In this document: in pieces, positions 1 to 41,610 of the stretch | Layout: each line of letters begins with the position of its first letter | Position numbering within the stretch: the first letter of the stretch is position 1 | DNA from: a virus | Taxonomy: Duplodnaviria > Heunggongvirae > Uroviricota > Caudoviricetes | DNA: 41,610 bases | IMG/VR virus record: IMGVR_UViG_2537561977_000020 | Direction: 5' to 3' (one strand) | Translations under genes and position numbers: made by a program | Notes under the pieces: generated by a model | Seen by the model: only the letters and a program-made list of their open reading frames with translations | Databases searched by the model: none | What the model was told of the DNA's origin: nothing

Positions 1-270
<270 letters not shown>

Positions 271-475
271 TTACCGTTAAATCATTTTAAAATCAGTAAG
301 TTGTATCGAGTTTGTATGCTTTACTGTCATTAACTTACTGTATGTTGATCCAGTGTATTTAACCTTGATAAACTCAGTCCAGCAACACAAAACCGCAACA
401 CATTGCATTTTGTCCCGTAGAAAAGACTTGTATGTGTGAGCTTGTTTTCTGCGCCTACGCAGATAAGGATTGAGA

Positions 476-1873
476 ATGCCGCGCACTGTAACACATAATC
501 CGGATAGCCCCAATAATGACGATGTTTTAGCCGCATCTGAAAAATGGGACGCCTGTAAACCCCCCTATACCAGCGCACACATGAAAATCTGTGTTGCTGC
601 CGCCAAAATCATCCTCGCTGCTTCCGGCGTGGCTCGCCGTTCCAAATACGAAAAAGAGAACTATCTCCGTATCGATTTCAGCAAAGCCGGTAAGGTTACA
701 TTTTACGCCGAGTTTCCAAAAAAGATGGGCCTCAAAGGTAAAAAGCTCGGCGAGTGGCCGGAGCTCGCTATCCAGCTGGCGCGCGAAAAAGCACTAGGTA
801 TGGCTGACGGTGGACTGCGGGCAGAGTCCGTACATGCAGCGCTGGAAATGTACCGGGATGACCTCAAAGCCAAAGTAGCCCGGCAGAAGCTGAGCCCGGA
901 CAGTTTCACAACCTACGGGGTGCGTATCGACCGGATTAAAGCAACGTTCGGCGAGCGTGAGGTGTTCAGCGACGTAACATACAATCGGCTGGTGGAAGTG
1001 CTGGACGAGTGGATCGCCACTCGCTCGAACAATAACGCCCTGGAGTTGTTTGCCGAGCTCCGTCGGTTCTGGAAGTTCTGCGCACCTACTCTTTGCAACG
1101 GCCGCAATGTTGCCGCCAGTCTGCCAGATGATTATGTTTCCTCCCGCGTACAGAAACCTACCCCCACACGGCTTTTTACCGATATTGAATCAATCGCCCG
1201 ACTCTGGCTCAATGTTGCTGCCTGCACCTCTGTACACCAGAAGAATGCTGTTCGCTTCATGATCATCACTGGTGTTCGTCCGATTAATGTCCATAACCTG
1301 CGCTGGGACTACGTTTACGAGGAGGCTGGTGAAATTGTTTATCCGGAAGGGGTTATCGGCATGCGAGGGGCTATGAAAACACAAAAGGCTTTCCGCCTGC
1401 CAATAACGCCGGAGATCCGGCGGATTATCGACGAGCAGAAAGCATGGCGTGATTCAGTTCCTGAGTGCAACAGGGATTATGTATTTTTGCAGCCGCGTGA
1501 TCCAATGCAGCCATTTTCAAAACGATCACTGGATAAGCTGGTGAAAACATACAGCCCGGACGGGGCTGTAAAAGGAATAAAACATGATGGGACTGTTAAA
1601 GGGAAAGACGGTGCATTTAATACGATGTGCCGTAAATTCCTTAAGAGCAATGTTATTGCCTTGATGAAGGAAAGAGGCTATTCCCGCTCAGACCGAAGGG
1701 AAATCAGCCTCCTTTGCCTTCACCACTCCAGTAAGTCAGATGACCCGATGGCAGAACATTACGACTTTTCTGATGAGATTTTACAGGAAGAGATTGCGTT
1801 GAAGCGCGAAGCTTTCGAGGCTCACGAGCGGAGCATACTTGCGCAGGTGGCATTGCTACGGCGGCGAGGTTAA
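476..1873 (+). CDS. int: phage tyrosine integrase
   Basis: ATG 476 preceded by AAGGA; C-terminal catalytic region with conserved Arg (ITGVRPINVHNLRWDY) and H..Y tail (LCLHHSSKSDDPMAEHYDF); sits at host/prophage junction. Track ORF begins at TTG 470. Confidence 0.75.
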   Translation: MPRTVTHNPDSPNNDDVLAASEKWDACKPPYTSAHMKICVAAAKIILAASGVARRSKYEKENYLRIDFSKAGKVTFYAEFPKKMGLKGKKLGEWPELAIQLAREKALGMADGGLRAESVHAALEMYRDDLKAKVARQKLSPDSFTTYGVRIDRIKATFGEREVFSDVTYNRLVEVLDEWIATRSNNNALELFAELRRFWKFCAPTLCNGRNVAASLPDDYVSSRVQKPTPTRLFTDIESIARLWLNVAACTSVHQKNAVRFMIITGVRPINVHNLRWDYVYEEAGEIVYPEGVIGMRGAMKTQKAFRLPITPEIRRIIDEQKAWRDSVPECNRDYVFLQPRDPMQPFSKRSLDKLVKTYSPDGAVKGIKHDGTVKGKDGAFNTMCRKFLKSNVIALMKERGYSRSDRREISLLCLHHSSKSDDPMAEHYDFSDEILQEEIALKREAFEAHERSILAQVALLRRRG

Positions 1874-2070
1874 TACTGGCTGCGACACTTTTGAATAAAA
1901 GCGTCGACATTTCGGCGCTCATAACGAACTACTTTTGCACTGAAACGAATTGGAGCCAGGATAGCCCGATGACGATGCTTAATATTCCACTCACATAGCG
2001 TTTTCTGTGTAATACCTAACTTTTGGCATACTTCATCCGGGGTGAGTAAATCGTCGGGTTTCTCGCTCAT
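1870..2070 (-). CDS. xis: excisionase / AlpA-like HTH DNA-binding protein
   Basis: 66-aa ORF, HTH-like LLTPDEVCQKLGITQKTLCEW, adjacent to int. Confidence 0.5.
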   Translation of the reverse strand: MSEKPDDLLTPDEVCQKLGITQKTLCEWNIKHRHRAILAPIRFSAKVVRYERRNVDAFIQKCRSQY

Positions 2071-3461
2071 GCTATACCTCTCTTTTTCATGGCATCGAGC
2101 AGGATGTCCTGCACTGTTCGTTTTGAGTTGCGCCGCTCCATCACCATTTCGTCCATAGTGTCGGCGGCGATAATGTGGTGAATGAACACCGGACGATTGT
2201 GTCCGGCCTGTATCTGTCTGGTTGGGCCGATACGTTCAATAATTTGCTGATATTGCTCCAGGTCCCACCAGTGTGAGAAAAATACCAGTATATATCCGCC
2301 GTCCTGCATGTTCAGACCGTGGCCCGCGCTGGCTGGGTGTGCAAAGAGAACAGGAATCTTTCCGGAATTCCAGTCACGTAGTGTCTGTGGATCCTGGTCG
2401 AGGTGACGACCGCGAGGAAATGCTTTAAGCAAGCGTTCAAGATCGTGTTTCCAGTGATAAGCAACCAGCACAGGTGCGCCAGCTGCTTCGGTCAGTATGC
2501 TGTCCAGCGCCTGTAGTTTGGTGTCATGCAGTTCTGACCAACTTCCGGCGTCGTCTGTGTATACTGCGCCACTGGCGATTTGCAGACACTTCAGTGTCTT
2601 TGCCGCGGCGTTCGGTGCTTCGATGCCTTCGCCATTCAGCTCGAGGAACATTTCCTTTTCCATTTCACGATACTGCTGACGGGCCTTCGGCGGCATATCC
2701 ACGCGGATTACGTTATGGATGGGGGCTTTGATATCGAACCAGTCGGCCGCATCCAGCGAGAGGGTCACATCGGCTAATGCTCGCTGTATTTCAGCCTGTG
2801 AGTGAGCAAACGGCTCCAGTTTGGTCCAGCTCTGCCCTGGAAACTGTATCGAGTTGAACCAGCGTGAGGTAAACGCGCCGTAAGTGCGTCCGAGACGTTG
2901 CCCCTGGTCCACAAACCACGCTTGTCCCCACAAATCTACCAGGCCGTTCGGTGCTGGCGTACCGGTGAGATTTATCCAGCGCCGGACATACTTATGCGCC
3001 ACTTTGCCCAGCGCCGCCGCGCGCTTACCACCACCTCGCAGCCGGAAGGATTTTAGCCGGGTGCTTTCATCCGGAATGACAGTACCGAACGGCCATCGTT
3101 CTCCCAATTCTTCAACCAGCCAGACAAGGTTATCGTAGTTGATGGTGAACACGCTTGCGTTGCTGTTCGCCAGCGCCGTAGAGCGCGCTTTGGCATTACC
3201 AACAATCGGCTGTACCTCGATATTGCGCAGATGCTCCCATTTCAGTGCTTCATCCGGCCATGTGCTTGCTGCAACGCGTAGCGGCGCGAGGACCAGTGCG
3301 GGGCGTGTTTCTGCCCCTGCCATAAAGAGATCTTCCAGCGTAGTGAGCGTTGCCACGGTTTTACCCATTCCCATCCCTGCCCAGATGTTGCCGCGCAGGG
3401 TCTCGATTTGATGATTGATGATGAGATCTTGGTAGGGGCGGGGGGTGAAAATTTGTCCCAT
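2067..3461 (-). CDS. SNF2/DEAD-DEAH family helicase
   Basis: Walker A GMGMGKT, DExx-like VIPDESTRLK, C-terminal helicase motifs; 464 aa. Confidence 0.7.
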   Translation of the reverse strand: MGQIFTPRPYQDLIINHQIETLRGNIWAGMGMGKTVATLTTLEDLFMAGAETRPALVLAPLRVAASTWPDEALKWEHLRNIEVQPIVGNAKARSTALANSNASVFTINYDNLVWLVEELGERWPFGTVIPDESTRLKSFRLRGGGKRAAALGKVAHKYVRRWINLTGTPAPNGLVDLWGQAWFVDQGQRLGRTYGAFTSRWFNSIQFPGQSWTKLEPFAHSQAEIQRALADVTLSLDAADWFDIKAPIHNVIRVDMPPKARQQYREMEKEMFLELNGEGIEAPNAAAKTLKCLQIASGAVYTDDAGSWSELHDTKLQALDSILTEAAGAPVLVAYHWKHDLERLLKAFPRGRHLDQDPQTLRDWNSGKIPVLFAHPASAGHGLNMQDGGYILVFFSHWWDLEQYQQIIERIGPTRQIQAGHNRPVFIHHIIAADTMDEMVMERRNSKRTVQDILLDAMKKRGIA

Positions 3462-3505
3462 AGTATTTTAGCCAGTAGGGCGCGGGGTAATCCCGCGCAA
3501 TAATG

Positions 3506-4255
3506 TCAGATCAGATCGGTGTAGTAGGTGAAGTTGCCAAACTGCGGATGTGTCCAGCGCTTGCGGTTACCTTTCGGCGGTGTCGATTCGTTTAACAGCT
3601 TTTGAGCTGCTTGTTCGATCGCTGGGAGGTTAACGAGCAATCCCCGAACACCGGTGTCTGAACGTACCGGTATACTGGCGAAGCCGATCAATTTCCGGCA
3701 TGTTGAATCAGATAAACCTGTTTTCCATGCTGCTTTGCTGACGGGGACATATTCACCTTCAACATGAGGTAAATTCGCTGGTGCTGCGGGTTGAGAATAG
3801 CCGGTTGCGTCCAGACAAGCTTTCATCGTTGCTTCTGCAACGACTCGAGCAAGTTGGACGATGCCGTCGTTGATCTGAATTTTGGGTGTGGAAGGATGGG
3901 TAACAAGCGGTTGTACTTTACCTGTTTCCAGCTCACGCCAGCGCTTAACTACTTTATACCGGTCGTGGGCGCTATAACCAGTTACAAGCGTTGTGGAAAG
4001 GTCCTGATCGAGTAGTATTTCATCAATGACTTCGCGACCATTATAGATCTTCCTTTTGACTAAAAAGTCTTTATTTTCATGATGGTACATTTCTGTACTA
4101 TGAAAACCCAACTGCTCAAGAAGTGCTTTAATATCGCGCACGACTATTTTATGTTCTTTGCTGGTAAGTTCTGCAATCTCGCGACTGCTCATCATCGGTT
4201 GCTTACCAGTGCCTGCTAGTGTTAAAGTTCTTTCGGACATTGAAGTGTTCTCCAT
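3506..4255 (-). CDS. Rha-family phage regulatory protein (antirepressor-like)
   Basis: N-terminal MMSSREIAELTSKEHKIVVRDIK resembles Phage_pRha domain. Confidence 0.6.
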   Translation of the reverse strand: MENTSMSERTLTLAGTGKQPMMSSREIAELTSKEHKIVVRDIKALLEQLGFHSTEMYHHENKDFLVKRKIYNGREVIDEILLDQDLSTTLVTGYSAHDRYKVVKRWRELETGKVQPLVTHPSTPKIQINDGIVQLARVVAEATMKACLDATGYSQPAAPANLPHVEGEYVPVSKAAWKTGLSDSTCRKLIGFASIPVRSDTGVRGLLVNLPAIEQAAQKLLNESTPPKGNRKRWTHPQFGNFTYYTDLI

Positions 4256-4300
4256 TCAGTAAAAGATGCGCTGGTAGCTGCAACTATCAGCGCGTTTTGT

Positions 4301-4477
4301 TTATTCATCCCACGGCTTGTTTGCAGCTTCCCTTGCGGCCTGCTGCGCAAAATAAATCAATTCAAAAGCTAACTGCTCTCCTTTTTCCAGCGAACTGAGA
4401 AGTCTTGCTGTTTCCAGCATGTCCGCGATATACCCGAAAATATCTGCCTGATGTAACTGCGTGATCTGAATAGCCAT
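4301..4477 (-). CDS. small hypothetical protein (58 aa from internal ATG)
   Basis: Track ORF 4301..4549 starts inside the operator array; internal start MAIQITQLHQ at 4477 is more plausible; no recognised family. Confidence 0.3.
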   Translation of the reverse strand: MAIQITQLHQADIFGYIADMLETARLLSSLEKGEQLAFELIYFAQQAAREAANKPWDE

Positions 4478-4493
4478 AGCGTTAACCTCGATA

Positions 4494-4557
4494 GAACCAC
4501 GGTGGTTCATTTTTAGTAAACCACCGTGGTTCATTGATGTCAACACCACCGTGGTGC
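4494..4557. promoter_or_regulatory. three near-palindromic operator sites between divergent genes
   Basis: GAACCACgGTGGTTC (4494-4508), AAACCACcGTGGTTC (4518-4532), ACACCACcGTGGTGC (4543-4557); centres 24-25 bp apart. Confidence 0.65.
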
Positions 4558-4591
4558 ATAATTTGGTGATTGAGTTTATGAGGTGTTTGCT

Positions 4592-4936
4592 ATGAGTCGT
4601 GAAGATGCACAGATGAAGATCCGTTTACCTGCGGAGCTGAAAGCGCAGTTAGAAAAAGCAGCTCTGGAAAATAAGCGGTCTATGAATGCGGAAGTACTCC
4701 ATCGTCTCAAAGAAAGCTTTAATGTTTTAGTTCACATAACATATAAAGATTCCGAGGGGGAGTTATCAGATAGTAATACCTGGAAGCGTTTTTTGGAATC
4801 ATCTGAACATGGTGATGAATATAAAAAAGGCTTTGTTAAGCTTGTCAAAGAAAAATATAAACTTGATAAGGAAAATGAGAGGTTATATAGCTTAATTATA
4901 AGCTATTTGAACCCCACAAAGAGTGAAGATGATTAG
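4592..4936 (+). CDS. Arc/Mnt-type ribbon-helix-helix repressor
   Basis: N-terminus KIRLPAELKAQLEKAALENKRSMNAEVLHRLKESF resembles Arc/Mnt RHH fold; ATG 4592 with GAGGTG upstream (track lists GTG 4583). Confidence 0.6.
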   Translation: MSREDAQMKIRLPAELKAQLEKAALENKRSMNAEVLHRLKESFNVLVHITYKDSEGELSDSNTWKRFLESSEHGDEYKKGFVKLVKEKYKLDKENERLYSLIISYLNPTKSEDD

Positions 4937-5066
4937 TTTGTGTTTGTAAGTCTGAATAATATTTCTGCATTTACTGAACGCATATTTTTCTTTGCTGTTT
5001 TCTTTAACTCCTCCGCTAATGCGCGGGGGACCCGTAATTTAAACTGTAAGTGCTCATCTGATTTTT

Positions 5067-5336
5067 TCACAATATTCCCTCCAGATTTTTGCTATCCAGC
5101 ACCACTACGGTAAAGCCCAGTTTTCGCAGACGTTCATGTTCGCGCAATTGGTCAGGCCGTGGTGGCTTGCCGGGAGATTTACATTCAACGAAAACGATAC
5201 GACCACCTGGTAGCAGGACAATGCGATCCGGTACCGAGCGGTGACCGGGAGATACAAACTTAAAGGCCACTCCGCCAGCTTTTTTCACTTCAGCGACGAG
5301 GTGCTTTTCGATAAGGCTTTCACGTTCATAGGCCAT
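5067..5336 (-). CDS. VRR-NUC domain nuclease
   Basis: Motif VFVECKSPGKPPRPDQ typical of VRR-NUC; probable start MAYERE at 5336. Confidence 0.55.
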   Translation of the reverse strand: MAYERESLIEKHLVAEVKKAGGVAFKFVSPGHRSVPDRIVLLPGGRIVFVECKSPGKPPRPDQLREHERLRKLGFTVVVLDSKNLEGIL

Positions 5337-5625
5337 CTGAATCCCACTCTTCAAAAAGCACATTCAATTCCAGTTTCTCTGCCAATGCGTTTTCTGCACG
5401 TGCGCCGGCAGAGTACTCCCACTCTTTGAGCATATAAATCGTATCGGCACAGCGAAGCATTGCGAGGCAGATGTCCATATACTGAGCCTGTGTCAAACCA
5501 TTGGGTAAAGTTGCGGGGTTAAGCACAACGTATCCCTTGTCCGTTAGCCTCTTTGCTGCGGAATGAAAGGCCGGGCGGTTAAATTGTTCGTAACCGCTCA
5601 TAGGCCCGGCAACGTAAACGATCAT
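5326..5625 (-). CDS. DUF4406-like protein (nucleoside deoxyribosyltransferase-like fold)
   Basis: MIVYVAGPMSGYEQFNRPAF...NPA pattern recalled for DUF4406. Confidence 0.45.
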   Translation of the reverse strand: MIVYVAGPMSGYEQFNRPAFHSAAKRLTDKGYVVLNPATLPNGLTQAQYMDICLAMLRCADTIYMLKEWEYSAGARAENALAEKLELNVLFEEWDSDGL

Positions 5626-5837
5626 TCTTCGACCGCCTTACGCTTTTCACGCATATTCTGCATCAGGCAAAAATCAGATCTGCGTTCACTCCATTCCTGA
5701 TTCAGTTCGTGATGTGATTCGCGGTTGGCTTTTGCCCAGGCCTTCGCTGCCCGGTCATATTCGCCGGACTGCTCAAGGCGCAAGGCCTCCCTCGCAGCCC
5801 GGTAATAAAGTGGGCTGTCCCGATATTTAAATGACAT
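5622..5837 (-). CDS. small hypothetical protein, possibly ANR-family-like regulator
   Basis: 71 aa, helical, resembles small prophage ANR proteins from memory; weak. Confidence 0.3.
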   Translation of the reverse strand: MSFKYRDSPLYYRAAREALRLEQSGEYDRAAKAWAKANRESHHELNQEWSERRSDFCLMQNMREKRKAVEE

Positions 5838-5853
5838 AGCTTTCGAGTCCTGT

Positions 5854-5878
5854 AAAAAGCCCCTGACTGAGCAGGGGC
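5854..5878 (-). terminator. intrinsic terminator after antirepressor cassette 1
   Basis: Minus-strand hairpin GCCCCUG-CUCAGU-CAGGGGC then U5; near-identical copy at 10090..10114. Confidence 0.6.
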
Positions 5879-5889
5879 GAATTGAAGGA

Positions 5890-6654
5890 TTAACGGGGTA
5901 ACTCTGGTGGAATATATCTGCCGATGCGGTCTTCTATGGTCGGCAGAATGCACATGCTGTCGTTAAAGCGGTCATGCAGTTTGTAGACCAGTTTCGAATC
6001 CATTTTTTCGAGAGCAGGCATTAACTGCGCTCGCCAGATTTCATTAATACGTCGGAAGTTATGACAGACGGCGCGGAGATTGTTGATGAACATTTCCTTT
6101 TCTGCGTCACTGATTCCGGTCTGTGCTTTCTGAATGCATTTCGTGCTGCCATTCCGGTAGAAGCGTTCCTGGGCAGCGACAGCCTCATCCACGGATGGAT
6201 AACACCCTACGTAAACGCTTTTCTCTCCGTTCCATGCGTAGGCTCTGTACGGGTTGTATTTGCTCTGGTGATGGTAAACCATCTTCGGCAGGCACTCCCT
6301 GTGCGGCGCCAGTATCGTGGAGGACTGCTGGTGCAGTTTGCGTTCGCATTCGATGAAGTATCGGCGTATCTGGCGACCTTTTTCGTTACGCTCGACCATC
6401 GCCAGTTCTTTGGCTGTATCGAGGGTGAGGTGGTAGTCCTTACAAAGAACATTTTTACGCTTTCCAGTTTTGGAAAGCGTTACGATATAATCCTGATTTT
6501 CAACGAATTTATAGTCTGCAATTCGTGATGTAATCCATGCTGCAAACACTTTCCCTACCCCAAGGAATGCGTGCAGATCGCGAGCATTGCAGAGCAGGGT
6601 GATTTCGTTGGCGATAGCGCCGTTGAAAACGGGGATGAGTTGAGCTGCCATCAC
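5890..6654 (-). CDS. antirepressor (AntA-like N-domain + KilA-C-like C-domain)
   Basis: N-terminal IPVFNGAIANEITLLCNARDLHAFLGVGKVFAAWITSRI; C-terminal ~145 aa nearly identical to ORF 10126..10899. Confidence 0.6.
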   Translation of the reverse strand: MMAAQLIPVFNGAIANEITLLCNARDLHAFLGVGKVFAAWITSRIADYKFVENQDYIVTLSKTGKRKNVLCKDYHLTLDTAKELAMVERNEKGRQIRRYFIECERKLHQQSSTILAPHRECLPKMVYHHQSKYNPYRAYAWNGEKSVYVGCYPSVDEAVAAQERFYRNGSTKCIQKAQTGISDAEKEMFINNLRAVCHNFRRINEIWRAQLMPALEKMDSKLVYKLHDRFNDSMCILPTIEDRIGRYIPPELPR

Positions 6655-6941
6655 AGTTACCTCTAACGGTGAAATTCACCGCCACCACTGAGTTGCAAAT
6701 CTCATATGGGTGGCGAACTGACGAGGTTTGCAATACCGGCGTTAGAGGAAACCGGCGCGCCGAAGCGCCCCCGCCAGCCCGCCATAATGCGAACGTGGCA
6801 AAGCTTGCGACAATAAAAAAGACGCTGGCGCGTCTGGTGTCGCCCCTAACAATTCCGGGTTGCAAATCCCGATCTCCATTTGGGAGATTCGGTGAGCATA
6901 AACCGGAAGGGGGTGATGAGTCAATATCGGGGTAGCAGGGC

Positions 6942-7022
6942 GGTCGGGTACTTGAACACCGCAGCAAGTCGGCCCGTATCCTTAGCCTTTCGGCTGTTTT
7001 TCGGTATACGCGCTACCCGACC
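6942..7022 (-). promoter_or_regulatory. structured leader element (long-range stem enclosing GNRA-type hairpin)
   Basis: Inverted repeat GGTCGGGTA (6942-6950) / TACCCGACC (7014-7022) enclosing 63 nt with AGCC-GAAA-GGCU hairpin; homologous element with compensatory changes at 10938..11016. Confidence 0.45.
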
Positions 7023-7106
7023 ATATCTGAAAATGGACATAAAAAATCCGCATGACTGACGGGCGCGGTTTCCGCTTGCTGTGGTGTGTTCAGCACCATG
7101 AAGCGG

Positions 7107-7136
7107 AATATACCTATTGGTCATCGCGGATGTCAA
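7107..7136 (-). promoter_or_regulatory. sigma70-like promoter of antirepressor cassette 1
   Basis: Minus strand TTGACA (7136-7131), 18-bp spacer, TATATT (7112-7107); conserved copy at 11121..11150. Confidence 0.55.
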
Positions 7137-10059
7137 TCTTTCCGGTATCTGTAAGATTCGAATCCTCCGGCGTTTAGTGGAATGCTCGTGGCCCAGTCAG
7201 GAACGGTTGCCAGTAACTGGCTGACATGTTCTGCTGAGTAATCGGGTGAGTCAGGGGCCTCACTTATAATTTCATCGTGTACCGTCAGCACAATGCTGTA
7301 ACCGGCATCTTCGATAAGCGGCATGTTTCCGGCCAGAACGTCGCGGGCGGCCGCCTGGGTGACGTTCTCCACCAGCTTTCCGCCGTAGGTTTTGAGTCGT
7401 TGCCATTTACGCGAATAAGAGTTAACACCCATATAGGTGATATTCCCTTTTTCGATAACCGGAGACGGGTAGCATACAGCGCGTCCGGATGGTAGCTGTA
7501 TGCGCAGCCACGCGCCATCGCGGCGGATTTTAAGATAACCGCAATACAATGTTTTTTGCGGTGTGGCGATTGCAGTGCGGACGGTGCGCTCCAGTTCGTA
7601 CCAGAAATCGCAGGTCGCCGGGTGCGCCCTGCGCCAGAGACGTTTAAGTGAGTCGCAGGCGATAAATACCCGTTCAGAAAGGCCGTAGGTTGACTTACGT
7701 TTAACCGATTCGTAGTACCAGCTTTTCGCCTCGCGGATAACATCGCGGGGAATGTTTGGCAGTGCGGCGTTCGCCAGCTCGTCGAGATCGAGACTGTAAA
7801 CCAGTGCAAAAGTGATGAAGGCCGACACACCACCACCGTACCCGCAGTTGTGAACGATTAAATGTCCTGAGTCGGTTTTAATCGTGAATCTGTTTCGAGG
7901 CCCCGCATGTGCAATGTCGTAAACATCGCTCCAGCTCGTCGATACGTTTTTGCAGGTCTGCGATTTTTCTTCTGTTGCGGTTATTGTCTGCTTTGGAGAC
8001 GAACTGGATATTACCCGGTTCGTAGCCTTTGTTATTGTCGATGCGATCCATTTCCAACTTTGGGTCATTAAACCCTTTGATTTCCCTGACGTGTAGCAAA
8101 AAAGCTCTTTTATCTTCCTGCCATAGCTGACAAACGTAGATCCCCCGACCGCCGTAGTTGTGAAACAACCTGTTGGTGGGTTTATGGCAACGGCTGATTG
8201 CGGCAGACAATCGGTTAAGTAGCCTGCGACGGGTTTCGTCATCTGCAATAGCATCCGCATAGCATAAGAATTTTTTACGATACTCGTTATGCTTTTTCTT
8301 TGCGCAAATGTTACATCGGGTACTTTTTCCTTTAAGGAGATTGCTGATTGTTGCGGTGTGAGGCATTGCACCACATTTGCATTTGACAAGTATCCTTCGG
8401 TCTTTTCCGGGTACTTTTTCCAGTTCTTTGATAACGGTAAGTTCTCCGAAGCAAGTTCCAGGCTTTGGTGAAGCGTATTTTTGTTTAAAGCGATAAGGTT
8501 TGCCAGCTTCCATCCAGTAGGGGTTAGCACCTGGTGATCCGGGGTCATTTTTGCTCCGTCCAGTGATATTAAGGCTTTGTACCCCCTGTAAATCAGTCCT
8601 TCGTGTTTTACCCATTCTTCTCCGTCCCATAACAAATCCGCGCCCGAAATACTAACAAGCGGCTTATAGCCTTTATCGGTGAGCACTAAAGTATCCGGAG
8701 CTATGCAAGCCAATTCCAGCACTTTACCTATCTGGCGCTGGTCTTTGGTGACGCGCTCAACTTCAATTCCGTAAGCTTTTGCATACGCCAGTTTATATAA
8801 GTCCGGACCCGCTCCGGCGTCGTACTCTCTGAATGCATTCAGTTTCCATTCTTCTCCCGCCAGCCATGCCAGCATACGGCCTTCAATGTTCGACAAGTCA
8901 CTTACCACCAGTTTTTACCTGTTGGCGCGATAATGCAGCCACGTAACGCTGAACTGGTTAGTTCCATGATATTGTCAAACAGCAGGTCTGCACATCCGGC
9001 TTTCAGTGCTTCGATGCCTTCGTCTATTTGTTCCTGTTTTAGTGAAGGGCGGGGAAGATTCTGGGGCTGGAATAGCCGTCCGGCCCAGCGCCCGGTACGT
9101 GACGCCCCGCAGAACTGTAGCGTACCGCGTAAGCGCCCGTCGTGGCTTACGCCTTTCATCAGTGCCTTGTATTTACTGGTGCTGGTAGTACTGGCTTGCT
9201 GGCGGATAGCCAGCAGTTCTTTCACGGCAGATGGTAAATCGGGGTCGGCTATACGACGTTCCAGGGTACTGCGTTGCATGTCTGGTAGCTCCACACCGTA
9301 GGATTCAACGATGTGCTTAATCAACGCGTCCCGTTGTGTGGCTGCCTGCACTTCGCCATCAGTCATTTCCTGTGTACGCTTTGCCAGGCGCTTTTGCTCC
9401 TGGTCTACCGCTTCGATCGCAGCGCGCGCGAGTTGAATGTCCATGCAGACGCCCCGGTCGTTGATCTGCTGATCACGATGCCAGAGCGCCAGTTCTGTCC
9501 CCTGATAATTCCACTTCGGCAGACGTTTATAGACTTCGCGCATTGCCTCGATATCCAGCCCGGCGTAAGCAACAAAGCGCCGCCATTCTTCCGGGTGGGT
9601 TTTACTGGTGGCCCGACGCAGTTTGCTGTTTTTCGGGCGTGGCTTACAGAACAGCTGGATCAGCGCTTTACCTTCTTTGTCCTTCGCTTTGTCTTGCGGG
9701 ACGCCGAGTATTTCGCAGAGTTCCCCCAGAGACCCCGGGAGGCCGTGCGCCAGCGCCTGCACCATTGTGTCGCGCCAACGTTCGACTGGCGGTGCCAGTC
9801 GCGGCATTGCATAACGCAGGACGGTGCGGTCGAAGTGAGAGTTATGAAAATAAAGCAGGGTCTCAGGGGCTGCGATTGCTTCGTATAAGCCGTGTGGAAT
9901 ACCACCACCGGCAGTGATATCCCACACGTTTACGGGCCCGTCGTTGATAGCCCATGCGAACAGCATCACTTCAACGCCTTCGGCATACGCATGGGTACCG
10001 TTCGTAATAGGGATTTCGCAATAGGTTTCCAGGTCGCCCCATAGAATGTTTTCAGACAA
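7133..10059 (-). CDS. family A DNA polymerase (3'-5' exo + pol), frame-broken and intein-containing
   Basis: Exo motifs [33 protein letters not shown]; pol motifs [26 protein letters not shown] (motif A), [10 protein letters not shown]|CGYGGG (motif B split), LTVHDEI (motif C). Two track ORFs (8902..10059, 7133..8908) joined by -1 shift at T5 run 8912-8916. TTG start 10059 with GGAGGA upstream. Confidence 0.7.
7847..8707 (-). mobile_element. intein inserted in DNA polymerase motif B
   Basis: Begins Cys after KVLELA (CIAPDTLVL...), block B TPDHQVLT, ends ...HLIVHN followed by +1 Cys (CGYGGG); 287 codons. Confidence 0.6.
7878..8630 (-). CDS. HNH homing endonuclease ORF nested in the intein, different frame from Hint blocks
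   Basis: [12 protein letters not shown]...[28 protein letters not shown] plus Cys-rich N-region (CKCG...RCNIC); recognisable domain from about 8513 (MEAGKPYRF); frame is -1 relative to intein splicing blocks. Confidence 0.55.
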   Translation of the reverse strand: MGRRRMGKTRRTDLQGVQSLNITGRSKNDPGSPGANPYWMEAGKPYRFKQKYASPKPGTCFGELTVIKELEKVPGKDRRILVKCKCGAMPHTATISNLLKGKSTRCNICAKKKHNEYRKKFLCYADAIADDETRRRLLNRLSAAISRCHKPTNRLFHNYGGRGIYVCQLWQEDKRAFLLHVREIKGFNDPKLEMDRIDNNKGYEPGNIQFVSKADNNRNRRKIADLQKRIDELERCLRHCTCGASKQIHD

Positions 10060-10089
10060 GACAGGGTCCTCCGTGGACTAAACGGTGAC

Positions 10090-10114
10090 AAAAAGCCCCT
10101 GGCTGAGCAGGGGC
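10090..10114 (-). terminator. intrinsic terminator after antirepressor cassette 2
   Basis: Minus-strand hairpin GCCCCUG-CUCAGCC-AGGGGC then U5; paralogous to 5854..5878. Confidence 0.6.
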
Positions 10115-10125
10115 GGATTGAATGA

Positions 10126-10899
10126 TTAACGAGGTAAAGTGGGTGGAATATATCTGCCGATGCGGTCTTCTATGGTCGGCAGAGCACACATGCTGTCGCT
10201 GAAGCGATCATGCAACTGGTAAACCAGTTTCGAATCCATTTTTTCGAGGGCAGGCATTAACTGCGAGCGCCAGATTTCATTGATGCGCCGGAAGTTATGA
10301 CAGATGGCGCGGAGATTGTTGATGAACATTTCCTTCTCTGCGTCATTGATTGCTGTCTGCACTTTCTGAATACGCTTTGTGCTGCCGTTCCGGTAAAAGT
10401 CCTTCTGCGCAGCGACAGCCTCATCCACGGTTGGATAGCACCCGACGTAAACGTTCTTCTCTCCGTTCCATGCGTAGGCTCTGTACGGGTTGTATTTGCT
10501 ACTGTGGTGGTAAACCATTTTCGGCAGACACTCCCTGTGCGGCGCCAGTACCGTGGAGGACTGCGGAATAGCGGTTTCTTTCTCTATAAGATCAAGCACC
10601 CAACGGCGAAATTCTTTTGCTACTGGCGTTGTTGCGAACATCGCTACCAGGTGAGCACCGCGTAGAGAGAAAATGCGGTTATTCATTTGGACGGAGCCGG
10701 TTTTCCTAACGACCGTCAATTTGACGGTCGTTGTCATTTCAACTGAAAACTCATCCCGATTACGGTCATAAATACGAGCGACTGAGTCCGTTCGTGAGTA
10801 TTCCAGCGCGGTCGCCAGAGTGGCAGCGGTGAACCAAGATTTGCCGTTATGTTCGATCGTTTCGAGAATGTGGGATTTGAATACGAGTTGGGTACTCAT
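10126..10899 (-). CDS. Bro-N/KilA-C type antirepressor-like protein
   Basis: Probable start MSTQLVFKSH at 10899 (track ORF extends to 11064 through the leader); Bro-N-like N-domain; C-terminal domain paralogous to 5890..6654. Confidence 0.55.
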   Translation of the reverse strand: MSTQLVFKSHILETIEHNGKSWFTAATLATALEYSRTDSVARIYDRNRDEFSVEMTTTVKLTVVRKTGSVQMNNRIFSLRGAHLVAMFATTPVAKEFRRWVLDLIEKETAIPQSSTVLAPHRECLPKMVYHHSSKYNPYRAYAWNGEKNVYVGCYPTVDEAVAAQKDFYRNGSTKRIQKVQTAINDAEKEMFINNLRAICHNFRRINEIWRSQLMPALEKMDSKLVYQLHDRFSDSMCALPTIEDRIGRYIPPTLPR

Positions 10900-10937
10900 G
10901 GTTTTATGCCCTAGTAGATATTTTGAATTTACCCTTT

Positions 10938-11016
10938 TTGAGAGGGTGGTCGGGCGCTCAAAACCGCTACTAGTCGGCGGGCGTATTTCCCTTCGGAAGG
11001 GTGTTGTATTAGCCGC
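10938..11016 (-). promoter_or_regulatory. structured leader element, cassette 2
   Basis: GGTCGGGCG (10938-10946) / CGCCCGACC (11008-11016) enclosing 61 nt with CCCUUCGGAAGGG hairpin; arms covary with cassette 1. Confidence 0.45.
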
Positions 11017-11120
11017 ACGCCCGACCATTGAATTCTCAATATCATGGACATAAAAAATCCGCATGACTGACGGGCGCGGTTTCCGCTAGTAGAAAAGGTG
11101 TTTTGAGCACCATGAAGCGG

Positions 11121-11150
11121 AATATACCCATTGGTTATCGCGGATGTCAA
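11121..11150 (-). promoter_or_regulatory. sigma70-like promoter of antirepressor cassette 2
   Basis: Minus strand TTGACA (11150-11145), 18-bp spacer, TATATT (11126-11121). Confidence 0.55.
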
Positions 11151-11184
11151 TGTATGCTTTTGCAAAAGGTTGTCATCCCCTTTG

Positions 11185-11210
11185 CAAAAACACCCGGCGT
11201 GTAACCGGGC
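11185..11210 (-). terminator. intrinsic terminator after SSB gene
   Basis: Minus-strand hairpin CCCGG-UUACACG-CCGGG then UGUUUUUG. Confidence 0.5.
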
Positions 11211-11225
11211 GTCTATGAAGAAGGG

Positions 11226-11773
11226 TTAAATTAGTGCTTCAGCATCAGCACTTTCGCTGATATCGTCGAAATCGTCAGCGCTTGCCACTCCGCCGCCAGC
11301 GAATGCATCGCCGTCTCGCAGGAACTGGACTCCGCCGAGTGAGGCATTAATGCGTTTACCGAAATTATTGTCCTGTGCCCAGATATCGATAACGGCGTTT
11401 ACATAGCACCCTGCATAGGGACGTCCATCAGCCTGAATTAGTGGCGAACGATCGCGATCAAGAACAGCTGGGCGCGCTTTGTTAGCAGCGTTCAGGAAGA
11501 AATTGCCGGGAAAGCCTTCATACTCTGCTTTTTCATCACCATCATGCAGGCACAGATTGAGTTTTTCTCCAGCTGGTTATAAATGGACTCCAACTTCTCC
11601 CCCCATTTTTCCTTCGCTACCTGCTTCATAGCTTTACGGATTTCTTCCAGTTGTGGGTGTTTGGGAGACATTAAAAATACTGCGGAGAAACGCGGATCGC
11701 CTTCGCCGTTTACAGTTTTAGCTTCAAACAGAGCAGGAAAAGCTAATCTCACGTTATTTAATTTAATCTTCAT
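11226..11773 (-). CDS. DUF2815-type phage single-strand DNA-binding protein, frame-broken
   Basis: N-terminus MKIKLNNVRLAFPALFEAK; continues in -1 frame after T5 run 11562-11566 as LCLHDGDEKAEYEGFPGNFF...ending 11226; track shows only 11492..11773. Confidence 0.6.
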
Positions 11774-12285
11774 TTCAAAACTCCTATAAATTCTATGGAT
11801 TCTTTTTCCGCTGCTTTACGCGCAATTACAGCTTCCGCTACGGAATTAAATAGACCTAAATGTTTTTCTTTGCCGTGCAGCTTTATATAAGCTCTCCACT
11901 TATTACGGTGACGGCAAACCCCAACGGCACCGCTTTTATTATCAGAGCGTAAGGATTGGTTAATGTTATTTTCGGTAGAGGTTACAAGTCGTAGATTAGA
12001 AAGGGTGTAATTGCTCCGATTTTTGTCTATGTGATCTACCTCTAATCCCGAGGGGATACTACCGTTATGCATAACCCAGACGATGCGATGTAACAACATT
12101 TTCCGACCGTTTACACTTACGTGATAATACCCGTCCGGCCTTATATGTCCCGCTTGCTTATCTGCATATTTAGCATTCCAGGACAAATAGTCTCGCCGGG
12201 TTTTAAAATGGGTGAGCGGACGATATTTCCATATTAAAACGCCATTGTGATACCGGAAGCATTCATTTAAATATTCTTGATCCAA
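11770..12285 (-). CDS. HNH homing endonuclease (HNH + AP2-like DNA-binding domain)
   Basis: EVDHIDKNRSNYTLSNLRLVTSTEN and SGAVGVCRHRNKWRAYIKLHGKEKHLGLF. Confidence 0.65.
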   Translation of the reverse strand: MDQEYLNECFRYHNGVLIWKYRPLTHFKTRRDYLSWNAKYADKQAGHIRPDGYYHVSVNGRKMLLHRIVWVMHNGSIPSGLEVDHIDKNRSNYTLSNLRLVTSTENNINQSLRSDNKSGAVGVCRHRNKWRAYIKLHGKEKHLGLFNSVAEAVIARKAAEKESIEFIGVLK

Positions 12286-12299
12286 ATAACCTCCTTAAA

Positions 12300-13601
12300 T
12301 CAGATGAGGTCTGCGGTTAGCGTATCGTCGGATACGTCGTCGAAATCATTTACAGGGTTGATATTGAGTGCGGGGTGTGGGTCTGACTCGGGAACGACGG
12401 TGGGTTTACCATCAGCTCGTGTTATCAGTGCCTCGACTTTTGACCAACGGCGCGGACTGGCCTTTTTGATAAGTTTTTCGGCTTTTGTGGGACTAATAAG
12501 TTTAAAGTCGAATACTTCTTCAGTTTTGTACCTGAACTGGTCCTTCAGAAGTGCGCGAGCTGCCTCTTCATCACTCCAGGCCCGGTTACCTTGTTTTCCT
12601 GTTACCAGTTTAAACCCCGGTACCGGATGTCCGGCATTGAGTTCATTGTGAACCCGGTCCCGTACTGCCTTTAGCCAGGATTCAATAAAGTCGGCCTGAC
12701 TATAGATCTCCGCAAGCTGCTCAATGGTTAACAGAGGTACACGTGCGCTGGCATTGGTGATTATTTCGCTGACAGGCTTTGTCAGATCTTCAAAATCGCT
12801 GGCCGCTGTTTGTAAATGCTGCATTTTCTGGGCAGTGCAAATAGCTTTTGCTTTACAGAAGCGGCACTGTTTTTCTCCAGGTATGAAGTTTTCCAGCGGT
12901 AGTGTCTCAATGCCTTCGCATTCAGCAATATTGAGAACAAGGATCGCACTGGTTGCGGCCTCCAGCGCCCGTTCACCGAAAGACTGAAGTTCCTGTACGG
13001 TTAACGACCATTCTGAAACGTGGTTGAGCCTTGGCTGGTGAATAAATAATCTTACAGTTTCAAAGTCATACAGCATGCTGAATTGTTCAAGCGCACCCAG
13101 AGCATATAGTTGTAGTTGCTCATTTTGTTCTGCATCAATGCGGACGCCTTTGCCATATTTCAGGTCGTGGATTTGTAATTCGTTACCAGCGATGATTATG
13201 CCGTCGGCAGTTCCGAAAGATTCTTCCACCCCCGTTATATGTGAGAAATCAACACGTTGTTCAACCAATAGTTCATTATTCTGTGCAAGAGTCCAGACCG
13301 TATCAACATACCGGCCAACGGCTTCGACCATTTCATCATCCACCTGTGGGCCAGATGTATCATCAGGATTTTCGCGAAGGGGGTATGAGCCGAGAAACAT
13401 AGAAACATTGCATCCGGCGTAGTGTTCCGGGTGGCTTTGCCTGTTTCGTAGAACTTTTTCAGCAAGTGCGTGCGCTGCAGTGCCCTCGATTGCAAAAGTT
13501 GTTTCTTTATCCGGTTGTGTGGCCTCCAGCGCCAGACTACCCGCACACCTTAGCCAACGATGTGCAGATGATGGTGATAATCGTGCATGAACATCAGGCA
13601 T
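12300..13601 (-). CDS. DUF2800-type PD-(D/E)XK nuclease
   Basis: N-terminal [16 protein letters not shown] and C-terminal Cys cluster [10 protein letters not shown], recalled for DUF2800 proteins that accompany DUF2815 and PolA in phage replication modules. Confidence 0.6.
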
Positions 13602-14112
13602 TCATGACCTCCTGAATGTGTTTTCGCCGCGCAGCCGCTGCGAGTTGTTTGGTGGGGAAATGACCGAGAGATTTGAATTTGCCGTTTACTCGTCCGTAGG
13701 CCTGCCACGGTTTTTTCTTACCTTCGCTGAACCGAACGCCAACCACTCCAGATTTATTTTTTCTGGTGTGAGAGTTAGCCCTGTTTTGTGAAAGAGAGGC
13801 CCAGCGAAGATTTACCGCCCGGTTGTCATCTCGACGACCGTTAATGTGGTCAACTTCAGGGGCAGATCCGGGAATAAATGCTGCGGCAACGAGACGGTGT
13901 ATTTTGACGGTTACCTTTTTACCCGCTTTCCATAAGTCGGTGATTAGATATCCGTCTGTGTCATAGCGTGGTTTTAGTGACTTACCTTTAATGGGATAGG
14001 TGCAGCCAGAACCTTTGTTTAATACAGTTCTGTCGAGGCTTCTCAGGTTGCCAGCGTCTGAAATCTGGTAAATGCCTTCAAAGCCTGAAATATCCTTCCA
14101 GGCTTCCGGCAT
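13594..14112 (-). CDS. HNH homing endonuclease (NUMOD4 + HNH + AP2-like)
   Basis: [79 protein letters not shown]. Confidence 0.65.
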
Positions 14113-14114
14113 GA

Positions 14115-15017
14115 TTAACCCTCCAGTGCTTTTTCAGCCAGGGTGATTACTTCAGCGAGATTTTCATCCGTTACTTCACCAAGTTTCCTGGCTCCCTGTT
14201 TTTCCAGAATTGCAATAGCTTCTGCCCGGTAGCCCCCTTTTGCTAACTGGAGGATCAACCCTTCAGCTTGTTTGCGTAGTGCCGCGAAATCAATTGTATG
14301 GTCATCTTTGGCGTCATTATTCTGGCTGGAATTTGCTGCGTCTCTGCGTGCAAATTCTTCCTGCAGCTGAAGGTACTCAACACGGTTGATCTCGATATGG
14401 CCTTTTTTCAGCATCTCGTTCAACTTGCGTAAGGTGTGGAGTTCACTGGCTGCTGTGCCGGATACATTTTTGACGTAAAACGGCCCCGTGCGTTCTCCAT
14501 CTTTGTTACTGGCCTTTTTCGGTTTAACTTCATCACGCCCATCCGCAGGTGCATCAAGTAGCTGCTCGGCAAAAGCACGTCGCTCGCCGATGGTTGGCAG
14601 GTCGTCCCAGAACTTAAGGATGTTACGGGACAGGTCCAGGAGAGCAGGTTTAAGCAGCGCCCTGGCTCGTTTGACGCCCTGTAATGCGCTGTCGAGAGCA
14701 TCAATCTGAACTACTCGTTTATCGCCTTCAGCATCACGGTAGGCAACAGCACGTTGCAGCATGTCTTCTGTGATAGGGGTGGCTACCGGGTAGAAACCAG
14801 CCAGTGCGATAACGTCGCTGAACTCCAGATCATCCAGTGTCATTGCCGCTGACATGTTTTCAGCTTCAGTTGCTGTATCCCGACATTCCTGCACTCGTGA
14901 AATCGTGTCAGGATGCATAACAATACCTGATGCCATTGTGCGGATAAGACGTTCAAGCAGCGCATTATGTTGTGCCAGAAGTTGATTATTAAGTTCTAGA
15001 CTGGTTTCTAAACTCAT
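14115..15017 (-). CDS. hypothetical protein (300 aa)
   Basis: Long ORF tightly packed in operon; no family recognised. Confidence 0.4.
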   Translation of the reverse strand: MSLETSLELNNQLLAQHNALLERLIRTMASGIVMHPDTISRVQECRDTATEAENMSAAMTLDDLEFSDVIALAGFYPVATPITEDMLQRAVAYRDAEGDKRVVQIDALDSALQGVKRARALLKPALLDLSRNILKFWDDLPTIGERRAFAEQLLDAPADGRDEVKPKKASNKDGERTGPFYVKNVSGTAASELHTLRKLNEMLKKGHIEINRVEYLQLQEEFARRDAANSSQNNDAKDDHTIDFAALRKQAEGLILQLAKGGYRAEAIAILEKQGARKLGEVTDENLAEVITLAEKALEG

Positions 15018-15196
15018 ACTGTGGTCCTCGCTACAAGGAGAATGAAAGTGATGATCAGACCGAGCGCAGTGGCAACGGCCAGACCGGTCATCAAATCGAA
15101 GTTTTTACGGCGATAACGGAGAACATCGCGCCCCGTCAGTCGATGGAGGTATTCAGGTTTCATCGGTTGTATTCCTTTTTTCATATCGGGGAGCAC
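15014..15196 (-). CDS. small hypothetical membrane protein
   Basis: 60-aa ORF with hydrophobic C-terminal segment LAVATALGLIITFILLV; first ORF after PL-side terminator. Confidence 0.3.
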   Translation of the reverse strand: MLPDMKKGIQPMKPEYLHRLTGRDVLRYRRKNFDLMTGLAVATALGLIITFILLVARTTV

Positions 15197-15222
15197 GCTG
15201 TTGCGAGTGCGCTTTCAGACAT

Positions 15223-15248
15223 AAAAAAGCCCGTCACTTGCGGCGGGC
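15223..15248 (-). terminator. intrinsic terminator (tL-like) upstream of early-left genes
   Basis: Minus-strand hairpin GCCCG-CCGCAAGUGA-CGGGC then U6. Confidence 0.5.
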
Positions 15249-15322
15249 AAAGACTACACACAGCAATTACATGGATATCATCGAGTGCCTGCTTTTAACC
15301 ACATCAGGCGAGGTGGTTCTCC

Positions 15323-15370
15323 TTGTACCCCTACAGTGAGAAATCGTCTAATATCTCTTCACCCCTACAG
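15323..15370 (+). promoter_or_regulatory. putative promoter with direct-repeat sites upstream of ORF 15388
   Basis: TTGTAC (15323-28), 18 bp, TCTAAT (15347-52); exact 10-mer ACCCCTACAG at 15327-15336 and 15361-15370; inverted repeat around RBS. Confidence 0.35.
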
Positions 15371-15387
15371 TTTGAGAGAGATTAGAT

Positions 15388-15957
15388 ATGTCTGAAGAAA
15401 AAGGAATTCTTTCCCGGATAACTGAATCGTTATCCGGCGTGGGAGGAGCAATTAAAGGCGCGGTTGGAGCAGCAAGAGAGATTCAGAATCTGACTGTCGA
15501 CTATGCAGTTAAAGAGAAGACGCACACCTTACTCGATAAGTTAATGGATGTTCAGATGCAGCAAATGTCGCTTCAGGAGCTGCTGATTGCGGCTAAGGAG
15601 AAAATTGTTGAACTGGAAAATGAGAAAGTAAAGCAAGAGAACTGGGCCGCTGAAGCGGCGAGCTATGAACTTTACCAGCCTATGCGGGGTACTCTGGTCT
15701 ATCGCAGCAAGCTTTCTGCAGATGCTGACCAATCTCCGGTTTATATTTGTCCCAATTGCTACGAGCAAAAGAGAAAATCTATATTGCAAGCGGAAGGTCT
15801 GGTTACTAAGCCAGGCCTTGAGCGAGCCGTTAATATGGTTTGTTCGCACTGTAGGGCTTCCTATCTGTTCAACCGAAATGCTTTAGAGGCCCGACTGCCT
15901 TCTGAAGATGAAAATCCGGGGAAGGCAATCACGGATTACGATCCTTACAACCAGTAA
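15388..15957 (+). CDS. hypothetical protein with Gly-rich N-terminus, coiled coil and C-terminal zinc ribbon
   Basis: 189 aa; CPNC...CSHC Cys pairs; ATG 15388 with GAGAGAG upstream; convergent with PL transcription. Confidence 0.5.
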   Translation: MSEEKGILSRITESLSGVGGAIKGAVGAAREIQNLTVDYAVKEKTHTLLDKLMDVQMQQMSLQELLIAAKEKIVELENEKVKQENWAAEAASYELYQPMRGTLVYRSKLSADADQSPVYICPNCYEQKRKSILQAEGLVTKPGLERAVNMVCSHCRASYLFNRNALEARLPSEDENPGKAITDYDPYNQ

Positions 15958-16171
15958 TTTCTTTAAGCATGGGTACCCTTCCGGCCACCCAGAGTTAAAG
16001 GAACTAAGCGCCCCATCGTCGGGGCGTTTCAACTTGCGTGACTTATCAGTTCGTCGCGGTGTTGTCCTCTACGCTTACCGTACGCATACGGACTCGGCGC
16101 TTACCTCGATCCCATCGGGTGCCATTTCATTTTGCCAGGAGTACTGCGGCTTACCTGTCACGCGGTTCAGT

Positions 16172-16184
16172 TTGTTAAAGAGCG
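16172..16184 (-). promoter_or_regulatory. boxA-like antitermination element downstream of PL-like promoter
   Basis: Minus strand CGCUCUUUAACAA, matching rrn/lambdoid boxA consensus GCTCTTTAACAA. Confidence 0.5.
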
Positions 16185-16201
16185 ATTACTTATTGCGATT
16201 A

Positions 16202-16236
16202 AAAATACAAGCAAACCTGTGAATGCGTCAACAGGT
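16202..16236 (-). promoter_or_regulatory. PL-like early-left promoter with operator-like sites
   Basis: Minus strand TTGACG (16231-16226), 18 bp, TATTTT (16207-16202); operator-like TACAAGCAAACCTGTG (16206-16221) and ACCTGT/ACAGGT inverted repeat flanking -35. Confidence 0.45.
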
Positions 16237-16292
16237 ATTTTGGTAATAAAATGCATTATTAACCTAATTACTTGTTTTTACGGGTAATAAAA

Positions 16293-16312
16293 AAGAGGGC
16301 CTAAGCCCTCTT
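16293..16312. terminator. bidirectional intrinsic terminator downstream of cI
   Basis: AAGAGGGC-CTAA-GCCCTCTT hairpin flanked by A6 on one side and TTTGTTT on the other. Confidence 0.6.
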
Positions 16313-16333
16313 TGTTTAGTAGTCAGGATGCGA

Positions 16334-16963
16334 TTATCTTTTTCTGCGGAATATGCGATGTTCTACCATTGTCCCTATGATCTTAATTGGTTTTTCCCAG
16401 GAGCGACAAATAGGGTAATCACTATTCAATGGAACAAGTTCAAAGTCTTCCTCACCTTTAGCGCCAATCCCTACCGGGCGGTATTTTTTGAACGTTGCTT
16501 CGTGGCTACCGTTACATGCCGCAACGAATTCACCAGGAGTAGGGTATACGTCAGTGTCAATTATAACGATGTCCCCCTCTTTAAATTCAGGTTCCATTGA
16601 ATCCCCACGTATACGTAGCGCAAATGAACTTTCTGATAGCTCAGCCGTGGTGAGAATGTATTCGAAATCACCTTCTTCACGAAGTAGCTCAGCGCTTGTG
16701 AAAGCCCCGGCTTGTACGTAGCTTAGAACAGGCACCCTTCGAGCTCCGTAGTTGAAATCTGTAACAACATCGCCCCCAAGAAGTAGCCATTTAGGATCGC
16801 ATTCAAGAGCTGACGCTAAAGCAAGAAGATTGCGTGGTTTAAGTGTTTTCCCATTCTCTATAGCTTCAATCGACTGCTGGCTAATGCCCGCTCGTTTCGC
16901 AACTTCGACCTGAGTTAAGTTTAGTTCTGTTCTGCGTTTTTTAGCTCGGTTGGCAAGATTCAT
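16334..16963 (-). CDS. cI: CI-type repressor (HTH + S24 LexA-like peptidase domain)
   Basis: HTH LNLTQVEVAKRAGISQQSIEAIENG; S24 motif RIRGDSMEP; start MNLANRAKK at 16963 with AAGGAG RBS. Confidence 0.8.
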   Translation of the reverse strand: MNLANRAKKRRTELNLTQVEVAKRAGISQQSIEAIENGKTLKPRNLLALASALECDPKWLLLGGDVVTDFNYGARRVPVLSYVQAGAFTSAELLREEGDFEYILTTAELSESSFALRIRGDSMEPEFKEGDIVIIDTDVYPTPGEFVAACNGSHEATFKKYRPVGIGAKGEEDFELVPLNSDYPICRSWEKPIKIIGTMVEHRIFRRKR

Positions 16964-16990
16964 GTTGACTCCTTTTCTGTCATTGATGAT

Positions 16991-17051
16991 TACAGATACT
17001 TCTGTATTTGACAAACAAGGTTGCCTGTGAGGTAATTACAAGTAAACCTGT
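16991..17051. promoter_or_regulatory. OR-like operator/promoter region between cI and cro
   Basis: Palindrome TACAGAtactTCTGTA (16991-17006), TACAAGTAAACCTGTA (17036-17051), TTGACA (17008-17013) with 17-bp spacer to GGTAAT. Confidence 0.5.
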
Positions 17052-17070
17052 AATAATGAGGGCTTACTCA

Positions 17071-17295
17071 ATGACCAGTTCTACCCTTGCTTCACGTATA
17101 AAGGAGCGCCGCAAAGCCTTAGGTATAACCCAAACTTCATTGGCTGAAAGTGTTGGCATGCGCCAGCAGTCTGTTCAATACCTTGAGTCCGGACGCGCCA
17201 CCCGTACCGGTTTCATCCTTGAATTGGCAAAAGTTCTGAAATGCGATCCTGACTGGCTATTAAACGGCGAAAATTCAGAGCAGCAAAAGGTGTAA
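17071..17295 (+). CDS. cro: Cro-like HTH (XRE family) regulator
   Basis: HTH LGITQTSLAESVGMRQQSVQYLESG; divergent from cI; start ATG 17071 chosen downstream of predicted promoter (track ORF from 17008). Confidence 0.6.
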   Translation: MTSSTLASRIKERRKALGITQTSLAESVGMRQQSVQYLESGRATRTGFILELAKVLKCDPDWLLNGENSEQQKV

Positions 17296-17298
17296 CCC

Positions 17299-19445
17299 AT
17301 GTCTGATAACAAACCATGGGGAGCTACGCCCGATGAGTGGTTCCACTTCGATCTGGTGTTGGGGATGACAGACAGGCTTTTACCTGTGGTGTCCAATCCC
17401 TGTGCAGAACTGTCGCCTAATAGCAAGCTTTCTCATAATTTTGGCAAAACTCCCTGTCGCTACAATGGCCAACGTAAGGTTGTTGGTATCCCCGACTGGG
17501 CTAACTATGTTGTTACGGAAAACGATTTTGCCCGGTGGTCGAACGAACCCGATTACGGTATTTGCGTTCGTACTGGCGACGGGGTGGTGGCTCTGGACTG
17601 CGATATCAATGACGCCGGGATGCAGGAGATCGTACGCAATATTATCCTGTCATGCCTGGGGGAACTTCCGCCACGTCGCTGGCGGGCTGACAGTCATAAA
17701 TGCCTGTACCTGATTGCTGTTGATGGCGACTACCGTAAACGTGGTCACCGCCTGGAAGGCGAAAATAAACAAATAGAGCTGCTCGCTAAGGGCCAGCAGT
17801 TTGTGGCTTGTGGTACCCATCCGGCAGGCGAACGTATTCAGTGGGACTGCGGTTTGCCCGGCGAACCTCTGAAAATTACATCTGAACAGCTCGAAAGCCT
17901 GTGGCAGCGCCTGGCGGATAACTTACCCGTGAAAGACAGCTATACCGCAGGTGCGGGACGTCAGCGTGACCTTTCCTGTGTCGATCCTTCCGCGACAGAT
18001 GATGTCGCCGACTGGCTTGACGCGAACGGGTGGACTCTGTCGGTCAGCTCTGATGGTTCCCGCAATCTGAAACCGTTTCGGGATGAGTCAGAATACAGCA
18101 ACGGTTGCAGCGAAACATCCATTAAGTATTTCCCAAAAGGGACGGGGGGATTTGAACAGGGACATTTTAAAAGCATGCACAACACCGATGCGGGGCTTAC
18201 TGATGCCGACTGGCTGGAAGGCTACGGCTATACGCAATCTCTGTTCGAAGATCTCACGGTGGCTGAAGATGGCGATAAGCCTGAATTTACCGATATTAAT
18301 ACAGATATGACAGCCCATTTTCTGGAACGCTTTATCTACGTCATCGAGGGTGACCAGGTATGTGATCTTAGCCGACCGCCATATCAGTGCATGATGGATA
18401 TGAAGTCGTTCAAAAACCTGATGGCGCCTTACCAGTTCCCGCCAGAAGGGAAAGGGCAACCAGTCCCCGCAACCAAACGGTGGATAGAGCACCGGCATAA
18501 GAAGATTGCTGAGACGACAGGCTATAAGCCCGGTGCGGGACGTATTATCGAGCGTTTCGACGGGCGGTTTGAAATAAACGAATTTTATATGCCTGAGCAT
18601 CCACGTACAGCGGATACAAGTAAGGTGTCCACGTTCCTTAATCATATGGCGTATCTGGTACCTGATGCCTGGCAGCGCGAGTTTTTCATCGCCCGTCTGG
18701 GATGGATGGTTCAGCGTCCGGAGCGTCGATGCCCGATTTCTATTCTGCATGTGGCTACCGCACATGGTACGGGCAGAGGATGGGTCAGCCAGTTAATGGA
18801 GCGCGTGCTCGGCCCGTGGAACTGTGCTCGTACTCGCATGAAGATCCTGTGCGATAACCAGTTCCATGACTATCTGTACAATACGCTTCTATGCACCATT
18901 GACGAGGTGCGCGAAAACGATAAGCGGTATGAGGTGAACGATAAGATCCGTGACGTGCTGACAGAACCACGGTTTGAAGTGAACCGCAAATATGGCAGCA
19001 AAAAACGATGGATATATACACCGGCTTTCTGTTCTACACCAACCACTTTGATGCGCTGGCGCTGCCAGAGGAAGACCGACGTATAGCTGTGCTGGGGGGC
19101 CCTGACTTCGCCGCAACTGAAGAGCATTACGCCAGCCTGTACGGTGCGCTAAGCGACAGCGACTTTATCGCCCAGGTGTACTGGTATCTGATGGGCGTTG
19201 ACCTGTCTCGCTTTAACTGGCAGCGCGCCCCCGAGACGAAAGAACGCCTTCTGATGATTGAAAGCAATAAGAGCGATGTGGAGGCTGCTCTTACTGAAAT
19301 CCTGGATAATCCGCCTGTACCAGCAATGACTTATCAACAAATTGTTAACGCAATACTGGCAGAAGCAGGAATGGATGTAGAAATTAACCAGAAGCACATA
19401 ACAAAGCTATTGCGAGAAAAACAAAAAGGCAGCCAACAGATTTAG
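17299..19445 (+). CDS. prim-pol type DNA primase with D5-like C-terminal region, frame-broken
   Basis: Prim-pol motifs VVALDCDIND and ELLAKGQQFVACGTHP; track ORFs 17299..19086 and 19008..19445 joined by -1 shift at A6 run 19000-19005. Confidence 0.55.
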
Positions 19446-19564
19446 TAAAAATTGACGGAATGGGTTATCGCTTCTGGATACTTGCAAAAAATTGCGACTT
19501 CAATAATGAGGAATTGCGCGAAATATATAAAACTTGCGAAATTTTGCAATCTGGATTGTAAAAA

Positions 19565-19825
19565 GGTAACAGTAAGGTAACAGTAAAACGACTAACTGTT
19601 ACCTTGAAAATATCAATAAATTCACATGGATAACTAAAAAGGTAACAGGTAACAGTAGTATTTAGTTTATATACGCGAGACTTTATATTATACGTACTAT
19701 ACCTGCGCATACGTATATAGAACTAAAAGTAACTGTTACCTGTTACCCAAAACGGGGTTAAGCCTTATGTGGCGCTCCCTACAGGAGGTAACAGTTAGCT
19801 ATTTATCTGTTACCTTACTGTTACT
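19565..19825. repeat. iteron array flanking AT-rich core (putative replication origin or regulator-binding array)
   Basis: GGTAACAG at 19565, 19576, 19641, 19648, 19787; inverted CTGTTACC at 19596, 19733, 19740, 19807 (+ partial 19819); AT-rich core 19660-19725 with ATACGTAT palindrome. Confidence 0.55.
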
Positions 19826-19876
19826 TCAACAATAAACTTGCAGAAAACTGCAAATAGCTAAGTGGAGTAAACAAAC

Positions 19877-20296
19877 GTGCAAAAAATACAAGTTTCAAAA
19901 ATGATAGAAAATGAAACAGCGGAACCGGGAGAAGCATCCACGGCCATACGTTCAGTGGAAGCCGAGACAACCCGAAGGTTTTGGGTCGTAGAGCCCATTA
20001 TTGACAGGGACCAGACTCCTGCAGGTGAGGTTTTTTGGTTTCGCAGGGTGATTGCCTGGGCTGTTGTTCTTGAGCAACTGGAGGGTTTCTCACCGGTTTC
20101 TGCGGTACGTCCGCTTGCTCTGGATAGCGATCTGGGTCAATTGGAGGTTTCCCACGGCAACGTTGTTGAGCTGGAAGATATTCCAAAGGGCGCGACACAC
20201 ACCTCCCCGGAGAAAATAGCATCTCGCAAACTGCCTGATGGGTTAGAGATGTCGTTAGACCTTGCGGTAAACGAGTTCTTCTTCCCTGTTGGGTGA
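19877..20296 (+). CDS. hypothetical protein
   Basis: 139-aa ORF (GTG 19877; alternative ATG 19901); no family recognised. Confidence 0.35.
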   Translation: MQKIQVSKMIENETAEPGEASTAIRSVEAETTRRFWVVEPIIDRDQTPAGEVFWFRRVIAWAVVLEQLEGFSPVSAVRPLALDSDLGQLEVSHGNVVELEDIPKGATHTSPEKIASRKLPDGLEMSLDLAVNEFFFPVG

Positions 20297-20344
20297 TAAT
20301 CTTAGAAAAGTTTTTCCGTAACAAAACGTAGAGAGCAGATAACT

Positions 20345-20767
20345 ATGCGCAGAGATATGCAACTTGTTCTGGAGCGGTGGGGGCGATGGGCCGCGAGCGA
20401 GGAATACTGTTCAATGGTTGACTGGCCTTCGATGTCGGTGATTCCTCAACGCGTAACCGCCAGTGGCAAACCCGGTTGCTCCGACGAGGACGGAGCCGCA
20501 ATTGACACCTGCATCGCCCACATGAGCATGGTGTGTCCGCATGACGACTTGCTGGTTCTTGGCCTACGTTTCATCGGCGGCTTTTCTACGCGCTCAATCG
20601 CTGAATCTGTGAATCGTAGCCACCTTAGCGTCAGAACATCGCTTAGAGCGTCAGAGGCATTTCTTGAGGGAGCGCTGGTGCTCCAGGGAATTCGACTGGA
20701 TATGGACCCTGAAGTTGCTTTACCTGAAAAGGTTGTGTGCGCACAAAAACATGTGCTATGGTTGTAG
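20345..20767 (+). CDS. Q: late-gene antiterminator Q-like protein
   Basis: N-terminal QLVLERWGRWAA and C-terminal GIRLDMD resemble recalled small Q-family antiterminators; located just before terminators and lysis genes. Confidence 0.5.
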   Translation: MRRDMQLVLERWGRWAASEEYCSMVDWPSMSVIPQRVTASGKPGCSDEDGAAIDTCIAHMSMVCPHDDLLVLGLRFIGGFSTRSIAESVNRSHLSVRTSLRASEAFLEGALVLQGIRLDMDPEVALPEKVVCAQKHVLWL

Positions 20768-20796
20768 CATCTAGAATTGTATTCTACGTTCTGAAA

Positions 20797-20823
20797 GGCT
20801 CCGCTAACCCCGGAGCCTTTTTT
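20797..20823 (+). terminator. intrinsic terminator downstream of Q
   Basis: GGCTCCG-CTAACCC-CGGAGCC hairpin followed by T6. Confidence 0.65.
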
Positions 20824-21052
20824 CTTACCCCATTCTGGGGAAAAGTTAATAAAACAGGGTTTTCGTCGTGAAAAAACGCTATGCAGTTTTTGCCCTTTTT
20901 TATGCACCTTTTATTCACTCGAATTTCGCCATTCTGGACCACTTAAGTTGATTAAATAGGCCTTTCATCGCAAATCTATTGCGAGCGGTGATCGTGTGGT
21001 TCCTATAACGTACATTATGTTAAATAACCTCCTTTTTTAACAAATTTAACAA

Positions 21053-21075
21053 GGTTCGCTATGGCGAACTTTTTT
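21053..21075 (+). terminator. tR'-like intrinsic terminator upstream of lysis genes
   Basis: GTTCGC-TATG-GCGAAC hairpin followed by T7. Confidence 0.6.
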
Positions 21076-21177
21076 TGTATTCAGGGCCCACCGAAGGACG
21101 GCTCATAACCCAATCCTACGGGTGTATACGCAGGGCCCGCCTTTCAACAACACCCCGTAATGGCGGAGGTGGGAAGT

Positions 21178-21519
21178 ATGAAAATGCACAATGCTCCTCA
21201 TTCCTGGCCTGACTTACTGGAACTCTTACAAAGTTGGTGGCGTGGAGATACGCCGCTGGGCGCAGTGATTATGTCGATTGTTATGGCTGGTTTGCGCATC
21301 GCCTATTTTGGCGGTGGTGGTGGCTGGAAGCGAAAAACGCTCGAGATTTTGCTATGTGGCGCTCTGACGCTGACTTTTGCATCCGCTCTTGAGTATGTCG
21401 GATGGCCTAAATCACTTTCTGTTGCCATTGGTGGTGGCGTTGGGCTGATCGGTGTCGATGCTATTCGTGGGGCTGCAATGCGAGTAATCGGTAACAAGTT
21501 TGGTAGCTCGAAGGAGTAA
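21178..21519 (+). CDS. holin (class I-like, dual-start motif)
   Basis: Met-Lys-Met dual start after GGAGG; three hydrophobic segments; first gene of lysis cassette (track ORF from 21160). Confidence 0.6.
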   Translation: MKMHNAPHSWPDLLELLQSWWRGDTPLGAVIMSIVMAGLRIAYFGGGGGWKRKTLEILLCGALTLTFASALEYVGWPKSLSVAIGGGVGLIGVDAIRGAAMRVIGNKFGSSKE

Positions 21520-21522
21520 TTT

Positions 21523-21999
21523 ATGCAGGTACTAAATTCCCAGCGTAAAGCTTTCCTGGATATGGTTGCATGGTCAGAAGGAACGGATAACGGGCGACAA
21601 CCGACACGTAACCACGGTTATGATGTTATTGTCGGTGGTGAACTGTTTACTGATTACTCCGATCACCCTCGCAAACTTGTCACGCTAAACCCCAAACTCA
21701 AATCAACAGCAGCCGGACGTTACCAGCTTCTTTCCCGTTGGTGGGATGCCTACCGTAAGCAGCTTGGCCTGAAAGACTTCTCTCCCAAAAGTCAGAACGC
21801 TGTGGCATTGCAACAGATTAAAGAGCGTGGCGCTTTGCCGATGATTGATCGCGGTGATATCCGTCAGGCAATCGACCGTTGCAGCAATATCTGGGCTTCA
21901 TTGCCGGGTGCTGGTTACGGTCAGTATGAACATAAAATCGGTGATCTGATTGCCCGGTTTAAAGAGGCTGGTGGGGTGGTAAATGAAGCTGACTTATAA
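21523..21999 (+). CDS. R: endolysin, lambda R-type lytic transglycosylase
   Basis: Near-identical over most of its length to recalled lambda R (QRKAFLDMVAWSEGTDNGRQ...HGYDVIVGGELFTDYSDHPRKLVTLNPKLKS...). Confidence 0.85.
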   Translation: MQVLNSQRKAFLDMVAWSEGTDNGRQPTRNHGYDVIVGGELFTDYSDHPRKLVTLNPKLKSTAAGRYQLLSRWWDAYRKQLGLKDFSPKSQNAVALQQIKERGALPMIDRGDIRQAIDRCSNIWASLPGAGYGQYEHKIGDLIARFKEAGGVVNEADL

Positions 22000-22507
22000 G
22001 ATTGTCATCGCGGCACTTTTCTTCTCTGCCTTTGGGGCGCTCGTCTGGTCTGCAAACCATTACCACAGCAAGTATCAGGCAGAAAAGTTGCGGGCTGATA
22101 AAGCGGAAGGTGAAGCTGAATATCAAGGGAAAGTGATAGCTAATCAGGCATTAAACTTCAATCGTTTTAACCAGATAGCAGAAAACGCAAGCCGATTAAA
22201 TTCTCTGGTCGACATCGGTCACGAGAAGACAGTCATCAAATACCGTGAGGTTTTGCTCCGTGAAAAGAACTGTGATTTCCCTGTTCCTGTTGATATTGCT
22301 GTCGGGTTGCTCAACTACGCGAACCGTTTACGCGCCAGCGCATTGCACTCCGATTCCGGGGACATTGACTCAGCCGGTGATCGTGCCACTACCACCAGAA
22401 CGTTGACATATTGCCAGGCTGTTCTGTGGATTAACCCACTGTTGGCAGCCATCGAGAAGGCGAATAACCAGTTGGCTGGTGTCCGACAAATAGAACAGTC
22501 CCGGTAA
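21983..22507 (+). CDS. Rz: Rz-like i-spanin
   Basis: N-terminal TM (IVIAALFFSAFGALVW), coiled-coil periplasmic domain, directly after endolysin. Confidence 0.6.
   Translation: MKLTYKIVIAALFFSAFGALVWSANHYHSKYQAEKLRADKAEGEAEYQGKVIANQALNFNRFNQIAENASRLNSLVDIGHEKTVIKYREVLLREKNCDFPVPVDIAVGLLNYANRLRASALHSDSGDIDSAGDRATTTRTLTYCQAVLWINPLLAAIEKANNQLAGVRQIEQSR
22260..22406 (+). CDS. Rz1: Rz1-like o-spanin lipoprotein embedded in Rz (+1 frame)
   Basis: VKRTVISLFLLILLSGC lipobox then Pro-rich tail (PIPGTLTQPVIVPLPP); below the 60-aa track cutoff, translated manually. Confidence 0.55.
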   Translation: MKRTVISLFLLILLSGCSTTRTVYAPAHCTPIPGTLTQPVIVPLPPER

Positions 22508-22568
22508 TAGCATTACAGAAGCTCTTCCTGGAGGGGCTTCGATAATGACCTGATAACTGGAAAATAAA

Positions 22569-23141
22569 ATGACTAAGAAGCTGAAAGCAAAACACGAGGT
22601 GTTTTGTCGCGAGTTTCTTGTCGATCTGAATGCTACACAAGCAGCTATTCGCGCAGGCTACGCCTCCAGGCGAGCACATGTTACGGGGGCTGAACTATAC
22701 GGTAAACCTGAGATACGCGCCCGTATTAACGAGCTAAAGCAGGAGCGTATTGATCAACTGGGCATTGATGCGAATTATGTGCTGATGCGACTGGTTGAGA
22801 TCGACAGGCTCGATGTGGCTGACATCCTGGAGGACGATTTAAGTATTAAGCCTCTGTCTGCGTGGCCGGAATCGTGGCGTCGGTACCTGAGTGGATTTAA
22901 CCTCGCTGAAATGTTTGAGGGGCGAGGAGATGACAGAGAAATGGTCGGGATCCTTAAAAAGATTAAGTGGCCTGATAAGGTTAAAAACCTTGAGTTGCTT
23001 GGGCGTCATGTTTCTGTTCAGGCGTTTAAAGACAACGTCAAAAATGAAGTGACTGGCGCTGACGGAGGACCAGTCAGAACAGAAATTACCAAATTAACGC
23101 CTGAGCAGGCCGCAGAGGTGTATAGAAAAATGATGGGCTAA
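22569..23141 (+). CDS. terminase small subunit
   Basis: N-terminal [24 protein letters not shown] typical of Terminase_2-type small subunits; precedes large subunit. Confidence 0.6.
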
Positions 23142-23143
23142 GT

Positions 23144-24763
23144 ATGCCGTTACCATTCCCCTTCGATTTTAAACATCCTGATTACCAGATGGTTTTTGAA
23201 TGGCGGATGGAACGCCTACAGCGCATTCGCCAGAATCCTGAAATATTGCCTGCACTAAAACAGTTTTACCGTACCAACCCGGCTCAGTTCATTATCGACT
23301 GGGGCATGACAACGGACCCGCGTAATATTGATTATGGCCTGCCGGTGACCATTCCGTTTTTACTCTTCCCTAAGCAGGAGGAGTGGATCCACTGGATTAT
23401 GGAACGCTGGAGCAATCGGGAGAATGGTATTACCGAAAAATCCCGTGAAATGGGGCTCAGTTGGACCGCGATCGGACTGGCCTGCTCGCTTTGTCTCTTC
23501 AACAAAGAAATGGTTATCGGTTTCGGCTCCCGTAAAGAGGAATACGTCGACAGCACCGGTGACCCGAAAGCATTGTTCTGGAAGGCGCGCAAGTTCGTGG
23601 AAACACTACCTGTAGAGTTTCGCGGTTCGTGGAGCGAGAAGAAGCACGCGCCATATATGCGTGTTGAGTTTCCTGAAACTGGTGCCGTTATCAAAGGCGA
23701 GGCTGGCGATAATATCGGTCGTGGTGACCGTACGACCCTTTATTTTGTGGATGAGGCTGCTTTTCTCCAGCGACCATTACTTATTGATGCCGCGCTTTCT
23801 CAGACAACCCGATGTCGTATCGATCTCTCATCGGTTAACGGCATGAACAACCCCTTCGCACAGAAGCGGCACAGTGGAAAAATCCCGGTGTTTACGTTTC
23901 ACTGGCGTAGCGATCCGCGTAAAGACGATGAGTGGTATCACAAGGAGTGCGAGAAAATTGATAACCCAGTCATCGTTGCCCAGGAACTGGATCTTAATTA
24001 CCAGGCATCAGCAGAAGGCATCCTGATCCCCTCAGAATGGGTACAGGCTGCGGTTGATGCACATATCAGACTGGGCATTCAGCCCGGCGGCCAACGGCTT
24101 GGTGCAATGGATGTCGCCGACGAAGGGCGGGATAAAAACGCCTGTTCGCTCCGTTATGGCATCCTGCTGAATGACGTACAGGAGTGGTCAGGTAAGGGGA
24201 GTGACATCTATGACTCTGTGGTTAAGGTTTTTGGTCTGTGCGATGACTTTGGTGCCGATGAGTTTCGCTTTGATGAGGACGGATTGGGTGCTGGCGTTCG
24301 TGGTGATGCGCGCGCTATCAACGAACTGCGTGAAGCGGAGGGCATCTGTCAAATCACCGCCACTCCATTCCGGGGCAGCGGGAGCGTGTTTCATCCTGAA
24401 AATGAAGCTGTTCCCGGTGATAATGGTAAACCGGCTCGTCTGAATAAGGACTTTTTTGTCAATGCCAAAGCCCAGGGGTGGTGGCATCTTCGCAAATTAT
24501 TCCGCAATACATTTCGTGCACTACAGGGTATGGAGTATGACCCGGATGAGATTATTTCCATCAGCAGCACAATGGAGAATAAAGACCGGCTGTTGATGGA
24601 GCTGTCACAACCTACCTGGTCAAAAAATGCCACCGGAAAAATTCTTGTGGATAAGCAACCTGACGGAACGAAATCTCCAAACCTGGCTGATTCTGTGATG
24701 ATTGCTTATGCCCCGATGGAAATGCCCATCGTAATTTCTGATGACTTTATGGAGTGGATCTGA
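23144..24763 (+). CDS. terminase large subunit
   Basis: 539 aa between TerS and portal; nuclease-like acidic motifs; position and size. Confidence 0.6.
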
Positions 24764-26304
24764 TGTGGCCGTTTAAACGAAAAGAACCGTCAGCGCCGGC
24801 GGTACCGGACAAACAACCTGAACCACAGCCACCGGAAATTAACGATGAGGTGATCGCTTCCGTCCGGCAGAAACCACGGAGGGAGTTTGTTCGCTATGAG
24901 CCACCACCGGGCGTTATCCCGGCACCGGTTCGCGACGCTGTGCTGGCAATGGATGCAACACCGTATGACACCCTGAACAGTCATTATCCTGATTTTGTTT
25001 ATGGTGGTTTCCCGGGCTATCCGTATCTGGCACTTCAGGCGCAGTTACCGGAGTACCGGCGTATGGTCAGTGTGCTTGCCGAGGAGATGACCCGTAAGTG
25101 GATAAAGGTTAAGGCGGTCGGAGAAGGGGACGACAGCCACGCGTCACGCATAGCGCAGCTTACTGACGCACTGGAGCACTATAACGTACAGGACGTTTTC
25201 AGACTGGCGATTGAGCACGACGGCTTTTTCGGGCGAGGGCAGATTTATATTGATGTGCGTTCGCCATCGGGTATATCTGCCTGGACTGACCCGGCGGAGC
25301 TGGGATCCGGACTGTTTATTTCCGACAAAAAAATCCCGAAAGGTTCCCTGCTGGGGCTTCGTGTTATTGAACCCGTCTGGACGTATCCGGGTATATATAA
25401 CGCGGATAATCCGCTGAGTGATGATTTTTACCGTCCGTCCGAATGGTACGTAATGGGAAAAACGGTTCACGCCAGCCGCATGATTGATCTGATCTCCCGT
25501 CCGGTTCCGGACATGCTGAAGCCGGCCTACAACTTTGGCGGCCTGTCACTGGTTCAGATTGCTGAGCCTTATGTTGATAACTGGCTGCGAACACGCGACA
25601 GCGTGGGCGATATGCTGCATTCGTTTTCGCTGAGCGGGATTAAGACGGATATGACACAGGTATTAAGTGGTAAAAGGGACCCGAATTACGCAAAACGCGC
25701 GGAGTTGTTTAACCGTACCCGTGATAACCGCGGGCTGCTGATGCTGGACAAGACGAACGAAGAGTTTTTCCAGTTCAACACTCCCCTGAGCGGCCTCGAC
25801 ACCCTTCAGGCGCAGGCACAGGAACACATGTTCTTTGTCAGTGCCATACCGTCCGTAAAATTCGCCGGGCTGAGCCCAACGGGACTGAATGCGTCGAGTG
25901 AGGGTGAAATCCGGGTGTTTTACGACACCATTGCTGCACTTGCCACCCGTCTTCTGAAGAAACCGCTGAAAAAGGTGCTGGATATTATCCAGTTGTCTGA
26001 GTTCGGCGATATCGATCCTGATATCACGTTTGAATTTGAACCCCTGCATGAACTGACGCGTGAGCAACTGGCGAATATCCGTAAAACTGAGGCGGAAACG
26101 GATCAGATTTATGAGAGCACCGGAGCAGTGACCAATAACGAAGTACGCGAACGGCTGGCGACTGCGCAGGACAGCCCGTACAGCGGTATTGACCTGAGCG
26201 GGGACATCGAAATTGACGACACTGAAATTGACAACACCGAAGAAAATCCGCCGCAAGGCCCGAATGCAGACCCTGAGGCGGATTTCACCCAACGCGGGGA
26301 TTGA
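24763..26304 (+). CDS. portal protein (Mu gp29-like)
   Basis: ~513 aa following TerL with ATGA overlap; acidic C-terminus. Confidence 0.55.
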
Positions 26305-27034
26305 GGCCTGGTACCGCAGACAACTGGATAATGCCGTCAGTGGGATGCACAACAGTGTACTTTACTGGCTGCGGGCTGAGTACCGTAAAACAGACCTCGC
26401 GCAGGATGCGTCCCCCGTTAACCTGATGCGTGGTGCCATGCAGCAACTTGCCAGGCGCTGGCAGAAAAATTTTGACGAAATGGCCCTGCGGCTGGCGAGG
26501 CGGTTTGCCGGTGATGTCCTGAAAAACAGCGATGCGTCACTGTACACTGCGCTCCGTGATGCCGGGTTTACGGTTCCTTTCCGTATGACAACGGAGATGA
26601 ATACCGCACTTCAGGCCAGCATCACGGAGAATGTGAACCTCATTCGCTCCATCCCGCAGCAACATCTCACCCAGGTGGAAACACTGGTCATGCAGTCTGT
26701 TGGCCGGGGACGTGACCTGAAAACGCTGACCGATGAACTGGAAAAACGTTACGGCATCACACGACGGCGCGCGGCGCTGATTGCCCGCGACCAGAACAAT
26801 AAGACAACGTCGGTAATGCAGGCCGCCAGACAGCGTTCGGTGGGTATCACTGAAGGTGTCTGGCGGCATTCCCGCGCGGGTAAAACATGGCGTCCGTCGC
26901 ATGTGAAGGCGAACGGTAAACGGTTTGACCTGCGAAAGGGGATGTTTCTGGATGGTAAGTGGGTACTGCCGGGCGAAGAAATCAACTGCCGGTGTGGCTG
27001 GGAGGCCGTTATTCCCGGACTGGAGAAAAAATGA
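26264..27034 (+). CDS. head morphogenesis protein (Mu F / SPP1 gp7-like)
   Basis: C-terminal [24 protein letters not shown]...CRCGW motif; start uncertain (track 26213). Confidence 0.55.
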
Positions 27035-28379
27035 TTATTACCGAAATGCTGGCGTTTGACCGGGCATCGGTAAGGCAGTTCGATAAAGTCGGTCGCCTCC
27101 AGATTGAGCGCAGTAATCTCAGCAAGGCGAACGTCTGCGGTTATTTCGGGTATGAAATACCGGGGGCGGAAGCGCTGGGACTCGACCCCAAAAAACTTTA
27201 TCAGCTTTACCGTGACCCCGATGAACTGCGCAAGGCAGTTTCAACCTTCAACAATATTCCCGTCCTGTGCCGACACAAACCCGATTATCCGGGCGCGCCC
27301 GCGCGCGAGTACCGGGTGGGGACGACTCATGCCAACAGCGAGTTTGACGGTACCTATCTGGTTAACGGCATGTCCATCTGGGACAACTCCGCCATCGCGG
27401 GGATAGAAACGGATGAACAACGGGAAATCTCATCGTCATATGCCTATGTGGCAGATATGACGCCGGGAACCACCCCCGACGGTGAGCCGTATGACGGCGT
27501 TATGCGGAATATCGTGGGAAATCATGTGGCCCTGGTCGGCGATGGCCGGGTAGGGTCGGACTGTCTTGTTATGGACTCTCTCCCTCAGGAGCTAAAACGC
27601 ATGAAACTGAGTAAAAAGAAGTGGCGGTGCTTACCGCGCTGGGAACCTATCTTGCGCCGCGTCTGGCGCAGGATGCGGCTCCCGGGGATTTGTTACGCCT
27701 GATGGCGCAGTATAAGCGTCCGGCAGCTATCGCCAGCGCGGTAAAAACTGCTTACAGCGAACGGCTGGCACAGGATATGGATATTGAACCGGCGGAGCTG
27801 GCGCAACTGATGGAATCAGCAGAAGCCGTACCGGAGCTGGTCGGGGATGATGATACCGGGTTAACTGACGAGTCGAAGGCATTTGATACCGACAGCCCGA
27901 TGGAAAGTGTACTGGCGTTGCTGTCCGGCAAAGTTCCTGATGATGTGCTGGAAAAAATTAAATCCGCACTGTCTCCGACAACCGACGAAGCCCCCGAAAC
28001 AAAAGAGGCTGATGTGAAACCCGACGATGTGAAAGTCGATAAACCTGCGATGGATGCAGCAATCAGGCTGGCAACTGACCAGGCAACGAAACGGGCTGCT
28101 GAAAATTTCCGCGCCGTCCGTGTGGCTGAAGCTGAAGTGCGACCGCTGATTGGCGATGTGGTGGCGATGGACTGCGCCGAAGATGTTTACCGTACCGCGC
28201 TGGAACAGACGGGGATCGATATTCAGGGTATTCACCCCGGTGCGTACCGCAGCATGGTGAAGTTTGCCGTTGAGCAGAAGCAGACGGCCAAATCCTCTCC
28301 CCGTGTGGCGATGGATCAGGCCAGCGCATCGACGTTTGCGGCAGATTTCCCCGGTGCAAAACTGAAACGAGGTTACTGA
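27031..28379 (+). CDS. head protease/scaffold-like protein (Mu gpI/DUF2213-like), possibly frame-broken
   Basis: N-part [11 protein letters not shown]...[12 protein letters not shown]; acidic scaffold-like C-part begins at GTG 27621 in -1 frame; A5 run 27613-27617 at junction. Confidence 0.45.
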
Positions 28380-28380
28380 T

Positions 28381-28863
28381 ATGAATACTTTTCAGACACA
28401 CATGAACCAGTACCCGGCACCGGGTATTCCGGGGGCGTTTGCCAGTGCTAACCCTCATGCCTCGTATGTGGCGGGAGATGGCGGGCTGATTACCGGCCCT
28501 GACGGGCTGGTAATTGCCCGGTTTGCCTGGGTAACCAAAGGTGTTGCCGCTAATAAGGGGGCCGGCGCACCGGCGGGTTTTGTTCCTCGTGACGGGCAGG
28601 CTTCCATTGTGGAATGGCTGGCCGGGGACTCGAACACCATTTATCCGGGGCGTGAATGCACCCTGATGGTGTCGGGGGATTTCTGGGCGCTGACCACCAC
28701 TACTGCGACGATCGGGCAGAAAGTATTTGCCTCACTGGCCACCGGGGAGATAGCCACGGGGGCGGCTGGCACCTCGATGGCGGGGTTTGTCGAAACCTGG
28801 TTTTCCGTTGCCAGCGCTGCGGCGGCAAAAGAAGTCATTAAGATCAGTACCTGGAGCAAATAA
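28381..28863 (+). CDS. head-associated structural protein (hypothetical)
   Basis: 160-aa Gly/Ala-rich ORF between scaffold and capsid genes. Confidence 0.35.
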
Positions 28864-29893
28864 TGAATAAATTTAAACAGCATTATGCGACGGCAAGTCG
28901 CGACTACGGGATTATTCTTCCCGGAGCACAGGCTTATTTGCCGAAGGAGTACGCCGCCGATTACGGACTGGCGATGGACGCGCAGCCTGCGCTGGTCACA
29001 GCGGCTAACAGCGGTATCCCTGCGTATTTCACCAATTACGTTGAGCCAGAACTGATCCGCGTGCTGGTGACGCCGATGAAAGCCGCTCAGATTCTGGGCG
29101 AAACCAAAAAAGGTGACTGGACGACACTGTCGGCACAATTCCCGATTGCAGAATCTGACGGGGAGGTGAGTTCCTACGGGGATTACAGCAACAACGGGGT
29201 GGTAAGCGCAAATGTCAACTGGGTACCGCGCCAGAGCTATCACTTCCAGACCTTCACCGTATGGGGCGAACGTGAGCTGGAGATGTACGGCGCAGCCCGT
29301 ATTGGCTGGGCGGCAGAGCTGAACGTGGCGTCAGCACTGACGCTGAATAAGTTCCAGAATAAGTCCTATTTCTACGGTATTGCCGGACTGACGAACTACG
29401 GTTTGCTGAATGATCCGTCGTTATCTGCACCAATCACCCCGGATACCGTTGACGGTAAACTGAAGTGGGACGACAAGGACGGACAGGGCGTGTATGACGA
29501 TATCGTGAAACTCTTTAAGCAACTGGTGAAACAGACTAACGGTCATATTGAGCGTACCGACAAAATGAAACTGTGCATGTCGCCGCTGGCAGAGGTGAAC
29601 CTCACCAAAACAAACCAGTACAGGGTTAACGTGTCCGATCTGCTGGCGAAAAATTTCCCGGCGATGACCATTGAAACGGCGGTGGAATACACCTCTGACG
29701 CTGGCGAGCTGGTACAGCTTATCGCGGAGCGTCTGGGTGAACAGGATACAGGCTATTGCGCTTTCACTGAAAAAATGCGCGCCCATGCGGTAGTGGCAGA
29801 TACGTCTTCCTGGAAACAAGAAAAAATCCGCTGGTACCGTGGGGGGCGATTATTCGCCAGCCGCCGGCGTATGCACAAATGCTGGGGGTGTGA
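28863..29893 (+). CDS. major capsid protein (Mu gpT-like), frame-broken near C-terminus
   Basis: Track ORF ends in basic junk after A6 run 29821-29826; -1 frame gives ...[17 protein letters not shown] ending 4 nt before next ATG. Confidence 0.55.
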
Positions 29894-29896
29894 GTT

Positions 29897-30243
29897 ATGG
29901 CTGAAATGGTAACAGTGGGCTGCAAACTGCCGAACGGTCTGGTGCTGGAAGTGGGTCAGAAACGGGTTCAGGTGGCAGGCTGGCGGAATAACGCGGTTAA
30001 AATTGTGGGGGGCTATGGTCTGACGCAGGTCGATAAGGTGTTTTTGACGCCTGGCTGGCGGAGCACGGACAGCAACCTTATGTGAAAAATGGCGTTATTT
30101 TTGCGCAGGATAAGGCGAACAGTGCAGTCTCGCAGGCTACGGAGCAGAAAGCCGTTAAATCCGGCCTTGAACCGCTGCCGCAGAAAAATCCGGCTCCGGG
30201 CGTTAACCGCAATGATGAAGTGATGGGTAAACCTCAGGAGTAA
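29897..30243 (+). CDS. hypothetical head/neck protein, frame-broken
   Basis: Track ORF 29897..30085 continues in -1 frame after T5 run 30041-30045 to TAA 30241-30243. Confidence 0.4.
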
Positions 30244-30248
30244 ACGCT

Positions 30249-30707
30249 ATGGGTACGGTGACGTTTGACTGTCGGATGTTTGTCAGTCTGTACCCGGAGT
30301 TTTCCATGGTGACACCGGAGCTACTGACGGCGGTGTTTAACCAGGCGACCGCGTTGTACCTGGATAACACGGACGACAGTCCGGTTACCGACCTGAAGGA
30401 GCGGGAACAGCTTCTGTTCCTGCTGGTTGCGCATCTGTGCGCATTGCGGGGGCTGGGAAACGGGAGAGACGGGCAGGCTGGTCTGGTGGGGCGTATCACC
30501 AGTGCGTCGGAAGGTTCTGTATCGGTATCGGTGGATAATAGCGGCAGTAATGATGCGTCGTGGTGGTATCTCCAGACCCCCTGGGGTGCTGACTACTGGC
30601 AGGCGACAGCGCCATACCGCTCAATGCAGTATCATTCCGGGGGGGCACCTTCGCGATATCCGGGGCATTATTACCGGGGATACGGGAGGGGCGTCGATGG
30701 TAAATAA
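30249..30707 (+). CDS. DUF4054-like phage protein
   Basis: 152-aa ORF in head-tail joining region; contains a G7 run (30639-30645) so C-terminus is uncertain. Confidence 0.35.
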
Positions 30708-31280
30708 AGTCACAGGTGGCAAACAGTTCCGGCAGAAGCTGAAACAGGTTGCCGCGAACCTTTCATTGGGTAAAAACTCAAAGTGGGTTTTCTTGAGGGA
30801 GCAACTTACCCTGACGGTACGTCAGTGGCTTATATTGCCGCAGTTCAGGAGTTTGGTGGAAGAGCGGTCATACCTGCCCGTGAGCAGACGCTCCACTTTC
30901 GCTATAACGAAAAAACGGGAGAAACCGGGCACCGCTTTGTCAAAGCCGGTAAAGGGAATTTTGTTCAGGATGTGGTTATTCCTGAGCACACGGTCACCAT
31001 TCCCCCCCGTCCGTTCTTCCGTAAGATGATCGAACATAAAAGTCCCGAATGGGGCGAAAAAATGGCGACCTTATTACGGGCGAATGATTTTGATACTGCG
31101 ACCGCTCTGGTGTGTATGGGAGAACATATCAAAGGGCAGTTGCAGATGTCTGTTCGCGACTGGGAAAGTCCGCCCAACGCTGCATCCACTGCCCGGCAAA
31201 AGGGTTTTAACAACCCGCTTATTGAAACCGGACATATGATGGACAGCGTTGATTATTCTGTAGACGGGGGCAAAAAATGA
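30697..31280 (+). CDS. HK97 gp10-like head-tail joining protein, frame-broken
   Basis: ATG 30697 after GGGAGGGG; N-part [22 protein letters not shown], -1 shift at A5 run 30772-30776, then track ORF 30783..31280 ([12 protein letters not shown]...AAVQEFGG). Confidence 0.5.
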
Positions 31281-31643
31281 ACTTTCACGGTATTGTTTCC
31301 GGCGCAGTACGTCGGGTAAATCCCTTTACAGACGCGCTGGTTTATCGTTCCCGCGGGAGTACACAGCAGGCAGATTATTCCCGCGTACCTGAGTATGAAG
31401 ATCCGGTTTCCGTCAGGGTGCAAAAGCAGGCTGTCACCCAGGCTGATTTACGTCATCTTGATAATCTTAACCAGCAGGGAGTTTTTCGCCACATTGTATA
31501 CCGATGGTAACTGGTGCGGGCTTAACCGTGCCCGGCGACAGGGAGGCGATAAATTTGTTATTGGCGATGAAACGTGGCTGGTGATTGAGGTACCGGAAAT
31601 CTGGCCTGACTGGACGAGGGTTATTGTATGCCTTCAGGTGTGA
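31277..31643 (+). CDS. hypothetical tail-associated protein, frame-broken
   Basis: Track ORFs 31277..31510 and 31395..31643 differ by +1; junction at T5 run 31482-31486. Confidence 0.35.
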
Positions 31644-32154
31644 CCCTCTCCGTTACGGAAAGCGCTCTTTATCAGGCCCTCGGTGATTATCTCCGGGGGC
31701 TTTTTTCTGATGCCGGGATTGAACGAACGCAGCAGAACCAGGTCCCGATGCCTCAGGGGAATTTCATCACCATGACGGGCATTGATGTTACCGGATTATC
31801 CACTGCGGTAGTGGCATATTCTGCGCCAGCGCAGGCTGGTGAGGGCTCTCAGCATATCACCCGTACCACAAAATGGCGTTGCCAGCTTGATTTCTACGGC
31901 CCTCACGCGGCAGATAACGCGCAGGTGCTGGCTAACGCTTTTCCGGTCTGAATTTTCCGTACGGCTTTTCCGGCAGGGCGGTGGGCTGATTTCCCCGCTG
32001 TATTGCTCAGAGCCCTTTAACACCACATTCCCCAACGGTCAGCAACAGTATGAACCGCGCTGGACGCTTGATATTCAGATGCAGATTAACCCTGTGGTCA
32101 CAACTTCCCTGATGTTTTTTGACAACGTGATCACCCGGACAACGGAGGCTGATA

Positions 32155-32174
<20 letters not shown>
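31628..32174 (+). CDS. hypothetical tail-associated protein, frame-broken
   Basis: Track ORFs 31628..31951 and 31839..32174 differ by +1; junction near T4 run 31939-31942. Confidence 0.35.
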
Positions 32175-33639
<1,465 letters not shown>

Positions 33640-34086
33640 ATGTCGGGTAACAACAACACCATCACTGCGGCGGATGCCATTATCACGCTGACAGTGAATA
33701 ATCTGTATCCCTCCGGCGTACGACTTCAGGGATTTGCAACAGATAACGTTTATGGCACCGATCCACTGGTACTGGCGGAAACTGCCCGCGGTATTGACGG
33801 TAAACTGTCCGCGGGATTTGTGTACAGCAACATTATCCAGACGTTTCATATCATGCCGGATTCCCCCAGCCGGGATATTTTTGATACCTGGTCAACCACA
33901 TCCCGGGCCAGTCGGGCTGTATTCCGTTGTAACGCTGTCGTCCTGCTTCCGGCGATTGGCCGTAAATATACCTGCGTGAATGGCGTACTCAAACAATGGA
34001 AAGCGCTGCCTGATGCAGCTCGTACGTTGCAGCCAGGGCAGGCGGTTATTGAGTGGGAAACCATTACTCCGGAGGTTTTTAACTGA
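33640..34086 (+). CDS. tail tube protein
   Basis: 148-aa ORF directly after sheath and before chaperone/tape-measure genes. Confidence 0.5.
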   Translation: MSGNNNTITAADAIITLTVNNLYPSGVRLQGFATDNVYGTDPLVLAETARGIDGKLSAGFVYSNIIQTFHIMPDSPSRDIFDTWSTTSRASRAVFRCNAVVLLPAIGRKYTCVNGVLKQWKALPDAARTLQPGQAVIEWETITPEVFN

Positions 34087-34490
34087 TGGCCCGTAAAGAG
34101 AAATTTATCACTATTGAAGGTCAGGGACGGGATAAGGGCAAGGTATTTCATCTTACCGAAATGTCTGCCTCACAGGCGGAATGGTGGGCGATGCGTGCCA
34201 TTATGGCAATGGGGCGTGGTGGCGTGGAGTTACCGGATGATGTTCGTAGTCTGGGGATGGCTGCGCTTGCCCTTGAAGGGCTGAAAGCATTATCGAAAAT
34301 TCCGCCTGATGAGGCGCGTCCGTTGATGGATGAAATGATGGACTGTGTGCAGTTTGTTCCCGATCCGAAAAAACGCAGCATCCGGAGACCGCTTGTTGAA
34401 GAGGATATTGAAGAAATCATTACCCGTCTTAATCTGCGTGCGGAGGTCTTTAAGCTGCATGTGGATTTTTTCGCTACCGTCGTCAGCTAG
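34086..34490 (+). CDS. tail assembly chaperone (G-like)
   Basis: 134-aa acidic protein between tube and tape measure; slippery heptamer near 3' end. Confidence 0.5.
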   Translation: MARKEKFITIEGQGRDKGKVFHLTEMSASQAEWWAMRAIMAMGRGGVELPDDVRSLGMAALALEGLKALSKIPPDEARPLMDEMMDCVQFVPDPKKRSIRRPLVEEDIEEIITRLNLRAEVFKLHVDFFATVVS

Positions 34491-34714
34491 ATATCCCCCC
34501 GCGTTATCTCGACCCCGACAGACCGTTCGGGGTGGTGGATTACGTTAATGTTCCCCGTACCATTGCGACCGTTATCTCCTCCGGTAAGGCTTCAAAAGCT
34601 GAACTGGATTCTGTCCTTGGTGTGCAGGACTTATGGGATCTGCTGGAAATAATTCATGTGGATGCCCATAACGAACAGGTGATACAGGAGAACAGAAATG
34701 GCGCAGGTACTTGA
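34086..34714 (+). CDS. tail assembly chaperone frameshift product (GT-like, -1 frame)
   Basis: Heptamer T TTT TTC at 34466-34472; -1 frame open to TGA 34712-34714. Confidence 0.45.
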
Positions 34715-36718
34715 TGAGCTTGTTCTGTCCCTCGGGATTGATGACAGGGACTTTACTGCCGGGGAACAGGCAGTACATGCTGCCCTTAACCGGCTCACGA
34801 CGGTGATGGAAGGTGTCGCTGACACATTCAGTCAGGGACAGAAGAAAACCAGTGAATCACTGGAAAAAACCGGAAAAGATGCTGATAAAACGGCCCGTCG
34901 AATGGAAGATGCCGGGAAACGGGCGTCCCGTTTTTTTTCAGGGATCCGTAGCGAGATTCTGGCTCTTGCGGGTGTCAGTCTGACGCTGGGGGGGCTGAAG
35001 AACCTGGTAACAGGTTTTGCCCGTGATCTGAACCGTCTGTCCGTGGAATCTGATGCTTTTGGCATGAAGGCCAGAAATCTGGACGGATGGTTACGGGCTG
35101 CGCGGGCAAATAATGTTGATGAAGGGGAAATGTCTGGGGCATTTTCCCGGCTTGCAAATGCAAAAGCGGCCTTCAGAGCCGGAAGGTCCTTTGATCCTGT
35201 GTTACAGGATTTGTTTCAGGTTGCAGCCAGGGCGGGCATTAGTGTTGATTTAAATACTGACAGCACTGAAGCCATCATGCGCAAGCTGGCGGTTATTTTT
35301 CCGCGACTGACAAAGTCCGAACAAACTGCCTACGGCAACGCGCTGGGCTTCAGTTATGCCGGACAGCAGTTTCTTGGCTCCGGTCATGCGCTGAAAGATG
35401 TGGACGAATTTACTTCCCGTTCGCAGGTTACGCCGGGGCGTATAGCGCTGGCCCGTAAGCTACGAAAAGAGCTTGTTGAGCTCGATCAGACCTGGTCCGG
35501 CATCGGGATGACGATTAGCACCGCGTTGATGCCGTACGCGCTGAAGCTCAGCCACTGGCTGGAGACACTCGGTGACTGGATGCAGCAACATCCGGAGGAA
35601 GTGAACAGGTTTATCACCACATTTCTGAATGACGTTGAGTCAGTGGCCTCCCTGGCGAATAAGGCTGCCGGAGAACTGGGGGGCTGGCAGAATGTCATTA
35701 TTACGCTGATCGGGCTGAAAGTGGCGTCATGGGTGCGGGGGTTGACAAAAGCCCTCAGTGGCCCCGGAGGCCTTCTTTTTGCGATAACGGCGCTTTACCC
35801 GGTTGTTGACGGATTACTGACATCCATTGTTGGCAGGGAAAATAAGGACTGGCTGGATTCACATGGTTTTTTCTGGGCTTCAGACGGGACTTTCTTTTTC
35901 AATAAGAAAGAGATGGAGACGTATCAGACAAAACTGGATGCCGGAGAAAAGCCTGGCAACATCACCCGGGCACAATCACCCACAGTATGGCAGCAGGGCA
36001 TGCTGGATACTCAGGCTTCTCAGGCAACCGGGAGGGAAGCAGCCTTCGGTGAATCCTGGCTACAGGGTATGCGTGCGACGCAGGAAAAACTCGGTAATGC
36101 CATGCAAAACCGCCAGCGACCGACGAAGACCGGGGAAGCCCTGTTAGGCTGGCTGCAACCGAAACTGTCTCAACTGGAGGAAAAATATAACCTGCCGCCC
36201 GGACTGCTGCGCAGCGTTGCGATCACCGAATCCCGTGGTAATCAGTTTGCCGTCTCACCTGCTGGTGCGATGGGACTGTTTCAGTTCATGCCGAAGACGG
36301 CCAGTGAATTTGGTCTGAGGGGGAACGATGCCTTTGATCCCGAAAAAGCCGCTGATGCCGCCGCGAGAAAACTTGGTGGCCTGATACGTTTTTTCATGGC
36401 GATCTGGCTAAGGCTCTGGCGGCATATAACTGGGGAGAGGGAAATGTTCAGCGTAAGGGACTGGCTGCTGCTCCGGAGGAGACCCGCAACTATATTCCGC
36501 GGGTGCTGGCGAACCTGCCTTATCCGGGTGCGGCAATGGCCATACGGTCGCGCCATCCTGCGCCTGTATCGCAGTCCACCGTAACGGAAACCACGCATAT
36601 CGGGACACTGAATGTCACCACAACGTCGGACAATGTGAAGGGTATTACCGATGACGCACGTCGGCGTATCACGAATTCGGCGCTTGTGTCGGTTTATTCC
36701 AGCGGGGTAACAGGATGA
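34698..36718 (+). CDS. tail tape measure protein with C-terminal lytic transglycosylase (SLT) domain, frame-broken
   Basis: SLT motifs ITESRGNQFAVSPAGAMGLFQFMP and (after -1 shift at T6 run 36389-36394) ALAAYNWGEGNV; track ORFs 34698..36584 and 36503..36718. Confidence 0.6.
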
Positions 36719-37425
36719 GTTTTTCTTTCGATAATATTTCCCTGAATAACTTTTCGCTCAGTGAAAGTAACGTACTGAGTGCGGTTCGTGGCGGCGGTGT
36801 CCTGGGACTCATTAACAGTGTACTGGCACCGTCATTCGGTATTTATTACGCACGGAATGATCCGGCAGGTGCCCATCAGAAGGGTGGCAAACCTTTCTCC
36901 CCGGATTCTTTTGTTGTCGTTGAGGTGGGCGCGGAGGCTTCTGTTTCCACCGTCCCCGTGGAGCAGGGGGCTTATACCACCTTTAATAAAATCCAGAGAT
37001 CGCCGGAACTGCATGTGACTTTCACTGTAGAGGGGTGGACGGCCTTTTCCGGATCCGTCCCGAACCTGACAAATTTTTCCACCACCTCGCGGACGAATGT
37101 GCTGGAAACGCTTGAAAGGATGCGTACCACGGCAGGACTCTACGATATTGAGACGCCGGACAAGACATGGACATCCTGCGACCTTGTGAAATATGACTAC
37201 CGAATGCGAAGTAATAATGGTCCGACCTTACTGACGGTTACTGCGGTATTTCAGACCGTAATGAATACAGGAGAGGTGTCAGTGGGAAGTACGGATAAGT
37301 CGTCTCCCACGGACAACGATAAAGCAAAAGGGGCCGCATCGGTTAAAACGCAGCCAGTTACGGCGTCGGTGACACAACCGTCAGACGCTGACAGACGAAG
37401 CGCCACGAACAGGGGGATCACCTGA
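36715..37425 (+). CDS. tail/baseplate protein (hypothetical)
   Basis: 236-aa ORF after tape measure; position only. Confidence 0.35.
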
Positions 37426-37727
37426 TGCTGGAAATTGTTTTATCTCCCGTTAAAGCCCAGCAGTTTACGGTGACACTGGGCGCTCAGGTCTGCACCATTC
37501 GCCTGAATCAGCGTACTACGGGGATGTATATCGATATCATTGTTAATGGTGAACCGTGCCTGTATGGCGTGCTGTGTCTGAATAATAACCGGATTGTCCG
37601 GTACGGATACCTGCCGTTTCAGGGGGACCTGTTTTTTACCGACACGGAGGGGAATAGTGACCCTGACTGGCGGGGGCTCGGATCCCGGTACCGGCTCTAC
37701 TGGCTGTTACCTGAGGAACTGATATGA
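37425..37727 (+). CDS. tail/baseplate protein (hypothetical)
   Basis: 100-aa ORF with start/stop overlaps in tail operon. Confidence 0.35.
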
Positions 37728-38593
37728 GCTACAGACAACGTAAAATAACGGTGGAGTTCACTCTTTCAGACGGACGAACGTTTGGTAATGGCCAGGGCAA
37801 TATGCTGACCATTACCGACGCAAGCTGTTTTGCCAGTATTGGCGTATATGGAGGGGTGGCTGGTACACAAATCACGCTGTATATCTGGGGAATGTCACCG
37901 GCGCATATGACGAATTTAAGCTGGCGCGGTGTGTGGCGACAGGAGCAGAGTACCGCAAATAAAATGCGGCTGTGGGCCGACGGGCGGCTTATTTTTGAAG
38001 GTGATATTACTGATGCATACGCCGACTACAACCAGGCGCCGGATATTCCGCTCATTCTGACAGGACAGATTCATTTTAATCTGCGTAATCAGCCGGCGGC
38101 AGATTTCAGCGCAAAGGGCGATGTTGCGGTTGCAGATATTATCCGTGCGCTGGCGTCAACTGTCGGGCTTGGATTTGAAAACCAGGGGGTCAGCCGCAGT
38201 CTGTCTGACCCGCATTTTTCCGGTAATGTTGTACAACAAATGCTGGATGTCGCTTCAGCCGCCGATATTAACATTGATCTGGGGAATGTGGAGAAAGTCA
38301 CCATCTGGCCGAAAGGGCAGAACCGGAATATTCCGCCGGTACTGATTTCGCCGGATCACGGACTGACTGGCTATCCGGTTTACACCATGACCGGACTCAG
38401 CGCCACCACGATATTCTGCCCCGATCTCTTTACTGGCAGGCCAGCGCATCTGGAATCGTCACTGCCTGATATGACGGGCGATTATACGATCACAGGGGTG
38501 ATACACACCATTACTTCGCGAACCGTGGGCGGTCCGTGGAGTTCCAACTGTACCATGATGAGGGCTGAAGAAAATGGCACAACCACTCAGTAA
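37724..38593 (+). CDS. baseplate/tail hub-like protein (hypothetical)
   Basis: 289-aa ORF upstream of V-like spike gene. Confidence 0.35.
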
Positions 38594-39251
38594 CCCGACA
38601 GACGTGAACAGCGAAATCAATGCACAGGACTTTATGCTGCGGCAGTTTCTCGGACGTCATGCGTTTATCACTCTGGGACGGGTGGTAGCCGTGGAAGAGG
38701 AATTTATTGAGGCCCGACCGATGGTAATGGGCGTTGCAGCAGACGGTTCCCCGGTTGAACATGAGGTGATTTATAACATTCCCGTATGGCGACTACAGGG
38801 GGGCGGTAATGCGGTGATTATGCCGCCACATGTGGGGGATATCGGTTTTCTTGCCATCTGCGATCGGGATATCAGTGCGGTAAAAGCCACGCGTCAGGCT
38901 GCGATGCCGGGATCAAAGCGTACCCATAATTATGCTGATGCCATCTGGCTGGGTGGCGTGCTCAACGGTGATCCCGTCCAGTTTGTGGTATTTGATGACA
39001 ACCAGATACGGATTGTATCTCCCTGGAAAGTGGAGATATCTGCGCCTGAGGGTGTGATTAATGCGCCGAAAAGCTTCACCGTTAACTCACCACAAATTGC
39101 GCTGAACGGCGATACCGCCGTCAGTAAGGGGCTTAACGTTACCGGGCAGTCCAGGCTTTCCGGCGGTTCGAACATCGGGGGTATTGATTTTGGAAACCAC
39201 GTTCACGGCGGCGTTGAGTCCGGCGGCTCAACCACGCAGGGACCCCGGTAA
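38574..39251 (+). CDS. baseplate assembly protein V-like (spike)
   Basis: 225 aa, Gly-rich C-terminus GGIDFGNHVHGGVESGG; position before W/J-like genes. Confidence 0.45.
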   Translation: MAQPLSNPTDVNSEINAQDFMLRQFLGRHAFITLGRVVAVEEEFIEARPMVMGVAADGSPVEHEVIYNIPVWRLQGGGNAVIMPPHVGDIGFLAICDRDISAVKATRQAAMPGSKRTHNYADAIWLGGVLNGDPVQFVVFDDNQIRIVSPWKVEISAPEGVINAPKSFTVNSPQIALNGDTAVSKGLNVTGQSRLSGGSNIGGIDFGNHVHGGVESGGSTTQGPR

Positions 39252-39263
39252 ACAGGAGAAAAC

Positions 39264-39620
39264 ATGCAGTCACGATCACTTCTTCTTGACACCGGGACAT
39301 GGGATATCCTGCTTGATGATACCGGAAATCTTGCCATTACTGATAATCCCCATGCGGTAGCTCAGGATGTGGCGTGTGCGTGCAGTACTTTTCTGGGGGA
39401 GTGCTGGTACGACTCAACGGCTGGCATACCTTACTGGCCACGCATCCTCGGACACTGGCCCGGCACACAACTGGTGAATGCCACTCTGCAACAGGAAGCA
39501 CTTAAACTGCCGACCGTGAGCGCCGCTGTCTGCCAGGTCACAGCTGATCAAACCCGGACAGTAACAGGTGTGCTGCGTATTACAGATACCAATAATGACA
39601 TTTTTACGGTATTGCTATGA
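39264..39620 (+). CDS. baseplate protein W / gp25-like
   Basis: 118 aa, between V-like and J-like genes. Confidence 0.4.
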   Translation: MQSRSLLLDTGTWDILLDDTGNLAITDNPHAVAQDVACACSTFLGECWYDSTAGIPYWPRILGHWPGTQLVNATLQQEALKLPTVSAAVCQVTADQTRTVTGVLRITDTNNDIFTVLL

Positions 39621-40858
39621 GTGAAAATAAATCTTTTTCTACCGCAGTGCCCGCTGTACAGATTTCGGATCGCGGGCTGAATGTGCCGGATGAAGCGGAT
39701 ATTCTGAGCGGCAGGCTTGCTGATTTTTCGGCGGCGCTGGGCGGGGCCATGAGTACCAGTCTGAGCAGTCCGCAGGGACAACTTGCATCCAGCGAAAGCG
39801 CCATTATTGCGGATAAAAACGACCAGTTGCTGTATATCGTTAACCAGATCAACCCTGACTTTTCCAGTGGTCGCTTTCAGGATGCAATAGGCAGGATTTA
39901 TTTCCTGGAGCGCCGTGGGGCCACAGGTACGACAGTAACAGCGACCTGTACCGGGCTGGTTGGCACGCTGATCCCGGCGGGCAGTATGGCGCAGGATGAG
40001 GCCGGTTATAAGTATGTCAGTCAGTCAGACGTCACTATCGGCGCATCAGGGCAGGTTGATGCGGTATTTCTGAATTTGTCCACCGGCCCCGTCGGCTGTC
40101 CTGTGGGGACGCTGAATAAAATTTATAAGGCAATACCTGGCTGGTCAGGTGTCACTAACGCCCGTGCCGGTGTGCCGGGCAGCGATGAGGAAACCCGTGC
40201 GGACTTTGAAAACCGCCGACGTAATTCAGTTGCCCGTAATGCCCGGAATATTCTGGAAGCCATCCGGGGTGAAATACTCTCCACGGTGGAAAACGTGGTG
40301 GATGTTTACGTCACCCATAATCCGAAAAAAACAGAACAAAAAGCCGGAGTCAGTCAGTATCCATTAACACCCGGTTCGCTTTATGTTGGCGTGTACGGCG
40401 GCAGCCCGGCAGATATCGCGGCGGCCATCTGGCGTAAGGCTCCGCCGGGTATTGATATGAATGGCAACACAACGTTCACTGTTGCAGATAAGGAGTACGA
40501 TCCGCCGTATCCTGAATACGTGATCAGCTGGCAGACACTCAAACCCGTCAGTCTGCATGTCAGTGTGACGCTGAAAAAAAGTGACTACCTGCCTTCAGAT
40601 ATTACCCGACAGGTACAGCAATCCGTGCTGGACGCATTTAATGGTACAGATGGTGGTCTGCGGGCAAGAGTTGCCTCTGTTGTCTCTGCCGGGCGCTACT
40701 ATGCCGGCATTTACAAAACCGATCCGGAACATATTGATATTCTGGGCCTTACTGTGAGCCGTGACGGTTCGTCATGGACAACGGCTGTCACTTTCGGGAT
40801 AGATGAGATTCCGGTTCTGGATGTGTCGGATATCAGTGTGAAACTCCAGGAGGCATAA
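39617..40858 (+). CDS. baseplate J-like protein
   Basis: 413 aa following W-like gene; size and position. Confidence 0.45.
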   Translation: MSENKSFSTAVPAVQISDRGLNVPDEADILSGRLADFSAALGGAMSTSLSSPQGQLASSESAIIADKNDQLLYIVNQINPDFSSGRFQDAIGRIYFLERRGATGTTVTATCTGLVGTLIPAGSMAQDEAGYKYVSQSDVTIGASGQVDAVFLNLSTGPVGCPVGTLNKIYKAIPGWSGVTNARAGVPGSDEETRADFENRRRNSVARNARNILEAIRGEILSTVENVVDVYVTHNPKKTEQKAGVSQYPLTPGSLYVGVYGGSPADIAAAIWRKAPPGIDMNGNTTFTVADKEYDPPYPEYVISWQTLKPVSLHVSVTLKKSDYLPSDITRQVQQSVLDAFNGTDGGLRARVASVVSAGRYYAGIYKTDPEHIDILGLTVSRDGSSWTTAVTFGIDEIPVLDVSDISVKLQEA

Positions 40859-40859
40859 C

Positions 40860-41465
40860 GTGCAGAATGTGGCTGCCACTGTGCTTGCGCAGTATGCTGC
40901 CAGCCCCCGACTCAATGCCCTCATTAACAGCTTTAACGCAGCGCTTTCCCCCGACAGTTTTATCAGTGATTTTTATGGTCTTATCTGGAACATCGATACC
41001 GCAGAAAAGTATGGTCTTGATGTCTGGGGAAAGATTGTGGGTGTCAGTCGCCGGCTGACGGTAAAGGACGATTTTAATTACCTGGGCTTCAGCGAGTCCA
41101 GGATGGACACCCCGGTAATGGATGATCCCTGTCCGTTTAATCAGGCACCGTTTTACAACGGAAAATCGGATACCCGGACTGTTGACCTGTCTGATGCTGT
41201 ATACCGGCGGCTGATACTGATGAAAGCCATGTCGAACATTACTGACTGTTCCGTTCCGGATATTAACCGGATGCTGAGATTTATGTTCGGAAAAAAACGC
41301 CGGGCTTATGTTCTGAATAATGGTGGATTGAGGATGAGTTACATCTTTGAGTCCGCGCTCTCGTTGGCAGAACTGGCGATTATCCAGTCGTCGGGTGCAC
41401 TGCCATCCCCGCCGGGTGTTTATGTTTCAGTAGTTTTAAAGGAGTCCCGTAATGAAGGCCAGTGA
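40860..41465 (+). CDS. tail protein (Mu gp48 / DUF2313-like)
   Basis: 201 aa after J-like gene and before tail fibre start. Confidence 0.4.
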
Positions 41466-41610
41466 TAAACCCCGCCAGCTGGCGGTCCCCTTTGCGAGTA
41501 CCGGAGATAAAAACCGTATCCCGGACAAGGCGACACAGCAGACCAGAGAGAGCGGTAATGCTGCGTATGATTCAGGTTTTCCTCCGGTGACCATGACAGC
41601 GGTCTCAGCG
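41453..41610 (+). CDS. tail fibre protein, N-terminal fragment (runs off window)
   Basis: ATG 41453 overlapping previous stop; [24 protein letters not shown]...GFPP resembles side-tail-fibre N-termini. Confidence 0.35.

Follow-up and report, generated by a model that had tools for sequence, protein, structure and literature searches.

We have analysed the apparent frame change in the family-A DNA polymerase gene of a prophage, carried on a stretch of 41,610 nucleotides (the window). The five-base run at this frame change is very probably a sequencing error in the draft assembly of Escherichia coli LT-68, and the polymerase gene is then really intact. The window is 100% identical to ADUP01000034.1 of this draft (GCA_000188815.2), in which the run at 8912-8916 has the positions 281624-281628. 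The run is private to the draft of LT-68; in all else the sister prophage is identical, and one-base indels are in excess throughout the window. As for the sequencing platform, and for the error being carried by the reads rather than by the cells, we infer both.

In this explanation, the coding strand of the real prophage would carry A6, its polymerase gene would be a single continuous one, and the LT-68 reads would systematically mis-measure homopolymer length, as in flow-based (pyrosequencing-type) chemistry. The same artefact would shorten or lengthen 14 further positions in the window, falsely breaking about 11 genes. The frame change would accordingly have no biological meaning, and we consider its value to be that of a warning. 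The GenBank entries EFZ58766.1 (a 385-aa "polymerase") and EFZ58768.1 are, in all probability, artefactual fragments, and apparent frameshifts, pseudogenes and recoding candidates from the LT-68 assembly should be discounted unless a sister genome confirms them. The real biology near the frame change is an intein in the polymerase, within which an HNH-like gene is nested out of frame. The coordinates of all features are given in Table 1.

Table 1. Features of the polymerase locus and private one-base indels in the window
Feature	Position	Strand	Basis
A5 run, true length very probably 6	8912..8916	-	Sequence; relatives with six bases or in-frame AAA AAG
Family-A DNA polymerase gene of the prophage	7133..10059	-	Repair, alignment, PF00476
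N-terminal fragment ORF, very probably artefactual, 385 aa, ending ...APTGKNWW and stop, deposited as EFZ58766.1	8902..10059	-
C-terminal fragment ORF, very probably artefactual, 591 aa from GTG; motif A, intein, motifs B and C	7133..8908	-
Intein, 287 aa, in polymerase motif B (...KVLELA/CIAPDTLVL...HLIVHN/CGYGGG...)	7847..8707	-
Nested 250-aa ORF, +2 frame within the intein; HNH-like homing-endonuclease candidate	7878..8630	-
T5, sister T6; breaks DUF2815/Enc34 ssDNA-binding gene	11562..11566
A6, sister A7; breaks DUF5906 primase gene	19000..19005
A5, sister A6; second break in DUF5906 primase gene	19417..19421
A5, sister A6; just downstream of the primase gene	19636..19640
A5, sister A6; breaks DUF2213 head protein gene	27613..27617
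Major capsid gene, two one-base "echo" insertions: ACA[A]GAAAAAA (about 29819), CC[G]TGGGGGG (29839)	29819..29839
T5, sister T6; breaks 115-aa structural gene	30041..30045
A5, sister A6; breaks 194-aa structural gene	30772..30776
T5, sister T4; breaks 121-aa structural gene	31482..31486
Extra T, GGC[T]AACG; breaks neck/tail-terminator gene	31933..31933
A3, sister A4; breaks DUF3383 sheath-like gene	32518..32520
T5, sister T4; second break in DUF3383 gene	33065..33069
T6, sister T7; breaks 673-aa SLT-domain (tape-measure-like) gene	36389..36394

The polymerase junction in LT-68 and its relatives

The run is T5 on the plus strand and A5 on the coding (minus) strand. The minus strand reads ...GCG CCA ACA GGT AAA AAC TGG TGG TAA, with the stop codon at 8904..8902, and the C-terminal ORF opens in the -1 frame with GTG GTA AGT GAC TTG TCG AAC ATT GAA GGC CGT. 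A preliminary description of the sequence had reported a polymerase split by a -1 frame change at a T5/A5 run, and we found its coordinates and frames to be exact. Its proposal that one extra A rejoins the polymerase also held, motif A included. When one base is restored to the run, a continuous 975-aa precursor is obtained, in which the extein has 688 aa and the intein 287 aa. The precursor is collinear with intact 687-aa orthologues except for the in-frame intein. This repaired protein is found exactly in other isolates (P0152, 9 contigs), also in a 944-aa form (WP_250114703.1). It has all three family A motifs, A (DxSxIExR), B (R...K...G..YG) and C (HDE); motif B is split by the intein before CGYGGG, and motif C lies in TVHDEII. 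PF00476 scored 32.1 bits on the C-terminal fragment product, just below the cut-off of 34.3, and is recorded without qualification on the full-length polymerase product.

The 89-nt junction is present in 157 complete E. coli genomes. None of them has the five-base run, and all have either six bases or an in-frame AAA AAG; these junctions align over 90 nt, with an identity below 99% in every one. Relatives read GGT AAA AAA CTG, GGC AAA AAG CTG or GGC AAA AAA CTA, so that the junction varies synonymously and Gly-Lys-Lys-Leu is in frame every time. The exact 48-mer with T5 had no match in 185,579 GTDB species-representative genomes, which shows its rarity only. Comparison with the orthologues of related prophages, as the preliminary description had suggested, revealed no intact orthologue with the same run, against the slippage site that it had allowed for. 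It revealed no broken orthologue with this run either, which argues against an inherited pseudogene, also less favoured there.

The sister contigs L016 to L019 each have six bases at the polymerase run. When the sister prophage L016 (GCA_012768515.1) was compared with window positions 1-20055, we found 0 substitutions and 5 one-base deletions in the window, all in A/T runs (6 to 5 four times and 7 to 6 once). Substitutions were still 0 when the comparison was extended by 2 kb of chromosomal genes. In L018 and L019, which are short contigs from other read sets, the polymerase run is the sole difference from the window.

One-base indels across the window

In total, 15 private one-base indels are present window-wide, and 13 of these lie in genes which relatives have intact. 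About 11 prophage genes are broken, and the density is about one indel per 2.5 kb. By comparison, the first 20 kb have 0 substitutions and the following 18 kb have 9. All 9 substitutions, together with 13 genuine indels, come from the comparison of window positions 18385-37855 with contig L024; the indel count leaves out 37843, since this apparent 16th indel is an alignment-edge effect beside an IS110 insertion in L024. A G4 run at 3487 was also set aside, since it is private relative to L006 and L008 but common to the sister L016, and is thus a real polymorphism. True 6-mers are under-called at about 11%. Each echo insertion in the major capsid gene is an additional copy of the base that makes up the neighbouring 6-mer, placed one position away. 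Such an echo insertion is a carry-forward or incomplete-extension artefact of flow sequencing and not a product of replication slippage.

In kind, these indels are the same as the homopolymer-length consensus errors of flow-based or long-read drafts. They are changes of one base, plus or minus, in A/T runs (and one G run) of 4-7; many sites in one region frameshift otherwise intact genes; and they are missing from sister genomes that are identical elsewhere, with echo insertions beside long runs. Only their density and their being the majority state in the reads are unusual here.

The preliminary description had called the run probably a consensus error. On the one hand, the error itself is supported by the private run and by the 14 further private indels. 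On the other hand, its placing at the consensus stage is not. An independent k-mer reassembly from the LT-68 reads (L013, Logan SRR040460) matches window positions 11058-21773 at 100% identity and repeats the indels at 11566, 19005, 19421 and 19640. Because these four other indels are repeated, the error would sit in the bulk of the reads rather than in consensus polishing. Most LT-68 reads thus carry the shortened runs, which a real mutation would produce too. A reassembled LT-68 contig across 8912-8916 was sought via the nested ORF and the Ant gene, and this search returned only the NCBI contig and unrelated samples; the truncated product EFZ58766.1 is known from a single contig. A literature search for the LT-68 sequencing platform or accession numbers gave nothing usable.

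Other public read sets contain the same truncated DUF2815 product. They have homopolymer indels in large number, and two of the sets show 0 substitutions. We considered the truncated DUF2815 in these Logan read sets as a real allele and rejected it, as the contigs are riddled with homopolymer indels. The combination of zero substitutions and several run-length changes relative to a sister is a criterion that also reveals the artefact in other read sets.

Genuine deletion and programmed recoding as improbable alternatives

Alternatively, replication slippage in an A6 run could truly have inactivated the LT-68 polymerase, and the prophage would be a decaying, pseudogene-laden remnant. We consider this improbable. 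The four shortened runs repeated by the independent assembly of the same reads are compatible with it, and real decay does occur in this prophage family, where the polymerase gene has a nonsense change (TGG to TAG) in L015 and, in L002, one additional T inside the intein. In addition, LT-68 is a member of the enteroinvasive E. coli, a group in which genes tend to decay. However, a genuine deletion would need 15 one-base indels to have accumulated while the first 20 kb gained 0 substitutions and the remainder no more than 9, next to a sister with full identity even in the chromosomal genes beside the prophage. In natural sister pairs the ratio is reversed: between L016 and L017, which are independent sister assemblies, there are 5 substitutions and no indels; the private changes of L006 are 1 indel and 33 substitutions, and those of L008 are 2 and 86, respectively (gap placements inside homopolymers were merged by hand for L006 and L008). 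Moreover, the window has no larger deletions or IS insertions, unlike the relatives, which have several; some of its insertions are not slippage products; and the artefact pattern is seen again in unrelated, error-prone read sets.

Programmed recoding, in which slippage at the A5 run, either of the ribosome (a -1 frameshift) or in transcription, would yield the full-length polymerase, possibly as regulation, is far less probable still. The arrangement does recall such a site, since a few bases are shared by both ORFs, the second of them is in the -1 frame, the point where they meet has an A-run and, three codons on, the zero frame reaches its stop. The meeting of two -1-related ORFs at an A-rich run is shared with dnaX-type -1 frameshifting, in which A AAA AAG follows a Shine-Dalgarno-like element and precedes a hairpin. 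Here, in contrast, the heptamer U AAA AAC departs from the slippery pattern X XXY YYZ, and the P-site tRNA-Lys would have to re-pair on UAA. A search for a stimulatory RNA structure in the 92 nt downstream gave a minimum free energy of -18 kcal/mol, the mean of the shuffles being -19.8 (z = +0.70), and 149 of the 200 shuffles folded as well, so that this stretch folds no better than shuffled sequence. The site is also not conserved, as the orthologues are all in frame, including an allele otherwise identical at the protein level. Efficient transcriptional slippage needs about 8-9 A, and a run of five is far too short for it. About 10 further genes in the window have similar frame changes, and no recoding context surrounds the runs concerned. 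We therefore regard real recoding at U AAA AAC as effectively excluded.

The motif-B intein and its nested reading frame

An intein that holds a nested out-of-frame ORF interrupts the C-terminal part of the polymerase and was missing from the preliminary description. The intein is rare: about 4 of the 159 complete-genome E. coli orthologues have it and about 155 lack it, the intein-free motif-B target alleles being of the type ...AAAGTGATGGAACTGGGG/CTGGGCTATGGC.... The class 1 splicing residues are present, namely C1 in CIAPD..., TPDH (TxxH) in block B, and ...IVHN/C with a +1 Cys. The splicing blocks are conserved among intein homologues, the insertion is absent at motif B of intein-free orthologues, and a co-conversion footprint is found. 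The pLDDT values are 72-88 for residues 1-92 and 257-288 of the AF2 model, and in a Foldseek search with this model the top 36 PDB matches were all inteins (probability up to 1.00, rmsd 2-3 Å, E-values only to 5e-3). Judging from this model, the intein adopts the Hint fold. TIGR01445 matched the intein only at E = 0.02, below its cut-off. Considering that the splicing residues are intact and that the protein is the sole polymerase of inducible relatives, we predict that the intein is active in splicing.

The nested ORF is deposited as EFZ58765.1 ("hypothetical"), has 163 homologues and probably starts at a conserved ATG at 8615..8613. The start, GA[A TG]G, lies in the intein's own conserved Gly-Glu-Glu-Trp codons, which also supply a Shine-Dalgarno-like GGAG in three of four elements. 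In four divergent elements, the intein has 0 stops in the polymerase frame and 17-30 in the +1 frame, and the +2 frame is open for 234-257 codons. L010, L011 and L012 show the same frame arrangement with a strongly conserved nested ORF. In the centre of the intein, conservation is in the +2 frame, and the polymerase frame is open but unconserved and unstructured. The pLDDT profiles of the two products are complementary, and the nested product was modelled with pLDDT 90-98 over residues of about 50-240. We considered that an in-frame HNH domain had been displaced by two compensating frameshifts and rejected this, because elements with an intein identity of only about 33% have in common the +2 arrangement, a stop that belongs to the nested ORF, and the start position.

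The nested ORF strongly matched HNH families of PHROG (phrog_374 at 4.7e-37) and an EndoVII PHROG only weakly. The Pfam and NCBIfam HNH models gave no match to it, and PDB searches with the nested product, by sequence and by fold, gave no significant match. Its invariant motif D195-R196-x-D has Arg in place of the His of HNH_3. We lean towards the view that the intein is a maintained dual-coding element, in which the +2 frame encodes a conserved HNH-like protein and the polymerase frame is only kept free of stops, and which would extend the out-of-frame homing-endonuclease inteins to enterobacterial phages. In this case, more than 150 Salmonella Jerseyvirus genomes would be included, in which the intein is annotated as splicing-only, and an endonuclease family without the canonical catalytic His would be involved.

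Out-of-frame homing-endonuclease inteins are a kind first described in 2025 and already reported in 2025-2026. To go by its title, a 2026 preprint reportedly deals with a cyanobacterial dnaX intein with an out-of-frame homing endonuclease. Inteins of actinobacteriophages with an EndoVII-like endonuclease "in frame 3" have been described (bioRxiv 10.1101/2025.01.02.630785). As in those inteins, the endonuclease ORF lies here on the same strand and in the third frame, the extein frame is open with an unstructured and unconserved centre, and the nested product folds confidently. On the other hand, the product is PHROG 374 HNH-like with a zinc ribbon here and EndoVII-like there, and here the extein is motif B of a family-A polymerase and the hosts are Enterobacteria.

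A homologous intein is annotated in gp37 of the Salmonella Jerseyvirus vB_SenS-Ent3 as "intein, encoding splicing domains". Both inteins lie inside a family-A polymerase gene, with the same splicing blocks and with homologous nested ORFs (about 49% identity) in the same +2 frame. They differ in that the element described here belongs to a temperate myovirus-like prophage of E. coli/Shigella and has 287 aa, whereas that of Ent3 belongs to a lytic siphovirus and has 299 aa.

Polymerase frame change and the run in orthologues

The polymerase of the window is divided over two minus-strand ORFs, the second in the -1 frame of the first, next to a short homopolymer run (see table). Judging from the sequence comparisons, we consider this frame change a sequencing artefact and not a real feature. 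The coordinates and frames of the -1 change claimed in the preliminary description are as described there, and one base added to the run gives a 975-aa protein. Over its whole length, this repaired protein aligns with the polymerase of relatives, which is intact and has 687 aa; the exception is an in-frame stretch of 287 aa inserted into motif B. The exact repaired protein is also present in other isolates (P0152, 9 contigs; 944-aa form, WP_250114703.1).

Among complete E. coli genomes, 159 match the 3-kb region, as do three induced phages. All four near-identical genomes have T6 at the run, and three of them have one intact 944-aa CDS; in the fourth, H3 (NZ_CM177011), the polymerase is broken elsewhere, by an additional T in the intein at the equivalent of about window 8389, and PGAP annotates it as a pseudogene. 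Another relative, from SRR30347329, has a TGG to TAG nonsense change at the equivalent of window 8865, and in both relatives the inactivation is apparently real. A probe of 89 nt, with the run at its centre, had matches in 157 complete E. coli genomes, with a 90-nt alignment in every hit listed; because the hits align over 90 nt and none reaches 99% identity, the five-base run is present in 0 of these 157 genomes. The exact T5 48-mer had zero matches in 185,579 species-representative genomes. At the junction, the relatives have GGT AAA AAA CTG, GGC AAA AAG CTG or GGC AAA AAA CTA, a synonymous variation of what is an ordinary in-frame Gly-Lys-Lys-Leu.

Features of the polymerase region and of the replication module in the window
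Feature	Position	Strand and frame	Details	Accession
N-terminal polymerase ORF, 385 aa	8902..10059	minus	ends ATT ATC GCG CCA ACA GGT AAA AAC TGG TGG TAA	EFZ58766.1
Next ORF, 591 aa	7133..8908	minus, -1 frame	starts GTG GTA AGT GAC TTG TCG AAC ATT GAA GGC CGT ATG	
Homopolymer run T5	8912-8916	plus-strand reading		
Insertion, 287 aa	7847..8707	minus	polymerase motif B; ...KVLELA/CIAPDTLVL...TPDH...HLIVHN/CGYGGG...	
Nested ORF, 250 aa	7878..8630	minus, +2 frame of intein	'hypothetical'	EFZ58765.1
Probable nested-ORF start, ATG	8613-8615	minus	GA[A TG]G; GTG in L010	
AntA-domain gene	5890-6654	minus	antirepressor-type paralogue	
Bro-N-domain gene	10126-11064	minus	antirepressor-type paralogue	
HNH_3 gene	11770-12285	minus	free-standing	
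NUMOD4+HNH_3 gene	13594-14112	minus	free-standing	

One-base indels across the LT-68 assembly

By look-ups of exact sequences, the window is bases 272713-314322 of contig ADUP01000034.1 in the E. coli LT-68 assembly GCA_000188815.2. Compared with L006 and L008, the closest complete-genome prophages, the window has many isolated one-base indels within genes that are intact in those relatives. Over window 1-20055, comparison with the sister prophage L016 (GCA_012768515.1) gave 0 substitutions and five one-base deletions (8916, 11566, 19005, 19421 and 19640), all in A/T runs that are one base shorter in the window, and there were still 0 substitutions when 2 kb of chromosomal acpS, pdxJ and recO were included. 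Against the sister in an NCTC genome (L017), the window has the same five deletions and 5 substitutions, and the polymerase run was the sole difference from two short contigs of other read sets (L018 and L019). On the other hand, a comparison of L016 with L017, two independent sister assemblies, gave 5 substitutions and 0 indels. We regard this comparison with the sister prophages as decisive at the level of sequence.

Over window 18385-37855, comparison with CP065611.1 gave 9 substitutions and ten indels beyond the three common with the L016 comparison; an eleventh apparent indel at 37843 was rejected as an alignment-edge effect. This brings the private one-base indels of the window to 15; they break the genes of the polymerase, DUF2815, primase (twice), DUF2213, major capsid (twice), three small structural proteins, the terminator, a sheath-like protein (twice) and a tape-measure-like protein. 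In terms of private changes, L006 and L008 have 1-2 indels against 33 and 86 substitutions, respectively. The consensus error that the preliminary description preferred is borne out by the absence of the five-base run from the probed genomes, by the private indels and by the substitution-free sister. Fourteen of the indels, at window 11562-36394, lie outside the polymerase run, and about ten other prophage genes are falsely broken.

A real and recent one-base deletion in the LT-68 prophage is very unlikely. Logan's independent reassembly of the LT-68 reads (SRR040460) is 100% identical to window 11058-21773 and reproduces four indels, indicating that the shortened runs at these other sites are the majority state in the reads and not a polishing product, as would also be the case with a real deletion. 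However, real deletion needs 15 indels with essentially no substitutions, several of them insertions of non-slippage type, in a window that has no larger lesions. Programmed recoding at the A5 run, including the slippage site of the preliminary description, is excluded for practical purposes, considering that no orthologue has the frame change, that U AAA AAC does not have the heptamer form X XXY YYZ, that the 92 nt downstream fold no better than shuffles (z = +0.70), and that about ten other genes have a 'frame change' of the same kind at ordinary runs. Five A are also too short for transcriptional slippage.

With regard to the consensus error, the shortening affects about 11% of the true 6-mers and hardly any of the shorter runs. 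The capsid-gene insertions, ACA[A]GAAAAAA and CC[G]TGGGGGG, are an extra copy of the adjacent 6-mer's base, one position off. In flow-based sequencing, incomplete extension and carry-forward make such displaced extra bases, and replication slippage does not. SRR040460 is an early SRA number, which would fit the pyrosequencing era.

The truncated 93-aa DUF2815 product is also given by several other public read sets. This was weighed as a caveat to the error reading and rejected, as the contigs carry 2-5 isolated homopolymer indels per 2-8 kb, almost all deletions, and two of them have 0 substitutions relative to a sequenced phage. At least eight unrelated public read sets (L034-L041; ERR7012635, ERR4562590, SRR18191554, SRR30170617, SRR15989181 and others) have A5 in place of the A6 run of DUF2815. 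All five of these contigs that were checked have other homopolymer indels, indicating a recurrent artefact at one 6-mer run, which produces a recurrent false 93-aa cluster in protein databases.

At window 30645, CCGGGGGG[G]CACC replaces the sister's CCGGGGGG[T]CACC; this substitution makes G6-T into G7 and is probably another run-length miscall, not a true SNP. In the lysis/antiterminator region (window 20824-22029), 57 clustered substitutions relative to L006 and L008 lie between flanks of >99% identity, and we read this segment as mosaic (recombinant) and not as error.

The motif B intein and its nested reading frame

The 287-aa insertion, found in about 4 of the 159 complete-genome E. coli orthologues, has the hallmarks of an intein. 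In the predicted structure, both of its ends form a Hint domain; the 36 best PDB matches are inteins without exception. Immediately upstream, a stretch of 60 nt showed 63% identity to intein-free alleles, compared with 93-100% farther upstream and mostly 95-100% downstream; this drop is a co-conversion footprint. In some intein-containing prophages, the polymerase lies between the two antirepressor-type paralogues, whose C-terminal parts have about 476 nt in common, with about 89% identity in the window. The intein-free L003/L009 and L007 have unrelated genes at these positions, and RMDEC465 has the intein and no Ant gene.

The nested ORF is a full-length member of a phage protein family of about 247 aa annotated as HNH endonucleases (phrog_374, 4.7e-37; 163 homologues, 40-66% identity). 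The same arrangement was found in two distant metagenomic family-A polymerases (L010 and L011), with inteins of only about 33% identity to that of the window, and in the Salmonella Jerseyvirus phage Ent3, where the annotation of the intein is 'encoding splicing domains'. The four elements agree in their stops: there are none in the polymerase frame and 17-30 in the third frame, and the +2 frame has an open stretch of 234-257 codons. Amino acids are conserved in the polymerase frame at the intein ends and in the +2 frame at the centre, where all that is maintained in the polymerase frame is the absence of stops. The predicted structures of the two frames are complementary, with pLDDT of 22-41 in the polymerase frame (residues 93-256) and 90-98 in the +2 frame (residues about 50-240).

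A start codon at intein nucleotide 93, built from conserved Glu-Trp codons, is common to all four elements, and GGAG or GAGG from Gly-Glu codons precedes it in three of them, not in L011. In this way, the splicing block of the intein doubles as a probable translation-initiation site. The nested family has a four-Cys zinc ribbon, and its invariant motif is D-R-x-D, compared with D-H-x-D in HNH_3 domains. Although its model is very confident, the nested protein had no match in the PDB, either by sequence or by fold, and no Pfam HNH match. Considering this motif and the lack of Pfam and PDB recognition, its nuclease activity is something that we infer.

According to its title, a 2026 preprint reportedly describes the same architecture in a cyanobacterial dnaX intein. 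For actinobacteriophages, a 2025 paper reported inteins that encode a homing endonuclease in 'frame 3' (10.1101/2025.01.02.630785). A phage methylase with an HNH hidden out of frame is a related case (PMC11855218). The actinobacteriophage intein has the same architecture as that of the window, where the out-of-frame ORF is predicted to be homing-endonuclease-like. The intein of the window with its nested ORF is thus a further, new example of a kind that has been recognised only recently.

Other endonuclease genes and the window end

Together with the nested ORF, the two free-standing HNH genes give the replication module three homing-endonuclease-like genes. The stretch of about 13.6-14.1 kb that holds the NUMOD4+HNH_3 gene is missing from L006, the closest complete-genome relative, which suggests a mobile endonuclease insertion. 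Window position 41610 is the end of ADUP01000034.1 (314,322 nt), inside the prophage tail region; accordingly, it is the assembly that cuts the prophage short, not biology.

What the first reader, a model, noticed from the sequence alone, without database searches (positions are those of the whole stretch)
11226..36718. Many phage genes interrupted by single-base frame changes at A/T homopolymers
Apparent frame breaks coincide with homopolymers in at least twelve genes: SSB (T5 11562-66), PolA (T5 8912-16), primase (A6 19000-05), scaffold (A5 27613-17), capsid (A6 29821-26), ORF 29897 (T5 30041-45), gp10-like (A5 30772-76), ORF 31277 (T5 31482-86), ORF 31628 (T4 31939-42), sheath (two sites), tape measure (T6 36389-94). 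In each case the adjacent frame continues with family-typical sequence, for example capsid ...[17 protein letters not shown] and SLT ...ALAAYNWGEGNV. Most need one added base but some need one removed, which fits homopolymer-length consensus error better than prophage decay or recoding. The per-ORF track therefore fragments real genes.
Basis: seen in the sequence. Interest (0 to 1): 0.5.

Follow-up and report, generated by a model that had tools for sequence, protein, structure and literature searches.

The report
Homopolymer sequencing errors fragment prophage genes
The many broken phage genes in this E. coli LT-68 prophage are almost certainly single-base sequencing errors at runs of A or T in an old draft assembly, not biology, so the prophage is probably intact and the finding is ordinary.

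Summary
The window is the end of contig ADUP01000034.1 of E. coli LT-68, a prophage beside yfhL. Compared with more than 20 near-identical copies from other genomes, it carries 15 private single-base indels. Fourteen break 11 genes: PolA, SSB-like, primase, scaffold, capsid, three small head/neck genes, tail terminator, sheath and tape measure/SLT. One is intergenic.

- Ten indels are missing bases. Nine of them are A/T 6-to-5 or 7-to-6; the tenth is A4 to A3.
- Five are extra bases. Two match the textbook 454 "carry-forward" pattern next to an A6 and a G6 run.
- Reversing the 15 changes restores every gene to the length seen in relatives.
- LT-68 has only 6 private substitutions against these 15 indels.
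- One Illumina-era draft matches 21.4 kb (host flank plus left arm) with 0 mismatches and only two T6/T5 gaps.
- Relatives of this prophage decay by IS insertion, not by frameshift.
- The only other sequence with the same run lengths is a Logan assembly of SRR040460, most likely LT-68's own reads.

Two of its sites are mislocated by a few bases. Raw reads could not be inspected. One or two sites could still be genuine slippage.

The parts
7133..10059 (-). Family-A DNA polymerase gene, split into ORFs 8902-10059 and 7133-8908 by a missing T in the T5 run 8912-8916 (relatives have T6)
   Evidence: Searches show the gap against L002, L004, L005, L012, L020-L023, L046, L048 and L049. Repair gives 975 aa, as called in CP065611.1 and UFYN01.
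11226..11773 (-). SSB-like gene (DUF2815 / Enc34 ssDNA-binding), broken by a missing T in the T5 run 11562-11566 (relatives have T6)
   Evidence: Searches show the gap against every relative. Repair gives 182 aa. Every other contig aa.
17299..19561 (+). Primase / DUF5906 gene, broken by two missing A's: A6 at 19000-19005 (true A7) and A5 at 19417-19421 (true A6)
   Evidence: Repair gives 754 aa, as in L037-L044, L046 and L048-L050.
19636..19640 (.). Intergenic A5 run that is A6 in all relatives. The same kind of length change occurs outside a gene.
27031..28379 (+). Scaffold-like DUF2213 (Pa193_gp24) gene, broken by a missing A in the A5 run 27613-27617 (true A6)
   Evidence: Repair restores one ORF. 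Relatives aa.
28863..29893 (+). Major capsid gene. An extra A at 29818 (AA instead of A, one base before an A6 run) and an extra G at 29839 (one base before a G6 run) replace the last 26 or so residues.
   Evidence: One search shows the repaired C-terminus ...[17 protein letters not shown] against the window's ...[27 protein letters not shown].
29897..30243 (+). 115-aa head-completion gene, broken by a missing T in the T5 run 30041-30045 (true T6)
   Evidence: Repair gives 115 aa, as in the other nine loci (L027-L034, L036).
30697..31280 (+).
   Evidence: The 194-aa call is in relatives. The window's C7 at 31002 is correct; the C6 is peculiar to L001, where the gene is annotated as frameshifted.
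31277..31643 (+). 121-aa gene, broken by an extra T in the T5 run 31482-31486 (true T4)
   Evidence: Repair gives 121 aa.
31628..32174 (+). Tail/neck terminator gene (181 aa), broken by an extra T at 31933. The insertion is not in a run; the T4 run at 31939-42 is unchanged.
   Evidence: Repair gives 181 aa.
32155..33639 (+). Tail sheath gene (DUF3383 / E217_gp31). It has a missing A in the A3 run 32518-32520 (true A4) and an extra T in the T5 run 33065-33069 (true T4). The two changes cancel in length but put 547 nt out of frame.
   Evidence: Repair gives 494 aa.
34698..36718 (+). Tape measure / SLT lytic transglycosylase gene, broken by a missing T in the T6 run 36389-36394 (true T7)
   Evidence: Repair gives 673 aa. 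The downstream frame reads ...ALAAYNWGEGNV.

Best explanation
The frame breaks are base-calling and consensus errors in the deposited draft assembly of E. coli LT-68 (ADUP01000034.1). The profile fits flow-based sequencing, most probably 454 pyrosequencing. Long A/T runs were under-called by one base, a few short runs were over-called, and two carry-forward insertions sit one base ahead of 6-base runs. The underlying prophage is most likely intact, with all 11 genes full length.

Shown here: the indels exist, they are private to LT-68 data, they sit at or next to homopolymers far more often than chance allows, they outnumber private substitutions, and reversing them restores every gene.

Inferred: the platform, and the idea that local low read depth explains the cluster of errors at 29.8-33.1 kb.
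For: 1. Source. The truncated proteins are on record only for E. coli LT-68, in contig ADUP01000034.1 (314,322 bp), whose end is the window's end. The only other record is Logan contig SRR040460_142, which is 100% identical to window 11058-22997.

2. Privacy. At all 15 sites, every relative aligned there has the in-frame length. These relatives are CFSAN029787, FDAARGOS_943, RMDEC465, VL40, VL7S7, O121 201805972, CP065611.1 (two copies), NCTC UFYN01, several Illumina-era drafts and Logan assemblies of other runs.

3. Ratio. There are 15 private indels against 6 private substitutions over about 41 kb. Against CP065611.1 alone the count is about 13 substitutions and 15 indels. Against AATFNZ010000031.1 it is 0 substitutions and 2 indels in 21.4 kb.

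4. Spectrum. Nine of 61 A/T runs of 6 or more are shortened by one base. None of 13 G/C runs of 6 or more, and none of 110 A/T5 runs, is changed. The bias is P = 9e-12 to 1e-14.

5. Flow signature. In TACG flow space, +A at 29818 and +G at 29839 are miscalls of the same-nucleotide flow exactly one cycle from an A6 and a G6 flow. Chance gives P of about 4e-5. Huse et al. 2007 describe this error with the example GACTGGG becoming GACGTGGG, and note the A/T excess (PMC2323236). The CAFIE mechanism is also in PMC3116506.

6. No regard for coding. One indel is intergenic (19636).

7. Clustering. Eight of 15 indels, and 3 of the 6 private substitutions, fall in 29.8-33.1 kb (P of about 3e-4). That fits a patch of low read depth or quality.

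8. Decay mode in relatives. Related copies are inactivated by IS1, IS66, IS600, IS110 and IS4 insertions, not by frameshifts.
Against: - No read pile-ups, flowgrams or platform metadata could be inspected. The 454 attribution rests on the error spectrum and my recollection of that sequencing project.
- The Logan assembly of SRR040460 reproduces the run lengths, so most reads carry them. That is expected for systematic under-calling, but also for real mutations.
- The 7.9-kb host flank of LT-68 has no indel against its closest relative. However, it holds only one run of 6 or more, so about one error was expected (P(0) about 0.4, my estimate from the rates). The test is uninformative.
- Window 1-8900 also has no indel, despite 12 A/T runs of 6 or more.
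- The same T7-to-T6 frameshift occurs in the tape-measure gene of a Shigella boydii isolate (P0029, 3 aa different). Other alleles of the SSB-like gene in other Logan runs carry the same T6-to-T5 tail. So slippage, or recurrent miscalling, does happen at these tracts elsewhere.
Confidence: 0.9

Rival explanations
1. This is a genuinely degraded (cryptic) prophage. After integration, the LT-68 lineage accumulated real slippage mutations at homopolymers that inactivated replication, head and tail genes.
For: - Prophages of this family do decay in EIEC/Shigella-like backgrounds.
- A real-looking T7-to-T6 frameshift in the same tape-measure tract exists in a Shigella boydii isolate, held by both NCBI and Logan.
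- The host flank shows no indel.
- The reads of SRR040460 assemble to the same lengths.
Against: - Fifteen private indels against 6 private substitutions is roughly 20 times the indel:substitution ratio of about 1:10 reported for wild-type E. coli mutation accumulation (my recollection of Lee et al. 2012, not checked here).
- A sister assembly has 0 substitutions but 2 indels in 21.4 kb.
- No other contig of the lineage shares any of the 15 changes.
- Relatives decay by IS insertion, not by frameshift.
- Two insertions have the flow-chemistry carry-forward signature.
- The host flank test has no power, because the flank holds only one long run.
Confidence: 0.05
2. The cause is mixed. Most sites are sequencing errors, but one or a few, for example the T7-to-T6 in the tape measure gene or the T6-to-T5 in the SSB-like gene, are real slippage mutations.
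For: The same changes recur in other data sets at exactly these two tracts.
Against: - The closest relatives of LT-68 (CP065611.1, UFYN01, AATFNZ01) have the full-length tracts.
- Recurrence in Logan-only assemblies may itself reflect error-prone platforms.
Confidence: 0.1
3. The breaks reflect programmed recoding (ribosomal frameshifting or transcriptional slippage) or phase-variable tracts that regulate the phage genes.
For: The breaks lie at A/T runs, which can be slippery. The window does hold one genuine-looking -1 frameshift site, T_TTT_TTC at 34466-34472 in the tail chaperone gene pair.
Against: - At all 15 sites the relatives encode one uninterrupted ORF, so no recoding is needed.
- The runs are 3-7 bases long, shorter than the tracts known for transcriptional slippage or phase variation.
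- Tract length does not vary among the other 20 or more copies.
- The required shifts are both +1 and -1, and one site is intergenic.
Confidence: 0.005

Closest known systems
454/Roche pyrosequencing homopolymer and CAFIE (carry-forward / incomplete-extension) errors (Huse et al. 2007, PMC2323236; Gilles et al. 2011, PMC3116506)
   Same: - The changes are single-base length miscalls of homopolymers, biased to A/T and to longer runs.
- There are single-base insertions of the same base as an upcoming homopolymer with one intervening base. Window 29839 (ACC-G-TGGGGGG) mirrors the published example GACTGGG to GACGTGGG.
- Substitutions are rare.
   Different: - These are errors in an assembly consensus, not in single reads, so they imply low depth or systematic under-calling.
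- One insertion (31933) does not fit the carry-forward definition.
- The platform of the LT-68 reads was not verified here.
Pseudogenised prophages of Shigella/EIEC
   Same: The prophage family and chromosomal site (beside yfhL, with ipaH downstream in relatives) are the same, and the genes are interrupted.
   Different: In the relatives examined, the interruptions are IS insertions and deletions, shared within lineages. Here they are private 1-bp changes at homopolymers, without matching substitutions.
Programmed -1 frameshift of phage tail assembly chaperones (lambda gpG/gpGT type; Xu, Hendrix and Duda 2004, from my own knowledge)
   Same: The window contains such a site, T_TTT_TTC at 34466-34472, between the tube gene and the tape measure gene. 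It is conserved in relatives.
   Different: The 15 breaks have no conserved two-ORF architecture.

Membership tests
Flow-sequencing (454-type) consensus error | The changes are single-base length differences located in homopolymers, and more frequent in longer runs. | tested here: met
   Twelve of 15 lie in runs of 4 or more. Nine of 61 A/T runs of 6 or more are shortened, against 0 of 110 A/T5 runs. P = 9e-12 to 1e-14.
Flow-sequencing (454-type) consensus error | There are carry-forward insertions: the same base as an upcoming homopolymer, with at most two intervening bases. | tested here: met
   29818 (+A, then G, then A6) and 29839 (+G, then T, then G6) each sit one flow cycle from the 6-mer flow. 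The definition is in PMC2323236. Chance gives P of about 4e-5. The third insertion outside a run (31933) does not fit.
Flow-sequencing (454-type) consensus error | The differences are private to the one assembly and absent from independent assemblies of the same or nearly the same sequence. | tested here: met
   All 15 are unique to LT-68 data. More than 20 other contigs carry the in-frame lengths.
Flow-sequencing (454-type) consensus error | Indels exceed substitutions among the private differences. | tested here: met
   15 indels against 6 substitutions. 2 against 0 in 21.4 kb compared with AATFNZ010000031.1.
Flow-sequencing (454-type) consensus error | The reads come from a flow-based platform, and pile-ups show mixed or low-confidence run lengths. 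| not testable with these tools
   Only the Logan assembly of SRR040460 is available (100% identical). There are no reads or metadata, and literature searches found no description of the sequencing.
Flow-sequencing (454-type) consensus error | The same error rate is seen in host genes of the same assembly. | tested here: inconclusive
   The 7,934-bp host flank of LT-68 (rseC to yfhL) is 100% identical to L021, with no gap. It holds only one run of 6 or more, so about one error was expected.
Degraded prophage (real pseudogenes) | The inactivating mutations are inherited, that is shared by related strains, and accompanied by proportionate neutral substitutions. | tested here: not met
   None of the 15 is shared, and substitutions are fewer than indels.
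Programmed frameshift / recoding | A two-ORF architecture and slippery site are conserved in homologues. | tested here: not met
   Homologues have single uninterrupted ORFs at all 14 genic sites. The feature is met only at the separate chaperone site 34466-34472.
Phase-variable (contingency) homopolymer tracts | Tracts are long (typically 8 or more) and their length varies among strains. | tested here: not met
   The tracts are 3-7 bases long and have the same length in all other copies.

The most novel reading that the evidence does not exclude
The 15 indels are real. The LT-68 prophage alone would have undergone a burst of homopolymer slippage, for example by replication with its own family-A polymerase and primase or during a transient mismatch-repair defect. 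That would have destroyed 11 genes while leaving almost no substitutions. It would amount to a prophage-specific, indel-dominated decay mode.
Probability: 0.04. Interest if true: 0.4.

Novelty: not a real feature. Interest (0 to 1): 0.05.

Why it matters
The practical point is that the per-ORF gene track for this window should not be trusted.

- Eleven real genes appear as fragments, among them a phage DNA polymerase, primase, capsid, sheath and tape measure.
- Some fragments are deposited as distinct 'hypothetical proteins' of LT-68 (EFZ587xx-EFZ588xx) and seed spurious protein clusters.
- Any downstream inference would be wrong for this window. That includes calling the prophage degraded, treating the fragments as novel small ORFs, or reading the breaks as recoding.

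The finding has no biological novelty.

Tried and rejected
1. Shared truncation in CP046676.1. The 127-aa sheath fragment is also on record for this complete genome, which looked like independent support for a real mutation. Alignment shows a very noisy assembly (92% identity, 228 gap openings in 11 kb). It lost a G from G3 rather than an A from A4, and this gives the same peptide by coincidence. Rejected as evidence.

2. Host-gene test.
- LT-68's own upstream flank was obtained through its unique 433-aa SNF2 gene call.
- acpS, pdxJ, recO, era, lepB, lepA and rseC have the lengths called in relatives. rnc is called shorter (204 aa against 226).
- The DNA has no mismatch or gap against L021.
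- The flank has only one run of 6 or more, so the test is inconclusive.

3. Look-ups of the integrase, the 464-aa SNF2 and the 249-aa Rha gene did not return the LT-68 contig.

5. Literature searches for the LT-68 sequencing method (ADUP00000000, LT-68, sibling strain names) found only one paper. It lists LT-68 as an ETEC strain carrying an ANR/orf60 homologue and says nothing on sequencing.

6. The T6 run at 21033 looked like a 16th site against RMDEC465. It is shared with CP065611.1, so it is real variation.

7. The C7 run at 31002 differs only from CFSAN029787, whose gene is annotated as frameshifted. The window is right there.


Full report
**What the window is**

Exact-sequence look-ups of the truncated proteins identify the window as the last 41.6 kb of contig ADUP01000034.1 (314,322 bp). 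The contig belongs to Escherichia coli LT-68, assembly GCA_000188815.2, and the window's end is the contig end. The window holds a myovirus-type prophage:
- It is integrated beside yfhL (1-261, minus strand), with its integrase at 476-1873.
- A replication module follows (SNF2, family-A polymerase, SSB-like, DUF2800 nuclease, primase).
- Then come lysis, terminase, portal, head, neck, sheath/tube, tape measure/SLT and baseplate genes (annotation of relatives; Pfam hits).

**Checking the observation**

I aligned the window, with gaps allowed, to near-identical prophages. They came from complete E. coli genomes and from contigs that encode exactly the same proteins. Fifteen single-base indels are private to the window.
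- Ten are missing bases: 8912, 11562, 19000, 19417, 19636, 27613, 30041, 30772, 32518 and 36389.
- Five are extra bases: 29818, 29839, 31482, 31933 and 33065.
- Fourteen fall in 11 genes and one (19636) is intergenic.
- Reversing the 15 changes yields single ORFs of 975 (PolA), 182 (SSB-like), 754 (primase), 449 (scaffold), 342 (capsid), 115, 194, 121, 181 (terminator), 494 (sheath) and 673 aa (tape measure/SLT).
- These are exactly the lengths called in the relatives.

Two sites are a few bases off:
- The capsid is hit by +A at 29818 and +G at 29839, next to an A6 and a G6 run that are themselves unchanged.
- ORF 31628 is hit by +T at 31933, not in the T4 run.

It also missed a second primase site (19417) and the intergenic site.

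**Is it more than chance?**

Twelve of the 15 changes lie in runs of 4 or more, which hold 7.3% of the bases (P = 9e-12). Nine lie in runs of 6 or more, which hold 1.1% (P = 1e-14). Nine of the 61 A/T runs of 6 or more are shortened. None of the 13 G/C runs of 6 or more, and none of the 110 A/T5 runs, is changed.

**Error or biology?**

Five lines of evidence favour error.

1. Privacy.
- The only other sequence carrying the same lengths is Logan contig SRR040460_142. It is 100% identical to the window over 11.9 kb and so very probably derives from LT-68's own reads.
- Every other copy has the in-frame lengths. These copies are CP065611.1 (two copies), NCTC UFYN01, CFSAN029787, FDAARGOS_943, five other complete or near-complete genomes, several Illumina-era drafts, and Logan assemblies of at least eight other runs.

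2. Ratio to substitutions.
- LT-68 has 6 private substitutions against 15 private indels.
- Against its nearest complete relative, CP065611.1, there are about 13 substitutions and 15 indels.
- Against AATFNZ010000031.1 there are no substitutions and two T6/T5 gaps in 21.4 kb (13,459 bp of prophage plus 7,934 bp of host flank).
- Natural divergence gives many more substitutions than indels, so this profile belongs to an indel-dominated technical process.

3. Flow signature.
- I translated the sequences into the 454 flow order (TACG). The extra A at 29818 and the extra G at 29839 are then miscalls of the same-nucleotide flow exactly one cycle away from an A6 and a G6 flow.
- Huse et al. 2007 define this carry-forward error and give the example GACTGGG to GACGTGGG. 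They also report an excess of A/T homopolymer errors.
- Gilles et al. 2011 describe the CAFIE mechanism for Titanium chemistry.
- The chance that 2 of 3 insertions outside runs lie within 4 nt of a same-base 6-run is about 4e-5.

4. Clustering.
- Eight of the 15 changes, and 3 of the 6 private substitutions, fall in 29.8-33.1 kb (P of about 3e-4).
- In that patch the errors also hit short runs (A4, T4) and non-run positions. A patch of low read depth would produce this.

5. How relatives decay. Related copies in EIEC-like genomes are interrupted by IS1, IS66, IS600, IS110 and IS4 elements, not by frameshifts.

**Caveats**

- I could not see reads or platform metadata. Attribution to 454 rests on the spectrum and on my recollection of that 2010-era project.
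- I retrieved LT-68's own 7.9-kb host flank through its unique 433-aa SNF2 gene call. It has no mismatch or gap against its closest relative, but it holds only one run of 6 or more, so about one error was expected. The test has no power.
- A Shigella boydii isolate carries the same T7-to-T6 change in its tape-measure gene.
- Other alleles of the SSB-like gene, from other Logan runs, carry the same T6-to-T5 tail.
- These two tracts are therefore hot spots, either for real slippage or for recurrent miscalling. One or two LT-68 sites could be genuine.
- An apparent shared truncation with CP046676.1 proved to be coincidence in a very noisy assembly.

**Rivals**

- Real prophage decay is disfavoured by the privacy, the ratio and the carry-forward signature (about 5%).
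- Recoding or phase variation is excluded in practice. Homologues have plain uninterrupted ORFs, the tracts are short and invariant elsewhere, both +1 and -1 corrections are needed, and one site is intergenic.
- The one place in the window that does look like programmed frameshifting is separate. It is T_TTT_TTC at 34466-34472, joining ORF 34086-34490 to a -1 ORF ending at 34714, between the tube gene and the tape measure gene. It is conserved in relatives.

**Verdict**

This is an assembly artefact of no biological novelty. Its practical consequence is that 11 genes of this window are mis-annotated as fragments.

Noticed in passing
window 34086-34714 (slippery site 34466-34472): This looks like a genuine programmed -1 frameshift of the tail assembly chaperone pair. 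The 134-aa ORF (34086-34490) contains T_TTT_TTC, and the -1 frame is open from about 34454 to 34714 (annotated in relatives as a separate 60-aa ORF). The site lies between the tube and tape-measure genes, and its T6 run is identical in all relatives.
   Followed up: partly
window 29800-29912; proteins P0001 and P0003: Salmonella homologues of the capsid (348 aa, 87 contigs, several serovars) naturally end in the -1-frame tail ...[23 protein letters not shown]. That is the frame LT-68 reaches through its two insertions. E. coli copies end ...[17 protein letters not shown]. Both frames are therefore open over the last 30 or so codons, and the two genera use different ones.
   Followed up: partly
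window 36389-36394 and 11562-11566; proteins P0029 and P0070-P0074: The same one-base shortenings recur elsewhere. The T7-to-T6 change is in a Shigella boydii tape-measure protein (628 aa, 3 substitutions from LT-68's). The T6-to-T5 change is in 93-aa SSB-like fragments of other alleles, from Logan-only assemblies. These are either natural slippage hot spots or recurrent platform errors.
   Followed up: partly
window 13594-14112 (minus strand): A NUMOD4/HNH endonuclease ORF (172 aa) is present in LT-68, CP065611.1 and a few others. It is absent from RMDEC465, VL7S7 and O121 201805972, whose alignments break at 13601-14108. It looks like a mobile homing-endonuclease insertion. A second HNH ORF lies at 11770-12285.
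   Followed up: no
loci L002, L006, L007, L028, L029 (relatives): Copies of this prophage in related genomes are interrupted by IS66, IS1, IS600, IS4 (IS421) and IS110 elements, in the sheath, tape measure, baseplate hub and lysis genes. They are followed by an ipaH effector gene. In the relatives examined, the interruptions are mostly IS insertions; two genes are annotated as frameshifted (see the L001/L002 item below).
   Followed up: partly
locus L008 (CP046676.1, GCA_009762515.1): This 'complete genome' copy of the prophage is only 92-96% identical, with hundreds of small indels in patches (228 gap openings in 11 kb). It looks like an unpolished long-read assembly, and few genes are called in it.
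   Followed up: partly
L001 about 11045 (window 31002); L002 about 8133 (window 13393): Two relatives carry their own annotated frameshifts. CFSAN029787 has C6 instead of C7 in the 194-aa gene. RMDEC465 has an 8-bp tandem duplication (AGAAACAT) in the DUF2800 gene. The window is intact at both places.
   Followed up: no
window 5622-5837 (minus strand): This 71-aa ORF is annotated in relatives as an ANR family transcriptional regulator. PMC4038620 lists LT-68 (there called ETEC) among the strains with an orf60/Aar homologue, so that homologue may be this prophage-borne gene.
   Followed up: no
window 41610 (contig end); window 11058: The contig ends just after the DUF2612 baseplate gene, where relatives continue with tail-fibre genes, which suggests a repeat-induced assembly break. 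Four Logan contigs from different runs all start at window 11058, which suggests a repeated k-mer there.
   Followed up: no

What the first reader, a model, noticed from the sequence alone, without database searches (positions are those of the whole stretch)
11770..14112. Three HNH homing-endonuclease genes concentrated in the replication module
Free-standing HNH genes at 11770..12285 (HNH + AP2-like) and 13594..14112 (NUMOD4 + HNH + AP2-like), plus the intein-associated HNH at 7878..8630, sit between SSB, nuclease and polymerase genes. That is an unusual density of selfish elements for a temperate enterobacterial prophage and may mark recent gene-conversion activity here.
Basis: partly seen in the sequence, partly recalled or inferred. 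Interest (0 to 1): 0.4.

Follow-up and report, generated by a model that had tools for sequence, protein, structure and literature searches.

The report
Three homing elements, one hidden in-intein
The replication genes of this E. coli prophage carry two free-standing HNH homing-endonuclease genes and a DNA-polymerase intein whose endonuclease-like gene is read in a second, overlapping reading frame; all three are rare, recently copied-in selfish insertions of known kinds.

Summary
ORFs 11770..12285 and 13594..14112 are I-HmuI-like HNH proteins (Pfam HNH_3; the second also has NUMOD4). Their C-terminal domains align with homologues that score as AP2.

About 263 of 5426 complete E. coli genomes carry this prophage module. 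Only 4 have HNH#1, 8 have HNH#2 and 4 have the intein, and none has all three. Each insert sits at one exact site and is linked to a short, strongly diverged stretch of the adjacent host gene. That is a co-conversion signature, so "recent gene conversion" is supported.

The third "HNH" needs correcting. ORF 7878..8630 is not an in-frame intein domain. It lies in the -1 frame inside a 287-aa PolA intein (7847..8707). Both frames stay open in every close relative examined (4 isolate phages, about 50 viral metagenome contigs), and 163 phage records hold a full-length match. A start codon in the -1 frame is conserved. The protein resembles the HNH_3 core, but the catalytic His is Arg in every family member, and Pfam and PDB searches find nothing.

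Out-of-frame endonuclease genes in inteins were first reported in 2025-26, with a different nuclease family. This is therefore a new member or variant of a known kind.

The split polymerase and truncated SSB in this window are probably homopolymer sequencing errors.

The parts
11770..12285 (-). HNH#1: free-standing HNH_3 plus AP2-like homing-endonuclease gene (171 aa, TTG start behind AAGGAGG). It is inserted in the 15-nt spacer between the DUF2800 stop and the DUF2815 start, and its stop overlaps the DUF2815 ATG.
   Evidence: Pfam HNH_3 3.4e-19; I-HmuI 1U3E E 2.3e-5; AP2 in 19/29 aligned homologues; junctions against empty alleles; present in 4 of 5426 E. coli genomes.
11732..11773 (-). Recoded first 14 codons of the DUF2815 SSB gene, directly downstream of HNH#1. 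17 of 42 nt differ from the empty allele, with only 2 aa changes. Candidate target or immunity tract.
   Evidence: The same 40-nt variant also occurs without HNH#1 in 8 genomes.
11226..11773 (-). DUF2815/Enc34-type ssDNA-binding protein gene. In this window it is truncated to a 93-aa ORF (11492..11773) by a 1-nt deletion in an A6 run at 11561. The lower coordinate is approximate, by analogy with the 549-nt gene of L002.
   Evidence: Pfam Enc34_ssDNA-bd matches profile positions 1-64 of 176 only; indel against L002; intact 549-nt gene in relatives.
12300..13601 (-). DUF2800 / PD-(D/E)XK nuclease gene (433 aa), the host gene between the two HNH genes.
   Evidence: Pfam DUF2800 8e-109, PDDEXK_1 1.9e-9.
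13539..13601 (-). Diverged 5' end of DUF2800, directly downstream of HNH#2. 18 mismatches in 58 nt against the otherwise 99%-identical O121 prophage, with 3 aa changes. Co-conversion or immunity tract.
   Evidence: The 72-nt tract is 100% identical only in the 8 HNH#2-positive genomes; 3 HEG-less mosaics match at 90-92%.
13594..14112 (-). HNH#2: free-standing NUMOD4 plus HNH_3 plus AP2-like homing-endonuclease gene (172 aa). It is inserted exactly at the DUF2800 start codon (ATGCC duplicated) and overlaps the DUF2800 start by 8 nt.
   Evidence: Pfam NUMOD4 3.5e-15, HNH_3 4.2e-9; I-HmuI E 2.7e-15 over residues 4-117; junctions; 8 of 5426 genomes.
7847..8707 (-). Class-1 intein (287 aa) in motif B of the family-A DNA polymerase: GKVLELA|C1...T55xxH58...VHN287|C+1 GYGGG. 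Only the first ~95 and last ~30 residues are conserved. The ~160-aa middle is an unconserved read-through of the other gene's frame.
   Evidence: Intein-less allele reads GKVMELG-LGYGG; motifs and conservation; weak profile hits to solved inteins NEQ068 5e-4 and PI-MtuI 0.03; homologue annotated as an intein in Salmonella phage Ent1; 4 of 5426 genomes.
7878..8630 (-). Nested ORF in the -1 frame of the intein. It is 250 aa from the first ATG; the conserved start is the ATG at 8615 (245 aa). It encodes a Cys4 zinc ribbon plus a helical region plus an HNH_3-like beta-beta-alpha motif, [28 protein letters not shown]. Presumed homing endonuclease of the intein.
   Evidence: Frames; PHROG 374 4.7e-37; 166 homologues; hhalign to the HNH#1 core E 1.4e-4; AF2 pLDDT 84; zero stops in both frames against 4-16 stops in free-standing relatives; nested in 50 of 50 close IMG/VR relatives; start-codon conservation.
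8708..8790 (-). N-extein flank of foreign origin, ~83% identical to intein-less alleles against ~96% elsewhere. It includes amino-acid changes: [23 protein letters not shown] against AYGFDPDDVDKHMRQIGKVMELG.
   Evidence: The tract occurs only in the 4 intein-positive genomes.
7133..10059 (-). Family-A DNA polymerase gene, host of the intein. In this window it is split into ORFs 8902..10059 and 7133..8908 by a 1-nt deletion in an A6 run at 8911. It is a single 944-aa ORF in the near-identical O121 prophage.

Best explanation
The replication operon of this temperate E. coli prophage has been colonised by three independent homing-type selfish elements.

(1) HNH#1 and (2) HNH#2 are free-standing, I-HmuI-like HNH endonuclease genes with an AP2-type DNA-binding tail. 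Each is slotted exactly into a gene junction of the operon and reuses the junction's ribosome-binding site or start context. They most likely spread by 'intronless homing'. The enzyme nicks or cuts the HEG-less allele in the 5' end of the gene just downstream. Recombinational repair from a HEG-carrying (pro)phage then copies in the HEG together with the adjacent 40-65 nt. That recoded stretch renders the carrier allele uncuttable.

(3) The PolA gene carries a class-1 intein in motif B. The intein's DNA also encodes, in the -1 frame, a ~245-aa zinc-ribbon / HNH_3-like protein. This protein is translated separately, by internal initiation at a conserved ATG that overlaps the intein's WDGxxW motif. 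It presumably cuts the intein-less PolA allele. The intein frame is kept free of stop codons so that the polymerase can still be made and spliced.

Shown: domain content, exact insertion points, presence/absence polymorphism, linked diverged flanks, double-open frames, frame-specific conservation, start-codon bias.

Inferred: cleavage activity and targets, splicing, independent translation, direction of transfer.
For: Domains.

Empty sites and exact junctions against phage vB_EcoM-689R2 and five E. coli prophages.

Rarity at a single fixed site.

Linked diverged tracts:
- DUF2815 5' end: 17 of 42 nt differ, with 2 aa changes.
- DUF2800 5' end: 18 of 58 nt differ, on a background of 12 mismatches in 1240 nt.
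- N-extein flank: 83% identity.
 The DUF2800 and N-extein tracts are found only with their insert, in 8 of 8 and 4 of 4 genomes. Mosaic alleles L010 and L007 show variable tract ends.

Window against the O121 prophage: 99.3% identical on both sides of a ~570-nt patch made of HNH#2 plus the tract.

Nested ORF:
- It is in the -1 frame in the window, Salmonella phage Ent1, Pseudomonas phage MR14, Vibrio phage 97.13 and EBPR siphovirus 2.
- There are 0 stops in both frames over ~500 nt, against 4-16 stops in the same frame of four free-standing relatives.
- All ~50 IMG/VR relatives at >=34% identity are nested in a 2.5-3.9-kb +1-frame ORF.
- Frame A is conserved only in the splicing blocks; frame B is conserved in the middle.
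- The base that creates the frame-B start is A 39, G 6, T 4, C 0 in 49 non-redundant loci, although the host genes have 62% GC3 and 30% C3.
- The N-terminal 40 residues are disordered in the model and absent from free-standing relatives.
Against: - No activity data exist for any of the three proteins.
- The nested protein has no Pfam, NCBIfam or PDB-sequence hit and no significant Foldseek match to solved structures.
- Its HNH general-base His is Arg in every relative scored, so a canonical HNH mechanism is unlikely.
- The intein is barely detected by curated intein profiles (intein_Nterm E 0.13).
- The recoded DUF2815 tract also exists without HNH#1 in 8 genomes. That could mean HEG loss or pre-existing polymorphism rather than co-conversion.
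- The SD-like G-rich stretch before the nested start is largely forced by the W-D-G codons.
- In this particular window pol and SSB are frameshifted. If those frameshifts are real, the elements sit in a dead prophage.
Confidence: 0.7

Rival explanations
1. The nested -1-frame protein is not a nuclease. With Arg in place of the catalytic His, it would be a sequence-specific DNA-binding protein (zinc ribbon plus degenerate His-Me finger) with some other role, for example a regulator or a targeting factor for another nuclease. Intein mobility would then depend on a different enzyme, or the intein is no longer mobile.
For: - The D-R-x-D motif is invariant in 56 nested and 29 free-standing relatives.
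- There is no Pfam HNH hit even at E<=10.
- There is no significant match to solved nucleases by sequence or Foldseek.
- Relatives are variously annotated as 'DNA-binding domain protein', 'AP2 domain protein' or 'HTH'.
Against: - The family behaves like homing endonuclease genes. Free-standing members sit between conserved genes, such as the RNAP subunit genes in N4-like phages and pol/VRR-NUC.
- The intein is sporadic (4 of ~263) and carries a foreign extein flank.
- Homologous inteins occupy three different PolA sites.
- The motif aligns to the HNH_3 core, and the metal-binding Asn positions are kept.
Confidence: 0.2
2. The HNH genes are retained because they benefit the prophage. They would act as weapons in competition between related phages (marker exclusion, as with T4 Seg/Mob enzymes against T2) or as part of replication or recombination, and not as purely selfish passengers.
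For: - Known biology of T4 free-standing endonucleases and marker exclusion (PMC2988022).
- They are placed inside the early replication/recombination operon, with tight translational coupling.
Against: - They are absent from more than 95% of otherwise >=95%-identical prophages, so they are dispensable.
- They are not adjacent to the terminase.
- This reading is not mutually exclusive with homing; it concerns selection, not mechanism.
Confidence: 0.15
3. The endonuclease domain is made as a fusion to the intein's N-terminal half by programmed -1 ribosomal frameshifting at the T_TTA_AAC heptamer (8489..8483). This heptamer lies just upstream of the conserved core of the nested ORF.
For: A canonical X_XXY_YYZ heptamer sits in the intein frame at the exact domain boundary, and frame B is the -1 frame.
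Against: - The heptamer is absent in Ent1 and Vibrio 97.13 and different in MR14.
- The RNA downstream shows no unusual stability: z = 0.33, and 122 of 200 shuffles fold at least as well.
- A start codon is conserved 37 codons upstream instead.
- The product would be a non-splicing truncated polymerase fusion.
Confidence: 0.04
4. The nested ORF is a decaying relic of a free-standing HEG that once invaded a mini-intein, or the two-frame picture is a sequencing artefact of this error-prone assembly.
For: - The window has about 14 homopolymer indels relative to a 99%-identical genome.
- The two apparent 'in-frame' IntN-HNH fusions in databases are explained (L097), or probably explained (SS3e, DNA not examined), by single indels.
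Against: - The intein DNA is 99.8-100% identical in four independent complete genomes.
- The ORF is intact and under protein-level conservation at 35-65% identity in more than 50 loci.
- The architecture is the same in isolate phages from four host genera.
Confidence: 0.03

Closest known systems
I-HmuI (Bacillus phage SPO1 intron-encoded HNH nicking endonuclease, PDB 1U3E) and the Pfam HNH_3 / NUMOD4 homing endonucleases
   Same: HNH#2 aligns over the N-terminal NUMOD4 sheet plus the HNH core (E 2.7e-15), and HNH#1 over the HNH core (E 2.3e-5). The D-H...N...N motif is conserved.
   Different: They are free-standing, not intron-encoded. The C-terminal DNA-binding part is AP2-like, not the helical/HTH tail of I-HmuI. 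Targets and strand specificity are unknown.
Free-standing Seg/Mob endonucleases of T4-like phages ('intronless homing', marker exclusion; Edgell, Gibb & Belfort 2010, PMC2988022)
   Same: Intergenic insertion between conserved genes, presence/absence polymorphism among close relatives, and co-conversion of flanking sequence.
   Different: The host is a temperate enterobacterial prophage, not a lytic T-even phage. The diverged tracts here abut the HEG (40-65 nt), whereas T4 cleavage sites can lie hundreds of bp away.
HNH-AP2 endonucleases of phages and cyanobacteria (proposed ancestors of plant AP2/ERF domains; Magnani et al. 2004, cited from my own knowledge)
   Same: An HNH_3 core followed by a ~55-aa AP2-type domain. 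19 of 29 aligned homologues hit Pfam AP2.
   Different: The two window proteins themselves fall below Pfam AP2 detection.
Inteins with an out-of-frame (frame 3) endonuclease VII-like homing endonuclease in actinobacteriophages (bioRxiv 10.1101/2025.01.02.630785). Related: the hidden out-of-frame HNH in the ShiLan insertion of phage methylases (PMC11855218), and the cyanobacterial dnaX intein with an out-of-frame endonuclease (bioRxiv 2026, title and abstract start seen only).
   Same: A same-strand second ORF inside the intein, between the splicing blocks, in the -1 (= frame 3) register. The intein frame is kept open, and annotation pipelines miss it.
   Different: - The nuclease family differs: no PF02945/EndoVII hit, and instead an HNH_3-like D-R-x-D family with a Cys4 ribbon.
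- The host gene is PolA motif B in phages of Gram-negative bacteria.
- The ORF also overlaps ~60 codons of the N-terminal splicing domain, starting in intein codon 31.
- Here a conserved internal start codon and a large, old clade (more than 50 diverged loci) are documented.
PolA intein of Salmonella Jerseyviruses (e.g. vB_SenS-Ent1 gp37, HE775250, annotated 'intein encoding splicing domains')
   Same: A homologous intein (31-39% identity in frame A) with the same nested ORF (about 49% identity in frame B), in the same relative frame.
   Different: It is inserted 4 codons upstream (GKA|C...HN|CELGLGY against GKVLELA|C...HN|CGYGG). In most records the nested ORF is not annotated.
Collaborative homing / mobE-type trans homing (a free-standing endonuclease mobilising an endonuclease-less intron; PMC2988022)
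   Same: A splicing element and an endonuclease gene of free-standing ancestry form a composite mobile unit.
   Different: The splicing element is an intein, and the endonuclease gene is physically nested and overlaps it in another frame.

Membership tests
HNH_3 / I-HmuI-like HNH homing endonucleases | Pfam HNH_3 score above the gathering threshold | tested here: met
   HNH#1 scores 68.7 bits and HNH#2 36.3 bits, against a cut-off of 24.8. This applies to ORFs 11770..12285 and 13594..14112 only.
HNH_3 / I-HmuI-like HNH homing endonucleases | Catalytic D-H (general base) ... N ... N/H beta-beta-alpha-metal motif | tested here: met
   HNH#1 has EVDHIDKN..SNLRLVT..ENNIN and HNH#2 has [21 protein letters not shown]85 is invariant and D84, N97 and N106/N109 are invariant or nearly so in 29 homologues. 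Both align to the I-HmuI DH/N residues.
HNH_3 / I-HmuI-like HNH homing endonucleases | The same two features, for the nested ORF 7878..8630 | tested here: not met
   There is no Pfam HNH hit at E<=10. The motif is [12 protein letters not shown], with Arg at the His position in 56 of 56 nested and 29 of 29 free-standing relatives. Only a profile-profile match to the HNH#1 core supports kinship (E 1.4e-4, probability 52%). It is a relative of the fold, not a canonical member.
HNH_3 / I-HmuI-like HNH homing endonucleases | Site-specific nicking or cleavage of a cognate HEG-less target | not testable with these tools
   Candidate targets are named from the recoded tracts.
Free-standing homing endonuclease genes (intronless homing) | Precise intergenic insertion with HEG-less alleles in close relatives, and co-conversion of flanks | tested here: met
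   Empty sites occur in more than 95% of ~263 related prophages. Junctions are defined to the base. The DUF2800 tract is 100% identical only in the 8 HNH#2-positive genomes. For HNH#1 the linkage is looser: its recoded tract also occurs without the HEG in 8 genomes.
AP2 DNA-binding domain (PF00847) | Pfam AP2 profile match | tested here: inconclusive
   The window proteins give no AP2 hit at E<=10, and the C-terminal peptide has no PDB hit. However, 19 of 29 aligned homologues hit AP2 (best E 1.4e-9) in the columns that align with the window C-termini.
Class-1 intein (Hint domain) | In-frame insertion in a conserved host motif relative to an intein-less allele; Cys1, block B TxxH, C-terminal HN, +1 Cys/Ser/Thr | tested here: met
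   861 nt lie between GKVLELA and CGYGGG in PolA motif B. C1, T55, H58, H286 and N287 are invariant in 4 lineages, and +1 is Cys.
Class-1 intein (Hint domain) | Significant match to curated intein profiles or solved inteins | tested here: inconclusive
   NCBIfam intein_Nterm scores E 0.13, below its cut-off. Pfam gives nothing. A 4-sequence profile hits the NEQ068 split intein at 5e-4 and the PI-MtuI mini-intein at 0.03-0.05.
Class-1 intein (Hint domain) | Protein splicing that yields active polymerase | not testable with these tools
   Inferred from the essential host gene and from intact pol ORFs in isolated, viable phages (Ent1, MR14).
Inteins with an out-of-frame nested homing endonuclease (2025 preprint class) | A same-strand ORF in another frame within the intein, with the intein frame kept open | tested here: met
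   The -1 frame has 0 stops in both frames in 5 of 5 isolate or reference loci and about 50 of 50 IMG/VR loci.
Inteins with an out-of-frame nested homing endonuclease (2025 preprint class) | Endonuclease VII-like (IPR004211/PF02945) nested enzyme | tested here: not met
   There is no PF02945 hit, only a weak hit to PHROG 1035 'endonuclease VII' at 3e-7. The enzyme family differs from the published cases.

The most novel reading that the evidence does not exclude
The PolA intein and its -1-frame ORF form an old, widespread two-frame composite element: about 160 isolate phage genomes (mostly closely related Salmonella Jerseyviruses) and at least 50 diverged metagenomic loci, at three PolA insertion sites. 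In it, a free-standing-type endonuclease gene is translated from a conserved internal start inside the intein's splicing domain. The enzyme belongs to an uncharacterised 'D-R-x-D' branch of the His-Me finger fold that lacks the general-base histidine. It would therefore use either a new catalytic arrangement or a non-nucleolytic way of promoting homing.
Probability: 0.5. Interest if true: 0.6.

Novelty: new member of a known kind. Interest (0 to 1): 0.45.

Why it matters
For this window, the region is a clean natural example of homing in a temperate prophage. An O121-type prophage that is 99% identical on both sides differs by one ~570-nt patch (HNH#2 plus 63 nt of recoded host gene). All three insertion sites and candidate target sequences are defined and ready for cleavage assays.

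More generally, the 'endonuclease-less' PolA intein annotated in well-studied Salmonella Jerseyviruses and many other phages in fact carries an overlapping endonuclease-like gene that annotation pipelines skip. This adds a large, diverged clade, with evidence for a selected internal start codon, to the very recently described class of inteins with out-of-frame endonucleases. It supports the idea that inteins acquire endonucleases by invasion of free-standing genes. It also flags a widespread phage 'HNH' family whose catalytic histidine is missing and whose biochemistry has not, to my knowledge, been characterised.

Tried and rejected
- **Curated profiles for the nested ORF:** Pfam, NCBIfam and PDB-sequence searches found nothing beyond a zinc-ribbon resemblance.
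- **-1 frameshifting at T_TTA_AAC:** the heptamer is not conserved and there is no stable downstream structure.
- **Natural in-frame intein-HNH fusions:** P0092 is explained by a single indel in a frameshift-ridden contig. For SS3e P0083 the same explanation is inferred from its protein alignment only; its DNA was not examined.
- **Direct AP2 detection:** Pfam at E<=10 and a PDB search of the C-terminal peptide were both negative. This was resolved only through homologues.
- **Real pseudogenes?** I considered that the split pol and truncated SSB were real pseudogenes or programmed events. About 14 similar homopolymer indels across the window, relative to a 99%-identical genome, point to sequencing error.
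- **Unread source:** the 2026 bioRxiv paper on the cyanobacterial dnaX intein could not be opened; only its title and abstract start were seen.
- **Self-promoter for the HNH genes:** the promoter scan showed no enrichment over shuffles.


Full report
**1. What is there**

The window is a temperate, myovirus-type E. coli prophage.
- It has an integrase (470..1873), a LexA-like repressor (16334..17014) and contractile-tail genes.
- Its closest isolate is phage vB_EcoM-689R2, ON470582.
- Related modules occur in about 263 of 5426 complete E. coli genomes.

Its minus-strand early operon reads, 5' to 3':
- a hypothetical gene (14115..15017);
- HNH#2 (13594..14112);
- the DUF2800/PD-(D/E)XK nuclease (12300..13601);
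- HNH#1 (11770..12285);
- the DUF2815/Enc34-type SSB (..11773);
- a Bro-N cassette with an sRNA-Xcc1 copy (10051..11192);
- the family-A DNA polymerase (7133..10059).

**2. The two free-standing genes**

HNH#1 hits Pfam HNH_3 at 3.4e-19. HNH#2 hits NUMOD4 at 3.5e-15 and HNH_3 at 4.2e-9. Both match the solved homing endonuclease I-HmuI, at E 2.3e-5 and 2.7e-15, with the D-H...N...N residues in place. The two proteins are 37% identical to each other over 115 residues.

Neither hits Pfam AP2 directly. In an alignment with 27 homologues, the C-terminal SG..GV...W.A.I...GK.KHLG.F...A pattern is shared, and 19 of the 29 members hit AP2. 'HNH + AP2-like' is therefore right by homology.

**3. Insertion points and gene conversion**

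I compared the window with the HEG-free phage (L001) and five E. coli prophages (L002, L007-L010).

*HNH#1*
- It begins right after TGATTTAAGGA, in the 15-nt DUF2800-DUF2815 spacer.
- It ends overlapping the DUF2815 ATG.
- The next 42 nt of DUF2815 differ at 17 positions from the empty allele, with only 2 amino-acid changes.

*HNH#2*
- It is inserted exactly at the DUF2800 start, with ATGCC present at both ends.
- Against the O121 prophage L002, DUF2800 shows 12 mismatches over 12300..13500, then 18 in 13539..13596.
- Beyond the insert, identity returns to 99.3%.

*Linkage*
- The 72-nt DUF2800 tract is 100% identical only in the 8 HNH#2-positive genomes. Three HEG-less mosaics match at 90-92%.
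- The intein's N-extein flank (8708..8790) is about 83% identical to intein-less alleles, includes amino-acid replacements, and occurs only in the 4 intein-positive genomes.

*Census*
- The intein is in 4 genomes, HNH#1 in 4 and HNH#2 in 8. None has all three, and each occupies a single site.

This is the pattern expected for homing with co-conversion (PMC2988022). The window looks like an O121-type prophage (intein plus HNH#1, 100% identical inserts) that additionally received a ~570-nt HNH#2 patch.

**4. The third 'HNH' is an overlapping gene**

*The intein*
- It spans 7847..8707, which is 287 aa.
- It has C1, T55xxH58, a C-terminal VHN, and Cys at +1.
- It interrupts PolA motif B: GKVLELA|...|CGYGGG against GKVMELG-LGYGG in empty alleles.
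- A 4-sequence profile hits solved inteins weakly: NEQ068 at 5e-4 and PI-MtuI at 0.03.

*The nested ORF*
- ORF 7878..8630 lies in the -1 frame of this intein.
- The same arrangement holds in Salmonella phage Ent1, Pseudomonas phage MR14, Vibrio phage 97.13 and EBPR siphovirus 2. In Ent1 the intein is annotated as 'splicing domains' only.
- Every one of about 50 IMG/VR relatives with at least 34% identity shows it too, each nested in a 2.5-3.9-kb ORF in the +1 frame.
- 163 phage records hold a full-length match, most of them closely related Salmonella Jerseyviruses. Of the rows listed, most lie under a 'DNA polymerase' annotation.

*Frame-specific conservation*
- Frame A (the intein frame) is conserved only in the first ~95 and last ~30 residues.
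- Frame B is conserved through the middle.
- Over the ~500-nt core, both frames have zero stops in the nested loci.
- Four free-standing relatives have 4-16 stops in the corresponding frame.

Both frames are therefore held open by selection.

**5. How the nested protein is probably made**

The free-standing relatives begin at about residue 48-53 of the nested ORF, and the first 40 residues are disordered in the model.

A frame-B start codon overlaps the second Trp of the intein motif WDGxxW.
- In 49 non-redundant loci, the base preceding that TGG is A in 39, G in 6, T in 4 and C in 0. The resulting frame-B codons are ATG, GTG and TTG, never CTG.
- The codon choices behind this are GAA 26 against GAG 4, CAA 4 against CAG 0, GCA 3 of 3, TCA 5 against TCG 1, and AAT 3 of 3.
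- The host genes nevertheless have 62% GC3 and 30% C3.
- A G-rich SD-like stretch (TGGGAYGG..) precedes the start. It is largely imposed by the W-D-G codons.

A T_TTA_AAC heptamer at the domain boundary in the window is not conserved and has no structured RNA downstream (z = 0.33).

Internal initiation at 8615 is therefore the best reading. This step is inferred.

**6. What the nested protein is**

- It gets strong PHROG hits to families labelled HNH.
- It has 166 homologues, and a confident AF2 model with pLDDT 84.
- The model shows a Cys4 ribbon (C79, C81, C101, C104, numbered from the ATG at 8615), helices, and a beta-beta-alpha unit at residues 188-213.
- That unit, [28 protein letters not shown], aligns to the HNH#1 core LEVDHIDKN..NLRLVT..ENNIN by profile comparison (E 1.4e-4).
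- The general-base His is Arg in all 56 nested and 29 free-standing relatives scored.
- Pfam, NCBIfam, PDB-sequence and Foldseek-PDB searches give nothing significant.

It is thus a relative of the HNH fold but not a canonical HNH. Nuclease activity is inferred from its homing-like genomic behaviour:
- sporadic inteins with foreign flanks;
- free-standing members wedged between conserved genes;
- homologous inteins at two sites 4 codons apart, plus a third PolA site.

**7. Relation to what is known**

Free-standing HNH genes and their co-conversion are classical (PMC2988022).

Inteins with an endonuclease gene in another frame were first described in 2025 for actinobacteriophages. Those carry an endonuclease VII-like enzyme in 'frame 3' (bioRxiv 10.1101/2025.01.02.630785). 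Related reports are the hidden HNH of the ShiLan insertion (PMC11855218) and a 2026 preprint on the cyanobacterial dnaX intein, of which I saw only the title and abstract start.

The present case shares that architecture but differs in several ways:
- a different nuclease family;
- a different host gene (PolA) and phage group;
- deeper overlap with the splicing domain;
- a large diverged clade.

Literature searches found no paper noting the nested ORF in Jerseyvirus PolA inteins.

**8. Caveats**

In this window pol is split at 8911 and the SSB is truncated at 11561, each by loss of one A from an A6 run. About 14 further homopolymer indels are scattered through the window relative to the 99%-identical O121 prophage. 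This points to sequencing error, not decay. The intein region itself is 99.8-100% identical in four complete genomes.

No enzymatic, splicing or translation data exist. The targets are proposed from the recoded tracts only.

**9. Verdict**

It needs correcting for the third ORF, which is an out-of-frame overlapping gene with a non-canonical motif. Overall this is a new member or variant of known kinds, of moderate interest.

Noticed in passing
window 8911 and 11561; also 18999, 21070, 27612, 29818, 29839, 30040, 30771, 31482, 31933, 32517, 33065, 36388: Single-base indels, most of them in homopolymer runs, relative to a 99%-identical O121 prophage. They split PolA, truncate the SSB and probably break the primase and several structural genes. 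The pattern is typical of sequencing error, not decay.
   Followed up: partly
window 6706..7022 (-) and 10940..11026 (-): Rfam hits above gathering score: sRNA-Xcc1 twice (6934..7022, 10940..11026), C4 antisense RNA (6706..6789) and isrK (6815..6888). All lie upstream of anti-repressor-type genes (AntA 5890..6654, Bro-N 10126..11064), each behind an 11/12 sigma-70-like promoter (7136..7107, 11150..11121). From my own knowledge, this resembles a P1 immI-like antisense-controlled anti-repressor unit, present twice.
   Followed up: no
window 10051..11192: The Bro-N plus sRNA-Xcc1 unit, with its own promoter-like site and a terminator-like hairpin (10114..10095), replaces a plus-strand hypothetical ORF found at the same place between SSB and pol in relatives. 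It is a swappable cargo slot. Relatives carry TIR-domain, Nmad5 or other genes nearby.
   Followed up: partly
window 5854..6328 and 10090..10564: The AntA and Bro-N genes have different N-terminal domains but share a ~475-bp 3' module (about 88-92% identity between copies and counterparts). The module includes an AP2-like segment (YRAYAWNGEK.VYVGCYP.VDEAVAAQ) that weakly hits PHROG 99 'HNH endonuclease'. This looks like domain shuffling with the HNH-AP2 family.
   Followed up: no
L066 (IMGVR_UViG_3300049795_000015), host ORF 513..3500: A homologous intein with the same -1-frame nested ORF sits at a third PolA position (..ICEN|C...VHN|CCQAVARDVL, the QAxARD motif). Among the others, two sites 4 codons apart are used (GKx|C..HN|C[EVIQ]LxL[GI][YF] and GKxxxL[AGS]|C..HN|[CS]G[YF]..). 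This is evidence of site switching.
   Followed up: partly
L097 (ENA contig, P0092); Salmonella phage SS3e protein P0083: Database proteins that look like in-frame IntN-HNH fusions. In L097 a single indel near 2600, in a contig with other pol frameshifts, accounts for the fusion. For SS3e the same explanation is inferred from the protein alignment only; its DNA was not examined. Neither is likely to be a natural in-frame HNH intein.
   Followed up: yes
L007 8841..9134 (E. coli STEC1590 prophage): A relative carries a further small 'HNH endonuclease signature motif' gene upstream of the operon, at a site that is empty in the window. The family has more HEG insertion sites than the three seen here.
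   Followed up: no
H74, NZ_CM177011.1 (E. coli VL40) 1218673..1219543: The intein region is 871 nt, not 870, and PolA is annotated as two proteins. This is an independent frameshift, or a sequencing error, in another intein-positive genome.
   Followed up: no
L004 4730..5675 (Salmonella phage Ent1): The same Jerseyvirus genomes also carry a helicase intein with a canonical in-frame LAGLIDADG endonuclease. Canonical and two-frame intein architectures therefore coexist in one replication module.
   Followed up: no

Follow-up and report, generated by a model that had tools for sequence, protein, structure and literature searches.

Two conserved genes linked to a phage exonuclease, SSB and polymerase module: a possible accessory factor and a predicted tail-anchored peptide

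In phage T7, gene 5.9 precedes gene 6 and its product gp5.9 is a small to medium-sized acidic helical protein that inhibits RecBCD, and in phi29 the proteins p16.7 and p1 are membrane-associated organisers of phage DNA replication. Protein P53 of APSE-1 sits in a conserved 'DNA metabolism' module, where it is listed as 'phage protein' (PMC8579659), and a module of duf2800, gp2.5 and polA genes has also been described (PMC8093625). The duf2800-gp2.5-polA module is present in at least 1743 sequenced phage records, and its hosts include Salmonella, Escherichia, Klebsiella, Staphylococcus, Streptococcus and Bacteroides, among others. Once a role is assigned to its leading gene, every part of this module, one of the commonest in phage replication, would be accounted for, and such a role could also explain how recombination intermediates are protected or organised.

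The window analysed here is a stretch of 41,610 nt from a virus of the Caudoviricetes (IMG/VR record IMGVR_UViG_2537561977_000020), in which the initial annotation had placed two unclassified ORFs, between 14115 and 15196, behind a tL-like terminator. Both ORFs were confirmed at these positions, on the minus strand. They are genuine, conserved prophage genes, and their families are common ones, in the catalogues already under the name "hypothetical protein"; the larger is called gene X here and the smaller small49. They stand in the following gene order.

15014..15163, minus strand: small gene small49 (phrog_11981 match, ribosome-binding site, Kyte-Doolittle profile, conserved homologues)
14115..15017, minus strand: gene X, a 300-aa acidic helical multi-domain protein of the phrog_6784 / APSE-1 P53 family
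13594..14112, minus strand: NUMOD4/HNH homing-endonuclease gene (Pfam NUMOD4, HNH_3), an insertion that separates X from the exonuclease gene
12300..13601, minus strand: DUF2800 / PD-(D/E)XK (Cas4-like) exonuclease (Pfam PF10926, E 8e-109; synteny)

A GAGGA ribosome-binding site lies 9 nt ahead of the ATG of X, and the protein (pI 5.1, net charge -11) matches phrog_6784 with residues 1-300 on profile positions 1-298 of 298 (E 5e-179). Among 90%-identity clusters, 588 relatives were found at E ≤ 1e-3, every one of them named 'hypothetical' and none of them with a Pfam domain. The initial description of a 300-aa protein with no recognisable motifs is borne out by our searches: X gave nothing in Pfam at E ≤ 0.1, including HTH/DNA-binding models and known anti-RecBCD families, no match in NCBIfam, nothing in PADLOC at E ≤ 1 (no defence or toxin model), and nothing among PDB sequences at E ≤ 10 either as a single sequence or as a 42-sequence profile, and it has no known catalytic or binding motif. 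Homology to a standard phage replication or recombination protein (initiator, helicase loader, SSAP, nuclease), named beforehand as the outcome that would speak against an unclassified gene, was found neither in profile nor in structure searches (no match in Pfam, NCBIfam or solved structures; best E 0.98 and no fold match for the AF2 model against PDB by Foldseek). Three fusion partners were discarded as hints of function: P0132 arose by a deletion that fused X to DUF2800, P0178 reflects a repeat artefact, and in P0187 there is no Pfam domain. The literature on DUF2800/DUF2815, Enc34, APSE P53 and the PHROG identifiers held no functional study of either family.

According to the AF2 model, X is predicted to be a modular, mostly helical protein. 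It begins with a coiled-coil-like helix and a flexible linker; its central domain is helical too, and a beta-alpha insert, optional in the family, separates this domain from a small three-helix domain at the C-terminus. The model is confident per domain (pLDDT 86.5) with a pTM of 0.45, which is consistent with independent domains on flexible linkers. The parts of X are as follows.

14928..15017, minus strand: residues 1-30, conserved N-terminal helix (alignments and AF2)
14529..14837, minus strand: residues 61-163, central all-helical domain (alignments and AF2)
14313..14489, minus strand: residues 177-235, optional beta-alpha insert (alignment A1 and AF2)
14121..14288, minus strand: residues 244-299, C-terminal three-helix domain (alignments and AF2)

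The N-terminal helix, modelled over residues 3-29 with pLDDT about 90, carries the motif MSLExxLExNNxLLxxxNxLLxxLI (alignments A1 and A2), which recurs in Erwinia phage pEp_SNUABM_08 gp03 and Burkholderia phage E332 gp45; judged from the model, it is probably a coiled-coil or oligomerisation helix. Conservation of the central domain peaks at L108, W137 and R146 and in the motifs QIDAL and WDxLPxIxERRxFAExLL; it is 47% identical to APSE-1 P53 over X residues 104-154, and no structural match to it was found in PDB. The insert (motif GPFY...EINxVEYLQLxE; AF2 strands at 177-183, 190-195 and 208-210) is missing from many family members and precedes the central domain in others (alignment A1). The most widely shared portion of X is the C-terminal domain, with the motif LILQLAKGGYRxEAVxILxKFGAKKLGEVxDExLAxVI, a neutral to acidic net charge of -2, 56% identity to APSE-1 P53 over 57 aa and a match to phrog_408 (E 3e-5).

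The second gene had been annotated as a 60-aa putative membrane protein, of which the membrane part stands and the length probably does not. The 60-aa reading starts at GTG 15196 and is a mechanical maximum only. Because phrog_11981 (49 aa) matches its residues 12-60 (E 4e-35), the relatives carry an annotated length of 150 nt and an AAGGA ribosome-binding site precedes ATG 15163, the gene most likely occupies 15014-15163 and encodes 49 aa from that ATG. A transmembrane segment, whose absence had been named as speaking against the annotation, is present: in the 60-aa reading the Kyte-Doolittle profile (19-residue window) peaks at residues 38-56, with a value of 2.56. In the predicted layout a basic N-terminus, MKPEYLHRLTGRDVLRYRRKNFD with a net charge of +4, leads into a single C-terminal transmembrane helix, and small49 is thus predicted to be a tail-anchored membrane peptide. 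In alignments of homologues 29-63% identical, an RLTGxD motif and the hydrophobic tail are kept; searches of Pfam, NCBIfam, PADLOC and PDB sequences returned no match. The gene is limited to a temperate enterobacterial branch. Since it was not found in the distant lytic phages with module-leading proteins, small49 is not a universal part of the replication/recombination module.

Upstream of the pair lie four elements.

15223..15248, minus strand: weak intrinsic-terminator-like hairpin with U6, the "tL-like terminator" (sequence, homology)
15219..15332, minus strand: putative RprA-like RNA element (Rfam RF00034)
15285..15370, no strand: conserved lambdoid intergenic element (repeat D9, E. coli genome comparison)
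16202..16231, minus strand: leftward promoter-like site TTGACG-18-TATTTT with operator-like ACAAGCAAACCTGT at 16207-16220 (promoter scan)

The terminator lies on the same strand as the pair, with its hairpin at 15248-15229 (GCCCG, a 10-nt loop, CGGGC) and U6 at 15228-15223. It is present but weak, with a fold of about -8 kcal/mol that is no better than that of shuffled sequence (z-score -0.16), and a consensus terminator scan missed it. The case for its being real is one of homology, both with the rprA terminator and with a terminator that a lambdoid prophage carries at this same place.

The RprA-like element scores 47.5 bits against RF00034, below the gathering score of 70 (E 5e-5 to 6e-4), and its 5′ two-thirds align poorly, the 5′ stems containing mismatched pairs and scoring low in posterior probability. 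As judged by sequence, convincing homology to the host sRNA RprA is confined to the 3′ ~46 nt, made up of AAUUGCUGUGUGUAGUCUUUGCCC and the terminator: AAUUGCUGUGUGUAGUCUUUGCCC is identical to the RprA consensus at 24/24 nt and runs into the GC hairpin and U6, and identity to annotated rprA is 82.6% over 46 nt in 5424/5426 E. coli genomes. The counterpart of this 3′ part in RprA is the final ~47 nt, which are the active, processed form of that sRNA; the phage hairpin is weaker than that of rprA. Folding of the whole leader gave no stability beyond shuffled sequence (z-score 0.33), and in the literature on 'RprA-like' elements there was no functional study of the X or small49 family. Independently of the two genes, the 3′ element points to a way in which the phage might interfere with sRNA networks of its host.

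The lambdoid intergenic element holds two ACCCCTACAGT repeats 34 bp apart (D9). A segment 80-87% identical to it is found in 1215/5426 E. coli genomes and adjoins sieB in an O157 prophage, and the element probably carries the promoter and 5′UTR of the divergent gene (TTGTAC-18-TCTAAT, plus strand). This divergent gene (15388-15957, 189 aa) is the variable, moron-like gene of the locus, rather than small49 or X, and BLASTP of its protein against SieB was negative. The whole intergenic segment 15219-15387 is homologous to a lambdoid sieB/terminator cassette, which in the O157 prophage precedes ea10-like, cIII, kil, gam, bet and exo. Further upstream, the promoter-like site (16231-16202) contains an 18-nt repeat common to the cI/cro intergenic region; exact ACAAG-N4-CCTGT sites number three, at 16207, 17015 and 17038. 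The site at 16202-16231 is a candidate PL, which would be the true head of the early-left transcript. The promoter-like site with its cI operator and the homology to the sieB/terminator cassette place small49 and X in the CIII/Kil/Gam slot of lambda, so the earlier argument that the pair stands where lambdoid phages carry host-takeover or exclusion functions is sound as far as position is concerned.

Downstream, the stop codon of small49 overlaps the start codon of X (ATGA, 15017-15014), and X and DUF2800 are separated by 2 nt in relatives without the HNH insertion. The order of the operon is small49, X, DUF2800 exonuclease, gp2.5-like SSB/annealing protein and family-A DNA polymerase. In the window the PolA, SSB and primase genes appear to be frameshifted; an intact, inducible relative is vB_EcoM-689R2. 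Synteny was followed in 80 IMG/VR loci selected with X, an 11-sequence alignment serving as the query for related loci. In these loci small49 is upstream of X in 79/80 (directly adjacent in 77/80) and DUF2800 is downstream in 80/80, directly abutting X with no HNH gene in 72/80 and with an HNH gene between them in 8/80; cI identity spans 23%-100%, and the divergent neighbour gene is present or missing. When 80 loci were selected with small49 instead, X lay downstream in all 77 that had enough sequence. Inserted genes, when present in the small49-selected loci, fall between small49 and X, which suggests that small49 may be tied to the operon head and not to X. Outside these samples, X is directly upstream of the DUF2800 exonuclease also in APSE-1 (P53), Yersinia phage YeP5 and the distant enterobacterial contigs L004 and L005; a small ORF precedes X in YeP5 and both contigs as well, and none was found upstream of APSE-1 P53.

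The pair is thus essentially invariantly linked to the DUF2800 exonuclease / gp2.5-like SSB / PolA module across differing immunity regions. Since it stays constant while the immunity region and the divergent gene vary, it travels with the module, unlike a variable exclusion gene. The best explanation is that small49 and X are translationally coupled and are the first coding genes of an APSE-type leftward replication/recombination operon. The synteny of X with the exonuclease shows linkage, not mechanism.

Genes in the same leading position occur in other phages too. HMMs built from the N- or C-terminal segments of X were run against a tiny local set of 992 ORFs, where the module-leading genes of Chi-like iEPS5, Enc34, Erwinia pEp_SNUABM_08, Burkholderia E332 and Staphylococcus phage 47 were the top or near-top matches (E 1e-5 to 5e-2); iEPS5 gp70, Staphylococcus phage 47 ORF032 and Enc34 ORF3 were matched by the C-terminal HMM. 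The X family aligned to the Chi-like gp70 family with an hhalign probability of 57% (E 1.1e-4) and the X N-terminus to the module-leading family with 62%, and in the same 992-ORF set an HMM of the gp70 family matched ORF032 of Staphylococcus phage 47 (E 4.6e-5). Foldseek of X against BFVD gave probabilities of about 1.0, with E 0.04-1, to uncharacterised proteins of 104-165 aa from eiAU, AH2, PaMx28 and other phages. Moreover, X and all its positional equivalents are acidic (pI 4.3-5.6; net charge -21 in BMA1), and in every relative X or the module-leading protein is divergent to an HTH/primase operon. The probable remote relatives in module-leading position include those of strictly lytic phages. 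A UniRef label of 'RecT protein' on homologues of Chi-like gp70 was rejected, because the protein has no RecT Pfam match and is only 134 aa long.

Based on these sequence comparisons, X probably belongs, as an enlarged form, to a far broader family of small acidic module-leading proteins, for which support is moderate. A larger proposition is that a single family, so far unrecognised, unites X with the small acidic leaders of the duf2800-gp2.5-polA modules of hundreds of phages, lytic as well as temperate. This family would supply the module with a fourth functional component, which would either organise the replisome or recombination or act as a decoy of a new class for host nucleases, and which would have a dedicated membrane anchor as its partner in the temperate enterobacterial branch. 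We regard this larger proposition as possible but well short of an even chance.

As for function, X may serve the exonuclease / SSB / polymerase machinery as an accessory or adaptor without enzymatic activity; it might oligomerise through its N-terminal helix, with the C-terminal domain docking DNA or a partner protein. The small49 peptide would then either tether this machinery to the inner membrane or be an independent small early membrane effector. Taken together, an operon-head pair with X as accessory or adaptor and small49 as tether or effector is our preferred reading of the sequence, held tentatively and at just under an even chance. What counts against an adaptor is the rate of change of X: at about 73% identity, against about 87% for the exonuclease in the same loci, it evolves faster than its enzymatic neighbour, a pattern that is also in keeping with a protein aimed at a host factor.

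The main rival, by analogy with lambda Gam or T7 gp5.9, casts X as an inhibitor of a host nuclease (RecBCD/AddAB) or a protector of DNA ends; an acidic, helical and possibly dimeric X would shield the linear intermediates of replication and recombination that arise from the phage exonuclease/annealase pair. X does stand immediately upstream of that pair, as gam stands before bet-exo in the O157 lambdoid prophage, and it does so in the cIII-kil-gam slot of lambda; its acidity, shared with its positional equivalents, its predicted coiled-coil-like N-terminal helix and its fast evolution would all suit such an inhibitor. However, the X profile aligned to the Gam of the O157 prophage with an hhalign probability of 0.1%, no anti-RecBCD family was matched in Pfam, and no fold match was obtained in PDB, though inhibitor complexes are deposited there. 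Moreover, the family seems to span Gram-positive and Gram-negative hosts with different end-processing nucleases, and the gp70-type relatives have Lys/Thr-rich linkers that are atypical for DNA mimics. We therefore judge a nuclease inhibitor unlikely.

The function proposed by the initial annotation, host takeover or exclusion, would make the pair, or at least small49, a takeover, cell-division-inhibiting or superinfection-exclusion factor of the Kil/CIII or Sie kind. Many small phage membrane effectors are tail-anchored with a basic cytoplasmic head. Such a head, strongly basic, is predicted for small49, whose restriction to the temperate enterobacterial branch, together with the lambdoid slot after the tL-like terminator and beside the sieB-associated cassette, would agree with this function. 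The comparative data argue against it: the pair and its module linkage are invariant across immunity regions and hosts, whereas the accessory and exclusion genes of the locus vary; there is no PADLOC match; hhalign comparisons of small49 with Kil and of X with the ea10-like DUF2528 protein were negative. The pair also lies downstream of the terminator and of a promoter bearing a cI operator, and is thus predicted to be silent in the lysogen, which argues against prophage exclusion. A takeover or exclusion role therefore appears quite unlikely, and nothing in these data shows a new exclusion system. It is very improbable that X is a DNA-binding regulator or origin-organising protein, forming coiled-coil dimers with a DNA-binding C-terminal three-helix domain, since its place as first sizeable gene of an operon divergent to the HTH/primase operon and a modelled bundle compatible with a DNA-binding fold are set against a net charge of -2 for that domain and -11 for X, no HTH or other DNA-binding Pfam model at E ≤ 0.1, and no repeated candidate sites near the gene besides cI-type operators and lambdoid repeats.

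For the window the outcome is mainly one of annotation: small49 and X are best listed under the replication/recombination module instead of among exclusion genes. Among described systems, the closest are APSE-1 P53 / phrog_6784, phrog_33976 and the 244-aa protein of YeP4-6, which like X are encoded directly upstream of the DUF2800 exonuclease (P51). P53 shares with X an N-terminal helix motif, a central domain, a C-terminal domain and a similar length, but has a long Pro/Lys/Glu-rich linker, no beta-alpha insert and another domain spacing. In iEPS5 (gp70), Enc34 (ORF3), pEp_SNUABM_08 (gp03) and Staphylococcus phage 47 (ORF032), the leading protein is, like X, the product of the first or a near-first gene before DUF2800, gp2.5-like SSB and PolA. 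These proteins resemble X in being acidic and in having an N-terminal amphipathic helix MS(L/G)(E/I)...N..LL, a low-complexity linker and a C-terminal helical domain with FG(A/L)xK(L/I)..E(D/E)..(L/F)..(I/V); unlike X, they are 107-180 aa long and are without its central domain and insert. Their homology to X has moderate support, with E 5e-4 to 5e-2 for the HMMs in the local ORF set. Lambda Gam and T7 gp5.9 are likewise acidic helical proteins encoded just upstream of phage exonuclease/annealase genes, but they are small to medium in size where X is larger and multi-domain, and they have no sequence, profile or fold similarity to it. By analogy only, phi29 p16.7 and p1 may be compared with the pair in layout, with a membrane anchor, a coiled coil and a small C-terminal helical domain made early and encoded beside replication genes, whereas here the anchor and the soluble part would be two separate polypeptides.

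Both ORFs of the pair are confirmed at 14115-15196, where the initial annotation put them, on the minus strand, and the genes and sites around them are as follows.

Leftward of X, the 300-aa ORF:
7133-10059, family-A polymerase (PolA)
10126-11064, Bro-N protein
11229-11773, Enc34-type (gp2.5-like) SSB gene, frameshifted
11770-12285, minus, second HNH endonuclease
12300-13601, DUF2800 PD-(D/E)XK exonuclease (E 8e-109)
13594-14112, minus, NUMOD4/HNH homing endonuclease
The pair:
14115-15017, minus, X, 300 aa, ATG start with GAGGA ahead
15014-15163, minus, small gene, 49-aa reading, start ATG 15163
Rightward of X:
15248-15223, minus, tL-like hairpin GCCCG/CGGGC followed by U6
15388-15957, plus, divergent 189-aa zinc-ribbon protein (phrog_1244)
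16231-16202, minus, leftward promoter-like site TTGACG-18-TATTTT, just downstream of the cI terminator
16334-17014, minus, cI-type repressor
17008-17295, Cro-like HTH protein
from 17299, Prim-Pol/helicase

The small ORF had been taken as 60 aa, which is its mechanical maximum from a GTG at 15196. We read it as 49 aa, because the 49-aa phrog_11981 profile matches residues 12-60 in a PHROG search, its relatives have an annotated length of 150 nt and an AAGGA site lies upstream of ATG 15163. Its description as a putative membrane protein is borne out by a single hydrophobic helix (Kyte-Doolittle maximum 2.56) next to a basic head (net +4), and homologues at 29-63% identity keep an RLTGxD motif and the hydrophobic tail. 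The TGA stop of the small gene overlaps the ATG of X in the ATGA at 15017-15014.

X is matched end to end by phrog_6784 (PHROG, E 5e-179). A search of 90%-identity clusters gave 588 relatives at E<=1e-3, all of them labelled "hypothetical" and without any Pfam domain, in Escherichia, Salmonella, Citrobacter, Enterobacter and related genera. Only 69 clusters match among 1.84 billion 50%-identity representatives, therefore the recognisable family is narrow. Neither X nor the small peptide had a match in Pfam (E<=0.1), NCBIfam or PADLOC, or among PDB sequences at E<=10, whether the query was one sequence or a 42-sequence profile. An AlphaFold2 model of X, built on a diverse alignment, was locally confident (mean pLDDT 86.5) with a pTM of 0.45, which is consistent with independent domains linked by flexible linkers, and it predicted these segments:

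residues 3-29, N-terminal helix
about residues 30-60, disordered stretch
residues 61-163, central helical domain
residues 177-235, beta-alpha unit
residues 244-299, C-terminal three-helix domain

Foldseek searches with this model gave a best E of 0.98 against PDB and, against predicted viral structures, solely uncharacterised phage proteins, mostly of 104-165 aa with ~60 residues in common. After these searches the initial view that X has no recognisable motifs holds. X is made of separate helical domains and shows no enzymatic signature; both genes are members of catalogued families of unassigned function, which enterobacterial prophages commonly carry.

The pair is real, coupled and invariantly linked to the exonuclease, SSB and polymerase genes. 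Among 80 IMG/VR loci retrieved with X, the small gene was present in 79 (directly adjacent in 77) and the DUF2800 gene followed X in 80/80 (72 directly, 8 behind an HNH insertion), while repressor identity ranged from 23% to 100% and the divergent gene was found in only some. When 80 loci were retrieved with the small gene instead, X lay downstream in 77/77 with enough sequence, adjacent in 72 and behind one inserted gene in 5. Gene order was also kept in distant X homologues, i.e. two enterobacterial contigs (47 and 41% identical), YeP5 and APSE-1, whose P53 has been assigned, without function, to a conserved "DNA metabolism" module (PMC8579659).

The two HNH genes of the window interrupt the replication operon, and the one at 13594-14112 sits exactly within the 2-nt X/DUF2800 spacer, as in 8/80 related loci. 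Three of the replication genes (7133-10059, 11229-11773, 17299-19558) look disrupted when set against those of Escherichia phage vB_EcoM-689R2: the PolA gene has a break near 8908-8914 and an extra in-frame segment of ~780 nt (7928-8707), the primase-helicase gene has two frameshifts and the SSB gene is also frameshifted. The disruptions may reflect a decaying prophage or errors in the assembly, and neither X nor the small gene is affected. Close relatives carry genes absent from the window: one for a TIR-like domain protein lies downstream of PolA in ON470582.1 (11628-12389), and one for a putative nucleotide-modification protein of the Nmad5 family lies downstream of SSB in NZ_CP047378.1 (7206-7844). 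Inside the replication module of APSE-1, Rfam finds a tRNA (locus positions 3630-3701, minus, 49.8 bits) overlapping P49 (3418-3690) at its annotated 3' end.

The initial annotation placed the pair after a tL-like terminator, in a lambdoid slot for host-takeover or exclusion genes. Its positional reading was right. The intergenic region is a lambdoid cassette, and the two genes stand where lambda has CIII/Kil/Gam. The segment 15285-15370 (~85 nt), with two ACCCCTACAGT repeats 34 bp apart, has 80-87% identical counterparts in 1215/5426 complete E. coli genomes, and in an O157:H7 lambdoid prophage it has sieB on one side and, on the other, a terminator (TCTTTGCCC...GGGCGATTTTTTAT) similar to that of the window, with ea10-like, cIII, kil, gam, bet and exo after it. 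No annotation of this element was found in the places looked; its probable role is that of a promoter or regulatory cassette serving the divergent gene. The terminator itself is present as a hairpin with U6 resembling the O157:H7 one, but it is weak (~-8 kcal/mol, no better than shuffled sequence) and a consensus terminator scan did not pick it up. The RprA model (Rfam RF00034) matches 15219-15332 (minus) with 47.5 bits, under the gathering score of 70, and includes 24 nt identical to the RprA consensus and then the terminator. Its last ~46 nt have 82.6% identity to the chromosomal rprA annotated in essentially every E. coli genome, and this region corresponds to the 47-nt processed form in which RprA is active (PMC9262595). 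In 149/5426 E. coli genomes there is a copy that spans at least 80% of the phage version. The term "RprA-like" was absent from the literature searched.

Three exact copies of ACAAG-N4-CCTGT (16207-16220, 17015-17028, 17038-17051) are candidate OL and OR operators; two are in the cI/cro intergenic region and the third is within the leftward promoter-like site. This site would then be a repressor-controlled PL, and its transcript would have to run ~1 kb, passing the divergent gene in antisense, to reach the small gene and X. No N-like gene follows this candidate PL in the window. In the divergent 189-aa protein, a coiled-coil-like N-terminal region is combined with CxxC...CxxC zinc-ribbon motifs; its gene fills the sieB-like slot and occurs in some relatives only (42-98% identity), with no SieB similarity and no PADLOC match. 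It is the moron-like variable gene of the locus and a better exclusion or defence candidate than the pair.

We tentatively propose that X would be a non-enzymatic accessory or adaptor of the exonuclease/SSB/polymerase machinery, and that the membrane peptide would anchor this machinery or act separately. A nuclease inhibitor like Gam or gp5.9 would suit the position of X and its acidity (pI 5.1, net -11; family median pI 5.1), but a Gam profile comparison and the PDB fold search argue against homology, and we regard it as unlikely. Host takeover or exclusion, mainly by the small membrane peptide, is somewhat less likely still: the lambdoid position supports the initial interpretation in part, but linkage that is invariant across mosaic immunity regions is expected of a module component and not of exclusion or moron genes. 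A DNA-binding regulator, the last role considered for X, is very improbable. The best lead here is that a very common phage replication module is headed by a gene that remains uncharacterised.

The DUF2800 exonuclease is found in 1743 phage records, and a duf2800-gp2.5-polA module has been documented (PMC8093625). In every phage inspected (Chi-like iEPS5, Enc34, Erwinia pEp_SNUABM_08, Burkholderia E332, Staphylococcus phage 47, Jersey-like SETP3 and "pink", Dhillonvirus BMA1, Rhodobacter RcExplorer and Xanthomonas DoCa5), an acidic protein of 107-230 aa without Pfam match starts the exonuclease operon or lies just upstream. HMMs of the N- and C-terminal segments of X ranked positional equivalents first or nearly first among 992 ORFs (pEp08 gp03, E 1e-5; E332 gp45, 3e-5; iEPS5 gp70, 5e-4; phage 47 ORF032, 8e-4; Enc34 ORF3, 0.045). 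Moreover, the gp70-family profile aligned with the C-terminal domain of X (hhalign probability 57%, E 1.1e-4) and with phage 47 ORF032 (E 4.6e-5). These module-leading acidic proteins are probably related to X.

In the X family alignment, a conserved N-terminal motif MSLExxLExNNxLL...L is followed by a variable low-complexity linker and a central domain in which L108, W137 and R146 are the most conserved positions; a VKPxK motif is also kept. A GPFY...VEYLQL insert is optional, standing after the central domain in the type of the window, before it in others and missing in many, and the C-terminal domain has the consensus LILQLAKGGYRxEAVxILxKFGAKKLGEVxDExLAxVI. Proteins of Yersinia phages YeP4-6 are family members, and APSE-1 P53 shares 47% identity with X in the central domain and 56% in the C-terminal domain, with different spacing.

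Follow-up and report, generated by a model that had tools for sequence, protein, structure and literature searches.

The window, by which we mean the whole 41,610-nt stretch of DNA analysed, belongs to a prophage that adjoins yfhL/shoB in E. coli. On its plus strand, positions 15388..15957 hold an open reading frame for a protein of 189 aa, with an ATG start codon and a Shine-Dalgarno sequence (GAGAGAG) at 15374-15380. The frame, taken from the program-made ORF list and matched by phmmer, BLASTP and Foldseek as described below, is referred to here as the rip1-like gene. It is read against the leftward early transcription of the phage, as the preliminary description of this DNA had stated: to its right, on the minus strand, lie a PL-like early-left promoter (TTGACG-18-TATTTT; 16231..16202) and, in the leftward leader, an exact, rrn-type boxA-like sequence GCTCTTTAACAA (16183..16172), and to its left lie the leftward early genes. 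An operator-like 18-mer in the PL-like promoter (16203-16220) recurs at 17034-17051, beside the repressor and cro genes. The former gene (16334..17014, minus strand) codes for a CI/LexA-type prophage repressor with HTH_3 and Peptidase_S24 domains, and a mosaic junction of the immunity region is located immediately to the right of boxA.

Although boxA is exact, the ORF list contains no frame resembling lambda-type N between PL and the terminator. The leader itself (16000-16195) gave no Rfam match and folded no better than shuffled sequences (z=+0.46), and on these two grounds we rejected the idea that it forms a put-like or other structured antitermination RNA. The first terminator that leftward transcripts meet past the rip1-like gene is an intrinsic one at about 15222, joined to an RprA-like 3' domain (AAUUGCUGUGUGUAGUCUUUGCCC) at 15219..15273 on the minus strand. 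The domain was recognised with Rfam and blastn: the RprA model RF00034 scored 47.5 bits against minus-strand 15219-15332, which is under the gathering score of 70, with the 3' half alone matching, and the element aligned to chromosomal rprA over 46 nt at 82.6% identity. Downstream of the gene, two hairpins adjoin each other on the plus strand, one at 15955-16006 with 20-nt arms that are 75% complementary, the other, GC-rich and with a weak T tract, at 16006-16029. The preliminary description had given the gene a downstream hairpin of its own; a hairpin does exist at 16006-16029, but since it is also found in relatives without rip1, it is part of the prophage backbone and not of the cassette.

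The protein and its relation to Rip1

The protein is composed of a Gly-rich N-terminal helix, a long coiled-coil helix, a C-terminal beta domain with four cysteines, and a tail ending in ITDYDPYNQ. In the AlphaFold model (pLDDT 70.5) the helices extend over residues 3-34 and 39-90 and are followed by the small beta domain; the second of them corresponds to the coiled coil that had been noticed from the sequence, and residues 121, 124, 152 and 155, the only cysteines, make up the C4 motif (CPNC...CSHC) reported at the same time. The N-terminus had also been described as Gly-rich and amphipathic. The first attribute is evident from a Gly/Ala/Ser-rich, Gly-zipper-like stretch, GVGGAIKGAVGAA, which falls in predicted helix 3-34 and resembles the Rip1 N-terminus in the alignment. 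The second cannot be derived from the hydrophobic moment, the maximum of which is modest (0.45) and was equalled in 310 of 2000 shuffles, that is, without separation from the shuffles; we retain the term because of the homology to Rip1.

The gene had been considered to have an undescribed function and to belong to no recognisable family, and sensitive profile and structure-based searches had been proposed. Such searches assign it to a family after all. With phmmer, residues 3-166 aligned to residues 3-162 of the Rip1 (ring interacting pore 1) protein in PDB entry 9oox, which is Rip1 of Escherichia phage HK446 and was released in February 2026 (E=2.6e-47); BLASTP against HK446 gp37 (Rip1) gave 52% identity over 166 residues (E=4e-59), and a search with the family profile matched the frame at E=1e-66. 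The AlphaFold model was superimposed by Foldseek on chain 9oox_M with E=2.5e-10, a target TM of 0.90 and an rmsd of 2.2 over 128 columns, the runner-up in the PDB having an E-value of about 1. Gp30 of Pseudomonas phage JBD30 is a more distant homologue (28% identity, E=1e-16). Across 14 homologues W86 and all four cysteines, which align with those of HK446 Rip1, are invariant. No significant match to the protein was obtained in Pfam, NCBIfam or PADLOC 2023, where the family has no model, and PHROGs places it in phrog_1244, 'unknown function'. By sequence and fold homology, therefore, the frame encodes a probable anti-phage protein of the Rip1 family, and the earlier guess, made from the position of the gene, that it serves exclusion or abortive infection is strongly supported. 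The Rip1 family is an already described defence, and the more interesting part of the locus is the control region that the gene shares with others.

Rip1 is reportedly a single-protein abortive-infection defence (Patel et al., Nature 651:1060, 2026). A review (PMC13434031, section 5) and a meeting report (PMC12908700) describe a protein that is harmless to the cell on its own and is triggered late in infection by the oligomeric rings, small terminase or portal, of another phage. Twelve subunits build around the ring template via their C-terminal domains and the N-terminal helices form a pore in the inner membrane, so that the cell dies ahead of the maturation of progeny, i.e. by abortive infection; in these accounts, 12-mer assembly, membrane permeabilisation and phage protection are established for the HK446 and Pseudomonas proteins only.

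The protein of the window and HK446 Rip1 have the three-part architecture, the four cysteines and the fold in common. The former is 25 residues longer, and its tail is absent in HK446, whereas the tail of JBD30 gp30 (RYDPFSE) resembles it. A YDPYN motif is common to the tail and the C-terminus of lambda SieB; recombination as its source was ruled out, there being no similarity at the DNA level. The SieB profile PF14163 did not match the protein.

Distribution and genomic setting of the cassette

The rip1 cassette is self-contained and covers roughly positions 15277-16000. Among related prophages of E. coli that share its flanks, some lack the gene, some have a 46%-identical allele and some have a small minus-strand ORF in its place, which bears out the view that it is accessory cargo. 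About 49 of 5426 complete E. coli genomes contain the full locus. Homologues of Rip1 are encoded in HK446, JBD30 and prophages of Yersinia and Photorhabdus, and in all contexts examined the gene is antisense to the adjacent lytic operon. In HK446 and the Yersinia prophage it is convergent with N; in Photorhabdus it precedes the small terminase gene, and in JBD30 the terminase genes flank it.

The slot occupied in the window, antisense inside the PL operon and adjoining the immunity region, is of the same kind as that of HK446 rip1, and a sieB-type 5' region is found in both. The surrounding prophages differ: that of the window is not classical lambdoid; it has DUF2800/DUF2815 genes, a primase and a family-A DNA polymerase, and N is absent from the interval between PL and rip1. 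Its own small terminase gene lies about 8 kb to the right. The cassette, an independent unit of promoter and gene that is set between phage genes, presumably expressed from the prophage, and found in some of a group of similar phages but not in others, is comparable to the classical morons of lambdoid phages (Juhala et al. 2000; e.g. HK97 gp15) and to rexAB. What distinguishes it from these is its control region, which is specific, widely shared and accompanied by a predicted antisense RNA, and is not merely some promoter and terminator.

One could suppose that the gene is a diverged relative of Rip1 which has lost its defence activity or has become a phage helper, for instance in timing lysis after the packaging rings have assembled; 48% of the residues differ from HK446 Rip1, and the extra C-terminal tail with its YDPY motif would suit such a change. 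We regard this as improbable. All invariant positions of the family are kept over the full length. The allele recurs, intact and with no less than 96% identity, in the 102 members of a sequence cluster, and the full locus in the E. coli genomes counted above. Antisense placement relative to lytic transcription and a promoter of lysogen type are the opposite of what a lysis helper needs, and the prophage already has holin, endolysin and Rz genes of its own.

The 5' region: promoter, direct repeats and antisense RNA

The preliminary description had credited the gene with its own promoter, two exact copies of ACCCCTACAG and an inverted repeat spanning the ribosome-binding site, all of which were recovered. 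The promoter (15324..15354, plus strand) aligns base for base with the annotated sieB promoter of P22, with a -35 hexamer TGTACC at 15324-15329 and a -10 hexamer TAATAT at 15349-15354; in most other versions of the 5' region the latter reads TATAAT. Positions 15285-15371 of the window are near-identical to 29651-29737 of the P22 reference (NC_002371.2), both ACCCCTACAG copies included. The P22 annotation gives the promoter at 29690..29720 and the RNA start at 29727, and by homology to the latter the rip1 transcript is predicted to start at A15361. The same sequence stands upstream of sieB in lambda.

The 41.6-kb window holds exactly two copies of ACCCCTACAG (15327 and 15361), against a chance expectation of 0.05; two matches were seen in one of 100 shuffles. 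The exact direct repeat is 11 nt long with a spacing of 34 nt. Its first copy, ACCCCTACAGT at 15327..15337 (plus strand), overlaps the -35 hexamer and the spacer, and its minus strand supplies the loop and one arm of a hairpin, SL-B; the second, ACCCCTACAGT at 15361..15371 (plus strand), constitutes the opening bases of the predicted mRNA, the ACCCCTACAG copy within it making up the first ten, and is followed by the Shine-Dalgarno sequence. The two copies co-vary: 53 of 71 versions of the region, and 1 of 71 shuffled ones, contain a repeat of 8 nt or more at a spacing of 33-35 nt.

Sequence comparison indicates that the promoter region with its repeats is not specific to rip1. In enterobacterial prophages at least 14 cargo families, unrelated to one another, have it as their 5' region, and another cargo protein behind it matches SieB (PF14163, E=5.8e-9). 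Repeats and flanks are conserved in lambda, P22, HK446 and the Yersinia and Photorhabdus prophages, the immunity regions of which differ, and they coincide with the P22 sieB promoter, mRNA start and sas RNA. For these reasons the test that had been put forward, binding of the repeats by the prophage repressors, is probably not the right lead. The same observations bear on the idea of a zinc-ribbon, nucleic-acid-binding regulator of early-left transcription, with the repeats as its own or the repressor's binding sites. The gene adjoins the immunity region, and weak, sub-threshold matches to zinc-ribbon Pfam families were the only ones of that kind; the repeats, however, are common to phages with different repressors and to other cargo genes, and the strong sequence and fold match to a solved pore-forming protein contradicts such a role, which we consider very improbable indeed. 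Several other signals proposed for the upstream sequence were dropped (a sigma-E -10, GTCTAA; a sigma-54 or sigma-32 promoter; a LexA box; a DnaA box, TTAACCACA; RfaH ops; Chi; an intrinsic terminator on either strand; target-site duplication by a mobile promoter), their bases not being conserved in HK446 or FWSEC0003, a T tract being absent, or the spacing being wrong.

On the minus strand, 15285..15399 constitutes a sas-like antisense RNA region, complementary to the start codon, Shine-Dalgarno sequence, 5' UTR and promoter of the gene and containing three stem-loops. It was found to be 84% identical over 109 nt to P22 sas, a real RNA the sequence of which is known from RNA-seq (PMC13397905), and the P22 RNA and its counterpart in the window each fold into three hairpins. 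SL-A is formed by the inverted repeat TCTAATATCTCT / AGAGAGATTAGA (15347..15386; arms 15347-15358 and 15375-15386, 12 nt, 92% complementary), which spans the -10 hexamer and the Shine-Dalgarno sequence. In SL-B, according to per-sequence folds of 47 versions, a GGGG loop is kept while the stem sequence varies. SL-C, at the 3' end, consists of a highly conserved element, TGCCTGCTTTTAACCACATCAGGCGAGGTGGTT (15285..15320), in which two inverted repeats overlap, GCCTG/CAGGC and AACCAC/GTGGTT. From 55 versions RNAalifold retrieved the invariant SL-C hairpin only, SL-B being visible through the per-sequence folds. The TGCCTGCTTTTAACCACATCAGGCGAGGTGGTT element is present once in the window and never in shuffles, and it was detected in at least 120 IMG/VR loci and in 163 phage records, lambda and P22 among them, with compensatory variants in the aligned versions. 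A full-text literature search with its sequence retrieved unrelated primer lists only. The overlapping inverted repeats were also considered as a pseudoknot in the 5' UTR of the rip1 mRNA, a reading that was rejected since both are upstream of the start site mapped in P22.

Could the gene be a Rip1 homologue on which the sas-like region has no effect? The 5' region would then simply be an efficient constitutive promoter that came with the cassette, and the ring proteins of the resident phage, if self-protection is needed at all, would go unrecognised. According to the review PMC13434031, Rip1 responds to some phages only, and escape is by single changes in the portal or small terminase, so the phage's own proteins are plausibly insensitive. 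Moreover, no good sigma-70 promoter for sas was seen in P22 and no promoter for the sas-like RNA was found, and conservation of the hairpins could partly reflect recent shared ancestry. Against this, compensatory changes keep the minus-strand hairpins and the repeats co-vary across at least five sequence versions, for which a promoter alone is insufficient; the P22 sas RNA covers exactly this 5' region; and four unrelated genomic contexts show the gene in antisense orientation. On balance we find this alternative unlikely, if deserving of serious consideration.

A model for control of Rip1 and its implications

The reading that we favour, with a probability of roughly 0.8, is that the locus is a Rip1-family anti-phage cassette behind the lambda/P22 sieB promoter, expressed in the lysogen and silenced by a sas-like RNA during the phage's own lytic growth. 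In the lysogen, rip1 would be transcribed rightward from the sieB-type promoter, and the small terminase or portal rings of a foreign phage would induce assembly of Rip1, formation of the inner-membrane pore and abortive infection. When the prophage itself enters the lytic cycle, the repressor-controlled PL-like promoter would send a leftward transcript antisense through rip1 and give rise to a sas-like RNA, running from 15399 to 15285, that would pair with the ribosome-binding site and start codon. We infer that Rip1 synthesis would thereby be shut off, so that the prophage's own terminase and portal rings would trigger no suicide.

A close precedent is the sieB/esc/sas superinfection-exclusion locus of P22 and lambda (Ranade and Poteete 1993). 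In P22, sas antisense RNA shuts off SieB synthesis, so that the phage escapes its own SieB, and SieB control includes an internal start that gives the inhibitor Esc. The rip1 locus resembles its P22 and lambda counterparts in the near-identical promoter, the 5' UTR repeats and the antisense-RNA region, as well as in the antisense position within the PL operon, the lambda, P22 and HK446 genes also being convergent with N or gene 24. SieB, moreover, is a prophage-expressed abortive-infection protein acting at the membrane, as the rip1 product would be by homology. The proteins themselves are unrelated, a soluble coiled coil with a Cys domain contrasting with the N-terminal transmembrane segments of SieB. 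No internal start of the Esc type is recognisable in rip1: the internal in-frame methionines (Met53, Met57 and Met60) are without a clear Shine-Dalgarno sequence and are not conserved in distant homologues. A further difference is that the sas-like region of the window runs directly into the RprA-like 3' domain and terminator. BstA and its self-immunity element aba (Owen et al. 2021) offer a further parallel: there, too, a defence gene that lies near the repressor of a prophage is paired with a built-in means of sparing the phage's own lytic cycle; aba, however, is reportedly a DNA element inside bstA, whereas the device proposed here is an antisense RNA over the translation start of rip1.

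More tentatively, and at somewhat less than even odds, the sieB promoter and sas region may together form a portable cassette that confers lysogen expression and own-lytic silencing on many unrelated cargo genes. Rip1 and SieB would be two of these, the others belonging to at least a dozen families without an assigned function. Rip1 would in that case possess an RNA-based self-immunity switch. The SL-B loop (GGGG and flank) would recognise the identical repeat copy with which the mRNA begins, and this would account for the co-variation of the direct repeats. An RprA-like 3' end of the Hfq type would be joined to the sas-like RNA in the present prophage, and the 35-nt element would serve as a sequence tag for new exclusion genes.

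The 'hypothetical' proteins of RefSeq and phage records, phrog_1244 and the about 49 E. coli loci can be renamed as Rip1-family defence. A defence that is triggered by ring-shaped packaging proteins endangers the prophage that carries it, and sas-like control would be a concrete and testable answer to the question of self-protection. Finally, the cargo families marked by the shared 5' element, over a dozen of them, are small and unannotated and make promising candidates for new exclusion functions.

Similarity of the ORF product to Rip1

The ORF at 15388..15957 on the plus strand encodes a product of 189 aa (ORF list), and the sequence features recorded for it in the preliminary description were confirmed. 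The N-terminal stretch, GVGGAIKGAVGAA, is rich in Gly, Ala and Ser, and the only four cysteines of the protein are found at positions 121/124 (CPNC) and 152/155 (CSHC). The term 'amphipathic', which had also been applied to the N-terminus, is not established by the hydrophobic-moment statistic, since the maximum of 0.45 was equalled by 310 of 2000 shuffled sequences. The structure predicted by AlphaFold with 14 homologues (pLDDT 70.5) displays two helices (residues 3–34 and 39–90) followed by a small beta domain.

Searches against Pfam, NCBIfam and PADLOC (2023) yielded no significant match, and PHROGs assigns the protein to phrog_1244 (E=7e-40), a family labelled 'unknown function'. The sole strong match among PDB sequences was to 9oox, 'ring interacting pore 1 (Rip1)', a cryo-EM structure of Rip1 from Escherichia phage HK446 with the small terminase of phage T6 (released 2026-02-04), with E=2.6e-47 over residues 3–166 for the single sequence and E=1e-66 for the family profile. 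The predicted structure matched chain M of the same entry (E=2.5e-10, TM 0.90, rmsd 2.2 Å) and no other PDB entry came near this match. The earlier remark that no family was recognised for the ORF is thus superseded by these sequence and structure searches. In pairwise comparisons the protein is 52% identical to HK446 gp37 and 28% identical to gp30 of Pseudomonas phage JBD30 (E=1e-16). When 1.84 billion cluster representatives were searched by profile, 3405 relatives passed E≤1e-3 and 2045 of them also passed E≤1e-10, and the Rip1-like family is therefore large. In the comparisons of sequence, fold, C-terminal cysteines and prophage accessory status, the window protein groups with Rip1 and is a predicted member of this family. 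It has no match to PF14163 and, as judged from its sequence, is not a SieB.

Compared to HK446 Rip1, the window protein possesses an additional tail of 25 residues, ending in YDPYNQ, which resembles the C-terminus of JBD30 gp30; furthermore, its gene resides in a non-lambdoid backbone. A C-terminal YDP(Y/F) motif (ITDYDPYNQ, residues 183–189; window 15934–15954) is shared with two relatives (P0004 and P0012) and JBD30 gp30 (RYDPFSE), and is absent from HK446 Rip1. Lambda SieB carries SYDPYN near its C-terminus (L136, ~2093–2110) and P22 SieB is devoid of it. The motif regions show no similarity at the DNA level; the shared YDP(Y/F) may be a short motif with a function, or may have arisen by chance.

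According to two accounts (PMC13434031, PMC12908700) of the original Rip1 paper (Patel et al., Nature 651:1060, 2026, doi 10.1038/s41586-025-10075-1), Rip1 is a single-protein defence encoded by prophages and non-toxic alone. [quoted passage not shown] The complex is reported by the same sources to release dye from liposomes and to make holes in cells, resulting in lysis too early, ahead of phage maturation. The gene product considered here is, on the combined evidence, most likely a Rip1 defence protein. The preliminary interpretation, exclusion or abortive-infection cargo of no recognised family, is accordingly only partly supported: the kind of function suggested holds, but the family was already known (Rip1, 9oox).

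Genomic slot and the surrounding leftward transcription unit

The window is a prophage, which in E. coli O121 adjoins yfhL/shoB. Its leftward early operon encodes a family-A DNA polymerase, DUF2815, a DUF2800 nuclease and HNH endonucleases, and its other genes include those for an integrase, a repressor, Cro, a primase, Q, lysis proteins and a small terminase. Isolated phages, vB_EcoM-611R5 and relatives, are near-identical to it. The region was matched in 169 of 5426 complete E. coli genomes, about 49 of which contain the whole locus; in many others only the left flank is matched, up to window position ~15276. One prophage relative with the same flanks carries a 174-aa allele (46% identical) in the rip1 slot, and two lack rip1 and contain a small Cys-rich minus-strand ORF instead. 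The latter ORF (~66 aa, zinc-finger-like; 2075–2275 in L004 and 3575–3775 in L006, both E. coli prophages) has the same orientation as PL and is not annotated in RefSeq.

The hairpin downstream of rip1 is present (16006–16029), as described previously; however, both the hairpin and the ~170 nt between it and boxA occur in all same-flank relatives compared, including those without rip1, and are thus part of the backbone rather than of the gene. Taken together with the limit of the left flank, this delimits a cassette of about 15277–16000. Directly to the right of boxA the immunity region switches, marking a mosaic junction. Two HNH-type homing-endonuclease-like ORFs (13594–14112 and 11770–12285, minus strand) are found among the early-left replication genes; the former matches NUMOD4 and HNH_3 and is missing in some otherwise co-linear relatives (e.g. 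L005), suggesting a mobile endonuclease gene.

The opposite-strand features reported to flank the ORF were recovered on both sides. To the right lie a PL-like site (TTGACG-18-TATTTT, 16231..16202, minus strand) and an exact rrn-type boxA, GCTCTTTAACAA (16183..16172, minus strand), while leftward genes start at 15196. An operator-like 18-mer at 16203–16220 recurs at 17034–17051 beside the cro gene and the gene for a CI/LexA-type repressor (16334..17014, minus strand). The leftward leader (16007–16183, minus strand, ~170 nt), which begins with boxA, is invariant despite differing immunity regions and cargo. Its predicted fold is no more stable than those of shuffled sequences (z=+0.46) and no Rfam match was found for it. 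Although boxA is present, neither an N gene nor a boxB in the leader was found; it does not constitute a nut/N system of the lambda type.

A strong intrinsic terminator is located at about 15222 on the minus strand, directly after 24 nt, AAUUGCUGUGUGUAGUCUUUGCCC, identical to the seed/3' region of RprA (RprA-like 3' domain, 15219–15273, minus strand). The complete minus-strand element (15219–15332) scored 47.5 bits in Rfam, below the RF00034 gathering score of 70, and is therefore not a member of that family. It belongs to the prophage backbone, its full version being present in about 150 E. coli genomes, and in relatives without rip1 the small Cys-rich ORF has it as its 3' UTR. The element may serve as an RprA mimic produced by the phage, or as an sRNA derived from a 3' end. 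Rfam also gave a weak match to sraA (16233–16324, plus strand; 27.4 bits, E=0.31) over the bidirectional terminator that follows the repressor gene, which is most likely due to chance.

Rip1 homologues are again encoded on the strand opposite to their neighbours in the other genomes examined. In HK446 and a Yersinia prophage the gene is flanked by a ral-like gene and by N, with which it is convergent; in a Photorhabdus prophage it immediately precedes the small terminase gene; and in JBD30 it is found between the small-terminase-like and large terminase genes. Two further relatives of the window prophage type conform to this pattern.

The sieB-type promoter and the sas-like antisense region

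The ~105 bp preceding the rip1 start codon are more conserved than the coding sequence, and can be aligned between the window, the 46% allele, HK446, Yersinia and Photorhabdus. An exact-pattern scan of IMG/VR with the most conserved 24 bases retrieved at least 120 loci, with 74 versions among the matches listed, and blastn located the conserved element (15285..15320) in 163 phage records, lambda and P22 among them. In P22 it immediately precedes the annotated sieB promoter (29690..29720; mapped RNA start, 29727), and in lambda the same sequence precedes sieB. The window and the P22 sieB promoter region align base for base, including both copies of ACCCCTACAG, the exact repeats previously noted in the promoter. 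By homology to P22, the -35 (TGTACC, 15324–15329), the -10 (TAATAT, 15349–15354) and the transcription start (A15361) can be placed, and rip1 would thus be transcribed from a sieB-type promoter. In one group of phages (about 10 IMG/VR versions: L037, L038, L040, L042 and similar) the conserved 35-nt element occurs alone, without promoter and repeats; there it lies immediately past the 3' terminus of a repressor-like gene, adjacent to a TTGACA promoter and its operator-like repeats.

Exactly two copies of ACCCCTACAG are present in the window (15327 and 15361; 0.05 expected by chance), the exact direct repeat being 11 nt with a spacing of 34 nt. Given the homology-based positions, repeat 1 falls in the -35/spacer region and repeat 2 corresponds to the first ten mRNA bases. 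The repeat sequence varies among versions (CCCCTACAG, CCCCAACAACA, TTCCACAGTCA, CCCCAACATAA and CCCCCACAA), with both copies agreeing within each; repeats of 8 nt or more with a spacing of 33–35 nt occurred in 53 of 71 versions, as opposed to one of 71 when shuffled.

In P22 the start of sieB is overlapped by the antisense RNA sas (127 nt; sequence listed in a 2026 RNA-seq study, PMC13397905). This sequence maps to 29636..29762 on the P22 minus strand, where it begins at the second codon of sieB and extends over the SD, 5' UTR and promoter to just past the conserved element; no good promoter for it is evident in the P22 sequence. The window minus strand from 15399 to 15285 is 84% identical to sas over 109 positions, and both are predicted to fold into three stem-loops. 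Stem-loop A is the inverted repeat previously described as spanning the RBS (15347–15358/15375–15386; 12 nt, 92% complementary), stem-loop B contains repeat 1 as its loop and one arm, and stem-loop C is the conserved element. By homology to the sequenced RNA, the rip1 translation start would therefore be covered by a sas-type antisense region. Across versions the G-rich apical loop of stem-loop B is retained while its stems differ, and RNAalifold recovered only the invariant stem-loop C. The retained loop and the agreement of the two repeat copies favour a functional RNA. If the loop of stem-loop B had to match the start of the target mRNA, this might explain the paired repeats.

Cargo diversity and possible self-immunity

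The sieB-promoter/sas region (window 15285–15387; loci L013–L132) appears as a portable 5' cassette: among the matches listed, the first ORFs following the element at 109 loci fall into at least 14 unrelated clusters. The largest is Rip1-like (30 of these loci); others comprise a distant second member of phrog_1244 (137 aa), a SieB-like protein (PF14163, E=5.8e-9) and about ten small-protein families without annotation. In a crude ORF-based count, the commonest arrangement, at 44 of the 120 loci listed, has the cargo opposite to both neighbours. In the papers searched, in which Rip1 was covered by the review and the meeting report, neither the presence of the sieB/sas control region at rip1 nor a general role of this region as a cargo cassette was found to be mentioned; the novelty of both points is put forward only as a lead.

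The role of sas, as PMC7067206 and PMC12197685 cite it from Ranade and Poteete (Genes Dev 1993), is to shift translation from SieB to its inhibitor Esc, whereby P22 escapes its own exclusion. A comparable scheme can be envisaged for rip1. In the lysogen PL would be repressed, so that only the rightward rip1 mRNA would be made, and Rip1 would remain idle as an inactive monomer until rings of an infecting phage oligomerise it into a membrane pore, as homology and the published work suggest. After induction, PL transcripts would run antisense across rip1, giving rise to the sas-like RNA, and would then reach the terminator behind the RprA-identical 24 nt. The sas-like RNA would halt Rip1 synthesis, and the packaging of the prophage would be spared from its own defence. 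The shared antisense control region makes this self-immunity hypothesis testable.

Follow-up and report, generated by a model that had tools for sequence, protein, structure and literature searches.

The left early region of the prophage

In the window, by which we mean the whole stretch of 41,610 nucleotides of Caudoviricetes DNA analysed here (IMG/VR record IMGVR_UViG_2537561977_000020), a repressor gene is transcribed on the minus strand towards a PL-like promoter (Table 1). The counterpart of this repressor in an essentially identical prophage (CREC-544) is annotated as a "LexA family protein". Two operator-like sequences overlap the promoter. One of them is the 15-mer ACAGGTTTnCTTGTA, whose only other copy in the window (17037-17051) lies between the repressor and the cro-like genes, i.e., in the cI/cro divergent region; the other is the palindrome ACCTGT-N10-ACAGGT at 16215-16236. 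Overall, promoter, operators and repressor have the layout of a repressor-controlled PL, and the promoter proposed in the preliminary description of this DNA was confirmed at its place on the minus strand.

Table 1. Position and strand of features in the left early region of the window
Feature	Position	Strand	Remarks
cI-like repressor gene	16334..17014	-	HTH_3 + Peptidase_S24; transcribed towards PL
Intrinsic terminator, timm-like	16292..16313	-	end of repressor transcript; 9-bp stem AAAGAGGGC/GCCCTCTTT, then T run
PL promoter with overlapping operator-like sequences	16202..16236	-	operator-like sequences at 16206-16220 and 16215-16236
PL-like promoter	16231..16202	-	TTGACG-18-TATTTT; sigma-70-type
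boxA, CGCTCTTTAACAA / CGCUCUUUAACAA	16184..16172	-	exact; 5' edge of the module
Folded core, P1-P5	16036..16163	-	subtypes A, B and C, folded independently, give one architecture
P1a, closing helix	16163-16157 with 16042-16036	-	part of the long closing helix P1
P1b-d		-	irregular extension of P1a; window copy has mismatches relative to the family consensus
P2	16140-16137 with 16068-16065	-	UCCU with AGGA; invariant
Single-stranded junction GGCAAAAUGAAAUGGC / GGCAAAnnGAAAUnGC	16136-16121	-	invariant
P4 hairpin	16120-16103	-	5 of 7 pairs changed on both sides
P5 hairpin	16100-16071	-	variable; contains CCGUA-UGCG-UACGG
P6 hairpin	16009..16026	-	CGCCCC-GACGAU-GGGGCG; 3' edge of the module; no U tract after it
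Convergent 189-aa ORF	15388..15957	+	phrog_1244, function unknown; cargo cassette, crossed antisense by the PL transcript
RprA-like sRNA module	15219..15332	-	RF00034, 47.5 bits, E 1.5e-4 (gathering score of 70 not reached)
Strong intrinsic terminator of the RprA-like module	15248..15223	-	separates PL from the early-left operon
First early-left genes (49/60-aa and 300-aa ORFs)	14115..15196	-	

Over more than 900 nt, the PL transcript is not translated, and part of this stretch is antisense. The 189-aa ORF cassette that it crosses is missing from the prophage of E. coli STEC435 and from many other loci bearing the RNA module described below. Further downstream, the preliminary description had placed a tL-like terminator. 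A terminator is indeed present there, but it belongs to the RprA-like sRNA module, the 3' half of which (AAUUGCUGUGUGUAGUCUUUGCCCG plus the terminator) hardly differs from the part of RprA that is conserved. The direct repeat ACTGTAGGGGT is found near this module at 15361-15371 and 15327-15337. Such a module could represent a prophage-borne mimic or decoy of RprA. Beyond it lies the early-left operon, which in the PGAP annotation of the essentially identical prophage encodes DUF2800, DUF2815, Nmad5, a family-A DNA polymerase, VRR-NUC, a DEAD-box helicase and an integrase.

No N-like gene accompanies this arrangement. The ORFs around PL, when scanned against Pfam and PHROGs, gave no match to an N family, and the PGAP annotation of the essentially identical prophage contains no N, its only antiterminator being a Q-family one on the right arm; the earlier remark that PL is not followed by an N-like ORF was thus borne out. 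As for an N encoded elsewhere, which had been left open as a possibility, a scan of the whole window for small Arg-rich ORFs revealed nothing credible, only short out-of-frame ORFs inside genes, with the limit that N proteins are diverse and their absence from ORF scans is not a proof.

A folded RNA module behind PL

The 5' leader of the PL transcript is formed by an element of 178 nt (16186..16009, minus strand). In BLAST comparisons with phages and prophages that have a different repressor, the similarity sets in at boxA (within a base of 16183); where the downstream genes differ, it breaks off near 16009. The stretch after boxA is a discrete mobile RNA module, and its borders are mosaic joints. 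It recurs behind many different repressors in prophages of Enterobacteriaceae. When viral contigs were scanned for a pattern taken from the 32 nt of the module that are best conserved, at least 120 loci (116 distinct copies) came up, and in a scan of one genome per species true copies were found only in Enterobacteriaceae, namely in Trabulsiella, Citrobacter, Pluralibacter, Pseudocitrobacter and Enterobacter. Four sequence subtypes were distinguished: A, which includes the window copy, B, C and D (loci L187 and L192). Among 5426 complete E. coli genomes, 107 (about 2%) contain a copy of subtype A or B, and subtype C was found in three complete E. coli genomes and also in Enterobacter phages. 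The prophage of E. coli STEC435 (L006) has the element at 5001-5192 and carries Q and stxA2b on its right arm. Rfam 15 gave no match inside 16009-16186, either at gathering thresholds or at E<=10, and a full-text literature search brought up no description of such an element, an earlier mention in older literature being possible.

The boxA at the 5' edge of the module had already been described as a perfect match, and so it is: the 12-mer GCTCTTTAACAA is exact at 16172-16183, it occurs once in the window, on the minus strand, and shuffled sequences contained on average 0.20 matches (100 shuffles, scored at one mismatch or fewer). Counted from the -10 hexamer, it begins about 10-13 nt into the predicted transcript. 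The consensus boxA GCUCUUUAACAA present in the element is identical to the rrn consensus, and a boxA of the kind expected for nut sites (CGCUCUU(U)A) is located near the 5' end of an early transcript. A boxA-like sequence is kept in all four subtypes, 7-8 nt before P1, and none was found in the upstream sequence of those siblings of the window's family that carry put (see below). BoxA is part of the module and moves together with it rather than with put. Upstream of boxA, subtypes B and C have the hairpin GGCGGACAGCAAGUCGCC immediately before it, and in subtype A, the window included, only about 12 nt of transcript precede it. Downstream, no small conserved boxB-like hairpin follows boxA in any subtype; 7-8 nt past boxA lies the 5' strand of P1a, which pairs about 115 nt downstream and covaries with its partner. 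A GU-rich boxC was not seen on reading the element by eye, and a search of the PR side for a second boxA found none at two mismatches or fewer.

The fold of the module consists of a long closing helix, the helices and junctions enclosed by it and a terminal hairpin, P6 (Table 1). The invariant sequence GnAGAGGA follows P5, and about 9 nt separate the 3' end of P1 from P6. A covariance model (R1) was built from 21 gap-free sequences of subtypes A and B with the proposed structure; the remaining subtypes were aligned by this model, and statistics were taken on 31 distinct sequences. In this set, which is drawn from about four to five independent lineages in an alignment fitted to the structure of the model, 94.7% of the pair cells are standard pairs and 21 of the 43 pairs are changed on both sides. 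When the 3' partners were shifted by one to three columns as a slide control, only 27-43% remained paired. All seven pairs of P1a show changes on both sides, with variants such as GCGUGAC/GUCACGC, GAGUGAC/GUCACUC and AGCAGCAA/UUGCUGCU, and in L185 the second pair alone is changed, to U-A. P4 is 100% paired, with zero unpaired cells, and three of the six pairs of P6 are changed on both sides. An all-against-all column scan, run for further covarying columns or pseudoknots, was uninformative: it produced many spurious "covarying" column pairs and was swamped by lineage effects. Given these spurious pairs, the small number of lineages and an alignment that leans on the model, we base the argument on helices as contiguous units and on the slide control rather than on any individual pair. 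With this in mind, the element is a structured RNA, one fold being kept across its four subtypes.

Folding energy contributes nothing here. By minimum free energy, the window copy does not surpass shuffled sequences (z = +0.78), so that energy is uninformative and the evidence for structure is covariation. The hairpin CCGTA-TGCG-TACGG pointed out in the preliminary description does exist, at 16091-16078, but the stability of the stretch as a whole does not exceed chance. Plain MAFFT with RNAalifold across the subtypes misaligned the 3' strand of P1, and the model-based alignment was used instead. Hammerhead-like words in subtype A (CUGAUAA and GAAA) were also considered and dropped, being absent from subtype C and without a match in Rfam.

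Two further features of this stretch deserve comment. The three GGTAAGC copies counted earlier are present (16149-16155, 16099-16105 and 16073-16079, out of eight in 41.6 kb), and in the fold they fall on the junction of P1a with P1b and on the 3' strands of P4 and P5; since they are missing from subtypes C and D, we rejected them as the functional feature. The statement that the stretch holds no ORF above 16 codons was slightly off, because a GTG ORF of 28 codons lies at 16161-16075. This ORF is not conserved in relatives and is absent from subtype C, hence a coding role was rejected as well. The copy in L097 (6473-6624) lacks the whole of P5 through a natural 26-nt deletion that lies between two GGTAAGC direct repeats and is mediated by them, and this copy still scores 176 bits by the covariance model; another short match, of 152 nt and 140 bits, was found in L183 (2461-2612). 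P5 may be dispensable.

The PL-leader slot in related phages and the possible role of the module

We compared the position behind PL across 54 loci of the window's own family, anchored on the 300-aa early gene. The covariance model matches 27 of these 54 loci, and L155, which was left out of that search, carries the module too, bringing the module-bearing loci with intact upstream sequence to 28. A clear putL homologue is present in another 22, of which 21 fit the strict put pattern and one (L184) has a variant of it. No locus carries both, and no intact locus carries neither; the remaining ones are truncated, disrupted by IS elements or rearranged. The put sequences of the siblings are clear homologues of HK022 and HK639 putL and align well with each other; in L143, for example, the homologue is found at 2889-2960, directly behind a PL-like promoter. 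The 3' flank AGTTCCCTTTGGGGTG is common to put-bearing and element-bearing loci of the family, and both have the same small early genes.

A second, lambdoid backbone presents a similar picture. With the gene that follows the slot as anchor, 71 of its loci were compared; 26 have put and 25 the element, and in about 20 there is something else or too little sequence. The slot of L250 is occupied by a P22-like N ORF with an Arg-rich motif. In HK639, a "putL-like antiterminator RNA" is annotated behind a putative pL, and the PL leaders of HK639/phi80-like phages share both 5' and 3' flanks with subtypes B and C. The phi80 leader is common with these subtypes through the hairpin and boxA, and in phi80 the identical boxA is annotated as the boxA of nutL, followed by boxB and gene N. 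Altogether, the slot is a recombination hot spot for known and putative antitermination devices, three of which alternate at one position, namely N with nutL, putL and the boxA-RNA. It is also important to mention ABWA45, where a phi80-N-like ORF is located about 860 nt downstream of a subtype B element; the element is thus not strictly exclusive of N-type genes. Additional cassettes were seen in this slot. In L215 and L217, where the leader precedes a MADKK gene, it holds a further cassette beginning with AAGTGGAGTTAGAGGACCGC, and L238 (1700-2480) combines a phi80-type nutL, an ORF that by eye resembles an HNH endonuclease and a 3' remnant of a subtype C element.

Homology of the element to HK022 or HK639 put and to phi80 nutL was ruled out by reading, BLAST and the covariance model. 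The put regular expression found no match in element-bearing loci, R1 found none to HK022 put or HK639 put at E<=1, the covariance model of the module did not match phi80 nutL, and BLAST of the element retrieved no put phage. The mEpimmI "Nus-dependent non-lambdoid" phages proved to be unrelated and use an N-like Gp17.

To our knowledge, bacterial RNA polymerase can be made to run through terminators over long distances in only a few ways, and those relying on RNA only are very rare, comprising put of HK022 and EAR of Bacillus. The put consensus reads GAACGGCnCG...CCAUGCGUCGG...CGGCAAU and spans about 70 nt with two stem-loops; read-through by put requires neither phage proteins nor Nus factors and is blocked by rpoC mutations in the beta' zinc-binding domain. 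The host allele rpoC-Y75N blocks put, and a roadblocked complex of put has been studied by cryo-EM. EAR is a structured cis RNA of Bacillus eps operons, for which processive antitermination without a dedicated protein has been proposed.

We infer the putative function of the element by comparative genomics, from its position and its interchangeability. Like put, it always lies directly behind PL, with terminators downstream that would have to be passed, in a phage without N; a strong intrinsic terminator occurs no more than 900 nt downstream in at least 69 of 118 distinct contexts, and in several of them one comes about 20 nt after P6. Since sister phages have either a putL homologue or an N gene in this slot, N-independent antitermination by RNA, already suggested in the preliminary description, is the best reading; the element is, however, no homologue of put and differs from a plain rrn leader. 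In our opinion, the element is probably a new cis-acting and N-independent processive antitermination RNA, composed of boxA and a folded domain. More tentatively, at somewhat short of even chances, it might represent a third independent class of RNA-only processive antiterminators after put and EAR, one in which boxA is joined to an RNA domain that replaces N (an "RNA N"), resists both Rho and intrinsic terminators and can be exchanged with putL and N/nutL.

A possible course of events would be the following. Once the repressor is lifted, RNA polymerase would start at PL and transcribe boxA first, which would recruit the host NusB-NusE(S10). The P1-P5 domain, with its invariant junctions GGCAAAnnGAAAUnGC and GnAGAGGA, would fold co-transcriptionally and stay on the elongation complex, either directly on RNA polymerase, as put RNA does, or via NusA/NusG. 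The polymerase modified in this way would resist Rho across the long untranslated stretch antisense to the 189-aa gene and pass the terminator of the RprA-like module, reaching the replication and recombination genes of the left operon. The loading of NusB-NusE by boxA, the persistent binding of the domain and the resistance to Rho and terminators are steps that we infer from sequence. Nus complexes on boxA alone counter Rho rather than intrinsic terminators, and we hypothesise that the folded domain has an activity beyond that of boxA. In HK022 put, nucleotides C59-A64 (CGGCAA) are central to the contact between the RNA and the beta' zinc-binding domain, A64 being critical (PMC9378689). It is tempting to speculate about the resemblance between this segment and the invariant single-stranded UGGCAAA of the element.

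Among known systems, HK022 and HK639 put (putL, putR) resemble the element in setting: both are RNAs encoded in cis behind PL in enterobacterial temperate phages without N, and they share the slot and its flanks in two backbones, upstream of terminators, being mutually exclusive there. Unlike put, the element is about 175 nt long and combines a long closing helix with a multi-helix junction and a hairpin at its 3' end; it shows no detectable homology to put and always begins with boxA, whereas put has no boxA and needs no Nus factors. With nutL and N of lambda, P22 and phi80, it shares the slot and a boxA near the start of the PL transcript, but no boxB follows, the window has no N gene, and a folded domain of 150 nt stands where boxB and the N leader would be. 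The rrn leader (boxB-boxA-boxC; rrnTAC with NusA/B/E/G, SuhB and S4) likewise has a consensus boxA and a long untranslated transcript, and the hairpin directly before boxA in subtypes B and C may be a further point in common; in contrast to the rrn leader, the element is driven by a phage early promoter, has a conserved multi-helix domain after boxA and is followed by intrinsic terminators. EAR is comparable as a structured cis-acting RNA proposed for protein-free processive antitermination, yet it comes from another phylum, is operon-internal and lacks boxA, and no Rfam family matches the element at E<=10.

Other interpretations of the same data have to be weighed. Boxes of the boxA type are the hallmark of nut sites, and the identical leader with boxA serves phi80 N, so that boxA and fold together might be an elaborate nut-type site recognised by a protein acting in trans, be it a phage analogue of N or a host factor; polymerase would then owe its resistance to termination to that protein instead of the RNA. 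The invariant single-stranded junctions could bind such a protein, and the phi80-N-like ORF of ABWA45 agrees with this as well. We nevertheless regard it as unlikely: a boxB-like small hairpin does not follow boxA, neither the window nor the PGAP-annotated version of this prophage yielded an Arg-rich N-like ORF, and the element occurs in unrelated backbones without a common candidate gene. Moreover, other members of one and the same family have put in its place, which works without any phage protein, and the siblings with put have the same small early genes as those with the element. The precedent reportedly provided by boxA-only antitermination in rrn operons and CRISPR arrays, the perfect match to the rrn consensus and a PL transcript that remains untranslated for so long and runs antisense to a gene would fit still another view, in which boxA alone gives rrn-like, Nus/SuhB-dependent protection from Rho and the fold is a passenger (a 5' stabiliser, a spacer or a relic). 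Compensatory changes preserve the fold in all four subtypes, and its junctions do not vary, which argues for selection on the fold itself; in addition, the downstream intrinsic terminators are poorly handled by boxA complexes alone, and put, the counterpart in the same slot, suppresses such terminators. That boxA works on its own is, in our judgement, quite improbable.

The spacing of terminators speaks for a leader or small RNA with another job, such as a trans-acting sRNA made by early termination, an element of stability or processing, or an attenuator that senses a ligand or signal and gates the PL operon. In many subtype A loci a terminator follows within about 20-70 nt; this would fit a discrete small RNA too and counts against antitermination. 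In many relatives no more than about 70 nt separate the element from the RprA-like module, and a terminator or an RprA-like seed-plus-terminator that follows the element within 20-70 nt would yield an RNA of about 200-300 nt in many loci. Small RNAs are known to arise from early termination of phage transcripts, StxS reportedly being an example, and a multi-helix junction with invariant unpaired nucleotides has an aptamer-like appearance. On the other hand, the downstream terminator is outside the module, the window and other contexts do not have it near P6, and no conserved alternative pairing of P6 or P1 with the terminator was found. A job of this kind also leaves boxA without a role and hardly explains the strict alternation with putL and N in one slot, and we regard it as unlikely. 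Overall, the strict alternation with put, the conserved fold or the downstream intrinsic terminators speak against each of these alternatives.

If the "RNA N" reading is true, the element would be the first union of a Nus-factor loading site (boxA) with an RNA domain doing the job of N. A second RNA of E. coli phages in the put slot, unrelated to put and beginning with boxA, would offer a natural comparison of N with nut, put and the boxA-RNA on one polymerase, with which one could examine whether RNA can replace N within the Nus complex, and synthetic biology would gain a compact, protein-free part for read-through. Located at PL, the element would govern early expression in a widespread prophage family, which includes at least one Shiga-toxin-converting (Stx2b) prophage, since that of STEC435 carries both the element at PL and stxA2b.

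Further observations in the window

The gene following the cro-like gene is split in the window into two overlapping ORFs on the plus strand (17299-19086 and 19008-19445), and CREC-544 has a single DUF5906 gene of 2265 nt at this place. The split is a frameshift, reflecting either a pseudogene or a sequencing error. On the minus strand, the early-left operon has two extra endonuclease-like ORFs compared with CREC-544, at 13594-14112 and at 11770-12285 (171 aa). The former resembles a NUMOD4-domain gene found at that position in STEC435, and the HNH/NUMOD4 reading of both was made by eye. A 93-aa ORF at 11492-11773 looks truncated, relatives having a DUF2815 gene of 549 nt there.

Finally, several RNA families scored above the Rfam gathering score on the minus strand: C4 antisense RNA at 6706-6789, isrK at 6815-6888 and sRNA-Xcc1 at 6934-7022 and 10940-11026. 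As a mere guess, this set may belong to an antirepressor-control RNA system of the P1/P7 type. With its 5' end, the longest frame of a 312-aa ORF (10126..11064, minus strand) overlaps the sRNA-Xcc1 copy at 10940-11026.

Follow-up and report, generated by a model that had tools for sequence, protein, structure and literature searches.

A mirror-symmetric iteron array next to a PrimPol-DUF5906 gene as the probable replication origin of Eru10-type lambdoid prophages

Gene neighborhood of the array

The 41.6-kb stretch of viral DNA analyzed here (called the window throughout) contains a dense array of short repeats. Upstream of it lie genes encoding a CI-like repressor (HTH and S24 peptidase domains), a Cro-like HTH protein and a PrimPol-DUF5906 protein, here named Rep. 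Downstream come a small ORF (19877-20296), Q (20345-20767), and then the holin and endolysin genes, with the terminase genes ~3 kb from the array, past the lysis cassette. The original prediction had put the array between the primase gene and the Q region, and this placement stands except that the small ORF intervenes before Q. No O or P homologues were found between cro and Q. Both the window and its relatives, which are phage isolates of 33-43 kb, encode Q, holin, endolysin, Rz and terminase.

Two features of this neighborhood were recorded in passing. The small ORF is a swappable cassette, encoding 139 aa in the window and 96 or 76 aa in close relatives (5600-5890 in L001 and 3481-3711 in L003); no Pfam, NCBIfam or PHROG match was found, and the type of ORF present is independent of the repeat class described below. 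The cI-cro intergenic region (16985-17060) carries operator-like palindromes with the pattern TACAG-N6-CTGTA (TACAGATACTTCTGTA and TTACAAGTAAACCTGTAA are examples), which are unrelated to the array repeats.

In the Eru10 replication region of Stx phages, the only products encoded between cI and stx besides Cro are a PrimPol (PF09250) protein and Q (PMC8951638). In gene content, the window agrees with this description as published, which is the level at which the two were compared. The paper that defines Eru10 names genes only and mentions neither an origin nor iterons (PMC8951638). The module is present in 46 of the 5426 complete E. coli genomes, every time as a single copy in a chromosomal prophage, and its carriers in the phage collection are four uncharacterised phage isolates only. 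In E. coli JNEC-KY171 (L007, 4552-5787), the cI-cro-rep-ori-Q module lies directly upstream of the stx2b A and B subunit genes. A decayed prophage copy was seen in E. coli VL7S7 (L009, 2916-3613), where IS1A truncates the 3' end of rep and displaces the origin region.

Organization of the array

Across the window, 14 occurrences of the 8-mer GGTAACAG/CTGTTACC were counted; dinucleotide-preserving shuffles predict 0.96, and no shuffle gave more than 4. Nine exact copies fall within 19565-19814, and a tenth site, CTGTTACT at 19817-19824, is degenerate with one mismatch, although the corresponding site is exact in the relative L003. These counts uphold the dense iteron array of the original prediction, and its division into five direct and five inverted sites, its 11-bp spacing (19565/19576) and its overlapping pairs were all found as described, with one of the ten copies being degenerate. 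The coordinates and strands of the sites and of the surrounding features are collected in Table 1.

Table 1. Features of the rep gene and of the adjoining repeat array (positions in the window)
Feature	Position	Strand	Description
rep	17299-19561	+	PrimPol, DUF5906 (SF3-type) helicase and predicted C-terminal winged-helix initiator
Rep C-terminal ~115 aa	19215-19558	+	Predicted winged-helix origin-binding domain
Specificity segment KRQPTDLVKIDGMGYRFW	19424-19477	+	Putative; end of helix 3, loop and beta-hairpin wing
Left outer triad	19565-19603		Sites 19565-19572 (+), 19576-19583 (+) and 19596-19603 (-); centre spacings 11 and 20 bp
Left spacer	19604-19640		AT-rich; no mirror on the right side; poorly conserved except AAATCAAT-like bases
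Left inner pair	19641-19655	+	Overlapping sites GGTAACAGGTAACAG (starts 19641 and 19648), offset 7 bp
Central core	19656-19732		77 bp; 71% A+T; presumed unwinding element
Mirrored core boxes	19661-19675; 19712-19727		TTTAGTTTATATACG; CGTATATAGAACTAAA
Core palindrome ATACGTAT	19709-19716		
Right inner pair	19733-19747	-	Overlapping (starts 19733 and 19740, offset 7 bp); mirrors left pair; inverted repeat I2 (27-nt arms, 85% complementary)
Right spacer	19748-19786		GC-richer; contains conserved box GCCTTATGTGGCG (19762-19774)
Right outer triad	19787-19824		Sites 19787-19794 (+), 19807-19814 (-) and 19817-19824 (-, degenerate CTGTTACT)
Palindrome TTGCAGAAAACTGCAA	19838-19853		Just outside the array, within the next ORF's leader; direct-repeat family D2

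The centre-to-centre gaps between successive sites are 11, 20, 45, 7, 85, 7, 47, 20 and 10 bp. The five site pairs are all centred on 19694-19695, and the array therefore forms a 260-bp mirror, a property absent from the original prediction. Its plan is an outer triad, an overlapping inner pair and the AT-rich core, followed by the same elements in reverse, with site directions of + + - + + in the left arm and - - + - - in the right arm, so that at least two sites per side are opposed. The symmetry was recovered by a repeat finder as inverted arms of 39 nt and 27 nt, the former (inverted repeat I1, 87% complementary) corresponding to the mirroring of the left triad by the right one. When the whole window was scanned, the extended motif AGGTAACAGT was found in the array only.

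The core has an A+T content well above the 49% of the window, and only 24 of the 4154 tiles are equally AT-rich. Alternating purine/pyrimidine steps are also unusually frequent in it (0.67, with 9 of the 4154 tiles as high). An AT-rich segment of ~65 bp with a palindrome had been proposed here; the AT-richness and the palindrome are both present, but the segment is longer than stated.

Several further elements were observed in and around the array. Five lone copies of GGTAACAG lie outside it (12599, 29908, 35006, 36706 and 37704), somewhat above the ~1 expected per window; all are unpaired and lack the extended consensus. In the right spacer, the box GCCTTATGTGGCG shows conservation in E. coli, Klebsiella and some other lineages and has no mirror partner in the left spacer. 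Palindromes resembling TTGCAGAAAACTGCAA, of the TTGC-N8-GCAA type (ACTTGCxAAAxxTGCAA), bracket the array at 19482-19497, 19534-19549 and 19838-19853. The first two fall inside the 3' end of rep, and the sequence of the right-hand copy, which may lie outside the origin, follows the type of the downstream ORF and not the repeat class. A bracketing palindrome was flagged on the minus strand as a weak terminator-like hairpin. A search of Rfam gave no match at threshold, the one chance match being to a CRISPR repeat model (22 bits against a gathering score of 38). A coding reading of the array was rejected, as the overlapping ORFs at 19452-19580 (+) and 19465-19710 (-) have no family matches and are unannotated in all relatives.

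The rep gene and its product

Pfam identified a Prim-Pol domain (PF09250) and DUF5906 (PF19263) in Rep, which also matches phrog_1156, annotated as “DNA primase.” Only NrS-1 chains were retrieved in a PDB sequence search, among them 6k9c, the helicase region of the NrS-1 primase (E 4e-8). NCBIfam gave no matches for Rep or its neighbours.

In the window, rep is split into ORFs 17299-19086 and 19008-19445 and a third-frame tail that runs to the TAA at 19559-19561, the first array site starting 3 nt past this stop codon. Over these three frames, tblastn showed the gene to be collinear with its intact counterpart (753 aa) in Escherichia phage vB_EcoM-689R2; it is likewise collinear with the intact gene (754 aa) of a 99.5%-identical E. 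coli prophage, L002. Three A-runs, at 19000, 19417 and 19636, are one A shorter in the window than in L002, and it is the losses at 19000 and 19417 that split rep into three frames. These frameshifts could be homopolymer sequencing errors or a true inactivation of the initiator; unless the indels are sequencing errors, the window's copy of rep may be non-functional.

The last 115 residues of Rep were modelled from a 28-sequence alignment with a mean pLDDT of 86.8. The model is that of a winged helix, with elements in the order helix, strand, helix, helix, beta-hairpin, helix, and the residues of the tail that vary between relatives map, in the model, to the wing and the adjacent loop. Fold searches with the tail returned generic winged-helix matches only, with no specific homology to the DNA-binding domains of P4 alpha or SaPI Rep.

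Many enterobacterial “VapE domain” replication proteins (P0046, P0050 and P0057-P0120) were found to share the PrimPol N-terminal ~44% with Rep. Their identity to the Rep N-terminus reaches 98%, and a VapE-type (PF05272) C-terminal half replaces DUF5906. This exchange of C-terminal halves provides evidence that initiators have shuffled domains.

Conservation of the array in relatives

Orthologues of Rep were taken from Izhakiella, Serratia, Arsenophonus, Xenorhabdus, Erwinia, Limnobaculum, Klebsiella and several metagenomic contigs. In all relatives examined (24 loci from at least eight genera, including Escherichia, Klebsiella, Serratia, Izhakiella, Erwinia, Arsenophonus and Xenorhabdus), the array lies directly 3' of rep, starting 3 nt after the stop codon, and the gene order is invariably cI-cro-rep-gap-small ORF-Q. 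The region is an annotated intergenic gap of 314-317 bp in all eight annotated relatives, so the repeats are not coding there; a coding location in related phages would have spoken against the original prediction.

The comparison with related phages that had been suggested showed the ten-site layout to be kept across genera. An alignment of 16 lineages placed the ten sites, those of the left outer triad included, in register and showed GGT..C.G to be nearly invariant in each of them, apart from a few degenerate copies. The spacers drift while the sites hold their position, and the core boxes TATATACGCGAGA and ACGTATATAGA are kept across the Enterobacterales lineages. Positions 4-5 of the 8-mer behave differently: they are uniform within a locus, bar occasional degenerate copies, and differ between loci. 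The natural variants number eight, namely GGT-AA/GA/GT/GG/TG/AG/TA-CAG and GGTGACGG. Besides the three E. coli classes described below, orthologue loci have the cores GGTGACAG, GGTGTCAG, GGTAGCAG and GGTTGCAG, and the Limnobaculum repeat, ATGACACAG, is more divergent. In Xenorhabdus bovienii (L093, ~4120-4220), a second and unrelated repeat set, GTAACAACC/GGTTGTTAC, with at least five copies on both strands, was seen right after the GGTGTCAG array.

A pattern scan of viral contigs returned 120 matches, mostly due to chance, and uncovered 30 contigs with real arrays, the eighth variant GGTTACAG among them. In ten cases out of the 30, found in unrelated viral contigs, the array immediately follows the 3' end of a large ORF, none of these ORFs being a close orthologue of Rep. 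DUF5906 was detected in eight of the nine such ORFs scanned against Pfam, the ninth (L102) having Toprim only, and the N-termini carry PrimPol/PriCT_2, NrS-1 HBD or BT4734 domains. Where these proteins match Rep at all, they are 20-24% identical to it, and most of the distant proteins keep a K-x-x-G-x-x-x-R-x-W wing motif. Most of the distant arrays likewise keep overlapping inner pairs around an AT-rich core, a pair like that at 19641-19655 being present in distant DUF5906 loci. The scan also returned five contigs (L103, L125, L140, L205 and L209) with 6-9 GGTAAC sites within only ~125 bp and no large adjacent ORF; these compact sets may be a different repeat element or partial origins.

Covariation of the repeats with the C-terminal tail of Rep

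Between the window and phage 689R2, the flanks are ~95% identical and the intergenic region only 73%, and each GGTAACAG copy of the window is replaced in 689R2, at the same position, by GGTGACGG or GGTGACAG. The eight annotated E. coli relatives fall into three repeat classes on one common ten-site layout. The class GGTAACAG goes with the Rep tail motif ...QPTDLVKIDGMGYRFW..., the class GGTGACGG with ...EPVRVKIDGFVYRIW... and the class GGTGGCAG with ...EAVKLKVDGMTVRMW.... Outside the tail, the Reps of these three classes in E. coli prophages are 98-99% identical, and where near-identical relatives have different repeats, their Reps diverge solely in an 18-residue C-terminal wing segment. Near-isogenic E. 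coli variants differ only in the ten sites and in about ten wing residues.

The association extends beyond E. coli. Serratia Reps are ~68% identical to the E. coli Rep, yet the two have both GGTAACAG and a ...T[DE]LVK..G[MI]GYRFW tail in common. When 21 loci were compared, a one-residue insertion in the wing segment was found in six of the six GGTAACAG loci and in none of the 15 others. Over all locus pairs, which come from phylogenetically related loci, identity in the 18-aa segment predicts a common repeat class with an AUC of 0.77, whereas identity over the remaining ~400 aa of Rep that were compared does not (AUC 0.53). Distant lineages can combine dissimilar wing segments with one core, so segment identity is an imperfect predictor; as read from these sequences, the protein-DNA “code” is degenerate between distant lineages. 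We regard the covariation of repeats and wing as a strong association, not as proof.

Identical CI (WP_000567468), Cro (WP_000016208), Q (WP_001244506) and downstream-ORF (WP_000034494) proteins occur with different repeat classes, and therefore none of the four is the specificity partner of the repeats.

Comparison with known replication origins

The layout of the array matches that of PICI and SaPI origins, a type validated by experiment (PMC6092414, PMC9371898). In a plasmid maintenance assay, the pri-ori fragment of the PICI EcCICFT073 supported replication (Fillol-Salom et al. 2018, PMC6092414). As in the window, this origin lies immediately 3' of the initiator gene, and its short iterons form two groups that flank AT-rich DNA. 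The 8-mer GGTAACAG is similar to the EcCICFT073 iterons, GGTAGACAG/CTGTCTACC, some of which form overlapping or adjacent pairs. The EcCICFT073 Pri-Rep has D5_N, DUF5906 and Pox_D5 domains, of which DUF5906 is common to Rep with its PrimPol N-terminus, but BLASTP finds no similarity between the two proteins (E = 5). The core is 8 bp in the window and 9 bp in EcCICFT073, and the strict ten-site mirror with a 77-bp core contrasts with an irregular array around an AT stretch of ~35 bp. A PICI is moreover a satellite of 10-20 kb without its own lysis genes and most virion genes, whereas the element in the window is a complete temperate phage that encodes Q, lysis proteins and terminase.

The SaPI Rep proteins (SaPIbov1, SaPI1 and SaPI5) are self-loading, SF3-like hexameric helicases, fused to a primase in SaPI5, and their C-terminal winged helix recognises 6-12 iterons located just downstream of rep (PMC9371898). 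The iterons are divided equally between the two sides of an AT-rich centre, in opposed directions, and one hexamer has been proposed to load per side (PMC9371898). SaPIs differ from the window in being Gram-positive satellites with penta- or hexanucleotide iterons in place of 8-mers. No sequence similarity between them and Rep was detectable in the PDB sequence search, and no SaPI match appeared in the fold searches.

With lambda ori, the array has in common its setting in a lambdoid early-right operon under CI/Cro control and the combination of iterons with an AT-rich region. The lambda origin, however, lies inside the O gene and P recruits the host DnaB, whereas the array in the window is intergenic, O and P genes are missing, the AT-rich region has iterons to its left and to its right, and Rep carries its own helicase and primase. 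The alpha protein of satellite phage P4 reportedly combines a primase, a helicase and a C-terminal winged-helix origin binder in one polypeptide, and is said to recognise octameric iterons, TGTTCACC, which can be compared with CTGTTACC. Its primase is said to be of the Toprim/DnaG type, and P4 reportedly needs a second iteron cluster, crr, kilobases away. In the window only PF09250 and DUF5906 were found, making the primase a PrimPol and not a Toprim enzyme, and no second cluster of the crr kind is present in the 41.6 kb, which contain five lone 8-mers without flanking consensus. An origin of the P4 alpha/ori-crr type was ruled out on these two grounds.

The SF3 initiators of eukaryotic viruses, SV40 large T antigen and papillomavirus E1, assemble as two hexamers on short, partly overlapping sites arranged as a palindrome beside easily melted DNA. 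They use another origin-binding fold, and their sites are central instead of flanking the AT-rich element.

DnaA boxes (TTWTNCACA) had no match in 16 origins, as expected for a self-contained initiator. A DnaA-dependent iteron plasmid origin of the RepA/pi type was rejected, since no such boxes stand beside the iterons and the unwinding element. Neither a full IHF consensus nor GATC clusters are conserved across the same 16 origins, and WATCAA cores occur inconsistently.

Alternative explanations for the array

A mirror of 260 bp could also extrude as a stem-loop or cruciform that Rep would recognise as a structure, instead of binding ten duplex sites. Such an origin has a precedent in pRN1, whose ORF904 has the PrimPol-SF3-winged-helix architecture of Rep (the winged helix being predicted in the latter) and whose origin, also directly 3' of the gene, is proposed to be a stem-loop of ~100 nt (PMC4234260). 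A single strand of the array does fold as one long hairpin of -55.9 kcal/mol (z = -9.1, equalled in 0 of 200 shuffles), but the strong hairpin potential arises because the repeats are mirrored. Complementarity is limited to the repeats and a ~15-bp box by each inner pair and does not extend to the 45-47-bp spacers. For a hairpin it is enough that sites 1 and 10 match each other, as well as 2 and 9 and the further pairs inward; a single 8-mer that is common to all ten sites, same-strand neighbours included, and tracks a protein segment is not required. The pRN1 element is in addition defined by its structure, with low sequence conservation and no iterons (PMC4234260), whereas ten copies of an 8-mer define the one in the window. 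We therefore consider recognition of a structure in place of sites to be unlikely, while noting that a stem-loop is compatible with an iteron origin and could add to it.

The original prediction had itself offered a regulator-binding array as an alternative, in which an operator or roadblock bound by a dedicated regulator, or by Rep, controls the small ORF and Q and so gates the late genes. The array does lie in a transcribed rep-Q gap without a plus-strand terminator, and Rep bound to ten sites could impede read-through. However, no plus-strand sigma-70-like promoter or terminator was found in 19400-19900, the cI-cro operators belong to an unrelated motif, the neighbouring regulators and the downstream ORF are uncoupled from the repeat classes, and in contigs with quite different downstream genes the arrays still follow Rep homologues. 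Gene control as the primary function is thus quite improbable, although a secondary roadblock effect of bound Rep on read-through to Q is conceivable. Centromere and pac/cos sites, too, can contain arrays of short repeats in direct and inverted orientation with AT-rich DNA between them, and a similar array could on general grounds serve partition or packaging. No ParA/ParB-type genes are adjacent, however, the terminase genes are set apart by the lysis cassette, the repeats covary with the Rep tail and not with CI, Cro, the downstream ORF or Q, and all 46 E. coli occurrences are chromosomal prophages, which together make a partition or packaging site highly improbable.

A probable origin for a self-loading initiator

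The position of the array 3' of rep, the conserved layout and the covariation of the 8-mer with a segment of Rep favor the iteron-type origin of the original prediction. We consider it very probable (about 0.85) that the array is the replication origin of a lambdoid temperate prophage with an Eru10-type module, and we propose that its sites are recognised through the winged helix of Rep. By analogy, the best reading is an origin for a self-loading initiator of the kind proven in the PICI and SaPI satellites, in this case carried by a true phage.

We infer from these comparisons that Rep would bind, load as hexamers, melt the DNA and prime it. The winged helix would recognise the 8-bp sites mainly via its beta-hairpin wing and the loop that follows helix 3. 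Each half-origin would comprise five sites (the outer triad plus the overlapping inner pair), the halves being mirrored around the 77-bp core. One Rep hexamer might then self-load on each side without DnaA or a separate loader, on the model of the SaPI and PICI Reps. The AT-rich core would melt, the helicases would travel outward, and with both strands primed by the PrimPol domain, replication would be bidirectional.

A more tentative reading, which we consider rather doubtful, has two parts. The first is that the wing and the 8-mer, at its positions 4-5 (and 7), make up a recognition code that is simple and evolvable, the eight variants then being mutually orthogonal initiator/origin pairs. 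If this were true, the variants would be replicon-specificity groups among co-resident lambdoid phages and PICIs of the same origin plan, and the code would decide which element is replicated, or hijacked, by whose Rep. The second is that, as transcription from the early promoter can reach Q only through the array, occupancy by Rep might time the expression of late genes, and in Stx2b phages that of the toxin, relative to replication.

This reading assigns a concrete origin and a likely mechanism of initiation to the Eru10 replication type, including that of an Stx2b-converting prophage. It also places a PICI-type origin outside the satellites, in true phages and next to many divergent primase-helicase initiators, most of them with a detectable DUF5906, and this bears on the ancestry of satellite replication modules. 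The concerted switching of sites and wing offers a natural series of matched initiator/origin pairs, and the near-isogenic variants could be used to learn how winged helices read DNA and to build orthogonal origins.
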